A stretch of 62,657 bases of DNA from Macrostomum lignano (GCA_002269645.1 NIVC01004055.1:1-62657); one strand, 5' to 3'; shown: positions 1 through 62,657, counted from the first letter of the stretch. Notes: a model not told the origin generated them from the letters alone. Program-made: numbers and translations.

Positions 1-223
1 GGAGCCAGTAAGTAGTATAGAAAAAAAGGCGAGCGAAGCGAGAATTTTTTCTATGCTGCTTACTTTTGCGAAATCGTCCCTGATAAGTGTGCAACAGATG
101 TTGACACACTAAAAATGTTTTTCAACTTTAAACGCTGCGCAATAAAAAACGGTACGACCGATTTACAAACGGTTTTTTGCCAAAATGCGTCAAAGACCTA
201 GGGCTAACAGATCGCAGTGTTTG

Positions 224-264
224 GTTGTCATGGCGACGCGTTTTGGTTGCCATGGCAACCAAAA
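224..264. promoter_or_regulatory. Tandem RFX-type X-box pair (representative; one pair per full unit)
   Basis: GTTGTCATGGCGAC at 224 and GTTGCCATGGCAAC at 246, the latter inside the perfect 24-bp palindrome TTTTGGTTGCCATGGCAACCAAAA. Motif match only; function not shown. Confidence 0.5.
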
Positions 265-1727
265 CTGCGTTTCTTTCGACATTTGCAAAAAATTTGATCT
301 AAAAAATAAGGATTGAGAATATGGCAGCGCTTAGCGAGTGGCTCAGTAAACCGGGCATTTAAACGCTACAATGATCAGAAATGGATTTTTTGATTGTACT
401 TTAACTTTTAGGGTAAAATACAAAAAACGTGTTTTTTGAGGTCGAAAAATTGGCATTTTTTCAACTTTGCCTTACCGCAGCGAAAAGGACGCGCTTTCGC
501 GCGCCTTTGAGCTGCCTCCCTAGCCTTAAAAACACTTAAGGCTGTTTGATGCGCTAAATTTTTTTCGGCTAAAATGTACTTTTCACATGGCTGCCTATCT
601 GCACTTTAAAAGTACAAATTTTTAGTGCACTTTTGTGAGGCCTATCTCGTCGAGATTAAAAACTTTATTTTTTAATATTTCTACACCAAATTACTCAAAT
701 GGATGTCTTCTATTCGGAAACATCGAGGATTTGGCTGATTGGCCATCAATAACCTGCCCAGGTGCCAAAGAGTGCCTAAAACGACATTTCGAAAAATTGG
801 GTCACGTTTTAAAAAAGTAGTCCTCAAAACTTGAAAAAGTGTTTTATGCTACAGTGTTGAGACTTTAACACGACGTGTCAAACATATGGAAATTTGTTTT
901 CCTAAATTTTCTAAGCATTTGGACCTACCTGTGCTGAGCAGTGACCCGGAAACCAGGGAAAAAAGAGGCCGGGGGCACTGCAGAAAATCAGACGTTGTTA
1001 AGGAAATTTTTTTACTGGGGCAAAGTTTTTTCGAGTATGGCGTCAAATTGTAGCCTATCGGATGCCCTTTTGAATGACATAAGACACTGTGGAAAAAACC
1101 CCTGTTAACAGGTACTTTTTACCTGTTAAGTGAAAAACGGCCCATTCGGGGGTACAAACTTTGAAGTCGAAAAATAAGAATTTTTGCGCACCGATTTTTC
1201 TGCATTTTCAATATTGTTTAGTCGAATAGCTGAAGTTACACCGGTCATACGCCAATATGGCTGGAAAATTCGTATTTTTGAGAAAATTGGCTCCGAATTT
1301 TGAGAAGGCCATTTTTGGGCAAATTTTGAGCATACTTTTGCTAATAACTCTGCATTGGCAAGGCCTAGAGACTCAATTTTGGTGTCTAAAAACAGCACTA
1401 TGGATGCACTGTGCAACTAAATAAGTTTTGAAAACTGATTCTGAAGTTAATAGGTCTTAATACCTGTTTGAATACCTGTCAGAACAGGTGAAAATGCACA
1501 ATTTGGCGCCTAGGAGGCGTAAAATTTGTTGACATACTTTAAAAATGCATTAGATGAATGCGCCTTGATGTTATCTCTGTAACGACATGCGACTCGCATT
1601 TTTAGATGAAGGCGCTGCGATGCAGCGAGCAGAAATGTATGAAAAAGCAGCAAAAATCCTAAAAGTGGCTACCATAGGAATATTCGATATAAAGGGCGTG
1701 CACTGTAGAGCTTCGCTTAAGCAAGAG

Positions 1728-1806
1728 ATGGATCGGGGCCGAAGGCAGTTGCTTTGTAAATGGCCTAAACACGGGTTCGAATCCCAAGTGGGCCAAGTTT
1801 TTTTAT
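1728..1806 (+). promoter_or_regulatory. tRNA-derived module, A type (B box intact, A box degenerate); B boxes also at 8566, 15721, 22652, 25670, 50061, 53695
   Basis: GGTTCGAATCCC at 1774 followed by a T-run; same position in the unit as the B-type module. Confidence 0.5.
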
Positions 1807-2074
1807 ATTTAATTTTTTTAGCAGGAACGGATTTATTAGTATTTTCAATTCTCTTTCACTTGAATATAATTTAATATTGATTGTTTAATTTTCCTTTCCT
1901 TGTATACCTTATTAAAGAGTAAGAGTGAAGCTGAAAGTGCGGCACAGATGATTTGTTAGTGCAGAAAGAATATTACGATACATATCGGCAAGTATCATGT
2001 GTTGCGCGGTCGCCAAAGGCTTACAAGCAGTTTTAGCATGCTAAAAAGATGTGTTAGAGGTGGGAAAAGTTGCG

Positions 2075-2615
2075 GAGGGGTGGGTGGGGGAGCGGGGGTG
2101 TGGGGCGGCAGCCCCCACGTTACGCAAACCCCACAACAACAACCACCCTCCCCAACAACAACGCGCGGAGGGGTGGGGGAGCGGGGGTGTGGGGGCGGCA
2201 GCCCCCACGTTACGCAAACCCCACAACAACAACCACCCTCCCCAACAACAATGTGCGGGAGGGGTGGGGGAGCGGGGGTGTGGGGGCGGCAGCCCCCACG
2301 TTACGCAAACCCCACAACAACAACCACCCTCCCCAACAACAACGCGCGGGAGGGGTGGGGGAGCGGGGGTGTGGGGGCGGCAGCCCCCACGTTACGCAAA
2401 CCCCACAACAACAACCACCCTCCCAACAACAACGCGCGGGAGGGTGGGGAGCGGGGGTGTGGGGCGGCAGCCCCCACGTTACGCAAACCCCCAACAACAA
2501 CCACCCCAACAACAACAACAACAACCCAACAACAACAAAAACCCCAACAACAACAACCCCTTTTACAACCAACAAACAACAACAACCGCCTTAACAACCC
2601 TTTCTACACAACAGC
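2075..2615 (+). repeat. ~90-bp G-tract/CAA minisatellite, 5 copies plus CAA-rich tail (E1)
   Basis: GCCCCCACGTTACG recurs at 2111, 2201, 2292, 2383 and 2470. Confidence 0.9.
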
Positions 2616-2947
2616 AGAGTGGATATTCTTGTAATCTAATAAAATATTTTTTATTATTATATTTCTACAGTTATGTATAAACTTTGTTTAAATCAAATTG
2701 AAAATGCGGTATAGCCGTAAAATATAAAAACACGATATAGCGTTTTAATTAGTTCTTAATTTGGGTTAAATAAATAGGTCATAGCCATAAACAATAATGG
2801 ACATAATAAACCATCATAAGTATTTTTATTAATTTTTTTAAACAGTTTTGCTTAAACTTTGTTTAAATTAAATTATAATCAACTTGAAGCTTCTTAGTTT
2901 TTTTTTAATTTAATTTAAGCCATAAAAGTTAATAAGCAAATAATAAA

Positions 2948-2990
2948 CCATCGTCCCACCTTTGAAGACGACAGCGTCTTCATTCACTAG
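2948..2990 (+). other. 3' terminal structure (subterminal IR + 8-bp-stem hairpin + CTAG), representative of 11 copies
   Basis: CCATCGTCCCAC is the reverse complement of the 5' GTGGGACGATGG; TGAAGACG-ACAG-CGTCTTCA hairpin; TTCACTAG. Confidence 0.8.
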
Positions 2991-3083
2991 TTGTGGGACG
3001 ATGGAGCCAGTAAGTAGTATAGAAAAAAAGGCGAGCGAAGCGAGAATTTTTTTCTATGCTGCTTACTTTTGCGAAATCGTCCC
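2991..3083 (+). other. 5' terminal fold-back (subterminal IR pairs with a downstream IR and encloses a 21-bp stem), representative
   Basis: GGGACGAT (2995) pairs with ATCGTCCC (3076). AGTAAGTAGTATAGAAAAAAA (3009) pairs with TTTTTTTCTATGCTGCTTACT (3047) with two G.T pairs. The loop contains GCGAGCGAAGCGAG. Confidence 0.8.
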
Positions 3084-4739
3084 TGATAAGATGTGCAACA
3101 GATGTGACACACTAAAAATGACGTTTTTCAACTTTTAAACGCTGCCAATAAAAAACGGTACGACCGATTTGCAAAAAGTTTTTGCCAAAATGTGTCAAAG
3201 ACTTAGGGCTACCAGAGCCGCAGTGTTTGGTTGCCATGGCAATGCGTTTTGGTTGCCATGGCAACCAAAAACTGCGTTTTTTCGACATTGTCAAAAAATT
3301 TGATCTCAATTACAGCGGCAGGAAATTATGGCAGCGCTTAGTGAGTGTGCTCAAAGACGCGGGCATTAAACGCTACAATGATCCGAAATGGATTTTTTGA
3401 TTGTACTTTACTTCACAGGTAAAAGTACAAAAAACGTGTTTTTTGAGGTCGAAAATTTGGCATTTTTTTCAACTTTGCCTCACCGCAGCGAAAAGGACGC
3501 GCGATAGCGCGGCCTTTGAGCTGCCTCATAGCGTCAATAACACCTGGGGCTGTTTGATGCGCTATAGTTTTTAGGGCTAAAATGTACTTTTCACATGGCT
3601 GCCTATCTGCTGTTTAAAAGTACAAATTTTTAGTGCACTTTTGTGAGGCCTATGGCGTCGAGATGGAAAACTTTATTTTTGCTGTTTTGCATACCAAATA
3701 ACTCAAATAGATGTCTTTTAATCGGAAACATCGAGATTTGGCCGATTGGGCCATCAATAACCTGCCCAGGTGCCAAAGAGTGCCTAAAAACGACATTTTC
3801 GAAAAATTGGGTCACGTTTTTAAAAAGTAGTCCCAAAAAATAAGAAAGTGTTTTATGCTACGGTGTTGAGACTTTAACACAACGTGTCAAACATATGGAA
3901 ATTTGTTTTCCTGAATTTTCTAAGCATTTGGACCTACCTGTGCGGAGCAGTGACCCGGAAACCGGGGAAAAAAGAGGCCGGGGGCTCTGCAGAAAATCAG
4001 ACGTTGTTAAGAAAAATTTTTAAAATGGGGCGAATTTTTTCGAGTGTAGTGTCAAATTGTAGCCCATCGGATGCCCTTTTGAATGACATAAGACACTCCT
4101 GAAAAAACCCCTGTTAACAGGTACTTTTTACCTGTTAAGTGAAAAACGGCCCATTTGGGGGTACAAACTTTGGAGTGGAAAAATAAGAAATTTTGCGCAC
4201 CGATTTTTCTGCATTTTCAATATTGTTTAGTCGAATAGCTAAAGTTTCACCGGTCATACGCCAATATGGCTGGAAAATTCGTATTTTTGAGAAAATTGGC
4301 TCCGAATTTTGAGTAGGCCATTTTCGGGCAAATTTTGAGCATACTTTTGCTAATAACTCTGCATTGGCGAGACCTAGAGACTCAAGTTTGGTGTCTAAAA
4401 ACAGCACTATGGATGCATTATGCAGCTAAATCAGTTTTGAAAACTGATTCTTAGGTTAACAGGTCTTAATACCTGTTTGATTACCTGTCAGAACAGGTGA
4501 AAATTAATATTTTGGCGCCTAGCAGCCGAAAAATTTGTTGACATAATTTGAAAATGCATTGGATGAATGCGCCTTGATGTTATCTCTGTAACGACATGCG
4601 ACTCGTATTTTTAGGTAGAAGCGTTGCGATGCAACGAGCAGAAATGTATGAAAAAGCAGCAAAAATGGTAGAAATGGCTGCTATTAGCGATATTCGATAT
4701 AAAATACGTGTACTATAGGCCAACTTAGTAAGCAATTTG

Positions 4740-4815
4740 TGGCTCAGTGGCAGAGTTAGTTTCCATATAATTGAGTGCTGCAGGGTTCGATTCCCAAGAG
4801 ATCCGAAAAATTTTT
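4740..4815 (+). promoter_or_regulatory. tRNA-derived Pol III type-2 promoter-like module, B type (also 11545, 19303, 56393)
   Basis: A box TGGCTCAGTGG at 4740 and B box GGTTCGATTCC at 4784 with tRNA-like spacing, followed by a T-run. D-stem-like GCTC/GAGT and a 5-bp stem with 7-nt loop are retained; the acceptor stem is not. Confidence 0.65.
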
Positions 4816-5117
4816 AGTTTAAAGTTCTTTTAGAGCAAACAGATTTTTAGTATTTTTATTTCTCTAACTATTATGTTTTTTATACAATTAAATTACATTT
4901 ATTTAAATTTATTTTTCTTTTTATACGTATTTAAAGAGTAACAGAGAATCTTTTAGTGCGGCACGTATGATTGTTAGTGCAAAAAGTATATTACGATACA
5001 TGTCGGCAAGCAAGTATTTGATGTCTGGTCGTTTGAAGGCTAGAATATAGTTGTAACATATATACAAAGACGTGTTTAGATGTGGGAAAAGTTCTCGAGG
5101 GGTGGTGGAGCGGTGGG

Positions 5118-6657
5118 GGAGCCAGCCCCCTTTACCACTAGACTAACTAATGCCAGGGGCGTGGGGGGCGGCCAGCCCCCACTATACCACTTAGACTAAC
5201 TAATGCCAGGGGCGTGGGGGCGGCCAGCCCCCCACTATACCACTAGACTAACTAATGCCAGGGGCGTGGGGGGCGGCCAGCCCCCCACTATACCACTAGA
5301 CTAACTAATGCCAGGGGCGTGGGGGGCGGCTAGCCCCCACTATACCACTATACCACTAGACTAACTAATGCCAGGGGCGTGGGGGCGGCCAGCCCCCACT
5401 ATACCACTAGACTAACTAATGCCAGGGGCGTGGGGGCGGCCAGCCCCCCACTATACCACTAGACTAACTAATGCCAGGGGCGTGGGGGGCGGCCAGCCCC
5501 CCACTATACCACTAGACTAACTAATGCCAGGGGCGTGGGGGCGGCCAGCCCCCACTATACACTAGACTAACTAATGCCAGGGGCGTGGGGGCGGCGAGCC
5601 CCCACTATACCACTAGACTAATAATGCCAGGGGCGTGGGGGGCGGCCAGCCCCCCACTATACCACTAGACTAACTAATGCCAGGGGCGTGGGGGCGGCCA
5701 GCCCCCTACTATACCACTAGACTAACTAATGCCAGGGGCGTGGGGGGCGGCCAGCCCCCACTATACCACTATACCACTAGACTAACTAATGCCAGGGGCG
5801 TGGGGGGCGGCCAGCCCCCACTATACCACTAGACTAACTAATGCCAGGGGCGTGGGGGGCGGCCAGCCCCCACTATACCACTAGACTAACTAATGCCAGG
5901 GGCGTGGGGGGCGGCCAGCCCCCACTATACCACTATACCACTAGACTAACTAATGCCAGGGGCGTGGGGGGCGGCCAGCCCCCACTATACCACTAGACTA
6001 ACTAATGCCAGGGGCGTGGGGGCGGCCAGCCCCCACTATACCACTATACCACTAGACTAACTAATGCCAGGGGCGTGGGGGGCGGCCAGCCCCCACTATA
6101 CCACTAGACTAACTAATGCCAGGGGCGTGGGGGGCGGCCAGCCCCCACTATACCACTAGACTAACTAATGCCAGGGGCGTGGGGGCGGCCAGCCCCCACT
6201 ATACCACTATACCACAAGACTAACTAATGCCAGGGGCGTGGGGGGCGGCCAGCCCCCACTATACCACTAGACTAACTAATGCCAGGGGCGTGGGGGGCGG
6301 CCAGCCCCCACTATACCACTAGACTAACTAATGCCAGGGGCGTGGGGGGCGGCCAGCCCCCACTATACCACTAGACTAATAAATGCCAGGGGCGTGGGGG
6401 CGGCCAGCCCCCACTATACCACTAGACTAATAATGCCAGGGGCGTGGGGGGCGGCCAGCCCCCTACTATACCACTAGACTAACTAATGCCAGGGGCGTGG
6501 GGGCGGCCAGCCCCCACTATACCACTATACCACTAGACTAACTAATGCCAGGGGCGTGGGGGCGGCCAGCCCCCCACTATACCACTAGACTAACTAATGC
6601 CAGGGCGGCCAGCCCCCACTATACCACTAGACTAACTAATGCCAGGGGCGTGGGGGC
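5118..6657 (+). repeat. ~52-bp minisatellite (CCACTAGACTAACTAATGCCAGGGGCGTGGGGGCGGCCAGCCCCCACTATA), roughly 29 copies
   Basis: Direct tandem repetition; copy number estimated from length. Confidence 0.95.
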
Positions 6658-6769
6658 TTTTTAGCTCTCAATTTAGGTTAAATAAATAGATGTCATAGCC
6701 ATAAACAATAATTGACACAATATAAACCATCGTCCCACCTTTGAAGACGACAGCGTCTTCATTCACTAG

Positions 6770-9700
6770 TTGTGGGACGATGGAGCCAGTAAGTAGTATA
6801 GAAAAAAAGGCGAGCGAAGCGAGAATTTTTTTCTATGCTGCTTACTTTTGCGAAATCGTCCCTGATAAGATGTGCAACAGATGTGACACACTAAAAATGA
6901 CGTTTTTCAACTTTTAAACGCTGCGCATAAAAAACGGTACGACCGATTTACAAACGGTTTTTGCCAAAATGCGTCAAAGACCTAGGGCTAACAGATCCGC
7001 AGTGTTTGGTTGTCATGGCGACGCGTTTTGGTTGCCATGGCAACCAAAAACTGCGTTTTTTCGACATTGTCAAAAAATTTGATCTAAAAAATAAGGATTG
7101 AGAATATGGCAGCGCTTAGCGAGTGGGCTCAGTAAACGCGGGCATTTAAACGCTACAATGATCAGAAATGGATTTTTTGATTGTACTTTAACTTTTAGGG
7201 TAAAAGTACAAAAAACGTGTTTTTTGAGGTCGAAAAATTGGCATTTTTTTCAACTTTGCCTTACCGCAGCGAAAAGGACGCGCTTTCGCGCGGCCTTTGA
7301 GCTGCCTCCTAGCCTTAAAAACACTTAAGGCTGTTTGATGCGCTAAATTTTTTTCGGCTAAAATGTACTTTTCACATGGCTGCCTATCTGCACTTTAAAA
7401 GTACAAATTTTTAGTGCACTTTTGTGAGGCCTATCTCGTCGAGATTAAAAACTTTATTTTTTAATATTTCTACACCAAATTACTCAAATGGATGTCTTCT
7501 ATTCGGAAACATCGAGATTTGGCTGATTGGGCCATCAATAACCTGCCCAGGTGCCAAAGAGTGCCTAAAAACGACATTTTCGAAAAATTGGGTCACGTTT
7601 TAAAAAAGTAGTCCTCAAACTTGAAAAAGTGTTTTATGCTACAGTGTTGAGACTTTAACACGACGTGTCAAACATATGGAAATTTGTTTTCCTAAATTTT
7701 CTAAGCATTTGGACCTACCTGTGCTGAGCAGTGACCCGGAAACCAGGGAAAAAAGAGGCCGGGGGCACTGCAGAAAATCAGACGTTGTTAAGGAAATTTT
7801 TTTAAAATGGGGCAAAGTTTTTCGAGTATGGCGTCAAATTGTAGCCTATCGGATGCCCTTTTGAATGACATAAGACACTGTGGAAAAAACCCCTGTTAAC
7901 AGGTACTTTTTACCTGTTAAGTGAAAAACGGCCCATTCGGGGGTACAAACTTTGAAGTCGAAAAATAAGAATTTTTGCGCACCGATTTTTCTGCATTTTC
8001 AATATTGTTTAGTCGAATAGCTGAAGTTACACCGGTCATACGCCAATATGGCTGGAAAATTCGTATTTTTGAGAAAATTGGCTCCGAATTTTGAGAAGGC
8101 CATTTTTGGGCAAATTTTGAGCATACTTTTGCTAATAACTCTGCATTGGCAAGGCCTAGAGACTCAATTTTGGTGTCTAAAAACAGCACTATGGATGCAC
8201 TGTGCAACTAAATAAGTTTTGAAAACTGATTCTGAAGTTAATAGGTCTTAATACCTGTTTGAATACCTGTCAGAACAGGTGAAAATGCACAATTTGGCGC
8301 CTAGGAGGCGTAAAATTTGTTGACATACTTTAAAAATGCATTAGATGAATGCGCCTTGATGTTATCTCTGTAACGACATGCGACTCGCATTTTTAGATGA
8401 AGGCGCTGCGATGCAGCGAGCAGAAATGTATGAAAAAGCAGCAAAAATCCTAAAAGTGGCTACCATAGGGAATATTCGATATAAAGGGCGTGCACTGTAG
8501 AGCTTCGCTTAAGCAAGAGATGGATCGGGGCCGAAGGCAGTTGCTTTGTAAATGGCCTAAACACGGGTTCGAATCCCAAGTGGGCCAAGTTTTTTTTATA
8601 TTTAATTTTTTTTAGCAGGAACGGATTTATTAGTATTTTCAATTCTCTTTCACTTGAATATAATTTAATATTGATTGTTTAATTTTCCTTTCCTTGTATA
8701 CCTTATTAAAGAGTAAGAGTGAAGCTGAAAGTGCGGCACAGATGATTTGTTAGTGCAGAAAGAATATTACGATACATATCGGCAAGTATCATGTGTTGCG
8801 CGGTCGCCAAAGGCTTACAAGCAGTTTTAGCATGCTAAAAAGATGTGTTAGAGGTGGGAAAAGTTGCGGAGGGGTGGGGTGGGGGAGCGGGGGTGTGGGG
8901 GCGGCAGCCCCCACGTTACGCAAACCCCACAACAACAACCACCCTCCCCAACAACAACGCGCGGGAGGGGTGGGGGAGCGGGGGTGTGGGGGCGGCAGCC
9001 CCCACGTTACGCAAACCCCACAACAACAACCACCCTCCCCAACAACAATGTGCGGGAGGGGTGGGGGAGCGGGGGTGTGGGGGCGGCAGCCCCCACGTTA
9101 CGCAAACCCCACAACAACAACCACCCTCCCAACAACAACGCGCGGGAGGGGTGGGGGAGCGGGGGTGTGGGGGCGGCAGCCCCCACGTTACGCAAACCCC
9201 ACAACAACAACCACCCTCCCCAACAACAACGCGCGGGAGGGGTGGGGGAGCGGGGTGTGGGGGCGGCAGCCCCCACGTTACGCAAACCCCCAACAACAAC
9301 CACCCCCAACAACAACAACAACAACCCCAACAACAACAAAAACCCCAACAACAACAACCCCTTTTACAACCAACAAACAACAACAACCGCCTTAACAACC
9401 CTTTCTACACAACAGCAGAGTGGATATTCTTGTAATCTAATAAAATATTTTTTATTATTATATTTCTACAGTTATGTATAAACTTTGTTTAAATCAAATT
9501 GAAAATGCGGTATAGCCGTAAAATATAAAAACACGATATAGCGTTTTAATTAGTTCTTAATTTGGGTTAAATAAATAGGTCATAGCCATAAACAATAATG
9601 GACATAATAAACCATCATAAGTATTTTTATTAATTTTTTTAAACAGTTTTGCTTAAACTTTGTTTAAATTAAATTATAATCAACTTGAAGCTTCTTAGTT

Positions 9701-9791
9701 TTTTTTTAATTTAATTTAAGCCATAAAAGTTAATAAGCAAATAATAAACCATCGTCCCACCTTTGAAGACGACAGCGTCTTCATTCACTAG
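6770..9791 (+). mobile_element. Unit E3 (type A, near-identical to E1 and E7)
   Basis: Junction to junction; same diagnostic variants as E1/E7. Confidence 0.8.
8868..9415 (+). repeat. ~90-bp CAA minisatellite, 5 copies (E3)
   Basis: Direct tandem repetition. Confidence 0.9.
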
Positions 9792-12700
9792 TTGTGGGAC
9801 GATGGAGCCAGTAAGTAGTATAGAAAAAAAGGCGAGCGAAGCGAGAATTTTTTTCTATGCTGCTTACTTTTGCGAAATCGTCCCTGATAAGATGTGCAAC
9901 AGATGTGACACACTAAAAATGACGTTTTTCAACTTTTAAACGCTGCCAATAAAAAACGGTACGACCGATTTACAAACGGTTTTTGCCAAAATGCGTCAAA
10001 GACCTAGGGCTAACAGATCCGCAGTGTTTGGTTGTCATGGCGACGCGTTTTGGTTGCCATGGCAACCAAAAACTGCGTTTTTTCGACATTGTCAAAAAAT
10101 TTGATCTCAAAAAATAAGGATTGAGAATATGGCAGCGCTTAGCGAGTGGGCTCAGCAGACGCGGGCATTCGAACGCTAAAATGATCCGAAATGGATTTTT
10201 TGATTGTACTTTCACTTCACAGGTAAAAGTACAAAAAACGTGTTTTTTGAGGTCGAAAAATTGGCATTTTTTTCAACTTTGCCTCACCGCAGCGAAAAGG
10301 ACGCGCTTTCGCGCGGCCTTTGAGCTGCCTCCTAGCCTTAAAAACACTTAAGGCTGTCTGATGCGCTGTAGTTTTTTTGGCTAAAATGTACTTTTCACAT
10401 GGCTGCCTATCTGCACTTTAAAAGTACAAATTTTTAGTGCACTTTTTAGAGGCCTATGGCGTCGAGATGGAAAACTTTTTTTTTTAATATTTCTACACCA
10501 AATTACTCAAATGGATGTCTTCTATTCGGAAACATTGAGATTTGGCCGATTGGGCCATCAATAACCTGCCCAGGTGCCAAAGAGTGCCTAAAAACGACAT
10601 TTTCGAAAAATTGGGTCACGTTTTTAAAAAGTAGTCCCAAAAAATAAGAAAGTGTTTTATGCTACGGTGTTGAGACTTTAACACAACGTGTCAAACATAT
10701 GGAAATTTGTTTTCCTGAATTTTCTAAGCATTTGGACCTACCTGTGCGGAGCAGTGACCCGGAAACCGGGGAAAAAAGAGGCCGGGGGCTCTGCAGAAAA
10801 TCAGACGTTGTTAAGAAAAAATTTTTAAAATGGGGCGAATTTTTTCGAGTGTAGTGTCAAATTGTAGCCCATCGGATGCCCTTTTGAATGACATAAGACA
10901 CTCCTGAAAAAACCCCTGTTAACAGGTACTTTTTACCTGTTAAGTGAAAAACGGCCCATTTGGGGGTACAAACTTTGGAGTGGAAAAATAAGAAATTTTG
11001 CGCACCGATTTTTCTGCATTTTCAATATTGTTTAGTCGAATAGCTAAAGTTTCACCGGTCATACGCCAATATGGCTGGAAAATTCGTATTTTTGAGAAAA
11101 TTGGCTCCGAATTTTGAGTAGGCCATTTTCGGGCAAATTTTGAGCATACTTTTGCTAATAACTCTGCATTGGCGAGACCTAGAGACTCAAGTTTGGTGTC
11201 TAAAAACAGCACTATGGATGCATTATGCAGCTAAATCAGTTTTGAAAACTGATTCTTAGGTTAACAGGTCTTAATACCTGTTTGATTACCTGTCAGAACA
11301 GGTGAAAATTAATATTTTGGCGCCTAGCAGCCGAAAAATTTGTTGACATAATTTGAAAATGCATTGGATGAATGCGCCTTGATGTTATCTCTGTAACGAC
11401 ATGCGACTCGTATTTTTAGGTAGAAGCGTTGCGATGCAGCGAGCAGAAATGTATGAAAAAGCAGCAAAAGTGGTAGAAATGGCTGCTATTAGCGATATTC
11501 GATATAAAATACGTGTACTATGAGCCCACATGGTAGGCAATTTGTGGCTCCGTGGCAAAGTAAGCTGCCTTGAAATTGAATGCTGTATGGGTTCGATTCC
11601 CTTGTGGTCCGAGTTTTTTTATTTTAAAATTTTTGAAGGGCAAACGTATTTTTAGTTTCTTTTCTTTTTCTAACTCTTATTTTTTGTAAACAATTAAATT
11701 TAATCAATTTGAATTTCAAATTTCAACTTTTTTTATACGTATTTAAAGAGTAAAAGTGAATGTTTAAGTGCGGCACGTATGATTGTTTGTGCAAAAAGTA
11801 TATTACGATACATGTCGGCAAGGAAGTTGCCGACTTGGTGTCTGGTCTTTGGTGTCTGGTCGCCTGAAGGCTGGAATGTAGTTGTAACATATTAAAAGGA
11901 AGTGTTTAGATGTGGGAAAAGTTGTGGAGGGGTGTGGGAAGCGGGTGGGGCTGGGGGAGCGGGGGGTGTGGGGGGCAGCGGCCCCCCACATTACGCAACC
12001 CCTACCCAACAACACGCGGGGAGGGGTGGGGAAGCGGGGGTGTGGGGGCAGCGGCCCCCCACATTACGCAACCCCTACCCAACAACACGCGGGGAGGGGT
12101 GGGAGAGCGGGGGTGTGGGGGGCAGCGGCCCCCACATTACGCAAACCCCCAACAACAACCACCCTTCCCAACAACAACGCGCGGGAGGGGTGGGGGAGCG
12201 GGGGTGTGGGGGCGGCAGCCCCCACGTTACGCAAACCCCACAACAACAACCACCCTCCCCAACAACAACGCGCGGGAGGGGTGGGGGAGCGGGGGTGTGG
12301 GGGCGGCAGCCCCCACGTTACGCAAACCCCACAACAACAACCACCCCCCCAACAACAACAACAACCCCCTTAACAACCCTTTCTACACAACAACCAAAGT
12401 GGATACTCCGCACAAGGACGCGGATGCTCTTCGACAAGTGGGTAATTAGCCCTCAATAATTTCACACCATGTTTGAGTTTTACGTCCTATAAATACTCTA
12501 GTGGTACTTGGTGGGATAGCCTGCTGCACGAGATCTCGTCGAGACTGAATTGTGCACTATTAATTTTGGATATTTTGCGTAAGGTATTTAGGATTAAGAA
12601 ATATTGGTCACTAAGATGTATTTTAGCAGTAAATATATACCTGCAATTGATGTTTGCTTTATAAATATTTTTTATTATTATATTTCAACAGTTATGTATA

Positions 12701-13039
12701 AACTTTGTTTAAATCAAATTGAAAATGTAGCCCATTAAGCTTCTTAGTTCTTCATACGGTATAGCCGTAAAATATAAAAACACAATATAGCGTTTTAATT
12801 ATTTCTTAATTTGGGTTAAATAAATAGGTCATAGCCATAAACAATAATGAACGTAATAAATCATCACAAGTATTTAATTAATTAATTTAAACAGTTATGT
12901 ATAAACTTTGTTTAAATTAAATTATAATCAACTTGAAGCTTCTTAGTTTTTTTTTAATTTAATTTAAGCCATAAAAGATAATAAGCCAATATATACCCAT
13001 CGTCCCACCTTTGAAGACGACAGCGTCTTCATTCACTAG
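9792..13039 (+). mobile_element. Unit E4 (hybrid: B-type tRNA-like module, variant CAA minisatellite, extra ~260-bp segment)
   Basis: Junction to junction; segment ~12400-12660 is absent from other short units. Confidence 0.8.
11927..12395 (+). repeat. Variant CAA minisatellite: three ~75-bp variant monomers then standard monomers (E4)
   Basis: GGGGGCAGCGGCCCCCCACATTACG variants precede GGGGGCGGCAGCCCCCACGTTACG monomers. Confidence 0.85.
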
Positions 13040-16000
13040 TTGTGGGACGATGAGCCAGTAAGTAGTATAGAAAAAAAGGCGAGCGAAGCGAGAATTTTTT
13101 TCTATGGTGCTTACTTTTGCGAAATCGTCCCTGATAAGATGTAGCAACGGTGTCACATAGGAAAATGACGTTTTTCAACTTTTAAACGCTGCCAATAAAA
13201 AACGGTACGACTGATTTACAAACAGTTTTTGCCAAAATGTGTCAAAGACCTAGCGCTATCGGATGCACAATAGTTGGTTGCCATGGCAACGCGTTTTGGT
13301 TGCCATGGCAACCAAAAACTGCGTTTTTTCTACATTGTCAAAAAATTTGATCTCAAAAAATAAGGATTGAGAATATGGCAGCGCTTAGCGGGCTGGCTCA
13401 GTAAACGCGGGCATTCGAACGCTACAATGATCAGAAATGGATTTTTTGATTGTACTTTAACTTTTAGGGTAAAAGTACAAAAAACGTGTTTTTTGAGGTC
13501 GAAAAATCGGCATTTTTTTCAACTTTGCCTTACCGCAGCGAAAAGGACGCGCGATAGCGCGGCCTTTGAGCTGCCTCATAGCGTCAATAACACCTGGGGC
13601 TGTTTGATGCGCTATAGTTTTTAGGGCTAAAATGTACTTTTCACATGGCTGCCTATCTGCACTTTAAAAGTACAAATTTTTAGTGCACTTTTGTGAGGCC
13701 TATGGCGTCGAGATGGAAAACTTTATTTTTTAATATTTCTACACCAAATTACTCAAATGGATGTCTTCTATTCGGAAACATTGAGATCTGGCCGATTGGG
13801 CCATCAATAACCTGCCCAGGTGCCAAAGAGTGCCTAAAAACGACATTTTCGAAAAATTGGGTCACGTTTTTAAAAAGTAGTCCCAAAAAATAAGAAAGTG
13901 TTTTATGCTACGGTGTTGAGACTTTAACACAACGTGTCAAACATTTGGAAATTTGTTTTCCTAAATTTTCTAAGCATTTGGACCTACCTGTGCTGAGCAG
14001 TGACCCGGAAACCAGGGAAAAAAGAGGCCGGGGGCTCTGCAGAAAATCAAACGTTGTTAAGGAAATTTTTTTAAAATGGAGCGAATTTTTTCGAGTGTAG
14101 TGTCAAATTGTAGCCCATCGGATGCCCTTTTGAATGACATAAGACACTCTGGAAAAAACCCCTGTTAACAGGTACTTTTTACCTGTTAAGTGAAAAACGG
14201 CCCATTTGGGGGTACAAACTTTGAAGTCGAAAAATAAGAAATTTTGCGCACCGATTTTTCTGCATTTTCAATATTGTTTAGTCGAATAGCTAAAGTTTCA
14301 CCGGTCATACGCCAATATGGCTGGAAAATTCGTATTTTTGAGCAAACTGCATCTGATTATTAAAAATGCAATTTTTCGGCCAATTTTTTGTACATGTTTT
14401 TCAACCTTGCCCGTACTGCAGCGAAAAGGATGCGCAATAGCGCGGCTTTTGAGCTGCTGCCTAATGTCAACAACACCTGGGGCTTTTAGATGCGCTATAA
14501 TATTTTGGGCTAAAATGTACTTTTGACATGGCTGCCTATCTGCACTTTAAAAGTACAAACCGTTTGTGCACTTTAAAGAGGCTTATCTATACAGATGCAA
14601 ATCTTGATTTTTTCAATTTTTCAACCCAAATCACTCAAATGGATGTCTTTTATTCGGAAATGCTGAGATCTGCTTGATTGGGCCATTCATTGCTGCTCTA
14701 TATGGCTACAAGGGTCAAAAAGAGTGTTTTTGAAAATTTGGGTCACGTTTTCAAAAATAGTCTCCAAAAATAAGAAAGTGTTTTAAGCTACGGTGTTGAG
14801 ATTTTAACAAAACGTGTCAAACATATGGAAATTTGTTTTCCTAAATTTTCTAAGCATTTGGACCTACCGGTGCGGAGCAGTGACCCGGAAACCGGGGAAA
14901 AAAGAGGCCGGGGGACTCGACCAAAAAAGCATATGTTGTTAAAGAAAAATTTTTATTACTGGGCGAATTTTTTCGAGTGTGGTGTCAAATTGTAGCCCAT
15001 CGGATGCCCGTTCGAATGGCGCAAGACACTCTGGAAAAAATACCTGTTAACAGGTACTTTTTACCTGTTAAGTGAAAAACGGCCCATTTGGGGTACAAAC
15101 TTTGAAGTCGAAAAATAAGAAATTTTGCGCACCGATTTTTCTGCATTTTCAATATTGTTTAGTCGAATAGCTGAAGTTTCACCGGTCATACGCCAATATG
15201 GCTGGAAAATTCGTATTTTTGAGAAAATTGGCTCCGAATTTTGAGTAGGCCATTTTTGGGCAAATTTTGAGCATACTTTTGCTAATAACTCTGCATTGGC
15301 GAGACCTAGAGACTCAAGTTTGGTGTCTAAAAACAGCATTATGGATGCACTATGCAACTAAATAAGTTTTGAAAACTGATTCTTAGGTTAACAGGTCTTA
15401 ATACCTGTTTGAATACCTGTCAGAACAGGTAAAAATTCATAATTTGGCGCCTAGCAGCCGAAAAAATTTGTTGACATAGTTTGAAAATGCATTGGATGAA
15501 TGCGCCTTGATGTTATCTCTGTAACGACATGCGACTCGTATTTTTAGGTTAAGGCGTTGCGATGCAGCGAGCAGAAATGTATGAAAAAGCAGCAAAAATC
15601 GTATAAGTGGCTACCATACATACGGAATATTCGATATAAAGCGCGTGCACTGTAGAGCTTCGCTCAAGCGAGAGATGGATCGGGGCCGAAGGCAGTTGCT
15701 TTGTAAATGGCCTAAACACGGGTTCGATCCCAAGTGGGCCAGGTTTTTTTATATTTAATTTTTTTAGCAGGAACGGATTTATTAGTATTTTCAATTCTCT
15801 TTCACTTGAATATAATTTAATATTAATTGTTTAATTTTCCTTTCCTTGTATACCTTATTAAAGTCAAAGAGTAAGAGTGAAGCTGAAAGTGCGGCACAGA
15901 TGATTTGTTAGTGCAGAAAGAGTATTACGATACATATCGGCAAGTATGTGTTGCGTGGTCGCCAGAAGGCTTACAAGCAGTTTTAGCGTGCTAAAAAGAT

Positions 16001-16676
16001 GTGTTAGAGGTGGGAAAATTTGCGGAGGGGTTAGGTGGGGGAGCGGGGGTGTGGGGGCGGCAGCCCCCACGATACGCAAACCCCACAACAACAACCACCC
16101 TCCCCAACAACAACGCGCGGGAGGGGTGGGGGAGCGGGGTGTGGGGGCGGCAGCCCCCACGTTACGCAAACCCCCCAACAACAACCACCCCCCAACAACA
16201 ACAACAACAACCCCAACAACAACAAAAACCCCAACAACAACAACCCCTTTTACAACCAACAAACAACAACAACCGCCTTAACAACCCTTTCTACACAACA
16301 GCAGAGTGGATATTCTTGTAATCTAATAAAATATTTTTTATTATATATTTCCACAGTTATGTATAAACTTTGTTTAAATCAAATTGAAAATGCAGTATAG
16401 CCGTAAAATATAAAAACACGATATAGCGTTTTAATTAGTTCTTAATTTGGGTTAAATAAATAGGTCATAGCCATAAACAATAATGGACATAATAAACCAT
16501 CATAAGTATTTTTATTAATTTTTTTAAATAGTTATGCTTAAACTTTGTTTAAATTAAATTATAATCAACTAAGCTTCTTAGTTTTTTTTTTAAATTTAAA
16601 ATTAGGCCATAAAAGTTACGAACAATATATAAACCATCGTCCCACCTTTGAAGACGACAGCGTCTTCATTCACTAG
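13040..16676 (+). mobile_element. Unit E5 (type A tail, internal ~0.88-kb tandem duplication)
   Basis: CCTGTTAACAGG occurs at 14161 and 15043. Confidence 0.8.
16025..16310 (+). repeat. CAA minisatellite, 2 copies (E5); equivalents at ~50365-50645 and ~53997-54275
   Basis: Direct repetition. Confidence 0.85.
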
Positions 16677-19600
16677 TTGTGGGACGATGAGCCAGTAAGT
16701 AGTATAGAAAAAAATGCGAGCGAAGCGAGAATTTTTTTCTATACTGCTTACTTTTGCGAAATCGTCCCTGATAAGATGTGCAACGATGTGACACACTAAA
16801 AATGACGTTTTTCAACTTTTAAACGCTGCCAATAAAAAACGGTACACCGATTTACAAACAGTTTTTGCCAAAATGTGTCAAAGACCTAGCGCTATCGGAT
16901 GCACAATAGTTGGTTGCTATGGCAACGCGTTTTGGTTGCCATGGCAACCAAAAACTGCGTTTTTTCGACTTGTCAAAAAATTTGATCTCAAAAAATAAGG
17001 ATTGAGAATATGGCAGCGCTTAGCGAGTGGGCTCAGTAAACGCGGGCATTCAAACGCTACAATGATCAGAAATGGATTTTTTGATTGTACTTTAACTTTA
17101 GGGTAAAAGTGCAAAAAACGTGTTTTTTGAGGTCGAAAAATCGGCATTTTTTTCAACTTTGCCTCACCGCAGCGAAAAGGACGCGCGATAGCGCGGCCTT
17201 TGAGCTGCCTCATAGCGTCAATAACACCTGGGGCTGTTTGATGCGCTATAGTTTTTAGGGCTAAAATGTACTTTTCACATGGCTGCCTATCTGCTGTTTA
17301 AAAGTACAAATTTTTAGTGCACTTTTGTGAGGCCTATGGCGTCGAGATGGAAAACTTTATTTTTTAATATTTCTACACCAAATTACTCAAATGGATGTCT
17401 TCTATTCGGAAACATTGAGATTTGGCCGATTGGGCCATCAATAACCTGCCAGGTGCCAAAGAGTGCCTAAAAACGACATTTTCGAAAAATTGGGTCACGT
17501 TTTAAAAAGTAGTCCCAAAAATAAGAAGTGTTTTATGCTACGGTGTTGAGACTTTAACACGACGTGTCAAACATTTGGAAATTTGTTTTCCTGAATTTTC
17601 TAAGCATTGGGACCTACCTGTGCTGAGCAGTGACCCGGAAACCAGGGAAAAAAGAGGCCGGGGGCTCTGCAGAAAATCAAACGTTGTTAAGGAAATTTTT
17701 TTAAAATGGGGCGAATTTTTTCGAGTGTAGTGTCAAATTGTAGCCCATCGGATGCCCTTTTGAATGACATAAGACACTCTGGAAAAAACCCCTGTTAACA
17801 GGTACTTTTTACCTGTTAAGTGAAAAACGGCCCATTTGGGGGTACAAACTTTGAAGTCGAAAAATAAGAAATTTTGCGCACCGATTTTTCTGCATTTTCA
17901 ATATTGTTTAGTCGAATAGCTAAAGTTTCACCGGTCATACGCCAATATGGCTGGAAAATTCGTATTTTTGAGCAAACTGCATCTGATTTTTAAAAATGCA
18001 ATTTTTCGGCCAATTTTTTGTACATGTTTTTCAACCTTGCCCGTACTGCAGCGAAAAGGACGCGCAATAGCGCGGCTTTTGAGCTGCTGCATAATGTAAA
18101 CAACACCTGGGGCTTTTAGATGCGCTATAATTTTTTGGGCTAAAATGTACTTTTGACATGGCTGCCTATCTGCACTTTAAAAGTACAAACCGTTTGTGCA
18201 CTTTAAAGAGGCTTATCCTATACAGATGCAAATCTTGATTTTTTCAATTTTTCAACCCAAATCACTCAAATGGATGTCTTTTATTCGGAAATGCTGAGAT
18301 CTGCTTGATTGGGCCATTCATTGCTGCTCTATATGGCTACAAGGGTCAAAAAGAGTGTTTTTGAAAATTTGGGTCACGTTTTCAAAAAGTAGTCTCCAAA
18401 AATAAGAAAGTGTTTTAAGCTACGGTGTTGAAATTTTAACAAAACGTGTCAAACATATGGAAATTTGTTTTCCTAAATTTTCTAAGCATTTGGACCTACC
18501 TGTGCGGAGCAGTGACCCGGAAACCGGGGAAAAAAGAGGCCGGGGGACTCGACCAAAAAAGCATATGTTGTTAAAGAAAAATTTTTATTACTGGGCGAAT
18601 TTTTTCGAATGTGGTGTCAAATTGTAGCCCATCGGATGCCCGTTCGAATGGCGCAAGACACTCTGGAAAAAATACCTGTTAACAGGTACTTTTTACCTGT
18701 TAAGTGAAAAACGGCCCATTTGGGGTACAAACTTTGAAGTCGAAAAATAAGAAATTTTGCGCACCGATTTTTCTGCATTTTCAATATTGTTTAGTCGAAT
18801 AGCTGAAGTTTCACCGGTCATACGCCAATATGGCTGGAAAATTCGTATTTTTGAGAAAATTGGCTCCGAATTTTGAGTAGGCCATTTTTGGGCAAATTTT
18901 GAGCATACTTTTGCTAATAACTCTGCATTGGCGAGACCTAGAGACTCAAGTTTGGTGTCTAAAAACAGCACTATGGATGCATTATGCAGCTAAATCAGTT
19001 TTGAAAACTGATTCTTAGGTTAACAGGTCTTAATACCTGTTTGATTACCTGCAGAACAGGTGAAAATTAATATTTTGGCGCCTAGCAGCCGAAAAATTTG
19101 TTGACATAATTTGAAAATGCATTGGATGAATGCGCCTTGATGTTATCTCTGTAACGACATGCGACTCGTATTTTTAGGTAGAAGCGTTGCGATGCAACGA
19201 GCAGAAATGTATGAAAAAGCAGAAAAAATGGTAGAAATGGCTGCTATTAGCGATATTCGATATAAAATACGTGTACAATAGGCCAACTTAGTAAGCAATT
19301 TGTGGCTCAGTGGCAGAGTTAGTTTCTATGTAATTGAGTGCTGCAGGGTTCGATTCCCAAGAGATCCGAAAAATTTTTAGTTTAAAGTTCTTTTAGAGCA
19401 AACAGTTTTTTAGTATTTTTATTTCTCTAACTATTATGTTTTTTATACAATTAAATTACATTTATTTAAATTTATTTTTCTTTTTATACGTATTTAAAGA
19501 GTAACAGAGAATCTTTTAGTGCGGCACGTATGATTGTTAGTGCAAAAAGTATATTACGATACATGTCGGCAAGCAAGTATTTGATGTCTGGTCGTTTGAA

Positions 19601-20853
19601 GGCTAGAATATAGTTGTAACATATTACAAAGACGTGTTTAGATGTGGGAAAAGTTCTCGAGGGGTGGTGGAGCGGTGGGGGAGCCAGCCCCCCTTTACCA
19701 CTAGACTAACTAATGCCAGGGGCGTGGGGGGCGGCTAGCCCCCCATTATACCACTATACCACTAGACTAACTAATGCCAGGGGCGTGGGGGGCGGCCAGC
19801 CCCCACTATACCACTAGACTAACTAATGCCAGGGGCGTGGGGGCGGCCAGCCCCCACTATACCACTAGACTAACTAATGCCAGGGGCGTGGGGGGCGGCC
19901 AGCCCCCTACTATACCACTAGACTAACTAATGCCAGGGGCGTGGGGGGGGGCGGCTAGCCCCCCACTATACCACTAGACTAACTAATGCCAGGGGCGTGG
20001 GGGCGGCCAGCCCCCACTATACCACTAGACTAACTAATGCCAGGGGCGTGGGGGGCGGCCAGCCCCCCACTATACCACTAGACTAATAAATGCCAGGGGC
20101 GTGGGGGCGGCCAGCCCCCCACTATACCACTAGACTAATAAATGCCAGGGGCGTGGGGGCGGCCAGCCCCCACTATACCACTAGACTAATAAATGCCAGG
20201 GGCGTGGGGGGCGGCCAGCCCCCCACTATACCACTAGACTAACTAATGCCAGGGGCGTGGGGGGCGGCCAGCCCCCCACTATACCACAAGACTAACTAAT
20301 GCCAGGGGCGTGGGGGGCGGCCAGCCTCCCACTATACCACTAGACTAACTAATGCCAGGGGCGTGGGGGCGGCCAGCCCTCCACTATACCACTAGACTAA
20401 CTAATGCCAGGGGCGTGGGGGGGCGGCCAGCCCCCCACTATACCACTAGACTAATAAATGCCAGGGGCGTGGGGGGCGGCCAGCCCCCCACTATACCACT
20501 AGACTAATAAATGCCAGGGGCGTGGGGGGCGGCCAGCCCCCTACTATACCACTAGACTAACTAATGCCAGGGGCGTGGGGGGCGGCCAGCCCCCCACTAT
20601 ACCACTATACCACTAGACTAACTAATTCCAGGGGCGTGGGGGGCGGCCAGCCCCCCACTATACCACTTAGACTAACTAATGCCAGGGCGGCCAGCCCCCC
20701 ACTATACCACTAGACTAACTAATGCCAGGGGCGTGGGGGGCTTTTTAGCTCTCAATTTAGGTTAAATAAATAGATGTCATAGCCATAAACAATAATTGAC
20801 ACAATATAAACCATCGTCCCACCTTTGAAGACGACAGCGTCTTCATTCACTAG
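16677..20853 (+). mobile_element. Unit E6 (internal duplication plus type B tail)
   Basis: Junction to junction; E5-like 5' half joined to an E2-like tail. Confidence 0.8.
19678..20740 (+). repeat. ~52-bp minisatellite, roughly 20 copies (E6)
   Basis: Direct tandem repetition. Confidence 0.95.
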
Positions 20854-23800
20854 TTGTGGGACGATGGAGCCAGTAAGTAGTATAGAAAAAAAGGCGAGCG
20901 AAGCGAGAATTTTTTTCTATGCTGCTTACTTTTGCGAAATCGTCCCTGATAAGATGTGCAACAGATGTGACACACTAAAAATGACGTTTTTCAACTTTTA
21001 AACGCTGCCAATAAAAAACGGTACGACCGATTTACAAACGGTTTTTGCCAAAATGCGTCAAAGACCTAGGGCTAACAGATCCGCAGTGTTTGGTTGTCAT
21101 GGCGACGCGTTTTGGTTGCCATGGCAACCAAAAACTGCGTTTTTTCGACATTGTCAAAAAATTTGATCTCAAAAAATAAGGATTGAGAATATGGCAGCGC
21201 TTAGCGAGTGGGCTCAGTAAACGCGGGCATTTAAACGCTACAATGATCAGAAATGGATTTTTTGATTGTACTTTAACTTTTAGGGTAAAAGTACAAAAAA
21301 CGTGTTTTTTGAGGTCGAAAAATTGGCATTTTTTTCAACTTTGCCTTACCGCAGCGAAAAGGACGCGCTTTCGCGCGGCCTTTGAGCTGCCTCCTAGCCT
21401 TAAAAACACTTAAGGCTGTTTGATGCGCTAAATTTTTTTCGGCTAAAATGTACTTTTCACATGGCTGCCTATCTGCACTTTAAAAGTACAAATTTTTAGT
21501 GCACTTTTGTGAGGCCTATCTCGTCGAGATTAAAAACTTTATTTTTTAATATTTCTACACCAAATTACTCAAATGGATGTCTTCTATTCGGAAACATCGA
21601 GATTTGGCTGATTGGGCCATCAATAACCTGCCCAGGTGCCAAAGAGTGCCTAAAAACGACATTTTCGAAAAATTGGGTCACGTTTTAAAAAAGTAGTCCT
21701 CAAACTTGAAAAAGTGTTTTATGCTACAGTGTTGAGACTTTAACACGACGTGTCAAACATATGGAAATTTGTTTTCCTAAATTTTCTAAGCATTTGGACC
21801 TACCTGTGCTGAGCAGTGACCCGGAAACCAGGGAAAAAAGAGGCCGGGGGGCACTGCAGAAAATCAGACGTTGTTAAGGAAATTTTTTTAAAATGGGGCA
21901 AAGTTTTTCGAGTATGGCGTCAAATTGTAGCCTATCGGATGCCCTTTTGAATGACATAAGACACTGTGGAAAAAACCCCTGTTAACAGGTACTTTTTACC
22001 TGTTAAGTGAAAAACGGCCCATTCGGGGGTACAAACTTTGAAGTCGAAAAATAAGAATTTTTGCGCACCGATTTTTCTGCATTTTCAATATTGTTTAGTC
22101 GAATAGCTGAAGTTACACCGGTCATACGCCAATATGGCTGGAAAATTCGTATTTTTGAGAAAATTGGCTCCGAATTTTGAGAAGGCCATTTTTGGGCAAA
22201 TTTTGAGCATACTTTTGCTAATAACTCTGCATTGGCAAGGCCTAGAGACTCAATTTTGGTGTCTAAAAACAGCACTATGGATGCACTGTGCAACTAAATA
22301 AGTTTTGAAAACTGATTCTGAAGTTAATAGGTCTTAATACCTGTTTGAATACCTGTCAGAACAGGTGAAAATGCACAATTTGGCGCCTAGGAGGCGTAAA
22401 ATTTGTTGACATACTTTAAAAATGCATTAGATGAATGCGCCTTGATGTTATCTCTGTAACGACATGCGACTCGCATTTTTAGATGAAGGCGCTGCGATGC
22501 AGCGAGCAGAAATGTATGAAAAAGCAGCAAAAATCCTAAAAGTGGCTACCATAGGGAATATTCGATATAAAGGGCGTGCACTGTAGAGCTTCGCTTAAGC
22601 AAGAGATGGATCGGGGCCGAAGGCAGTTGCTTTGTAAATGGCCTAAACACGGGTTCGAATCCCAAGTGGGCCAAGTTTTTTTTATATTTAATTTTTTTTA
22701 GCAGGAACGGATTTATTAGTATTTTCAATTCTCTTTCACTTGAATATAATTTAATATTGATTGTTTAATTTTCCTTTCCTTGTATACCTTATTAAAGAGT
22801 AAGAGTGAAGCTGAAAGTGCGGCACAGATGATTTGTTAGTGCAGAAAGAATATTACGATACATATCGGCAAGTATCATGTGTTGCGCGGTCGCCAAAGGC
22901 TTACAAGCAGTTTTAGCATGCTAAAAAGATGTGTTAGAGGTGGGAAAAGTTGCGGAGGGGTGGGGTGGGGGAGCGGGGGTGTGGGGGCGGCAGCCCCCAC
23001 GTTACGCAAACCCCACAACAACAACCACCCTCCCCAACAACAACGCGCGGAGGGGTGGGGGAGCGGGGGTGTGGGGCGGCAGCCCCCACGTTACGCAAAC
23101 CCCACAACAACAACCACCCTCCCCAACAACAATGTGCGGGAGGGGTGGGGGAGCGGGGGTGTGGGGGCGGCAGCCCCCACGTTACGCAAACCCCACAACA
23201 ACAACCACCCTCCCCAACAACAACGCGCGGAGGGGTGGGGGAGCGGGGTGTGGGGGCGGCAGCCCCCACGTTACGCAAACCCCACAACAACAACCACCCT
23301 CCCCAACAACAACGCGCGGAGGGGTGGGGGAGCGGGGGTGTGGGGCGGCAGCCCCCACGTTACGCAAACCCCCCAACAACAACCACCCCCAACAACAACA
23401 ACAACAACCCCAACAACAACAAAAACCCCAACAACAACAACCCCTTTTACAACCAACAAACAACAACAACCGCCTTAACAACCCTTTCTACACAACAGCA
23501 GAGTGGATATTCTTGTAATCTAATAAAATATTTTTTATTATTATATTTCTACAGTTATGTATAAACTTTGTTTAAATCAAATTGAAAATGCGGTATAGCC
23601 GTAAAATATAAAAACACGATATAGCGTTTTAATTAGTTCTTAATTTGGGTTAAATAAATAGGTCATAGCCATAAACAATAATGGACATAATAAACCATCA
23701 TAAGTATTTTTATTAATTTTTTTAAACAGTTTTGCTTAAACTTTGTTTAAATTAAATTATAATCAACTTGAAGCTTCTTAGTTTTTTTTTAATTTAATTT

Positions 23801-23874
23801 AAGCCATAAAAGTTAATAAGCAAATAATAAACCATCGTCCCACCTTTGAAGACGACAGCGTCTTCATTCACTAG
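20854..23874 (+). mobile_element. Unit E7 (type A)
   Basis: Junction to junction; near-identical to E3. Confidence 0.8.
22953..23500 (+). repeat. ~90-bp CAA minisatellite, 5 copies (E7)
   Basis: Direct tandem repetition. Confidence 0.9.
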
Positions 23875-25954
23875 TTGTGGGACGATGAGCCAGTAAGTAG
23901 TATAGAAAAAAAGGCGAGCGAAGCGAGAATTTTTTTCTATGGTGCTTACTTTTGCGAAATCGTCCCTGATAAGATGTAACGTGGTTGCACACACTAAAAA
24001 TGACGTTTTTCAACTTTGAAACGCTGCGCAGAAAAAACGGTACGACCGATTTACAAACTGTTTTTGCCAAAATGTGTCAAAGACCTAGCGCTATCGGATG
24101 CACAATAGTTGGTTGCTATGGCAACGCATTTTGGTTGCCATGGCAACCAAAAACTGCGTTTTTTCGACTTTGTCAAAAACTTTGATCTCAAAAAATAAGG
24201 ATTGAGAATATGGCAGCGCTTAGCGAGTGGGCTCAGTAAACGCGGGCATTTAAACGCTACAATGATCAGAAATGGATTTTTTGATTGTACTTTAACTTTT
24301 AGGGTAAAAGTACAAAAAACGTGTTTTTTGAGGTCGAAAAATTGGCATTTTTTTCAACTTTGCCTTACCGCAGCGAAAAGGACGCGCTTTCGCGCGGCCT
24401 TTGAGCTGCCTCCTAGCCTTAAAAACACTTAAGGCTGTTTGATGCGCTAAATTTTTTTCGGCTAAAATGTACTTTTCACATGGCTGCCTATCTGCTGTTT
24501 AAAAGTACAAATTTTTAGTGCACTTTTGTGAGGCCTATGGCGTCGAGATGGAAAACTTTATTTTTGATGTTTTTTATACCAAATCACTCAACTGGATGTC
24601 TTTTAATCAGAAACATCGACATTTGGCCGATTGGGCCATCAATAACCTGCCCAGGTGCCAAAGAGTGCCTAAAAACGTCGTTTTCGAAAAAGTGGGTCAC
24701 GTTTTAAAAAAGCAGTCCTCAAACTTGAAAAAGTGTTTTATGCTACGGTGTTGAGACTTTAACACGACGTGTCAAACATATGGAAATTTGTTTTCCTGAA
24801 TTTTCTAAGCATTTGGACCTACCTGTGCTGAGCAGTGACCCGGAAACCAGGGAAAAAAGGGGCCGGGGGGACTGCAAAAAAACAGACGTTGTTAAGGAAA
24901 TTTTTTTAAAATGGGGCGAACTTTTTCGAGTGTAGGGTCAAATTGTAACCCATCGGATGCCCTTTTGAATGACATAAGACACTCCTGAAAAAATCCCTGT
25001 TAACAGGTACTTTTTACCTGTTATGTGAAAAACGGCCCATTTGGGGGTACAAACTTTGAAGTCGAAAAATAAGAATTTTTGCGCACCGATTTTTCTGCAT
25101 TTTCAATATTGTTTAGTCGAATAGCTGAAGTTACACCGGTCATACGCCAATATGGCTGGAAAATTCGTATTTTTGAGAAAATTGGCTCCGAATTTTGAGA
25201 AGGCCATTTTTGGGCAAATTTTAAGCATAATTTTGGTAATAACTCTGCATTGGCAAGGCCTAGAGACTCAATTTTGGTGTCTAAAAACAGCACTATGGAT
25301 GCACTATGCAACTAAATTAGTTTTGAAAACTGATTCGCTGGTTAAAAGGTGGTAATACGTGTTTGAATACCTGTCAGAACAGGTGAAAATTCATATTGTG
25401 GCGCCTAGCAGCCGTAAAAATTTGTTGACATAGTTTGAAATTGCATTGGATGAGTGCGCCTTGATGTTATCTCTGCAACGACATGCGACTCGTATTTTTA
25501 GGTAAAGGCGTTGCGATGCAGTGAGCAGAAATGTATGAAGAAGCAGCAAAAATCGTAAAAGTGGCTACCATAGGGAATATTCGATATAAACGGCGTGCAC
25601 TGTAGAGCTTTGCTTAAGCGAGAGATGGATCGGGGCGAAGGCAGTTGCTCTGTAAAATACATGTACCCGGGTTCGAATCCCAAGTGGACCAGGTTTTTTC
25701 TATATTTAATTTTTTTAGCAGGAACGGATTTATTAGTATTTTCAATATAATTTAATATTGATTGTTTAATTTTCCTTTCCTTGTATACCTTATTAAAGAG
25801 TAAGAGTGAAGCTGAAAGTGCGGCACAGATGATTTGTTAGTGCAGAAAGGATATTACGATACATATCGGCAAGTATCATGTGTTGCGCGGTCGCCAAAGG
25901 CTTACAAGCAGTTTTAGCATGCTAAAAAGATGTGTTAGAGGTGGGAAAAGTTGC

Positions 25955-26690
25955 GGAGGGGTGGGGTGGGGAGCGGGGGTGTGGGGTGGCAGCCCCCACG
26001 TTACGCAAACCCCACAACAACAACCACCCACCCCAACAACAATGCGCGGGAGGGGTGGGGGAGCGGGGGTGTGGGGCGGCAGCCCCCACGTTACGCAAAC
26101 CCCACAACAACAACCACCCTCCCCAACAACAACGCGCGGGAGGGGTGGGGGAGCGGGGGTGTGGGGGCGGCAGCCCCCACGTTACGCAAACCCCCAACAA
26201 CAACCACCCTCCCCAACAACAACGCGCGGGAGGGGTGGGGGAGCGGGGGTGTGGGGGCGGTAGCCCCCACGTTACGCAAACCCCACAACAACAACCACCC
26301 TCCCCAACAACAACGCGCGGGAGGGGTGGGGGAGCGGGGGTGTGGGGGCGGCAGCCCCCACGATACGCAAACCTCACAACAACAACCACCCTCCCCAACA
26401 ACAACGCGCGGGAGGGGTGAGGGAGCGGGGGTGTGGGGGCGGCAGCCCCCACGTTACGCAAACCCCACAACAACAACCACCCTCCCCAACAACAACGCGC
26501 GGGAGGGGTGGGAGAGCGGGGGTGTGGGGGCGGCAGCCCCCACGTTACGCAAACCCCCAACAACAACCACCCCCTAACAACAACAACAACAACAACCCCA
26601 ACAACAACATAAACCCCAATAAACAACAACCCCTTTTACAACCAACAAACAACAACAACCGCCTTAACAACCCTTTCTACACAACAGCAG
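25955..26690 (+). repeat. ~90-bp CAA minisatellite, 7 copies (unit starting 23875)
   Basis: Direct tandem repetition. Confidence 0.9.
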
Positions 26691-27061
26691 AGTGGATATT
26701 CTTTTAATCTAATAAAATATTTTTTATTATTATATTTCTACAGTTATGTATAAACTTTGTTTAAATCAAATTGAAAATGTAGCCCATTAAGCTTCTTAGT
26801 TCTTCATACGTTATAGCCGTAAAATATAAAAACACGATATAGCGTTTTAATTAGTTCTTAATTTGGGTTAAATAAATAGGTCATAGCCATAAACAATAAT
26901 GGACATAATAAACCATCATAAGTATTTTTATTAATTATTTTAAACAGTTATGCTTAAACTTTGTTTAAACTAAATTATAATCAACTAAGCTTCTTAGTTT
27001 TTTAATTTAAAATAGGCCATAAAAGTTACGAACAATATATAAACCATATATATATATATAT

Positions 27062-28110
27062 ATTTGAATACTGATTCCTAGGTTCGCAGGTCTTAATACC
27101 TGTTTGAATACCTGTCAGAACAGGTGAAAATGCATATTTTGGCGCCTAGCGGCCTAGGAGGCGTAAAATTTGTTGACGTAGTTTGAAAATGCATTAGATG
27201 AATGCGCCTTGATGTTTTGATTTTAACGACATGCGACTCGCATTTTTAGGTTAAGGCGTTGCGATGCAGCGAGCAGAAATGTATGAAAAAGCAGCAAAAT
27301 TGGTAGAAATGGCTGCTATTAGCGATATTTGATATAAAACGCGTGTACTGTAGGCGAATCTAGTAAGCTACTGGTGGCGCAGTGGCAAAGTTAGTTGCCT
27401 CATAATTGAGCGCTCTAGGGTTCGATCCCCAAGTGGAGTGATAACATTTTTTGTTTTAAAGTTTTTTTAGAGCAAACAGATTTTTAGTATTTTTTATTTC
27501 TCTTACTCTTATGTTTTTTATACAATTAAATTAAATTTAATTTGAATTTATTTTTTCTTTTTATACGTATTTAAAGAGTAACAGTCAATCTCTTAGTGCG
27601 GCACGTATGATTGTTAGTGCAAAAAGTAGATTACGATACATGTCGGTAAGGAAGTATTTGGTGTCTGGTCATCTGAAGGCTAGAAAATAGTTGTAACATA
27701 TTAAAGAGACGTGGGAAAAGTTGTGGAGGGGTTGCCGGGAGCGGTGGGCGTGTGGGAGCGGGGGGTGAGGGAGCGGGGTTGGGGGAGCAGGGGTGGGGAG
27801 CGGGGTTGGGGGTGCAGGGCAGAGGTGGCGGAGCGTGGGGTGGGAGTGCGGCCAGCCCCCCCACTTTACCACTAGTAGACTAACTAATGCCAGGGGCGTG
27901 GGGGGGCGGCCAGCCTCCCACTATACCACTAGACTAACTAACGTCACTATAACTCACAATTATATAGTGATCCTTGGTGGAATAGCCTGACGCGAGTCGG
28001 AATTGTGTATCATTTATTTGGAAATTTGACGGAACGTATTTAGTATGTAAAAATATTCGTTAGTAAGATATATTTTGGCAGTTAATATAAACTTAGAATA
28101 GATTTTTGCT
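27062..28110 (+). repeat. 5'-truncated second copy of the unit tail (ACCTGT cluster, B-type tRNA-like module, degenerate minisatellite, segment shared with E4)
   Basis: Starts TTGAATACTGATTCCTAGG (cf. TTGAAAACTGATTCTTAGG at ~4437). 27970-28110 resembles 12505-12660. Confidence 0.75.
27375..27452 (+). promoter_or_regulatory. tRNA-derived A/B-box module with consensus boxes
   Basis: TGGCGCAGTGG (27375-27385), GGTTCGATCCC (27419-27429), TTTTTT at 27447-27452. Confidence 0.65.
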
Positions 28111-30773
28111 TTTACAATGTTTTAAAAAATTTAAAGAGAAAGAAGTTTTTGCGTCCACCTTGTTTAAATGGGGATAGAAGCAATGGCTGCCGAAAAATTC
28201 AAAAATTAAGCGCCGCGCAATCTAACTTAACCGATGAATGAAAAAGAATCTTTCTTCTTCAAACGTTTAAATTTAGAAAATTGATTTAAGTATTCATTTA
28301 AGTATTCAAATTCCATTTCAGTTTCCCTTTCCCTAGTAGTTTGTTTTTTGTTTTTTTTCAGCAGTAGTTTGCTTTTTGCTTTTTGTTTTTTCCCCAGTAG
28401 TTTGCTTTTAGGTTTTTGCTTTTTGCTTTTAGTTTATTAATTTCTATTGTTAGAAGTTTCGTATCAACTAAAGTCCAATTGTAAGTTTTGTATCATTTGC
28501 AATAATATTACTGTTTTGTACTTTTTTACTATGTATATGGCCATATGGATATGGTGCTTTAACATATAAGCAGTAAATAATATGGTTATCTGTTCGACAG
28601 CAAAAGATTGCACTAAATTTTGTTTATTATAAAAATACTAAGAATCTTTTTGTTGCCTATTGCCTATAGTGTGTATACTTATTTGTAATTTGACTAATTT
28701 GTATTTGTCGATTCTCTAAGAATTATATATCATGTAATATATCAAGTATATATCATTATATATTAAATATTATATATTATGTATAGTGGTATAGCCTTTT
28801 AAAAGCTAGAATAAATATAGCTGGACACAAATTAAATTGAGATGGAGACCTTATTGATATGAAAAATTAGCCTTACAAAAAGCAGGAAGCCAATGTTTTT
28901 TATATTCTTATTTTTGTTGCTATTTTATATTTATTTTTATTACAGATATAGTCTCTTTATTTATACTATAGCCCCACTCCCAAATCTTACATATATGGCA
29001 GAAAATTCTGGTATACATTAGACCTGAAAATATGCTTAACATATATTATATAATATCTAGTGTAACACAATAGCTATACCAATTGTGCACCATTGCGCCA
29101 GTGTATTAGGTGTCTAGCATAGTCTGTAGATGTCTGGCATGGCAATAGTTGGCTATTGATGTATGAAAGAGAAAGAAAGAAAGAAATGTAGGAAAAAGAA
29201 AGAAAGAAATGTTAAAACAAGATAAAAAACAAGGAATACTATACAATAGTTATTATTTATTTATTTAGAGATTTTTGTGTCTATAAAAGTAAAAAATAAT
29301 TTCATTTAAAAAAGGGACTTAAAATTTGAGTTAAAATTTAGAATAGTGTTGCAATATCATTCTGGTATACATATCATGTGCAAGATTTATTCTGGTATAA
29401 ACCTAAATTTATGGTATAAGGGGTCATTTTTGCCAGTATACCATAATGCAGAAAGCTCCGAATTGTGTGTAGGGCAGCTATATATCTTATATATATAGTA
29501 AGTCATATAATATTTGAATTAATATTCCAATTAACAAAAAGTAGCAATAAATCAAGATTAATTTTGGTATACATCCCTATAAGAAAAAGTTGTAAAGCTG
29601 CAGACAATGTCCGGCACACTTTTGGAAATTTTTCTAAAGCTCAGTGTGCGCACAAGTGCGCAGCGCTTGTGCATGCATTGCCTTTTCTTGCTGGCTGCTG
29701 CTTTAGCAAATAAATATATATGCAAGAGGGTCTAATACCTTTGAGGAAGGGGCCTATAGACTCATAATTTCTCGTATAATGCTTAAAGATATTCCAAAGT
29801 TTGATTTTGATTTTCCAAAATTTTGGAAGCATATAAAAGAGTGGCAAAAAATAAACAAATTAGTGCTATAAATACATGTCTTTTGTTTTGTATAAGCAGT
29901 AAATCAAGAATAAAAAAATGAGTTTTGGTTTGAGTAAACTTTGTTTTTTTTGCATTTTGACTTTAGAAAATTTTACAATTTTTTAAAGTTAGCAAATTTC
30001 AATTTCAATAGAAAATGCAATTAAAACATTGCAAAACATTGCAATTAAAACATTAGGTAGATGGCACCATGTATAAAAATAAAGCATTAGGTGGATAGCC
30101 AATGTGCACACAATTAAAACAATGGGTGGATGCTGCCTAGCTATGCACATTCAATGTTAAACCTGAAACCTAAAAATTCTATATTCCAAGTTTATGTCAT
30201 GATTGTCAGTGAGGGCAAAAATATAATAGAATTTTCTAGCATAAGGGCCACTTTCTAGACAATAATATATATTCATTTAGAAAGCTAGAATAAATACAGA
30301 ATAGACAACTATTCAGTGAGGGCAAAAATATGGTAGAATTGTCTAACATAAGCGCCATAATAAATAAGCGTATAACATATGTACTTGATAAACAAAGGAT
30401 TGTTGCAATTAATATGCAAAGAGTTTATAGCCTCCATGCAGCTCGGAGCTAATCAAACATGAGTAAACTGCTACTATTGCTGATGTTTGCATTCCCTTCT
30501 TGGTTGGTGAGGTCAGAATTGATGGAGAAGTGTTTCCCGAGTCTCCTCAGCCTGCTGGTTGCAACTGCTTAGTCTATCCAGGCAGTCAGTCAGTTGGCCA
30601 AATTTGGCTAAATCCACATAGTTGTCAAATAGTTTTGTTGTGCGCAGATCTCTGTTAGCGCACAACAATGTGTGCCTGCCTACCTAACCCATTGGGTCAA
30701 CAATAGCAAATTTGCCAGCAACATCATTGACTTTTGCACCTTATAGTTAACAAAAAAGAACTTTAAAAAGTCC

Positions 30774-30870
30774 AATCAGGGAATCAGTGCCCTAAGTCAC
30801 TGAGCCGGTCTCTGACCTCAGTGCCAAATCAAGGAATCAGTGACCCAAGTCACTGAGCCGGTCTCTGAGC
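30774..30870 (+). repeat. 53-bp direct duplication with internal hairpin
   Basis: AATCAGGGAATCAGTGCCCTAAGTCACTGAGCCGGTCTCTGA at 30774 and AATCAAGGAATCAGTGACCCAAGTCACTGAGCCGGTCTCTGA at 30827. The second copy has a perfect TCAGTGAC/GTCACTGA stem. Confidence 0.85.
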
Positions 30871-32504
30871 TCGGTTTCAATGATAACCTTAGAGAACAAC
30901 TCACAGAAGCAGTGACAATTTAGGTCATTCATTCAAACTACTGGGCTAAAAAACTCGGCTATATTTTGCAGTCATATGGAATTTTGCATTTGATCTGAAA
31001 ATTTTTAACTGAGTTTGAATACTTGTAAATAAAGCATTTACAGAAATGCAATTAGCTTGTATTTAGTTTTTTAAAAACAAAGAAGCAAACAGATTGTTTG
31101 GGTTCTTCTCGATAGCCACAGTCACGTGCATTCTCATCGAGCCTTGGTGAAGTAGCACCTCGGCAGCCTCTCTATGATCTCGACAGCCGAGTTGTACAAG
31201 TTCATGTCGAAGCTGGAGCTCTGCGAGTCAGAGAATGGCTATATTTAGTACATTACTAAAACTTTTAGAGCTACAATTTAGCTGATATTTGGTCTTCTCT
31301 TTGCTTTAGCTTTATTTAAAATTTTAGCTTTCCCTTACTAATATAGTGTAGTTTTCAGAAAATTTTATATTCTTTAAAACAAAAAGCTGCACAAGTTTGC
31401 AAGCATAGAGCCTATGAATATTTTATTATTTTATATACAAAATGCTCTTTATACAAAAAATTGTCTTTGAGTATTATAACCTAATATTAGCTTAATTTTT
31501 ATACCAAAGAGCTTGCTTGCACAATAGCCATGCACATATACCTATTATTGAATTGCATGCATGGCACAGCAGCTAGCAATTGATTTAATCAATTTTAATC
31601 AATTGAGAATTGGGGTCCTTAAATCAATGCATTGGTATTGGCAAACCTAATTAAAAATTATTGTTATTAGATTGTTTTATAATGTTATATCGCACATAAA
31701 GAATAAAACTAAAATTATAACTATTATTATAAATATAAACCTACAATGGGTGTAATCTGGGCTAATTCCATCAAGTAAATGAGTTCTTGTGTATATATAT
31801 ATATATATGTATAGTTTTAAATATTTAAGAAATATGTTTTGTAAATAGACAAACAATTAAACTCTTTGTGTCTAACTTTGTGCACTACTTGAGCATCAGG
31901 AAGCTAATAGTATAATGACCATCCTTTCCTTATATGCCAAGTTGTTTTGTTTAATGTAACAATTTTGTTTCCATAAGACACAAATGCAAAGACTGCATTT
32001 CTACCAATTCCATATATCACCAGAACCCTTATGTTTGAGATCTTGATAGAAGCTAACATAAGTCTGGTGCAAATCTCATTTATACTTAAGTTTCAGAACA
32101 GAAAAGCAAACGAGTAGTACAGATTAAAATCTCATTTAATCTTGATGTATTAACACTTTAACACTTTCAACAATTATTAAGGAGTATGCCGCCGAAAGGA
32201 CCTGGAAGGAAGCCTAAACGCGCTACCTACGGGCGGCCATTCGAGTCTAAAACGAAGCCGCCAGCCGCCGCTATTGATTGCAAGACAGGCGAACCTGCTG
32301 CTGCTGCTTTCTTTCTTTCTTTCTTTTTCGGGTCACGGACATTGTAGCTAGACGTAGCTAATAGGACCGGGGGCGTAGCCCCATGCAGCCGGGGCGCTGA
32401 CCCTGCGCGGGCGGGCAGTAGACGGCGGAATCCAATTTGCGGCCTGCGGCGGGTGGCCAGAGAGCGTGGGGACCCGAGTCCCGGTGCGCAGGGCTCCTCC
32501 GCAG

Positions 32505-33346
32505 ACCGACTTACGCTGTAAAAACCGCTGCTGCTGCTGCTGCTACTGCTATTGAGCCTGAATCAAGCACACCTGGTGTCGCTACTGTTGTATCGGAAGT
32601 TACGAATTTCGCAGTTGCTGCTGCTGCTTCTGGTGGTTCTGACAATGTTGTTGCTGCTGAAGATGCGACTGTAGACTATGAATTGCGCAATGCTGCTGCT
32701 GCTTTGAAGGAGAGTGGATTGTGTGACGAAACTCGCGGTAAGCTTGTGTTACTCCTTGCCATTGCCAACTTTCACATACGACGGAATAGATTGTAACGGA
32801 ACTGGAATAGTTGGATTCAGATGTCATGAAAGTTGGATGATAAAGTTTAGAATGCTGTTTTAATGTATATGCTTGAATTATAAGCCTATAACTTAGTATT
32901 ATACTCACCCTAATGTGCTTCAGACTGCCCAATTCCTGTTGTCGTGTCTACTACTGATGAATTAGCAGGACAACAAGCTGAATTGGACGAAGCTGCTGCT
33001 GCACTTAGAGAAGCAGGTTTTTGCCACACTGACGGTAAGGCCTGTCTTAGCTTACTGTCTATTACGGGTGGAATAGTTTTTTAAAATCAAGATTTTGAAA
33101 TTTAAAGAAAGCTTATATAGGATCTACAAGTGACACTATTGGTATCCAAGATTTTCTAGGACCCAGTTTTTGTTTGGTCATATCTCAGATTTCTCAATAG
33201 AGAAATTCCACAAATGCTACTTTGCATTTTGTCAATGTAGTATTGTGATGTCCTTTATTTGGTTTGACCTACGTTGTTTTTTTGCAGTTCAGCTTCAAGA
33301 ATTTTTGGGGAGTAGCGATTATGAAGGATTATGGTTCGTTCGTTAA
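32505..33346 (+). CDS. Predicted small spliced gene, Ala/Glu-rich, unknown function (exons ~32505-32737, 32924-33034, 33288-33346; 5' end uncertain)
   Basis: GTAAG donors at 32738 and 33035; acceptors TTCAG (32923) and TTTTTTTGCAG (33287). Both introns are phase 1 and join in frame to a stop at 33344-33346. Two exons repeat the motif ELxxAAAALxExGxC. Confidence 0.55.
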
Positions 33347-33721
33347 GGAATATTCTTTCACAACATTTACAGCGCCATTTTCGAACCAATCTTGTTAGAG
33401 GACTTTTTGCTGGTTGGGTGGGTTTTTATGGAAAATTAAGTTTAATAGCTTGAGTTTTGAAAGTAAAGTTTTCAGTAGTCACTTAAAATGTTGCTTAAAT
33501 GGTTTAGATCGATCGATCGATGCAATTATACGAACTAAAGACGGCCTTGAGCACGGTCAAGAGCGCTTCTAGGCAAGTGTGCTGGTGACTTGATCCAGAC
33601 ATATCGCGGCTGGGTCAGAAATTGCAGATATCAGTTGTTGGAGGGTTGTAAAGCACTAGCACTATAGTGCTGTAAAGTCAGACCAAGGTAAGCTGATCCA
33701 ATTCTTGATTACAGAAAGTAC

Positions 33722-36700
33722 ATGTCTTTTAACTTCAAAGGTGTCGCGACTTTGGAAGATGACACGGAGGACCGAGGGGGTCTGGCGACGCTACAAGTTG
33801 GCCGTGCCCCACAATGGATGCCTTTGTCTGCCTGTTGGTTGAAGCGCATCCCAGGTGATGGAAACTGCTTCTTTTCGGCTCTGTCGGATCAATTGCAAGG
33901 CACAGCTTTGGAAATGAACGCAGATAATCTTCGACAAACGCTGGCAGTTGAGTTGGAGAATTGGATCGACAGCGCAGAGAACGACACTGGCATTTCCGAA
34001 GCAGAGTGGCGCGATTTGCTGGAAAAGACCAAACGAAAAGGCGAATATGTTTCTGACCACGTGGCTTCAGCAGCAGCTAGACTGCTTGGCATCGAGATCT
34101 ATGTGTACCAGGACATGGGCGCTGGTTCGAATCTCGAAGGAATTTACTTAGGCCCAATTGGCGTGGAACCGCGAGCAACAGTTCGATTGCATTTCAATCG
34201 GCAAGGTGAGCATTACCAGTCGGTACATGTGCGTCAATCGTCTCATCTAGCCGCTGTGGATGATGGCGCAGCCAAGATGATGCCGCCGCCGCCGCCGCCT
34301 CCTGCGATTCCGATGCAGAGTGTTGCGCAGAAAGTGCAAGAATGGAAAGAAGTGAAATGTAACCGACGAGCATGCAAGAGGGTTCCAGGTGCGGCTGCGA
34401 CTGATGTAGACAACAAATTTAGCATTAGAGTCGACGAGAATCGGTTCAATGTACTATGGAATGTCGACCTAGATGCGGACGAGGAGGAGCCAACTCTCTC
34501 TGTGTGTAGCGGCGATGATTCAACCAGCAAGGTTTCGTCGAGTGTTTCGCGGCGCAGTCGTCGAAATCGAAGCGTTCCGAGTTGTCCTACGCGACGTAGC
34601 AGTCGTTTAAGCGCGAAAGCGTGCAGCAGCAGCAATGCGTCTGTATTGTCGTCAGCAGAAGCTTCTGACAGTTGCGCTTCAAGTGTAGTTCGACGCCGAA
34701 AGCGAGTTGTCAAGCCTGGCAGTCCAATGCGTCGAAGCGAGCGATTACTAGCCAAGAAAAGGCGTATGGAAGAAGGTGACGACGCTTCTTCAGTTGGTGC
34801 ATCGAATTTAAGCAGCATTGGAGCGGCTACTGAGTCGGACAAAGTGAGCTGCATTGCACGGGAGGAAGAATTCGAGTTGGCAAGTGTAGTTCTGGAAGAG
34901 ATCAATGATTATCAACGACCGACAAAGACTAAGTCTCAACAAAGAGGAGGACAAAATGGTCAAAGCAAGAGTCGAAGTTCACCAAGAAAAAAGGCCATTG
35001 ATGAGCAGTCCATACCTACAGATACTGTTTTAGAAGCATCGCCAACAAAGCGCAGGCGCACTAAAGTGAACACTGTTAAAGAGGGTCGTTCTTCGCCTAG
35101 AAAAAAGGCGCAAATTGAGCAGCAGCAACAGCAGCAGCAACGAGTTGAAATTGAGGCCGAAGAGCCGGAAATCGAGCACGTTGACCCTGAAGAAAATAAT
35201 CCTGATGCTGAAGAGCAAGGCGCTAGCGATACCAGTTTGCCGCAATGTCTTCGCAATCCATTTACTAAACAGTACAAGAAGATGCGGAATGAATTTTTTC
35301 AAGAGTGTACTTCGAGGCTGAGTAATTTAAAGCGATGCTTGGTCTGCAAAGAAAGGTTTCCGTGCGTTTATTTTAGACAACAAAGTGATGCATCATGCCA
35401 GCGATGTGTTACAGATTATGGAAAACCAAAACTATTTAGCGACGAAAATAATGCCAATCCAATGTGTGAGCAGCCGGAAGAACTACGCGATTTGTCAGTT
35501 GCGGAGCAAATGTTGATTTCGCCGATATTGTCTGTTATTGTAGTTTATCGGTTGTTTCCGCAAGGCCAGCATGCTTCGAGAGGGCATGGAATCATGTTTC
35601 CGCAGGATCAGGCAAGCGTTGTGAGAGAATTGCCGAGACGAACTCTACCTGTGGTGCTGATGTATGACAAAAAGCTGCAAAACAATCCTGGCAGTACAGT
35701 TACGGGAGCGATGAACAATCTGCGAGTGAGACGCGACAAGGTGTTGAATGCAATCAGGTATCTGATTAATAATAATCAATATTTTCAACGATTTTCTGTC
35801 GGTATTGATCGCGAAGCGTTGAATTCGTTGCCAGAGAATGGATATGCGCAGCAAATCAATGAAATGGTTAATCAAATGGACACTCAAGATGTCAATGTTG
35901 ATCTGGATGCGGCGGAAGAGGAAGCCAGGCAGCCAGAAGAAGATGAGCAAAGGCAACAAATGGAAGAAGCTCAGTTGGAAGAGACGACAAGCGCTTTGCT
36001 GAATACGCCATTGCGTCGTTTGGAAGTAAAGATTCGCGATCGTTTGCTAGAAGAGAAATTGCAATGGCCAAGATCGAGCCGAGTACCGGTGAATGAATTC
36101 GAACAAGAAGGCTTGTTTAGTCTGGCCTATCCTCACCTATTTCCTGACGGCAAAGGCGACTACAAGACTCCGCGAGTGCGTTCGATAGGCCTGGGCGACT
36201 ATGCGAAGCACTTGATGCAGTTTCACTGCCCGAGATTTCGTTGCGATCCTCGCTTTCGCTTTTTCATTGAGAACATGGTGATGCGATGGAGAGCATTGGA
36301 AGTTGGACGAGTATTTGTGCACGACAAGAATTTGGCTGGCTTAAGTGCGCCAGAGATGCTGGAGAAGCTGAAAGATCCAGCAGTGATGTCCAGCGTGTCA
36401 GCCAGAGCGTCAGAGTTGCGTGGAACAGCCAGCTATTGGCAAAGCAAGCGTAGACAGTTGGAAGCAATGATTAAAACAATTGGTTTGCCGCACTATTTTG
36501 TGACGTTATCCGCGGCGGATATTCAGTGGCCAGAGTTGTTGCAAGTTTGGCAAATCGAAGAAGACGTCGACAATGATAATTGGCAAGAAATCAAGCAAGA
36601 GTTGCTTTCCAGACTGCAAAAAGATCCTGGCATGGCGGATACTGTGTTTTGGATTCGTTTTGAATTGTTTTTGCAGAAATTTTTTGTTGAACACTGGAAA

Positions 36701-39700
36701 GTAAAGGACTTTTGGTTTCGTATCGAGTATCAGAGTCGAGGAAGCCCGCATGTTCATGGCTGCGTTTGGATGCCGGACGGAGTGGATGTGACTTCGGAAT
36801 CCTTGCAAGCAGAAGATTTGGTTGCCTTTGTGGACAAGTACATTTGCAGTTGGAACACGTGCATGGACGAATCAGATAGCGGTCGCGAAATTTTGTCCGG
36901 CGGAGTAGGAGCGCAGCCGGCTCGATTGAAGCCGTCCGAAATTAAGGACGATAAAGCCGATTTGCAAGCACTTCTTCACAACAACATGAGGCACTCAAGG
37001 TGCAGTAATCGCTGCCTACGAAAGGAAAAGAACGGCTCTATGAAGTGTCGATACAAATATCCGCGAGATTTGCAGACAAAGACTGTCGCCAAAAAGCTGT
37101 CAAGTTTAAACTGGAAGGTTGAGACGCAGCGCAACGACCAATATATTGGCATGTACAATCCTCAAGTACTGTGCATGTGGAGAGCTAACCTAGACATTCA
37201 GATGATTTCTTCGGCCAAAGATTTGATTCGCTATTTGATCAAGTATGCAAGCAAAGGAGAGAAGGAATCGGAGCAGTTGCAAGAGTTGAATCGTCGCTAT
37301 CTTTCTATGGAGCAGCAGCAGGAGTCAGTGGACATTGATAATGCAGCAGAAAATGATAATAATCAGCAGCAGCATGACGAGTATAGTCGAACAAATACTG
37401 CACGTCGCATTGTTCAGCAGCACTTGATGATGCAAGTTGGAGCGCGCGACTATTCAGCACAAGAGGCTATGCATCTGGTATTACAGACACCGATGTACAA
37501 GGCGTCGCGAGAGTTTGTCTACGTTCAAACTGGCGAGACTAGAGCGATTGAGAGTCGAGGCGTTTGCAAGAATAGTATTGAAAAGTACGCAAATCGGCCG
37601 GCACAATTGGAGAATGAGACAATGTATCGATTCTTTTCGGACTATATTCCGCCGATGCGTCAACAAAGACGCGGTGGTGAACAAGTTGCCGTCTACAAGA
37701 AGCGACTAGCGGGCAAGGAAGCAGTTTTGATTGTGAGTCCGTTTTTGCGCTCAACAGAAAGCGACGATAAACGGCGCGAACAATACTATCGGCAGCAGGT
37801 ACTACTGTGGAGCTGTTGGCGAACCGAAGAGCAAGCAAAGGGATCGCATGCAAGCTGGCGCGAGGCCTACGAGGCGATGATGCAAACGGAAGCGTGTCAG
37901 CTGGTTGTGCGCGATTTGGACGACCTGCGCAACGATGAAGCCGACGAGGAGGAACGCGAAGCAGTCGCCGATTTGCCAGACATGACTGCCGCGAATGCCG
38001 AATCAGTTGCTGGTCCAGCTTATCCGGAGCGTCAGCAAGAGGATTGGATGGCAGCACTGGGTGCAAAGCATGCGGACATTCAGCTGAATGTCAACAAGAA
38101 TCCGGAAGACACTCTGCCAGTTGCGCCAGAAGGTTTCGATTGGAGTGCTGCTTCAGATTGGCAATTTCCGAGTCTGGCAGAGGCAAAGCAGTTTTTAATG
38201 ACCGAACTGACTAAGCCTGTTAGACGTGTAGCTGGAATTACCATCGAAGATGGTGCAGGCGCTAATCGTCAAACGATTGACGTTTCACTGCTTAATGAGA
38301 GACAGCGGAAGCTCTACGACATGATTGACAATCAATTGAAGCTTGAACGGCTGGCCGAAAGTGACACGACTAACAATAGTACTGAGTCGGGAAAGATGCC
38401 TCCACCACTGCGAGTAATTTTGTATGGCAGCGCTGGAACAGGCAAGAGTTTTCTGATTGCTGCACTACGAAAATTGATTGGCGAGGACAAGTGCAAAGTA
38501 ATGGCACCGACTGGTGTGGCTGCGTTCAACATTGCTGGCGAGACACTGCATTCAGCGTTGAAGTTGAACGTAAAGTTTTCGACTACGGCGTGTACTACTA
38601 ATGCTGACGGTTCAACGACTTCGGGCAGCAGCAAGGCATTGTCAGACATGCAATCGGTATGGTCAAACGTGCGCTACATAATCATTGACGAGTTTAGCAT
38701 GGTTGGCCAAAGGACACTGGCAAAGGTGCACAACCGTCTGTGCGAACTGTTTCCTGAGGAGAAGCGAGACACGCTTGAAGAAGGATATTTCGGCGGACGG
38801 TCAATCATTTTGGTTGGCGATGTGTTTCAGCTGCCTCCCGTGCAAGACAAACAGCTGTACGTGTTTAACAAGAATGCCAAAGATAATTTGACACCGATTG
38901 GCTATCAAGTGTATCAGAGTTTCAAAACGGTTGTTTATCTAAACAAGCAGGTGCGTCAAGCAAATGACACAGAGTTTGCCAGCATTTTAGAGTCTCTTCG
39001 CGAAGGCAAAGTAACCGAAGCCATTTGGAAGACTGTAATGGACAAGTGTCAAGTAGCAGCTGCAGACATGCTACCGCTAGATGTTGATGGCAAATGCACG
39101 CTATTGTACCACACAAATGAAGATGTGTCTAATGCCAATTGTGAGGAGCTGCGAAAAATTGTCGATGATAACAATCCGGTGCGGATAATCAATGCAACTT
39201 GTACTGGAAGGCAACCGCTGATTGGCAACAATGCTGCTGATAGTAGCAAGCAGAAATCGGAGACAGGCCTAGCCAGGCGACTATTTCTGGCGATTGGAGC
39301 ACGTGTGATGTTGACTCGGAACCTATCTGTGCAAAATGGCCTGGTGAATGGCTCGGTTGGTACGGTTCGTGGCATCTGCTACGCGAATGGAAAGAAGCCG
39401 CCAAATGATTTGCCCGACTGCGTTTGGGTTGAATTCGAGCGCTACAATGGCCCGGCAATGCAAGCCATGCGGCTGCCCAGAGAAGATGGTAATAGTAGTA
39501 GCAGCGAGTGTGCACCGACAGTTTCTGTTGTGCCAATTCTACCAGTATCAAGCCAGTGGCTTCAGCGAGGCGCCAGCTTGTCGAGACATCAGTTTCCGCT
39601 GAGGCTAGCCTGGGCAATCACTATTCACAAGTCGCAAGGCCTAACGATTGACAAGGCGTTTGTACAGCTGGGCAAGGGCCGCAAGTCGCCGCCAGCAGGT

Positions 39701-39853
39701 CTGTACTACACTGCCGTGAGTAGAGTTCGTGCTTTGTCTGATCTGTTTGTTACCTGTTGCGATTTCGTTAGATTTCAGCGCCTATTTTCTACAGGCGGTA
39801 TTGTAGCACAGGTAAATGAACAGAAGCGATTATTAGATTTGTGCGAGAAATGA
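33722..39853 (+). CDS. Helentron/Helitron2-type RepHel transposase: OTU protease-like domain, Cys-rich region, HUH/Y2 Rep domain, PIF1-family SF1 helicase
   Basis: Uninterrupted 2043 codons. OTU GDGNC (C49) ... EHY (H164). CxxC..CxxC from ~aa 539. Rep motifs FVTLSAAD (~926), EYQSRGSPHVH (H1010/H1012), YLIKY (Y1171/Y1175). Helicase GSAGTGKS (1569), APTGVAA, DEFSM (1656), GDVFQLPPV, HKSQG (1969), YTAVSR (1996). True start codon is uncertain. Confidence 0.95.
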   Translation: MSFNFKGVATLEDDTEDRGGLATLQVGRAPQWMPLSACWLKRIPGDGNCFFSALSDQLQGTALEMNADNLRQTLAVELENWIDSAENDTGISEAEWRDLLEKTKRKGEYVSDHVASAAARLLGIEIYVYQDMGAGSNLEGIYLGPIGVEPRATVRLHFNRQGEHYQSVHVRQSSHLAAVDDGAAKMMPPPPPPPAIPMQSVAQKVQEWKEVKCNRRACKRVPGAAATDVDNKFSIRVDENRFNVLWNVDLDADEEEPTLSVCSGDDSTSKVSSSVSRRSRRNRSVPSCPTRRSSRLSAKACSSSNASVLSSAEASDSCASSVVRRRKRVVKPGSPMRRSERLLAKKRRMEEGDDASSVGASNLSSIGAATESDKVSCIAREEEFELASVVLEEINDYQRPTKTKSQQRGGQNGQSKSRSSPRKKAIDEQSIPTDTVLEASPTKRRRTKVNTVKEGRSSPRKKAQIEQQQQQQQRVEIEAEEPEIEHVDPEENNPDAEEQGASDTSLPQCLRNPFTKQYKKMRNEFFQECTSRLSNLKRCLVCKERFPCVYFRQQSDASCQRCVTDYGKPKLFSDENNANPMCEQPEELRDLSVAEQMLISPILSVIVVYRLFPQGQHASRGHGIMFPQDQASVVRELPRRTLPVVLMYDKKLQNNPGSTVTGAMNNLRVRRDKVLNAIRYLINNNQYFQRFSVGIDREALNSLPENGYAQQINEMVNQMDTQDVNVDLDAAEEEARQPEEDEQRQQMEEAQLEETTSALLNTPLRRLEVKIRDRLLEEKLQWPRSSRVPVNEFEQEGLFSLAYPHLFPDGKGDYKTPRVRSIGLGDYAKHLMQFHCPRFRCDPRFRFFIENMVMRWRALEVGRVFVHDKNLAGLSAPEMLEKLKDPAVMSSVSARASELRGTASYWQSKRRQLEAMIKTIGLPHYFVTLSAADIQWPELLQVWQIEEDVDNDNWQEIKQELLSRLQKDPGMADTVFWIRFELFLQKFFVEHWKVKDFWFRIEYQSRGSPHVHGCVWMPDGVDVTSESLQAEDLVAFVDKYICSWNTCMDESDSGREILSGGVGAQPARLKPSEIKDDKADLQALLHNNMRHSRCSNRCLRKEKNGSMKCRYKYPRDLQTKTVAKKLSSLNWKVETQRNDQYIGMYNPQVLCMWRANLDIQMISSAKDLIRYLIKYASKGEKESEQLQELNRRYLSMEQQQESVDIDNAAENDNNQQQHDEYSRTNTARRIVQQHLMMQVGARDYSAQEAMHLVLQTPMYKASREFVYVQTGETRAIESRGVCKNSIEKYANRPAQLENETMYRFFSDYIPPMRQQRRGGEQVAVYKKRLAGKEAVLIVSPFLRSTESDDKRREQYYRQQVLLWSCWRTEEQAKGSHASWREAYEAMMQTEACQLVVRDLDDLRNDEADEEEREAVADLPDMTAANAESVAGPAYPERQQEDWMAALGAKHADIQLNVNKNPEDTLPVAPEGFDWSAASDWQFPSLAEAKQFLMTELTKPVRRVAGITIEDGAGANRQTIDVSLLNERQRKLYDMIDNQLKLERLAESDTTNNSTESGKMPPPLRVILYGSAGTGKSFLIAALRKLIGEDKCKVMAPTGVAAFNIAGETLHSALKLNVKFSTTACTTNADGSTTSGSSKALSDMQSVWSNVRYIIIDEFSMVGQRTLAKVHNRLCELFPEEKRDTLEEGYFGGRSIILVGDVFQLPPVQDKQLYVFNKNAKDNLTPIGYQVYQSFKTVVYLNKQVRQANDTEFASILESLREGKVTEAIWKTVMDKCQVAAADMLPLDVDGKCTLLYHTNEDVSNANCEELRKIVDDNNPVRIINATCTGRQPLIGNNAADSSKQKSETGLARRLFLAIGARVMLTRNLSVQNGLVNGSVGTVRGICYANGKKPPNDLPDCVWVEFERYNGPAMQAMRLPREDGNSSSSECAPTVSVVPILPVSSQWLQRGASLSRHQFPLRLAWAITIHKSQGLTIDKAFVQLGKGRKSPPAGLYYTAVSRVRALSDLFVTCCDFVRFQRLFSTGGIVAQVNEQKRLLDLCEK

Positions 39854-41687
39854 GCCAGCAGTATTTGGCAGTTTTTAACTGAAAATGTGCACGAATCTAT
39901 ATAATATAGAGCAAACAATGGCTCTGAGAAAAAACGGTGTTTGCGGTCTTAATGAAAGTCTTGCGCGTTGCTTTTGTGTGTGTTAAGTGTAGTACAGTGT
40001 TTTGTTCTTAAATAGCCGTTTCTCCTAGGCTTTGAATAGCTATATAGGACTGATTTAATTTCGTTAGATTGGGATTGGGAAGTATAAAGCAAAATAAGCA
40101 TTTCAAGTCGTCTTAAGTCGTTTTAAATCACTTTTTAATTAACCATACAGTGTTATCAGCCACCTTGCTCAGTTTATCAGTCAAAAAGTTGAATAGTTTA
40201 TTTAATCAATTTAAATTCATTTTAATATTTGAAAAAGAGGTTTGATTTCGGGGTATTTCTTTTAAATTCGTTTTTAAATATTGTATAAAATGGATAAGTA
40301 AAGCAACGCGCAAGGCTTTCACTCTGTGAAGCGTGGGGCTGACACGTGTGCCAGGGTAGACTATTGACGAGTTATGCCAAAGTGCTGTCAATAGTTTGCT
40401 GTTGGGTCACAAGGATAATATATGAATTGTGATTGAGTGTCAGTCTAATAAATTTTCGGCCTGAGTTACGCAGATAATTCTGGCGGGTACTTATGCCTGT
40501 TGGTTAGATAAGTCTCGTGCTGTTGCGTGACTATTCGGTGTCTGTTGAATAAGCTTCTTAAATATGTATGCATAGGTGTTATCTTGGTAGCTAAGCCAGT
40601 TAAAATGTATCATATAAAGAATTATTGAGCAAGAAAATATACAAACACAAAGGAGATCTTTTATTTTGTAGGATTGTAGTTAGTAAGACATTAATTACGA
40701 AAAGTATAAAAATATTCACAGTTCTAGTAGTTGCTCAATAATCTCTCAATAATTGCAATTATTCCAAGACTATAACGTCTTTAACAACAGTTTATAAGTA
40801 TGTAAGTAGTTTCCTTTTCTGTTGTGAGAGTATAGTCTAAAATGTTTATACCAAAGTGCCCGATAAATTAAAAAAGAAGCTTGTTGAAACGACAAAACCA
40901 GTCAGAGGAGTACCAGAACTCAGAGCTGTGAGTGCCATGCAGTTTTAAAGGTTGTTCTAATTGTTTATGTGAGTGTCATTTAGCAGTATTTTTAGGAAGA
41001 AATTTTGGTGGGAAAAACTGAATAATAACTCAATACACGATTTGAGTAAGATTCATAGCGCCCTTAAGTGCCTGACAGCCCCCCACCAAATATTCCTTGA
41101 TTTGGAAGCACTTTAGCACGTGTTCGGCACCAAATTGTACTTTATAGGTAGGCGCCCTGTTCATCCCTATCGAATAAAAATCCTACATCCGCTACTAAGC
41201 CATGTGTAAACTAAATTGGTTCAATCGACATATTTAATGGTCGGAGTTACATTCATAAATATTTATTAAGAATCTACTGATAATTATTTCCCAGTAGAGT
41301 AACAAATTAAAGTCATATGAATAGGACCTTTATAGTTAACGGTATATCCGGTTTCGCCTTAAAAGTGCATTTTAAGTGTAGGAACATTCAAATTAAATAA
41401 ACACCTTAAACTGCAAAGGGCACGGGTTTACAACAGCAAACCTTGAATGATACGCTGCAGGGCTGACACGCAAACACGTCTGACAAGGTGAAACGAGAAG
41501 GTGCATTTTAAAGGTGCAACCTGATAAATTATAGCACAAAGTGTGCGAATGACCTGTCAGAATCGTATTAGTGCTAAAAAAGCAAGTGTTTTGTTACTTT
41601 GTATTTTGGTTTTTTGTCTTAGATTGATTTTAAATTTCGTCTACTATATTGGCTTCTTACGTAATTTCGGGACTAGAGGAGATAGTT

Positions 41688-41948
41688 TCTCAAATACTTT
41701 GGTGTTTAGACGGGATCTTGGGCTCTCAAATACTTTGGGTGATTAGAGGGGATCTTGGGCTCTCAAATACTTTGGGTGATTAAAAAAGATTATGGGCTCT
41801 CAAATACTGTGATGATTAGATGGGAATGTACGTGGCTTCTCAATTACTGTGATGATTAGAAGGGATTTTGGCTTTTCAAATACTCTGCTGATCAGAGGAG
41901 ATCCTGGCTTCGTGAATACGTTTGGTGATTAGAGGGGATCTTGGGTTC
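41688..41948 (+). repeat. Degenerate ~37-bp tandem repeat, about 7 copies
   Basis: TCTCAAATACTTTGGGTGATTAGAGGGGATCTTGGGC-like monomers at 41688, 41724, 41761, 41798 and 41838. Confidence 0.85.
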
Positions 41949-42344
41949 TTGGCCAAATAATTATTTGGGAATTGCGGATTCTGGCTGCTTCTAAAGCAAC
42001 TGTGGGTTTATTGGGAAAAGACGGGGCAATACGAGCTATCTAGAATGAAATATGGTCCGGTTGAAATTGGGTGAAGGGATGATTAGGTTCACTGACATAC
42101 TGTATATGAATATAATTCCATAATTTTTATTGTATGCGTTATTTCATTCATTAAAATGTGTTTTTATGCATTCGGTATTCTTGTTGTTCCGTATATGGAT
42201 TTTTTCCTCAGCTCAAAATTGTTACATTTCAAGCATTTTTGACAATTTATTTTTCCACTTCTTTCTACTGTTTGTACATGAAATGCTTCTTTCGCATCCA
42301 TATCATCAGTACTCCATTCGTGTAGTTGCGAAACATTTAGAAAG

Positions 42345-43660
42345 ACCAGAAGCACTGCAAATCAGGTAAGCTTTCATTTGTATTATTCACCATTGTCATG
42401 ACTATATGACACCCTCTATTTGTTTTTTTTATTTAAATGACAAAAAGTTGTAAACCAATTTGACATTTACATGTAACACGAGCCAGGGCGTTGCGACTAA
42501 GTCATTTACAACTGCAGCGTACCTGACGTGCAAGATGTTCACCGACAGCAACCAAGGTGGTACGCAGTGCCAGTTGTTCATTCACCTGCTGGGCGGTCTG
42601 GTGTCAAACTTTCAATGACTGGCATGCATGCGATCGCTACAGCGAGACATACAGTTGAAAAACTGTTTCTGAAATTTAGAAAAACGAAAAGCACTGCAAT
42701 TCAGGTAAGCTTTCATTTGTATTATTCACCATTGTCATGACTATATGACTCACTATTTGTTTTTTGATAAAAGTTGTAATCCAATTTGACATTTACATGT
42801 AACACGAGCCAGGGCGTTGCGACTAAGTCATTTACAACTGCAGCGTACCTGACATGCAAGATGTTCACCGACAGCAACCAAGGTGGTACGCAGTGCCAGT
42901 TGTTCATTCACCTGCTGGGCGGTCTGGTGTCAAACTTTCAATGACTGGCATGCATGCGATCGCTACAGCGAGACATACAGTTGAAAAACTGTTTCTGAAA
43001 TTGAGAAAAACGAAAAGCACTGCAATTAAGGTAAGCTTTCATTTGTATTATTCACCATTGTCATGACTATATGACACACTATTTGTTTTTTGATAAAAGT
43101 TGTAATCCAATTTGACATTTACATGTAACACGAGCCAGGGCGTTGCGACTAAGTCATTTACAACTGCAGCGTACCTGACATGCAAGATGTTCACCGACAG
43201 CAACCAAGGTGGTACGCAGTGCCAGTTGTTCATTCACCTGCTGGGCGGTCTGGTGTCAAACTTTCAATGACTGGCATGCATGCGATCGCTACAGCGAGAC
43301 ATACAGTTGAAAAACTGTTTCTGAAATTGAGAAAAACGAAAAGCACTGCAATTAAGGTAAGCTTTCATTTGTATTATTCACCATTGTCATGACTATATGA
43401 CACACTATTTGTTTTTTGATAAAAGTTGTAATCCAATTTGACATTTACATGTAACACGAGCCAGGGCGTTGCGACTAAGTCATTTACAACTGCAGCGTAC
43501 CTGACATGCAAGATGTTCACCGACAGCAACCAAGGTGGTACGCAGTGCCAGTTGTTCATTCACCTGCTGGGCGGTCTGGTGTCAAACTTTCAACGACGGG
43601 TACTCAACGACTGGCATGCATGCGATCGCTACAGCGAGACTTAAAGTTGAAAAACTTTTT
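42345..43660 (+). repeat. 326-bp tandem repeat, about 4 copies
   Basis: Near-identical ORFs start at 42528, 42854 and 43180 (period 326). Confidence 0.95.
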
Positions 43661-43758
43661 CTAACAACGATGCTTATCTGATGATTGTAGTAAAAGTTCT
43701 CGGAATATTTACTACAATATTCACTTCATTCAAACTTATTATTATTTTTATTAATTTA

Positions 43759-44235
43759 TTAGTATTCAATGTAATTTGCATCAGAGGCAATAACCTCCTG
43801 CCAACGTCCATACAGAGAATGGATGCTTTTGCGGTACCACTCGGAGTTGTGAGAGTCGAATAAGTCACGCAGATGCTTCTCCAAGTCCTCCTCATCTTTG
43901 AAGCTGTGAGCAGCCATGGACTGGCTGAGCGCGGCAAAAGGTGGTAGTCGGTAGGCACAAGATCTGGGCTGTAATATGGGTGGAGAAGAACTTCCCAACC
44001 CAGCGTCAGCAGCATTGAGAATGGCCAGATATCTAGGTCACGAGTTGCCAGTTTATGCGACACCCAGCACTTGAGTTTAGCTTTTAGATTTCAAAACATA
44101 ACGCCTGTTGTCTGCTGATTGTTCTACGCGATGAGCACTTCCAGGGCATCGTCATCATTGAGTTCAGGTGAACGCTCACTTCAAGACGTGTCCTCAAGGC
44201 CCAGTTGTCCATTCTTGTAGCGCTTGTACGAGCTA
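43759..44235 (-). pseudogene. Internally deleted, frameshifted mariner (DD34D-type) transposase relic
   Basis: Minus strand: YKRYKNGQLGLEDTS*SERSP (HTH region), CWVSHKL (WVPHEL-like), GWEVLLHPYYSPDLVPTDYHL (YSPDL motif with third catalytic D), then after a frameshift FKDEEDLEKHL...LYGRWQEVIASDANYIE. Most of the catalytic core is missing. Confidence 0.9.
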
Positions 44236-44639
44236 CCAATCCTACACCCTGGAGGTCTTGATGGTGGACTGGGAATGGGACTCGGACTGGGAATAAGTAA
44301 TACCGTATTTATACTCATGAAAAAGTTCTAGAAAATTCAAGAAAAAAGTTGTATTGAAATGTTTTAAAAATTCCGAAAACTTTCCCTACAATCAGATACT
44401 TGAATACTGTTCAAATTCCATTGATACGTCCAAACTGCAAATGAAATTGTGCATTTATTAAGTGTTATGCTTAGCATTTTTTCTGTAAAAGTCTCTCACT
44501 CTCTGTTTAATAATACCCTATTTTCTTAACCAGTTAGCATCTTGTTATATTAGACAACTTTTCACATTTAGTGTACACACTTGTATGTTTTTCCAGAGTG
44601 TTTGTCTAAGTCTGTCTGATCGTATGTTCATCTCTTCAA

Positions 44640-44662
44640 CAGTCTGTCTGTCTCTCTGTCTC

Positions 44663-44700
<38 letters not shown>

Positions 44701-44830
44701 GGTTTGTCTGTTTGTCTGTTTGTCTGTCTTTCTGTCTGTTCAGCCGTTTAACTATCTTTCTGTTCATCTGTTTATCTGTCTGTCAGATTGTATGTTTGTC
44801 TCTTTTTCTGTCCATCTATCCATTTATGTA
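44640..44830 (+). repeat. (TGTC)n-type microsatellite, degenerate
   Basis: Directly visible. Confidence 0.9.
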
Positions 44831-45199
44831 TCTATCTATGAACCATATGTACGTCTATTTAATCTATAATATCTATAGAAGCAGTAAGAGTTAATTAAAG
44901 CTCCATTCGACAACAACTTTATGCAGTGACCCCTACTCTCTACTTCTTTCCTTTCTCCCCTCAGTCTTCTCTCTCTTATATCTACTGCCTGTATCTGTTT
45001 TGTTCAGGGTTCAGTACCAATCGGAAAATAAATATCACCTCCCTGATCTGGATATGATTTTGGCCAAATGCGTATTAGCCCTATGCCAAAGGTTAAAGTC
45101 TACGCTTAACTGATGGCTGACATGGCAGGCTCCTTGTCCTTTAAATCCAAGAAAGCAAAGCAAATTTAAATTCCATTCGCCACTAAAACTCTTTGGCTC

Positions 45200-45239
45200 C
45201 TTCCTCTCTCCTCTCTCCCTCTCTCTCTCTCCTCTCTCC

Positions 45240-45328
<89 letters not shown>
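45200..45328 (+). repeat. (CT)n microsatellite
   Basis: Directly visible. Confidence 0.95.
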
Positions 45329-45329
<1 letters not shown>

Positions 45330-45963
45330 AGTCTTCACTAGGCCCAGTCATGAGGTCTTTTGGCCTTAGTTCTTTGTCCATATGACAAAGTTCATATGTC
45401 TGTTTTCTGTCTAACTATCTATGTACTGTTTACTGTCAGTTTGTTAGTTGGCCTGTCTATGGATTACACTATCTTCGTAAGACAGCACAAGTTCGTTGTA
45501 AAACGTTTTTAGTTGAGTAGCGTTAAAACATTAATATTTTCCAGTAGCGCAATAGCGTTAGCGCAAACGGAGTATAATTAGGATTTTTTACAAATATTAA
45601 CAAAGGTTAACAAATTAGCCTAAACAGTTTTATAAATTAACGTAATTAAATTGCCATATTGTCACTCCTGTCAAAGTGTATTCTACTTATATTAGCAGCT
45701 AAGCTTTGCTACTCTCCCTTTTGAGTACTTTTTTATTCCGTTTCTTAAAAAATACAATTTTCATTTTAATAGAATTTTATAAAATTTTGAATTCGTTCCA
45801 TTTAATTTATAAAAGTTGATAAGGTAGTCAAATACCAACTCAAAGTAATGTTCGTGATTAGCCTATTGAGAATTTATACGAGCAGTGCAGTCTATGTACA
45901 GACGACACATTACAGACAGACAGTCACACAGCTAATATTAGTTGCACAACTTTCTTCTTTCAG

Positions 45964-46448
45964 ATGATCGTAAAACTATATTTCAATGAACAGGGAGGCG
46001 GGCGAGGCGAAGGCGGGCGAGGCGGTGGCGGGCGAGGCGGAGGCGGGCGAGGCAGAGGCGGAGGCGGGCGAGGCGGAGGCGGAGGCGGACGAGGCGGAGG
46101 CGGAGGCGGAAGCGGAGGCGGAAGCGGAGGCGGAGGCGGGCAAGGCGGAGGAGGAGATGGCGGCGGAGGAGGAGATGGCGGAGGAGGAGGAGATGGTGGA
46201 GGAAGAGGAGGCGGGAAGGGTTCAGTGCAAAGTAAGTCTGAATTAGTATAAATGTGTATATACATACACGTATGTATATAAATAGCAAAAACGCTTACAA
46301 TCATTTCTATATTGTAGAGAGATGCTTCGTCTGTAAGAAAATAGGGCACATTGCCCGTAACTGCTGGAAAAAAAAACAGCAGACAAAGCAACAAGAGCAG
46401 CCGCAACAGCAGACAACGCAACAAGAGCAGCAGGAGAAGCAGGGATGA
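45964..46448 (+). CDS. Predicted spliced Gly/RGG-rich plus CCHC zinc-knuckle protein (exons 45964-46231 and 46318-46448; may have upstream exons)
   Basis: Pyrimidine-rich acceptor ending at 45963; RGG/Gly-rich frame; GTAAGT donor at 46232; TTGTAG acceptor at 46317. The phase-1 join gives ...GGKGSVQKRCFVCKKIGHIARNCWKK (CX2CX4HX4C) followed by a Gln-rich tail. Confidence 0.6.
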
Positions 46449-46479
46449 CAGTGCATTTGGACTGAGGGTAGTTTTGTGT

Positions 46480-46860
46480 ACTAATGGCTAAATGAAAGGG
46501 AATAGAGAAAAGAGAAAAGGAAAGAGTAGATAAAATATTAGATGAAAGAGAACATGAAAAGAGAGAATTAAAAGGGATAGATTAGAGAAAAGAAAAAAGA
46601 GAATAAAGGCGAGAGAAGAGATGAGGGAATTGAGAGGAGAGAGGAGAGGGGTAAGAGAGGTGAAAGAGGAGACAGGAGGGAGTAGAGCCGAAAAGACGAG
46701 AGAGAATAGATAAATGAGTAGAGATGAGAAGAGGGAGAGGAGAGAGAAGCGAGAGGATAAGGGAGAGAGGAGAGGGTAGAAAGTAGAGAGATGACAGAGC
46801 AGAGAGGAGATAAAGGAGAGGAGAGAGAAGATGAGAGAGGGGAGAGAGAGGAGGGGAAAA
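46480..46860 (+). repeat. Polypurine (AG-rich) low-complexity tract
   Basis: Almost only A and G on the + strand. Confidence 0.9.
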
Positions 46861-47383
46861 CCCGTGTTTGAATCGCGTAAATTTTTAGTTTGTTTTTGTT
46901 AAGCATTTTTAAAATTGTTCAAACAGTTACTGTATTTTAACTTTGTGTTTATAAATGTAAATGTATGAAAATAAAATCTTACTGATCGAATGTGTTGTTA
47001 GCGTTAAATATATAATTACAAAGGTTTAATTGTCTTCCATGCAGCAAAGTATCTTGCGCTTATTTGGCAACTCTGATTGTAGCGGTGAACATTAACGCTT
47101 CGCATTTTGATGCACAGCACGGACGGAGTCCAGACAGAATGACAAATGTGTTAACTGTTGGTTGGTGTCTGCCCAAACTGAGCTTAGCTGCGCAAATATC
47201 ATTAGCCAAATATGCTGTGCTCTTTCTAACTGCTAGGGTGGCCCTGCGCCTGAGTGGCACACTCAATTATTGCTTCTTAATTAAGTTCTTAATTTGGTTT
47301 AATAAACAGGTCAAAGCCGTAAAAGTTACAAACATTAAAACCATCGTCCCACCTTTGAAGACGACAGCGTCTTCATTCACTAG

Positions 47384-50300
47384 TTGTGGGACGATGAGCC
47401 AGTAAGTAGTATAGAAAAAAAGGCGAGCGAAGCGAGAATTTTTTTCTATGGTGCTTACTTTTGCGAAATCGTCCCTGATAAGATGTAGCAACGGTGTCAC
47501 ATAGGAAAATGACGTTTTTCAACTTTTAAACGCTGCCAATAAAAAACGGTACGACCGATTTACAAACAGTTTTTGCCAAAATGTGTCAAAGACCTAGCGC
47601 TATCGGATGCACAATAGTTGGTTGCCATGGCAACGCGTTTTGGTTGCCATGGCAACCAAAAACTGCGTTTTTTCGACATTGTCAAAAAATTTGATCTCAA
47701 AAAATAAGGATTGAGAATATGGCAGCGCTTAGCGGGCTGGCTCAGTAAACGCGGGCATTCGAACGCTACAATGATCAGAAATGGATTTTTTGATTGTACT
47801 TTAACTTTTAGGGTAAAAGTACAAAAAACGTGTTTTTTGAGGTCGAAAAATCGGCATTTTTTTCAACTTTGCCTCACCGCAGCGAAAAGGACGCGCGATA
47901 GCGCGGCCTTTGAGCTGCCTCATAGCGTCAATAACACCTGGGGCTGTTTGATGCGCTATAGTTTTTAGGGCTAAAATGTACTTTTCACATGGCTGCCTAT
48001 CTGCACTTTAAAAGTACAAATTTTTAGTGCACTTTTGTGAGGCCTATGGCGTCGAGATGGAAAACTTTATTTTTTAATATTTCTACACCAAATTACTCAA
48101 ATGGATGTCTTCTATTCGGAAACATTGAGATCTGGCCGATTGGGCCATCAATAACCTGCCCAGGTGCCAAAGAGTGCCTAAAAACGACATTTTCGAAAAA
48201 TTGGGTCACGTTTTAAAAAGTAGTCCCAAAAATAAGAAAGTGTTTTATGCTACGGTGTTGAGACTTTAACACAACGTGTCAAACATTTGGAAATTTGTTT
48301 TCCTAAATTTTCTAAGCATTTGGACCTACCTGTGCTGAGCAGTGACCCGGAAACCAGGGAAAAAAGAGGCCGGGGGCTCTGCAGAAAATCAAACGTTGTT
48401 AAGGAAATTTTTTTAAAATGGGCGAATTTTTTCGAGTGTAGTGTCAAATTGTAGCCCATCGGATGCCCTTTTGAATGACATAAGACACTCTGAAAAACCC
48501 CTGTTAACAGGTACTTTTTACCTGTTAAGTGAAAAACGGCCCATTTGGGGTACAAACTTTGAAGTCGAAAAATAAGAAATTTTGCGCACCGATTTTTCTG
48601 CATTTTCAATATTGTTTAGTCGAATAGCTAAAGTTTCACCGGTCATACGCCAATATGGCTGGAAAATTCGTATTTTTGAGCAAACTGCATCTGATTATTA
48701 AAAATGCAATTTTTCGGCCAATTTTTTGTACATGTTTTTCAACCTTGCCCGTACTGCAGCGAAAAGGATGCGCAATAGCGCGGCTTTTGAGCTGCTGCCT
48801 AATGTCAACAACACCTGGGGCTTTTAGATGCGCTATAATATTTTGGGCTAAAATGTACTTTTGACATGGCTGCCTATCTGCACTTTAAAAGTACAAACCG
48901 TTTGTGCACTTTAAAGAGGCTTATCTTATACAGATGCAAATCTTGATTTTTTCAATTTTTCAACCCAAATCACTCAAATGGATGTCTTTTATTCGGAAAT
49001 GCTGAGATCTGCTTGATTGGGCCATTCATTGCTGCTCTATATGGCTACAAGGGTCAAAAAGAGTGTTTTTGAAAATTTGGGTCACGTTTTCAAAAAGTAG
49101 TCTCCAAAAATAAGAAAGTGTTTTAAGCTACGGTGTTGAGATTTTAACAAAACGTGTCAAACATATGGAAATTTGTTTTCCTAAATTTTCTAAGCATTTG
49201 GACCTACCGGTGCGGAGCAGTGACCCGGAAACCGGGGAAAAAAGAGGCCGGGGGACTCGACCAAAAAAGCATATGTTGTTAAAGAAAAATTTTTATTACT
49301 GGGCGAATTTTTTCGAGTGTGGTGTCAAATTGTAGCCCATCGGATGCCCGTTCGAATGGCGCAAGACACTCTGGAAAAAATACCTGTTAACAGGTACTTT
49401 TTACCTGTTAAGTGAAAAACGGCCCATTTGGGGTACAAACTTTGAAGTCGAAAAATAAGAAATTTTGCGCACCGATTTTTCTGCATTTTCAATATTGTTT
49501 AGTCGAATAGCTGAAGTTTCACCGGTCATACGCCAATATGGCTGGAAAATTCGTATTTTTGAGAAAATTGGCTCCGAATTTTGAGTAGGCCATTTTTGGG
49601 CAAATTTTGAGCATACTTTTGGTAATAACTCTGCATTGGCGAGACCTAGAGACTCAAGTTTGGTGTCTAAAAACAGCATTATGGATGCACTATGCAACTA
49701 AATAAGTTTTGAAAACTGATTCTTAGGTTAACAGGTCTTAATACCTGTTTGAATACCTGTCAGAACAGGTAAAAATTCATAATTTGGCGCCTAGCAGCCG
49801 AAAAAATTTGTTGACATAGTTTGAAAATGCATTGGATGAATGCGCCTTGATGTTATCTCTGTAACGACATGCGACTCGTATTTTTAGGTTAAGGCGTTGC
49901 GATGCAGCGAGCAGAAATGTATGAAAAAGCAGCAAAAATCGTATAAGTGGCTACCATACATACGGAATATTCGATATAAAGCGCGTGCACTGTAGAGCTT
50001 CGCTCAAGCGAGAGATGGATCGGGGCCGAAGGCAGTTGCTTTGTAAATGGCCTAAACACGGGTTCGATTCCCAAGTGGGCCAGGTTTTTTTATATTTAAT
50101 TTTTTTAGCAGGAACGGATTTATTAGTATTTTCAATTCTCTTTCACTTGAATATAATTTAATATTAATTGTTTAATTTTCCTTTCCTTGTATACCTTATT
50201 AAAGTCAAAGAGTAAGAGTGAAGCTGAAAGTGCGGCACAGATGATTTGTTAGTGCAGAAAGAGTATTACGATACATATCGGCAAGTATGTGTTGCGTGGT

Positions 50301-53300
50301 CGCCAGAAGGCTTACAAGCAGTTTTAGCGTGCTAAAAAGATGTGTTAGAGGTGGGAAAATTTGCGGAGGGGTTAGGTGGGGGAGCGGGGGTGTGGGGGCG
50401 GCAGCCCCCACGATACGCAAACCCCACAACAACAACCACCCTCCCCAACAACAACGCGCGGGAGGGGTGGGGGAGCGGGGGTGTGGGGCGGCAGCCCCAC
50501 GTTACGCAAACCCCCCAACAACAACCACCCCCAACAACAACAACAACAACCCCAACAACAACAAAAACCCCAACAACAACAACCCCTTTTACAACCAACA
50601 AACAACAACAACCGCCTTAACAACCCTTTCTACACAACAGCAGAGTGGATATTCTTGTAATCTAATAAAATATTTTTTATTAATATATTTCCACAGTTAT
50701 GTATAAACTTTGTTTAAATCAAATTGAAAATGCAGTATAGCCGTAAAATATAAAAACACGATATAGCGTTTTAATTAGTTCTTAATTTGGGTTAAATAAA
50801 TAGGTCATAGCCATAAACAATAATGGACATAATAAACCATCATAAGTATTTTTATTAATTTTTTTAAATAGTTATGCTTAAACTTTGTTTAAATTAAATT
50901 ATAATCAACTAAGCTTCTTAGTTTTTTTTTTTAAATTTAAAATTAGGCCATAAAAGTTACGAACAATATATAAACCATCGTCCCACCTTTGAAGACGACA
51001 GCGTCTTCATTCACTAGTTGTGGGACGATGGAGCCAGTAAGTAGTATAGAAAAAAAGGCGAGCGAAGCGAGAATTTTTTTCTATGCTGCTTACTTTTGCG
51101 AAATCGTCCCTGATAAGATGTGCAACAGATGTGACACACTAAAAATGACGTTTTTCAACTTTTAAACGCTGCCAATAAAAAACGGTACGACCGATTTGCA
51201 AAAGTTTTTGCCAAAATGTGTCAAAGACCTAGGGCTACAGAGCCGCAGTGTTTGGTTGCCATGGCAATGCGTTTTGGTTGCCATGGCAACCAAAAACTGC
51301 GTTTTTTCGACATTGTCAAAAAATTTGATCTCAATTACAGCGGCAGGAAATTATGGCAGCGCTTAGTGAGTGTGCTCAAAAGACGCGGGCATTAAAACGC
51401 TACAATGATCCGAAATGGATTTTTTGATTGTACTTTACTTCACAGGTAAAAGTACAAAAAACGTGTTTTTTGAGGTCGAAAATTTGGCATTTTTTTCAAC
51501 TTTGCCTCACCGCAGCGAAAAGGACGCGCGATAGCGCGGCCTTTGAGCTGCCTCATAGCGTCAATAACACCTGGGGCTGTTTGATGCGCTATAGTTTTTA
51601 GGGCTAAAATGTACTTTTCACATGGCTGCCTATCTGCTGTTTAAAAGTACAAATTTTTAGTGCACTTTTGTGAGGCCTATGGCGTCGAGATGGAAAACTT
51701 TATTTTTGCTGTTTTCATACCAAATAACTCAAATGGATGTCTTTTAATCGGAAACATCGAGATTTGGCCGATTGGGCCATCAATAACCTGCCCAGGTGCC
51801 AAAGAGTGCCTAAAAACGACATTTTCGAAAAATTGGGTCACGTTTTTAAAAAGTAGTCCCAAAAAATAAGAAAGTGTTTTATGCTACGGTGTTGAGACTT
51901 TAACACAACGTGTCAAACATATGGAAATTTGTTTTCCTGAATTTTCTAAGCATTTGGACCTACCTGTGCGGAGCAGTGACCCGGAAACCAGGGAAAAAAG
52001 AGGCCGGGGGCTCTGCAGAAAATCAGACGTTGTTAAGGAAATTTTTTAAAATGGGGCGAATTTTTTCGAGTGTAGTGTCAAATTGTAGCCCATCGGATGC
52101 CCTTTTGAATGACATAAGACACTCCTGAAAAAACCCCTGTTAACAGGTACTTTTTACCTGTTAAGTGAAAAACGGCCCATTTGGGGGTACAAACTTTGGA
52201 GTGGAAAAATAAGAAATTTTGCGCACCGATTTTTCTGCATTTTCAATATTGTTTAGTCGAATAGCTAAAGTTTCACCGGTCATACGCCAATATGGCTGGA
52301 AAATTCGTATTTTTGAGCAAACTGCATCTGATTATTAAAAATGCAATTTTTCGGCCAATTTTTTGTACATGTTTTTCAACCTTGCCCGTACTGCAGCGAA
52401 AAGGATGCGCAATAGCGCGGCTTTTGAGCTGCTGCCTAATGTCAACAACACCTGGGGCTTTTAGATGCGCTATAATTTTTGGGCTAAAATGTACTTTTGA
52501 CATGGCTGCCTATCTGCACTTTAAAAGTACAAACCGTTTGTGCACTTTAAAGAGGCTTATCTATACAGATGCAAATCTTGATTTTTTCAATTTTTCAACC
52601 CAAATCACTCAAATGGATGTCTTTTATTCGGAAATGCTGAGATCTGCTTGATTGGGCCATTCATTGCTGCTCTATATGGCTACAAGGGTCAAAAAGAGTG
52701 TTTTTGAAAATTTGGGTCACGTTTTCAAAAAGTAGTCTCCAAAAATAAGAAAGTGTTTTAAGCTACGGTGTTGAGATTTTAACAAAACGTGTCAAACATA
52801 TGGAAATTTGTTTTCCTAAATTTTCTAAGCATTTGGACCTACCGGTGCGGAGCAGTGACCCGGAAACCGGGGAAAAAAGAGGCCGGGGGACTCGACCAAA
52901 AAAGCATATGTTGTTAAAGAAAAATTTTTATTACTGGGCGAATTTTTTCGAGTGTGGTGTCAAATTGTAGCCCATCGGATGCCCGTTCGAATGGCGCAAG
53001 ACACTCTGGAAAAAATACCTGTTAACAGGTACTTTTTACCTGTTAAGTGAAAAACGGCCCATTTGGGGTACAAACTTTGAAGTCGAAAAATAAGAAATTT
53101 TGCGCACCGATTTTTCTGCATTTTCAATATTGTTTAGTCGAATAGCTGAAGTTTCACCGGTCATACGCCAATATGGCTGGAAAATTCGTATTTTTGAGAA
53201 AATTGGCTCCGAATTTTGAGTAGGCCATTTTTGGGCAAATTTTGAGCATACTTTTGCTAATAACTCTGCATTGGCGAGACCTAGAGACTCAAGTTTGGTG

Positions 53301-56300
53301 TCTAAAAACAGCATTATGGATGCACTATGCAACTAAATAAGTTTTGAAAACTGATTCTTAGGTTAACAGGTCTTAATACCTGTTTGAATACCTGTCAGAA
53401 CAGGTAAAAATTCATAATTTGGCGCCTAGCAGCCGAAAAAATTTGTTGACATAGTTTGAAAATGCATTGGATGAATGCGCCTTGATGTTATCTCTGTAAC
53501 GACATGCGACTCGTATTTTTAGGTTAAGGCGTTGCGATGCAGCGAGCAGAAATGTATGAAAAAGCAGCAAAAATCGTATAAGTGGCTACCATACATACGG
53601 AATATTCGATATAAAGCGCGTGCACTGTAGAGCTTCGCTTAAGCGAGAGATGGATCGGGCCGAAGGCAGTTGCTTTGTAAATGGCCTAAACACGGGTTCG
53701 ATCCCAAGTGGGCCAGGTTTTTTTATATTTAATTTTTTAGCAGGAACGGATTTATTAGTATTTTCAATTCTCTTTCACTTGAATATAATTTAATATTAAT
53801 TGTTTAATTTTCCTTTCCTTGTATACCTTATTAAAGTCAAAGAGTAAGAGTGAAGCTGAAAGTGCGGCACAGATGATTTGTTAGTGCAGAAAGAGTATTA
53901 CGATACATATCGGCAAGTATGTGTTGCGTGGTCGCCAGAAGGCTTACAAGCAGTTTTAGCGTGCTAAAAAGATGTGTTAGAGGTGGGAAAATTTGCGGAG
54001 GGGTTAGGTGGGGGAGCGGGGTGTGGGGGCGGCAGCCCCCACGATACGCAAACCCCACAACAACAACCACCCTCCCCAACAACAACGCGCGGGAGGGGTG
54101 GGGAGCGGGGGTGTGGGGGCGGCAGCCCCCACGTTACGCAAACCCCCAACAACAACCACCCCCCAACAACAACAACAACAACCCCAACAACAACAAAAAC
54201 CCCAACAACAACAACCCCTTTTACAACCAACAAACAACAACAACCGCCTTAACAACCCTTTCTACACAACAGCAGAGTGGATATTCTTGTAATCTAATAA
54301 AATATTTTTTATTATATATTTCCACAGTTATGTATAAACTTTGTTTAAATCAAATTGAAAATGCAGTATAGCCGTAAAATATAAAAACACGATATAGCGT
54401 TTTAATTAGTTCTTAATTTGGGTTAAATAAATAGGTCATAGCCATAAACAATAATGGACATAATAAACCATCATAAGTATTTTTATTAATTTTTTTAAAT
54501 AGTTATGCTTAAACTTTGTTTAAATTAAATTATAATCAACTAAGCTTCTTAGTTTTTTTTTTTAAATTTAAAATTAGGCCATAAAAGTTACGAACAATAT
54601 ATAAACCATCGTCCCACCTTTGAAGACGACAGCGTCTTCATTCACTAGTTGTGGGACGATGGAGCCAGTAAGTAGTATAGAAAAAAAGGCGAGCGAAGCG
54701 AGAATTTTTTTCTATGCTGCTTACTTTTGCGAAATCGTCCCTGATAAGATGTGCAACAGATGTGACACACTAAAAATGACGTTTTTCAACTTTTAAACGC
54801 TGCCAATAAAAAACGGTACGACCGATTTGCAAAAGTTTTTGCCAAAATGTGTCAAAGACTTAGGGCTACCAGAGCCGCAGTAGTTGGTTGCCATGGCAAT
54901 GCGTTTTGGTTGCCATGGCAACCAAAAACTGCGTTTTTTCGACATTGTCAAAAAATTTGATCTCAATTACAGCGGCAGGAAATTATGGCAGCGCTTAGTG
55001 AGTGTGCTCAAAAGACGCGGGCATTAAACGCTACAATGATCCGAAATGGATTTTTTGATTGTACTTTACTTCACAGGTAAAAGTACAAAAAACGTGTTTT
55101 TTGAGGTCGAAAATTGGCATTTTTTTCAACTTTGCCTCACCGCAGCGAAAAGGACGCGCGATAGCGCGGCCTTTGAGCTGCCTCATAGCGTCAATAACAC
55201 CTGGGTGTTTGATGCGCTATAGTTTTTAGGGCTAAAATGTACTTTTCACATGGCTGCCTATCTGCTGTTTAAAAGTACAAATTTTTAGTGCACTTTTGTG
55301 AGGCCTATGGCGTCGAGATGGAAAACTTTATTTTTGCTGTTTTGCATACCAAATAACTCAAATAGATGTCTTTTAATCGGAAACATCGAGATTTGGCCGA
55401 TTGGGCCATCAATAACCTGCCCAGGTGCCAAAGAGTGCCTAAAAACGACATTTTCGAAAAATTGGGTCACGTTTTTAAAAAGTAGTTCCAAAAAATAAGA
55501 AAGTGTTTTATGCTACGGTGTTGAGACTTTAACACAACGTGTCAAACATATGGAAATTTGTTTTCCTGAATTTTCTAAGCATTTGGACCTACCTGTGCGG
55601 AGCAGTGACCCGGAAACCGGGGAAAAAAGAGGCCGGGGGCTCTGCAGAAAATCAGACGTTGTTAAGAAAAATTTTTAAAATGGGGCGAATTTTTTCGAGT
55701 GTAGTGTCAAATTGTAGCCCATCGGATGCCCTTTTGAATGACATAAGACACTCCTGAAAAAACCCCTGTTAACAGGTACTTTTTACCTGTTAAGTGAAAA
55801 ACGGCCCATTTGGGGGTACAAACTTTGAGTGGAAAAATAAGAAATTTTGCGCACCGATTTTTCTGCATTTTCAATATTGTTTAGTCGAATAGCTAAAGTT
55901 TCACCGGTCATACGCCAATATGGCTGGAAAATTCGTATTTTTGAGAAAATTGGCTCCGAATTTTGAGTAGGCCATTTTGGGCAAATTTTGAGCATACTTT
56001 TGCTAATAACTCTGCATTGGCGAGACCTAGAGACTTAAGTTTGGTGTCTAAAAACAGCACTATGGATGCATTATGCAGCTAAATCAGTTTTGAAAACTGA
56101 TTCTTAGGTTAACAGGTCTTAATACCTGTTTGATTACCTGTCAGAACAGGTGAAAATTAATATTTTGGCGCCTAGCAGCCGAAAAATTTGTTGACATAAT
56201 TTGAAAATGCATTGGATGAATGCGCCTTGATGTTATCTCTGTAACGACATGCGACTCGTATTTTTAGGTAGAAGCGTTGCGATGCAACGAGCAGAAATGT

Positions 56301-59300
56301 ATGAAAAAGCAGCAAAAATGGTAGAAATGGCTGCTATTAGCGATATTCGATATAAAATACGTGTACTATAGGCCAACTTAGTAAGCAATTTGTGGCTCAG
56401 TGGCAGAGTTAGTTTCCATATAATTGAGTGCTGCAGGGTTCGATTCCCAAGAGATCCGAAAAATTTTTAGTTTAAAGTTCTTTTAGAGCAAACAGATTTT
56501 TAGTATTTTTATTTCTCTAACTATTATGTTTTTTATACAATTAAATTACATTTATTTAAATTTATTTTTCTTTTTATACGTATTTAAAGAGTAACAGAGA
56601 ATCTTTTAGTGCGGCACGTATGATTGTTAGTGCAAAAAGTATATTACGATACATGTCGGCAAGCAAGTATTTGATGTCTGGTCGTTTGAAGGCTAGAATA
56701 TAGTTGTAACATATATACTACAAAGACGTGTTTAGATGTGGGAAAAGTTCTCGAGGGGTGGTGGAGCGGTGGGGGAGCCAGCCCCCCTTTACCACTAGAC
56801 TAACTAATGCCAGGGGCGTGGGGGGCGGCCAGCCCCCACTATACCACTAGACTAACTAATGCCAGGGGCGTGGGGGCGGCCAGCCCCCACTATACCACTA
56901 GACTAACTAATGCCAGGGGCGTGGGGGCGGCCAGCCCCCCACTATACCACTAGACTAACTAATGCCAGGGGCGTGGGGGCGGCTAGCCCCCACTACTATA
57001 CCACTAGACTAACTAATGCCAGGGGCGTGGGGGCGGCCAGCCCCCCACTATACCACTAGACTAACTAATGCCAGGGGCGTGGGGGGCGGCCAGCCCCCCA
57101 CTATACCACTAGACTAACTAATGCCAGGGGCGTGGGGGCGGCCAGCCCCCACTATACCACTAGACTAACTAATGCCAGGGGCGTGGGGGCGGCCAGCCCC
57201 CACTATACACTAGACTAACTAATGCCAGGGGCGTGGGGGCGGCCAGCCCCCCACTATACCACTAGACTAATAATGCCAGGGGCGTGGGGGGCGGCCAGCC
57301 CCCACTATACCACTAGACTAACTAATGCCAGGGGCGTGGGGGCGGCGAGCCCCCTACTATACCACTAGACTAACTAATGCCAGGGGCGTGGGGGCGGCCA
57401 GCCCCCACTATACCACTATACCACTAGACTAACTAATGCCAGGGGCGTGGGGGCGGCCAGCCCCCACTATACCACTAGACTAACTAATGCCAGGGGCGTG
57501 GGGGGCGGCCAGCCCCCACTATACCACTACCACTAGACTAACTAATGCCAGGGGCGTGGGGGCGGCCAGCCCCCCACTATACCACTAGACTAACTAATGC
57601 CAGGGGCGTGGGGGGCGGCCAGCCCCCCACTATACCACATAACTAGACTAACTAATGCCAGGGGCGTGGGGGGCGGCCAGCCCCCCACTATACCACTAGA
57701 CTAACTAATGCCAGGGGCGTGGGGGCGGCCAGCCCCCACTATACCACTAGACTAACTAATGCCAGGGGCGTGGGGGCGGCTAGCCCCCACATACACTATA
57801 CCACTAGACTAACTAATGCCAGGGGCGTGGGGGGCGGCCAGCCCCCCACTATACCACTAGACTAACTAATGCCAGGGGCGTGGGGGCGGCCAGCCCCCCA
57901 CTATACCACTAGACTAACTAATGCCAGGGGCGTGGGGGCGGCCAGCCCCCCACTATACCACTAGACTAACTAATGCCAGGGGCGTGGGGGCGGCCAGCCC
58001 CCACTATACTATACACTAGACTAACTAATGCCAGGGGCGTGGGGGGCGGCCAGCCCCCCACTATACCACTAGACTAACTAATGCCAGGGGCGTGGGGGGC
58101 GGCCAGCCCCCACTATACCACTAGACTAACTAATGCCAGGGGCGTGGGGGCGGCCAGCCCCCCACTATACCACTAGACTAACTAATGCCAGGGGCGTGGG
58201 GGGCGCCAGCCCCCCACTATACCACTATACCACTAGACTAACTAATGCCAGGGGCGTGGGGCGGCCAGCCCCCACTATACCACTAGACTAACTAATGCCA
58301 GGGGCGTGGGGGCGGCCAGCCCCCACTATACCACTATACACTAGACTAACTAATGCCAGGGGCGTGGGGGCGGCAGCCCCCCACTATACCACTATACACT
58401 AGACTAACTAATGCCAGGGGCGTGGGGGGCGGCCAGCCCCCACTATACCACTAGACTAACTAATGCCAGGGGCGTGGGGGCGGCCAGTACCACTAGACTA
58501 ACTAATGCCAGGGGCGTGGGGGCGGCCAGTCCCCCACTATACCACTAGACTAACTAATGCCAGGGGCGTGGGGGGCGGCCAGTCCCCCACTATACCACTA
58601 GACTAACTAATGCCAGGGGCGTGGGGGCGGCCAGCCCCCACTATACCACTAGACTAACTAATGCCAGGGGCGTGGGGGCGGCCAGCCCCCACTATACTAC
58701 TAGACTAACTAATGCCAGGGGCGTGGGGGGCGGCCCCCCCCACTATACCACTAGACTAACTAATGCCAGGGGCGTGGGGGCGGCCAGCCCCCCACTATAC
58801 CACTAGACTAACTAATGCTAGGGGCGTGGGGGCGGCGAGCCCCTACTATACCACTAGACTAACTAATGCCAGGGGCGTGGGGGCGGCCAGCCCCCACTAC
58901 TATACCACTAGACTAACTAATGCCAGGGGCGTGGGGGGCGGCCAGCCCCCACTATACCACTAGACTAACTAATGCCAGGGGCGTGGGGGGCGGCCAGCCC
59001 CCTACTATACCACTAGACTAACTAATGCCAGGGGCGTGGGGGCGGCTAGCCCCCACTATACCACTATACCACTAGACTAACTAATGCAGGGGCGTGGGGG
59101 GCGGCCAGCCCCCCACTATACCACTTAGACTAACTAATGCCAGGGGCGTGGGGGGCGGCCAGCCCCCCACTATACCACTAGACTAACTAATGCCAGGGGC
59201 GTGGGGGGCGGCCAGCCCCCCACTATACCACTAGACTAACTAATGCCAGGGGCGTGGGGGGCGGCCAGCCCCCTACTATACCACTAGACTAACTAATGCC

Positions 59301-62300
59301 AGGGGCGTGGGGGCGGCCAGCCCCCACTACTATACCACTAGACTAACTAATGCCAGGGGCGTGGGGGGCGGCCAGCCCCCACTATACCACTTAGACTAAC
59401 TAATGCCAGGGGCGTGGGGCGGCCAGCCCCCACTATACCACTAGACTAACTAATGCCAGGGGCGTGGGGGGCGGCTAGCCCCCCTATACCACTAGACTAA
59501 CTAATGCCAGGGGCGTGGGGGGCGGCTAGCCCCCCACTATACCACTAGACTAACTAATGCCAGGGGCGTGGGGGGCGGCCAGCCCCCCACTATACCACTT
59601 AGACTAACTAATGCCAGGGGCATGGGGGGCGGCCAGCCCCCCACTATACCACTAGACTAACTAATGCCAGGGGCGTGGGGGCGGCCAGCCCCCACTATAC
59701 CACTAGACTAACTAATGCCAGGGGCGTGGGGGGCGGCTAGCCCCCCACTATACCACTATACCACTAGACTAACTAATGCCAGGGGCGTGGGGGGCGGCCA
59801 GCCCCCCACTATACCACTAGACTAACTAATGCCAGGGGCGTGGGGGGCGGCCAGCCCCCCACTATACCACTATACACTAGACTAACTAATGCCAGGGGCG
59901 TGGGGGCGGCTAGCCCCCCACTATACCACTATACCACTAGACTAACTAATGCCAGGGCGTGGGGGGCGGCCAGCCCCCACTATACCACTAGACTAACTAA
60001 TGCCAGGGGCGTGGGGGGCGGCCAGCCCCCACTATACCACTAGACTAACTAATGCCAGGGGCGTGGGGGGCGGCCAGTCCCCCACTATACCACTAGACTA
60101 ACTAATGCCAGGGGCGTGGGGGGCGGCCAGCCCCCACTATACCACTAGACTAACTAATGCCAGGGGCGTGGGGGCTTTTAGCTCTCAATTTAGGTTAAAT
60201 AAATAGATGTCATAGCCATAAACAATAATGGACACAATATATACCCATCGTCCACCTTTGAAGACGACAGCGTCTTCATTCACTAGTTGTGGGACGATGA
60301 GCCAGTAAGTGGCATAGAAAAAATGCGAGCGAAGCGAGAATTTTTTTCTATGGTGCTTACTTTTGCGAAATCGTCCCTGATAAGATTGGGTAACGGTGTC
60401 ACATAGGAAAATGACGTTTTTCAACTTTGAAACGCTGCGCATAAAAAACGGTACGACCGATTTACAAACGGTTTTTGCCAAAATGCGTCAAAGACCTAGG
60501 GCTAACAGATCCGCAGTGTTTGGTTGTCATGGCGACGCGTTTTGGTTGCCATGGCAACCAAAAACTGCGTTTTTTCGACATTGTCAAAAAATTTGATCTC
60601 AAAAAATAAGGATTGAGAATATGGCAGCGCTTAGCGAGTGGCTCAGCAGACGCGGGCATTCGAACGCTAAAATGATCCGAAATGGATTTTTTGATTGTAC
60701 TTTCACTTACAGGTAAAAGTACAAAAAACGTGTTTTTTGAGGTCGAAAAATTGGCATTTTTTTCAACTTTGCCTCACCGCAGCGAAAAGGACGCGCTTTC
60801 GCGCGGCCTTTGAGCTGCTCCTAGCCTTAAAACACTTAGGCTGTCTGATGCGCTGTAGTTTTTTTGGCTAAAATGTACTTTTCACATGGCTGCCTATCTG
60901 CACTTTAAAAGTACAAATTTTTAGTGCACTTTTTGAGGCCTATGGCGTCGAGATGGAAAACTTTTTTTTTAATATTTCTACACCAAATTACTCAAATGGA
61001 TGTCTTCTATTCGGAAACATTGAGATTTGGCCGATTGGGCCATCAATAACCTGCCAGGTGCCAAAGAGTGCCTAAAAACGACATTTTCGAAAAATTGGGT
61101 CACGTTTTTAAAAAGTAGTCCCAAAAAATAAGAAAGTGTTTTATGCTACGGTGTTGAGACTTTAACACAACGTGTCAAACATTTGGAAATTTGTTTTCCC
61201 AAATTTTCTAAGCATTTGGACCTACCTGTGCTGAGCAGTGACCCGGAAACCAGGGAAAAAGAGGCCGGGGGCTCTGCAGAAAATCAAACGTTGTTAAGGA
61301 AATTTTTTTAAAATGGGGCGAATTTTTTCGAGTGTAGTGTCAAATTGTAGCCCATCGGATGCCCTTTTGAATGACATAAGACACTCTGGAAAAAACCCCT
61401 GTTAACAGGTACTTTTTACCTGTTAAGTGAAAAACGGCCCATTTGGGGGTACAAACTTTGAAGTCGAAAAATAAGAAATTTTGCGCACCGATTTTTCTGC
61501 ATTTTCAATATTGTTTAGTCGAATAGCTAAAGTTTCACCGGTCATACGCCAATATGGCTGGAAAATTCGTATTTTTGAGCAAACTGCATCTGATTATTAA
61601 AAATGCAATTTTTCGGCCAATTTTTTGTACATGTTTTTCAACCTTGCCCGTACTGCAGCGAAAAGGACGCGCAATAGCGCGGCTTTTGAGCTGCTGCCTA
61701 ATGTCAACAACACCTGGGGCTTTTAGATGCGCTATAATTTTTTGGGCTAAAATGTACTTTTGACATGGCTGCCTATCTGCACTTTAAAAGTACAAACCGT
61801 TTGTGCACTTTAAAGAGGCTTATCCTATACAGATGCAAATCTTGATTTTTTCAATTTTTCAACCCAAATCACTCAAATGGATGTCTTTTATTCGGAAATG
61901 CTGAGATCTGCTTGATTGGGCCATTCATTGCTGCTCTATATGGCTACAAGGGTCAAAAACAGTGTTTTTGAAAATTTGGGTCACGTTTTCAAAAAGTAGT
62001 CTCCAAAAATAAGAAAGTGTTTTAAGCTACGGTGTTGAGACTTTAACACAACGTGTCAAACATATGGAAATTCGTTTTCCTAAATTTTCTAAGCATTTGG
62101 ACCTACCGTGCGGAGCAGTGACCCGGAAACCGGGGAAAAAAGAGGCCGGGGGACTCGACCAAAAAAACATATGTTGTTAAAGAAAAATTTTTATTACTGG
62201 GCGAATTTTTTCGAGTGTAGTGTCAAATTGTAGCCCATCGGATGCCCGTTCGAATGGCGCAAGACACTCTGGAAAAAATACCTGTTAACAGGTACTTTTT

Positions 62301-62657
62301 ACCTGTTAAGTGAAAAACGGCCCATTTGGGGTACAAACTTTGAAGTCGAAAAATAAGAAATTTTGCGCACCGATTTTTCTGCATTTTCAATATTGTTTAG
62401 TCGAATAGCTGAAGTTACACCGGTCATACGCCAATATGGCTGGAAAATTCGTATTTTTGAGAAAATTGGCTCCGAATTTTGAGTAGGCCATTTTTGGGCA
62501 AATTTTGAGCATACTTTTGCTAATAACTCTGCATTGGCGAGACCTAGAGACTCAAGTTTGGTGTCTAAAAACAGCATTATGGATGCACTAATGCAACTAA
62601 ATAAGTTTTGAAAACTGATTCTTAGGTTAACAGGTCTTAATACCTGTTTGAATACCT
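47384..62657 (+). mobile_element. Right head-to-tail array, units E10 (47384-51017), E11 (51018-54648), E12 (54649-60286), E13 (60287 to window end)
   Basis: Same junction with TT at 47384, 51018, 54649 and 60287. E10 closely matches E5; E12 closely matches E2. Confidence 0.85.
56770..60176 (+). repeat. ~52-bp minisatellite, roughly 64 copies (E12)
   Basis: Direct tandem repetition over ~3.4 kb. Confidence 0.95.

Follow-up and report, generated by a model that had tools for sequence, protein, structure and literature searches.

Tandem arrays of Helitrons have already been described, among them Myotis Helibat, the centromeric Helitrons of maize and rice, those of Bombyx, and Helitron-1_DPe on the Drosophila pseudoobscura Y, and rolling-circle read-through or bypass of a terminator has been proposed as their cause (PMC5876387, PMC9248874, PMC4067079 section 15). 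Inner copies in such arrays are reportedly often 3'-truncated (PMC7492417). Tandem copies have also been reported for Helitron2-type elements of the HLE2 group (PMC5148889, PMC13085455, PMC11417382), for which DUF6570 is a reported marker (PMC11417382). Helentrons are often associated with an OTU domain (PMC4067079, PMC7492417), as is the element described here, and proto-Helentron-Pi of Phytophthora infestans is a long element of ~14 kb (PMC4067079 section 11; PMC11417382). The family that we describe, from a 62,657-nt stretch of the Macrostomum lignano genome (the window), is a new member of these array-forming elements.

The window is a single same-strand, head-to-tail array with 11 exact junctions of the form ...CCATCGTCCCAC-cttt-GAAGACGACAGCGTCTTC-attcaCTAG/TTGTGGGACGATG..., where the slash marks the unit border. 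The 27-nt 3' end GAAGACGACAGCGTCTTCATTCACTAG occurs 11 times, exactly and on the + strand only (shuffled sequences gave 0), and TTGTGGGACGATG directly follows each copy. These ends lie at 2990, 6769, 9791, 13039, 16676, 20853, and 23874 in the upstream array (units U0-U6, 1-23874, + strand), at 47383, and at 51017, 54648, and 60286 in the downstream array (units U8-U11, 47384-62657, + strand). Units are 3.0-5.6 kb long, with the exception of 23875-47383, which spans 23,509 bp. The upstream units are non-coding and fall into three types, namely types I/II with a 91-bp satellite, type S with a 52-bp satellite, and U3 with a long tail that is collinear with the 3' end of a second coding copy (L001, below). 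Each short unit contains one of the two satellites, and ORFs longer than 100 aa in these units lie on satellite only. With termini identical to those of their coding partner, central tandem repeats, and no coding capacity, the short units have the features of HINE-type elements. The S-type units (U1, U5, and U10), in which the 52-bp satellite is expanded to ~19-64 copies, match the 23.5-kb unit in a segment that we call b', in the 52-bp satellite, and over the last ~103 bp, and they seem to derive from the coding element by internal deletion.

Unit bodies differ by 5-8%, while the last 39 nt are identical in 11/11 units and in L001, and junctions are perfect between adjoining units of different structural type. 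U4 and U8 are 99.8% identical with limits exactly at the termini, where identity changes from 60% to 99.3% on the left and from 99.7% to 94.3% on the right; U2 and U6 are ~100% identical, stopping within 14 bp of the terminus. These whole-unit pairs (99.8-100% identical) sit among unrelated neighbours, and identity breaks at the termini. Mosaic identity blocks sometimes cross unit borders (U1 from 4242 matches U5 from 18669), tracts of 98-99% identity occur inside U5/U9, and U1 and U10 differ in satellite copy number and are otherwise identical.

At their 5' ends, all units have TT followed by the arm GTGGGACGATG and a hairpin; at their 3' ends, all have the arm CCATCGTCCCAC followed by a hairpin and CTAG. 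In the 23.5-kb unit, the 5' terminus (23875-23970, + strand) comprises TT, an 11-nt inverted-repeat arm at 23877-23887, and a hairpin of 20 bp flanked by GGGACGAT and ATCGTCCC, and the 3' terminus (47281-47383, + strand) comprises the tail common to S-type units, the arm at 47341-47352, a hairpin, and ATTCACTAG ending at 47383. The inverted repeats are 11-12 nt long, with GTGGGACGATG(G) occupying nt 3-13/14 and CCATCGTCCCAC lying 31 nt before the 3' end. The 3' hairpin has an 8-bp stem (47356-47375 in the fold; core GAAGACG-ACAG-CGTCTTC at 47357-47374), lies 9 nt from the end, and is exact in 11/11 units. Folding of single-strand DNA gave z scores of -5.5 for the 5' end, -4.1 for the 3' end, and -6.8 for the junction. 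In the window, arms and hairpins occur at junctions only. A search of 23889-47340 for either found none, confirming the first-pass annotation in that the 5' end at 23875 has no matching 3' end before 47341-47383. Its estimate of ~75 bp of array-type DNA ahead of that 3' end was also fair, the figure being 43-103 bp depending on the unit type compared (from 47281, 47314, or 47341 to 47383).

L001, the second coding copy, lies on another M. lignano contig (NIVC01000521.1, GCA_002269645.1) and has the same termini as the 23.5-kb unit (5' end at 323, 3' end at 20699), running from the 5' end through a unit body and the core to the family 3' end and the next unit. It shares a 9.5-kb core (window 30377-39873) at 92-98% identity, has a broken ORF, and carries a different joint from the window copy at the same place; ~9.8 kb of the 23.5-kb unit (27.95-30.38 kb and 39.87-47.28 kb) is absent from it. 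While the window copies all adjoin other copies (CTAG/TT), L001 has the sole non-array flank (1-322), which reads ...ATATCAACTAG/TTGTGGG. The L001 insertion adjoins ...ACTAG, the same bases as at unit ends (...CACTAG). We infer the ancestral architecture from these two coding copies, which differ in their joints and 3' regions.

Read along its sequence, the 23.5-kb unit is a composite, in which a terminator-less short unit with the 91-bp satellite is fused via (AT)8 to a 5'-truncated coding element. It opens with a short-unit body of segments a1, a2, and b (23875-25958, + strand; 92-95% identical to other units), followed by seven copies of the 91-bp G-rich satellite that is the central repeat of type I/II units (25959-26584, + strand) and by a short-unit 3' tail (26703-27047, + strand). 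This tail stops at ...AAACCAT, 39 bp before the end of intact units, and the 39 bp that it lacks comprise the remainder of the inverted repeat together with the hairpin and CTAG, leaving a dead internal terminator. After the (AT)8 filler (27048-27063, + strand), the coding element begins at 27064, ~1.45 kb short of its native 5' end, with the b' segment (27064-27713, + strand; 88% identical to S-type units, U1 4436-5074). Segment b, of type I/II, and b' represent one segment in two diverged forms (78% versus 88% identity). Two copies of the 52-bp satellite (27837-27946, + strand) follow, so that array-type DNA on the 5' side reaches ~27.95 kb (~4.1 kb) and not ~3 kb. Next come an AT-rich spacer (27947-30376, + strand; GC ~0.28) that is private to the window copy and has no ORF or Pfam match, and the upstream region common to L001 (30377-32185, + strand; 92-98% identical), presumably a promoter or 5' UTR. 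Since the terminator was lost at 27047 and the 5' end of the coding element is gone, the sole usable ends are the 5' end of the short unit and 47383. The first 1.3 kb of the unit has no near-identical partner (best 94.8%), no second copy with the same composite joint was seen among the two coding copies compared, and nothing in these comparisons indicates past movement of the 23.5-kb version itself.

The main exon of the transposase gene carries an unbroken ORF on the + strand at 33722-39853, which agrees with the intact same-strand RepHel announced by the first-pass annotation and, counted from its ATG at 33722, encodes 2,043 aa; the exon itself starts at 33741. The 5' exons (32186-33034, + strand) are e1 (32186-32308), e2 (32527-32737), and e3 (32924-33034), joined to 33741-39853, with GT/AG splice sites across e2-e3-e4. 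A 218-bp insertion (32309-32526) that is absent from L001 separates e1 from e2, and with exon 1 split in this way, the N-terminus seen in annotated relatives is predicted not to be producible without unusual splicing. The OTU-Rep-Hel ORF keeps its own ATG despite this insertion. In Pfam, the protein matches an OTU protease, DUF6570 (PF20209, E = 1.1e-19, residues 569-701), Helitron_like_N (the HUH Rep; E = 2.6e-29), and a PIF1 helicase (E = 1.9e-21). It keeps 37/37 of the columns that are invariant in 29 relatives, including HxH, YxxxY..K with two Tyr, Walker A, and Walker B. No Exo_endo_phos match was found in RepHel with Pfam, and the ORF stops ~30 aa past the helicase. Among the closest full-length relatives, 0/29 have the endonuclease and 29/29 have DUF6570, whereas more distant helicase matches (27-30% identity) do carry an endonuclease. 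The best protein matches are from M. lignano itself (93-99% identity), where several near-identical transposase versions exist (cluster sizes 9, 5, 1, and 1). Comparison of the window copy with L001 gave a dN/dS of 0.22 overall, 0.10 in Rep, and 0.11 in Hel, showing that the coding sequence of the two copies diverged under purifying selection; with values of 0.1 in Rep and Hel, it evolved as a working gene.

On the other hand, the two predicted spliced genes of the first-pass annotation were not confirmed: the sole spliced gene found is RepHel, and one of the predicted "genes" proved to be RepHel's own 5' exons. Searches of 26.7-32.2 kb and 39.9-47.3 kb for a second gene found none. Cargo genes were not found either, and the sequence past the transposase shows no conservation between the window copy and L001. 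This repeat-rich 3' region (39874-47280) is private to the window copy and holds a 37-bp repeat (41688-41949), four copies of a 326-bp repeat (42335-43720), (GTCT)n, (CT)n, a GGAGGC-rich tract, an AG-rich tract, and a single, borderline CCHC knuckle (46254-46448). What is presumably a mariner-like remnant lies on the - strand at ~43677-44308, where Pfam gave no support. The 7.4 kb past the stop codon gave no protein match, consisting of satellites, microsatellites, and transposon debris, and is repeat debris, not cargo.

Judged by these features, the 23.5-kb unit is a genuine rolling-circle transposon that carries a transposase, and it belongs with the Helitron2-like members of HLE2 by its termini (11-12-nt inverted repeats and a hairpin at each end), DUF6570, and lack of an endonuclease. 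Among the hallmarks of HLE2, we found an HUH nuclease with two catalytic Tyr together with a PIF1-type helicase, DUF6570 upstream of Rep, short inverted repeats at the two termini (12-16 nt in HLE2, 11-12 nt in the window), and a 3' hairpin near the end. HLE2 elements insert between T and T without target-site duplication; here, the element ends were read from tandem copies, and the target-site evidence is the one non-array flank of L001. The hallmarks of Helitron2 are likewise present: the terminal inverted repeats are asymmetric, each end has a palindrome, and the single RepHel ORF lacks an endonuclease. A Helentron in the strict sense was rejected, as there is no AP endonuclease domain C-terminal to the helicase. 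A canonical Helitron (HLE1, with 5' TC, no terminal inverted repeats, and A/T insertion) was rejected on account of the 5' TT, the inverted repeats, and the L001 flank ending in G; the HLE1-like features of the element are the 3' hairpin and CTAG only, and Helraiser (HLE1, 7lcc) matches only weakly, in the C-terminus of the helicase alone (E = 3.5e-7).

How the 23.5-kb unit came to lie in the array allows several readings. It is quite unlikely that 23875-47383 is an original, uncomposed autonomous master from which all short units arose by simple internal deletion. Same-ended non-autonomous units are the rule in the HLE2-type group (PMC11417382, PMC4067079), the long tail of U3 is collinear with the L001 3' end, and the S-type units resemble the 23.5-kb unit in b', in the 52-bp satellite, and over the terminal ~103 bp, but the short-unit tail at 26703-27047 breaks off 39 bp early and gives way to (AT)8 and a b' that starts mid-way, b and b' have diverged (78% versus 88%) as expected from fusing two units, and the L001 joint differs at the same place. 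Thus, of the first-pass proposal of a master flanked by deletion products, the S-type units hold up, while the 23.5-kb unit is composite. Its other proposal, a short unit that lost its terminator and became a giant cargo carrier, is right about the loss of the last 39 bp, but what the unit "captured" is the coding core of its own family rather than host genes. We give practically no credence to a resident, single-copy block of host DNA flanked by two arrays that inserted or grew independently: L001 lacks ~9.8 kb of the interval, but the core is a Helitron-type transposase gene with several near-identical M. lignano versions, it recurs in L001 within the same termini (9.5 kb, 92-98% identical), and it runs on from the terminator-less unit on the left and into the family tail and terminus on the right, on the same strand and in register.

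Unequal crossing-over alone of an old insertion, with no recent transposition and the transposase copy as a passenger relic, would account for the mosaic blocks across unit borders (U1 4242 / U5 18669; tracts in U5/U9), the variable satellite copy number of U1 and U10, and the disabled L001 copy. We nevertheless consider it unlikely, since U4/U8 identity is bounded by termini on both sides among different neighbours, different unit types adjoin with perfect junctions, termini are invariant while bodies have diverged, and dN/dS is 0.1 in Rep and Hel. A chimeric repeat join made by the assembler is highly improbable: assembling an array of 3-kb units with 92-100% identity is difficult, but the L001 contig has the same kind of arrangement, and the joint at 27047/27064 carries specific filler, not a simple repeat collapse.

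We therefore favour, with good confidence, the reading that the window is a head-to-tail array of one HLE2/Helitron2-type family, in which the composite 23875-47383 is the transposase-bearing member in register among non-autonomous units. The first-pass annotation had likewise placed a transposase-bearing element in register among its own derivatives, and it is one unit of the same family as the short ones. RepHel would nick the CTAG/TT boundaries, with the terminal hairpins and inverted repeats as guides, peel off one strand, and reinsert that strand; it may also mobilise the short units in trans, since their termini are identical to those of the coding unit. Two processes probably built the array, namely unit-precise copying, by insertion beside resident ends or rolling-circle read-through, and later recombination and gene conversion between units. 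A self-contained amplification system is a plausible description of the locus. It is possible, though doubtful, that the family prefers its own 3' end as target and that arrays grow by serial end-to-end insertion, not read-through. If the nuclease recognises CTAG/TT for both cleavage and integration, each resident copy would offer the next one a place to land, mixed arrays with perfect junctions would arise by serial insertion, and internal terminator loss (at 27047, and at another break in L001) would equip the coding core time and again with a new 5' module.

Compared with known systems, the element is like Helitron2-type HLE2 elements (Chlamydomonas Helitron2; FoHeli1/2 of Fusarium oxysporum) in having short, asymmetric inverted repeats at its termini, a palindrome at each end, a single RepHel without endonuclease, DUF6570, and T at the 5' boundary. 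Unlike these, it ends in CTAG 9 nt past the hairpin, as canonical Helitrons do, has OTU fused in the same ORF and a very large (~4 kb), satellite-bearing 5' module, and its family forms a long mixed array with complete inner copies. With Helentrons and their HINE/DINE-1 derivatives, it shares inverted repeats that lie subterminally, 2 nt in from the 5' end, a palindrome 9 nt before the 3' end, non-autonomous units with tandem repeats at their centre, and ends that are the same as the coding partner's. However, it lacks the AP-endonuclease domain of Helentrons, its 3' arm lies 31 nt from the end (reported, 38-60 nt), and its units are 3-5.6 kb long, whereas HINE/DINE-1 units measure a few hundred bp. 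Proto-Helentron-Pi is alike in its 5' TT, 3' CTAG, HLE2-type RepHel without endonuclease, and length, but proto-Helentron is described with A/T insertion and without the canonical inverted-repeat layout, whereas the inverted repeats here are canonical for HLE2 and the sole non-array flank ends in G (...ACTAG/TT). Finally, known tandem Helitron arrays have the same head-to-tail junctions without intervening DNA, while in the window the junctions have complete ends in 11/11 cases, neighbours differ in structural type, and the sole truncated terminator lies within the coding unit.

We found that the window forms a single array in which all units lie on the same strand. A 27-nt 3' string, GAAGACGACAGCGTCTTCATTCACTAG, occurs there in 11 exact copies, on the + strand only, and is absent from dinucleotide-preserving shuffles; each copy is directly followed by TTGTGGGACGATG(G)AGCCAGTAAGTAG. 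The complete units measure, in order, 3,779, 3,022, 3,248, 3,637, 4,177, 3,021, 23,509, 3,634, 3,631, and 5,638 bp, with one partial unit at either window edge, and can be told apart by their 5'-end variants (GATGAGCC versus GATGGAGCC). The first-pass annotation had proposed a 23,509-bp unit at 23875-47383, and its bounds are indeed exact array termini; inside this interval, we found neither a 12-nt inverted-repeat arm nor a hairpin when 1 and 3 mismatches, respectively, were tolerated. Array-type DNA preceding the 3' end of this big unit (U7) amounts to 103 bp when compared with the units carrying a 52-bp satellite (U1, U5, and U10), ~70 bp with most others, and 43 bp with the long-tailed unit U3, while the tail at 47.0-47.28 kb is private to the big unit.

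The 5' terminus of the units consists of TT followed by GTGGGACGATG(G), and the 3' terminus of CCATCGTCCCAC, four bases, a hairpin with an 8-bp stem (core GAAGACG-ACAG-CGTCTTC), and ATTCACTAG. The 5' and 3' arms, 11-12 nt each, are mutually reverse-complementary, and ATCGTCCC, ~85 nt downstream of the 5' arm, also pairs with that arm, enclosing a 20-bp hairpin. As single-stranded DNA, these structures fold much better than shuffled sequence, with z-scores of -5.5 (5' end), -4.1 (3' end), and -6.8 (a junction). The final 39 nt are invariant across all 11 units and a second locus described below (L001), while the unit bodies are 5-8% divergent, a pattern that argues either that the ends are constrained or that copying was very recent.

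The terminal 330 bp of each unit were aligned with window positions 26650-27070. This revealed a complete short-unit tail within the big unit that breaks off at ...TATATAAACCAT (27047), after the first four bases of the 12-nt arm; the following 39 bp (the arm's last 8 nt, the spacer, the hairpin, and CTAG) are absent, and (AT)8 is found instead at 27048-27063. Past (AT)8 there is no 5' end, and the sequence resumes in the middle of the b' segment, a diverged version of short-unit body segment b, at a point matching U1 position ~4436. This b' stretch shows 88% identity to the satellite-52 units and 78% to segment b of other units, and two copies of the 52-bp satellite come after it (27837-27946). 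Because the inner tail lacks its terminator and is followed by (AT)8, mid-b', and the 52-bp satellite, the big unit is best read as a composite of a terminator-less short unit of the 91-bp-satellite type, filler, and a coding element without its first ~1.45 kb. The origin by terminator loss that the first-pass annotation had offered thus holds, with the inner tail ending 39 bp short of a terminus. In U1, U5, and U10, segments a1, a2, and b' and a satellite of variable copy number are joined straight to the same ~103-bp tail, and these units appear to derive from the native coding element by internal deletion. Their satellite arrays (5121-6656, 19751-20741, and 56777-60174) hold ~19-64 copies, compared to 2 in the coding unit. 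The 52-bp monomer includes CACTAG, the last six bases of every unit. The b or b' segments of eight units also carry a motif similar to the A and B boxes of a tRNA, TGGCGCAGTGG ... GGTTCGATCCC, located at 27375-27430 in the big unit and at 4784, 11590, 15721, 19347, 50061, 53695, and 56437 elsewhere; neither ARAGORN nor Rfam called a tRNA at this motif, even at E <= 1.

The first-pass annotation also raised the question of whether other copies are bounded by the same termini. Exact-protein look-ups for further genomic copies returned DNA only for two M. lignano proteins, P0003 (L001, contig NIVC01000521.1) and P0004 (L002, a related family), and gave no record for the window ORF or for P0001, P0002, and P0007. 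Two coding copies, the window's and L001, were compared. The L001 element is 20,377 bp long, with its 5' end at 323 and its 3' end at 20699, identical to the window ends, and with the next unit directly after it. Were the central block host DNA caught between two arrays, it should not recur inside the same ends; since the L001 copy has the same termini, this explanation fails. The two copies have in common a unit-like 5' module, the core (window 30377-39873, L001 7818-17568; 92-98% identity), and the terminal tail. They do not share window 27.95-30.38 kb or the interval between stop codon and tail (window 39874-47280, L001 17569-20524). L001 is likewise composite with breakpoints different from the window's, as its 91-bp satellite leads into the initial ~180 bp of a long tail of the U3 type and then into the core from the U1 equivalent of ~4330, and a complete U3-type tail closes the element at 20334-20699. 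We considered L001 as an uncomposed ancestor of which U3 is a simple deletion and dropped this, given that L001 4140-4318 is a second, truncated U3-type tail. The two joints reflect either a single fusion with subsequent remodelling to either side of the joint, or two separate fusion events.

The transposase ORF (33722-39853, +) encodes 2,043 aa with OTU, DUF6570, Helitron_like_N, and PIF1 domains and contains no endonuclease domain. Of the 37 columns invariant among 29 full-length relatives, it retains every one, including HxH, the two tyrosines, Walker A, and Walker B. In a solved-structure search the top matches were PIF1 helicases, and Helraiser, a canonical Helitron, matched only weakly (E 3.5e-7). 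DUF6570 was present in 29/29 of the closest full-length Rep relatives and Exo_endo_phos in 0/29, the latter appearing in some more distant helicase matches. Since DUF6570 is a reported marker of HLE2, in which the endonuclease is confined to one subgroup (PMC11417382), and since the endonuclease is absent from both the ORF and its closest relatives, the big element can be assigned from its protein domains to HLE2, as a Helitron2-like element rather than a Helentron sensu stricto. Its closest protein matches are M. lignano models with 93-99% identity, which fall into clusters of 9, 5, 1, and 1 members; the host is accordingly M. lignano or a species very close to it, and the gene is multi-copy. 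Aligned to the window, the annotated model P0003 forms four exons (32186-32308, 32527-32737, 32924-33034, and 33741 onward), with GT/AG splice sites at the last two introns. Exons 1 and 2 are parted by a GC-rich insertion of 218 bp (32309-32526) that ends in (TTTC)n, resembles a SINE-type retroposon in - orientation, and is missing from the L001 copy, and the annotated N-terminus is therefore interrupted in the window copy; the OTU-Rep-Hel ORF nevertheless retains its own ATG. This insertion lies within a (GCT)n tract. The L001 gene is disabled by frameshifts and a stop (region 14536-15078), and, compared with the window copy, its low-complexity N-terminal linker contains an additional 312-bp insertion. 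Pairwise comparison of the copies gave dN/dS values of 0.22 overall, 0.10 for Rep, and 0.11 for Hel (dS 0.05-0.07); the gene therefore diverged as a working gene and not as inert DNA.

We found no host-gene cargo in the element. The 7.4 kb past the stop codon are made up of repeats with 37-bp and 326-bp monomers together with (GTCT)n, (CT)n, and GGAGGC-rich and AG-rich tracts. The 326-bp tandem repeat (42335-43720) falls within 3' sequence unique to the big unit, and with three of its four copies 99% mutually identical, it is a recent local amplification. A frameshifted stretch at 43677-44308 (-), LLHPYYSPDLVPTDYH..., which we take to resemble a mariner transposase C-terminus, was not confirmed by Pfam on single fragments, and a lone CCHC knuckle at 46254-46448 (+) is borderline (Pfam 22.7 bits versus a cut-off of 20.8); both are probably debris of other transposons. 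ORF lists contained no non-repetitive ORF >130 aa after the stop codon, Pfam matched none of the stop-to-stop fragments of 26.7-32.2 kb and 39.9-47.3 kb, and a search of 5.8 billion proteins with concatenated fragments gave no match at E <= 0.001. Neither ORF nor domain was found in the AT-rich 27.95-30.38 kb, and Rfam and ARAGORN found no RNA across the window. The observation in the first-pass annotation is thus borne out apart from its two spliced genes, one of which is the 5' exons of the transposase itself, as the P0003 exon mapping shows. Its interpretation stands in part, in that the unit is a true transposase-bearing member that keeps register with its derivatives and arose through terminator loss. 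P0004 belongs to a different RepHel family (52% aa identity), and its locus has no recognisable termini on a contig that begins 2.8 kb upstream of the gene. Minisatellites of 15/19-bp, 21/25-bp, 19-bp, and 21-bp start right after the P0004 stop codon (L002 8218-9500, 12090-12970, 13320-13990, and 17580-18237). Since this family too has minisatellites straight after the gene, repeat accretion there seems typical.

Several unit pairs are nearly unchanged, namely U2 and U6 (~100%; 6770-9791 and 20854-23874), U4 and U8 (99.8%; 13040-16676 and 47384-51017), and, satellite copy number aside, U1 and U10 (99.8%; 2991-6769 and 54649-60286), while the neighbours of these whole-unit pairs differ by 5-40%. 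For U4 and U8, crossing the left terminus raises identity from 60% to 99.3% and crossing the right one lowers it from 99.7% to 94.3%, with different flanking units, and identity between U2 and U6 stops <=14 bp from the 3' terminus. This pattern fits copying of exact units, which may proceed via insertion at resident ends or via rolling-circle products. Some identity tracts begin or finish within units, so recombination and conversion also act. A higher-order repeat of U2-U3-U4 and U6-U7-U8, with U7 in the U3 slot, was rejected, as its 96% came from U2 and U6, and U3 and the 5' part of U7 share only 92-93% identity. The sole non-array left flank (L001 300-335) reads ...ATATCAACTAG up to the element's TTGTGGG, with TTGTGGGACGATG directly after the flank, and this host DNA ends in ACTAG, as does the element's own 3' end. 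In this one case, ACTAG may be a target motif, a remnant of a lost unit, or chance (~1/256 to 1/1,024). This single lead suggests that the family may integrate beside CTAG, and hence beside its own ends; such targeting, if true, would be a testable alternative to terminator bypass for the growth of Helitron arrays.

M. lignano is a model for regeneration and transgenesis with a very repeat-rich genome. It gains here a defined Helitron2-type family with exactly mapped ends and an apparently intact transposase ORF, of which we found no description in a literature search. Three non-autonomous derivative classes carry and expand satellites, making the family useful for repeat annotation and for grasping how satellites get seeded. 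The locus also offers a clean nucleotide-level case both of internal terminator loss in a tandem pair giving rise to a larger composite element and of unit-precise copying within an array. Helitron arrays in tandem are well known, and the usual explanation for them is terminator bypass (PMC5876387, PMC9248874, PMC4067079 section 15). Inner copies of such arrays are described as frequently 3'-truncated (PMC7492417), whereas 11/11 junctions are complete in the window, where neighbouring units also differ in structural type. The window termini match the layout described for HLE2, in which both ends carry inverted repeats of 12-16 nt and a stem-loop follows the right one (PMC11417382), and the palindromes at both ends likewise match Helitron2 (PMC4067079, PMC13085455). 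The window units also combine 5' TT with 3' CTAG, as the Phytophthora proto-Helentron is reported to do (PMC4067079 section 11). Altogether, the family is a new addition to the known HLE2/Helitron2-like group, with HINE-like derivatives in tandem, and not a new kind of system.
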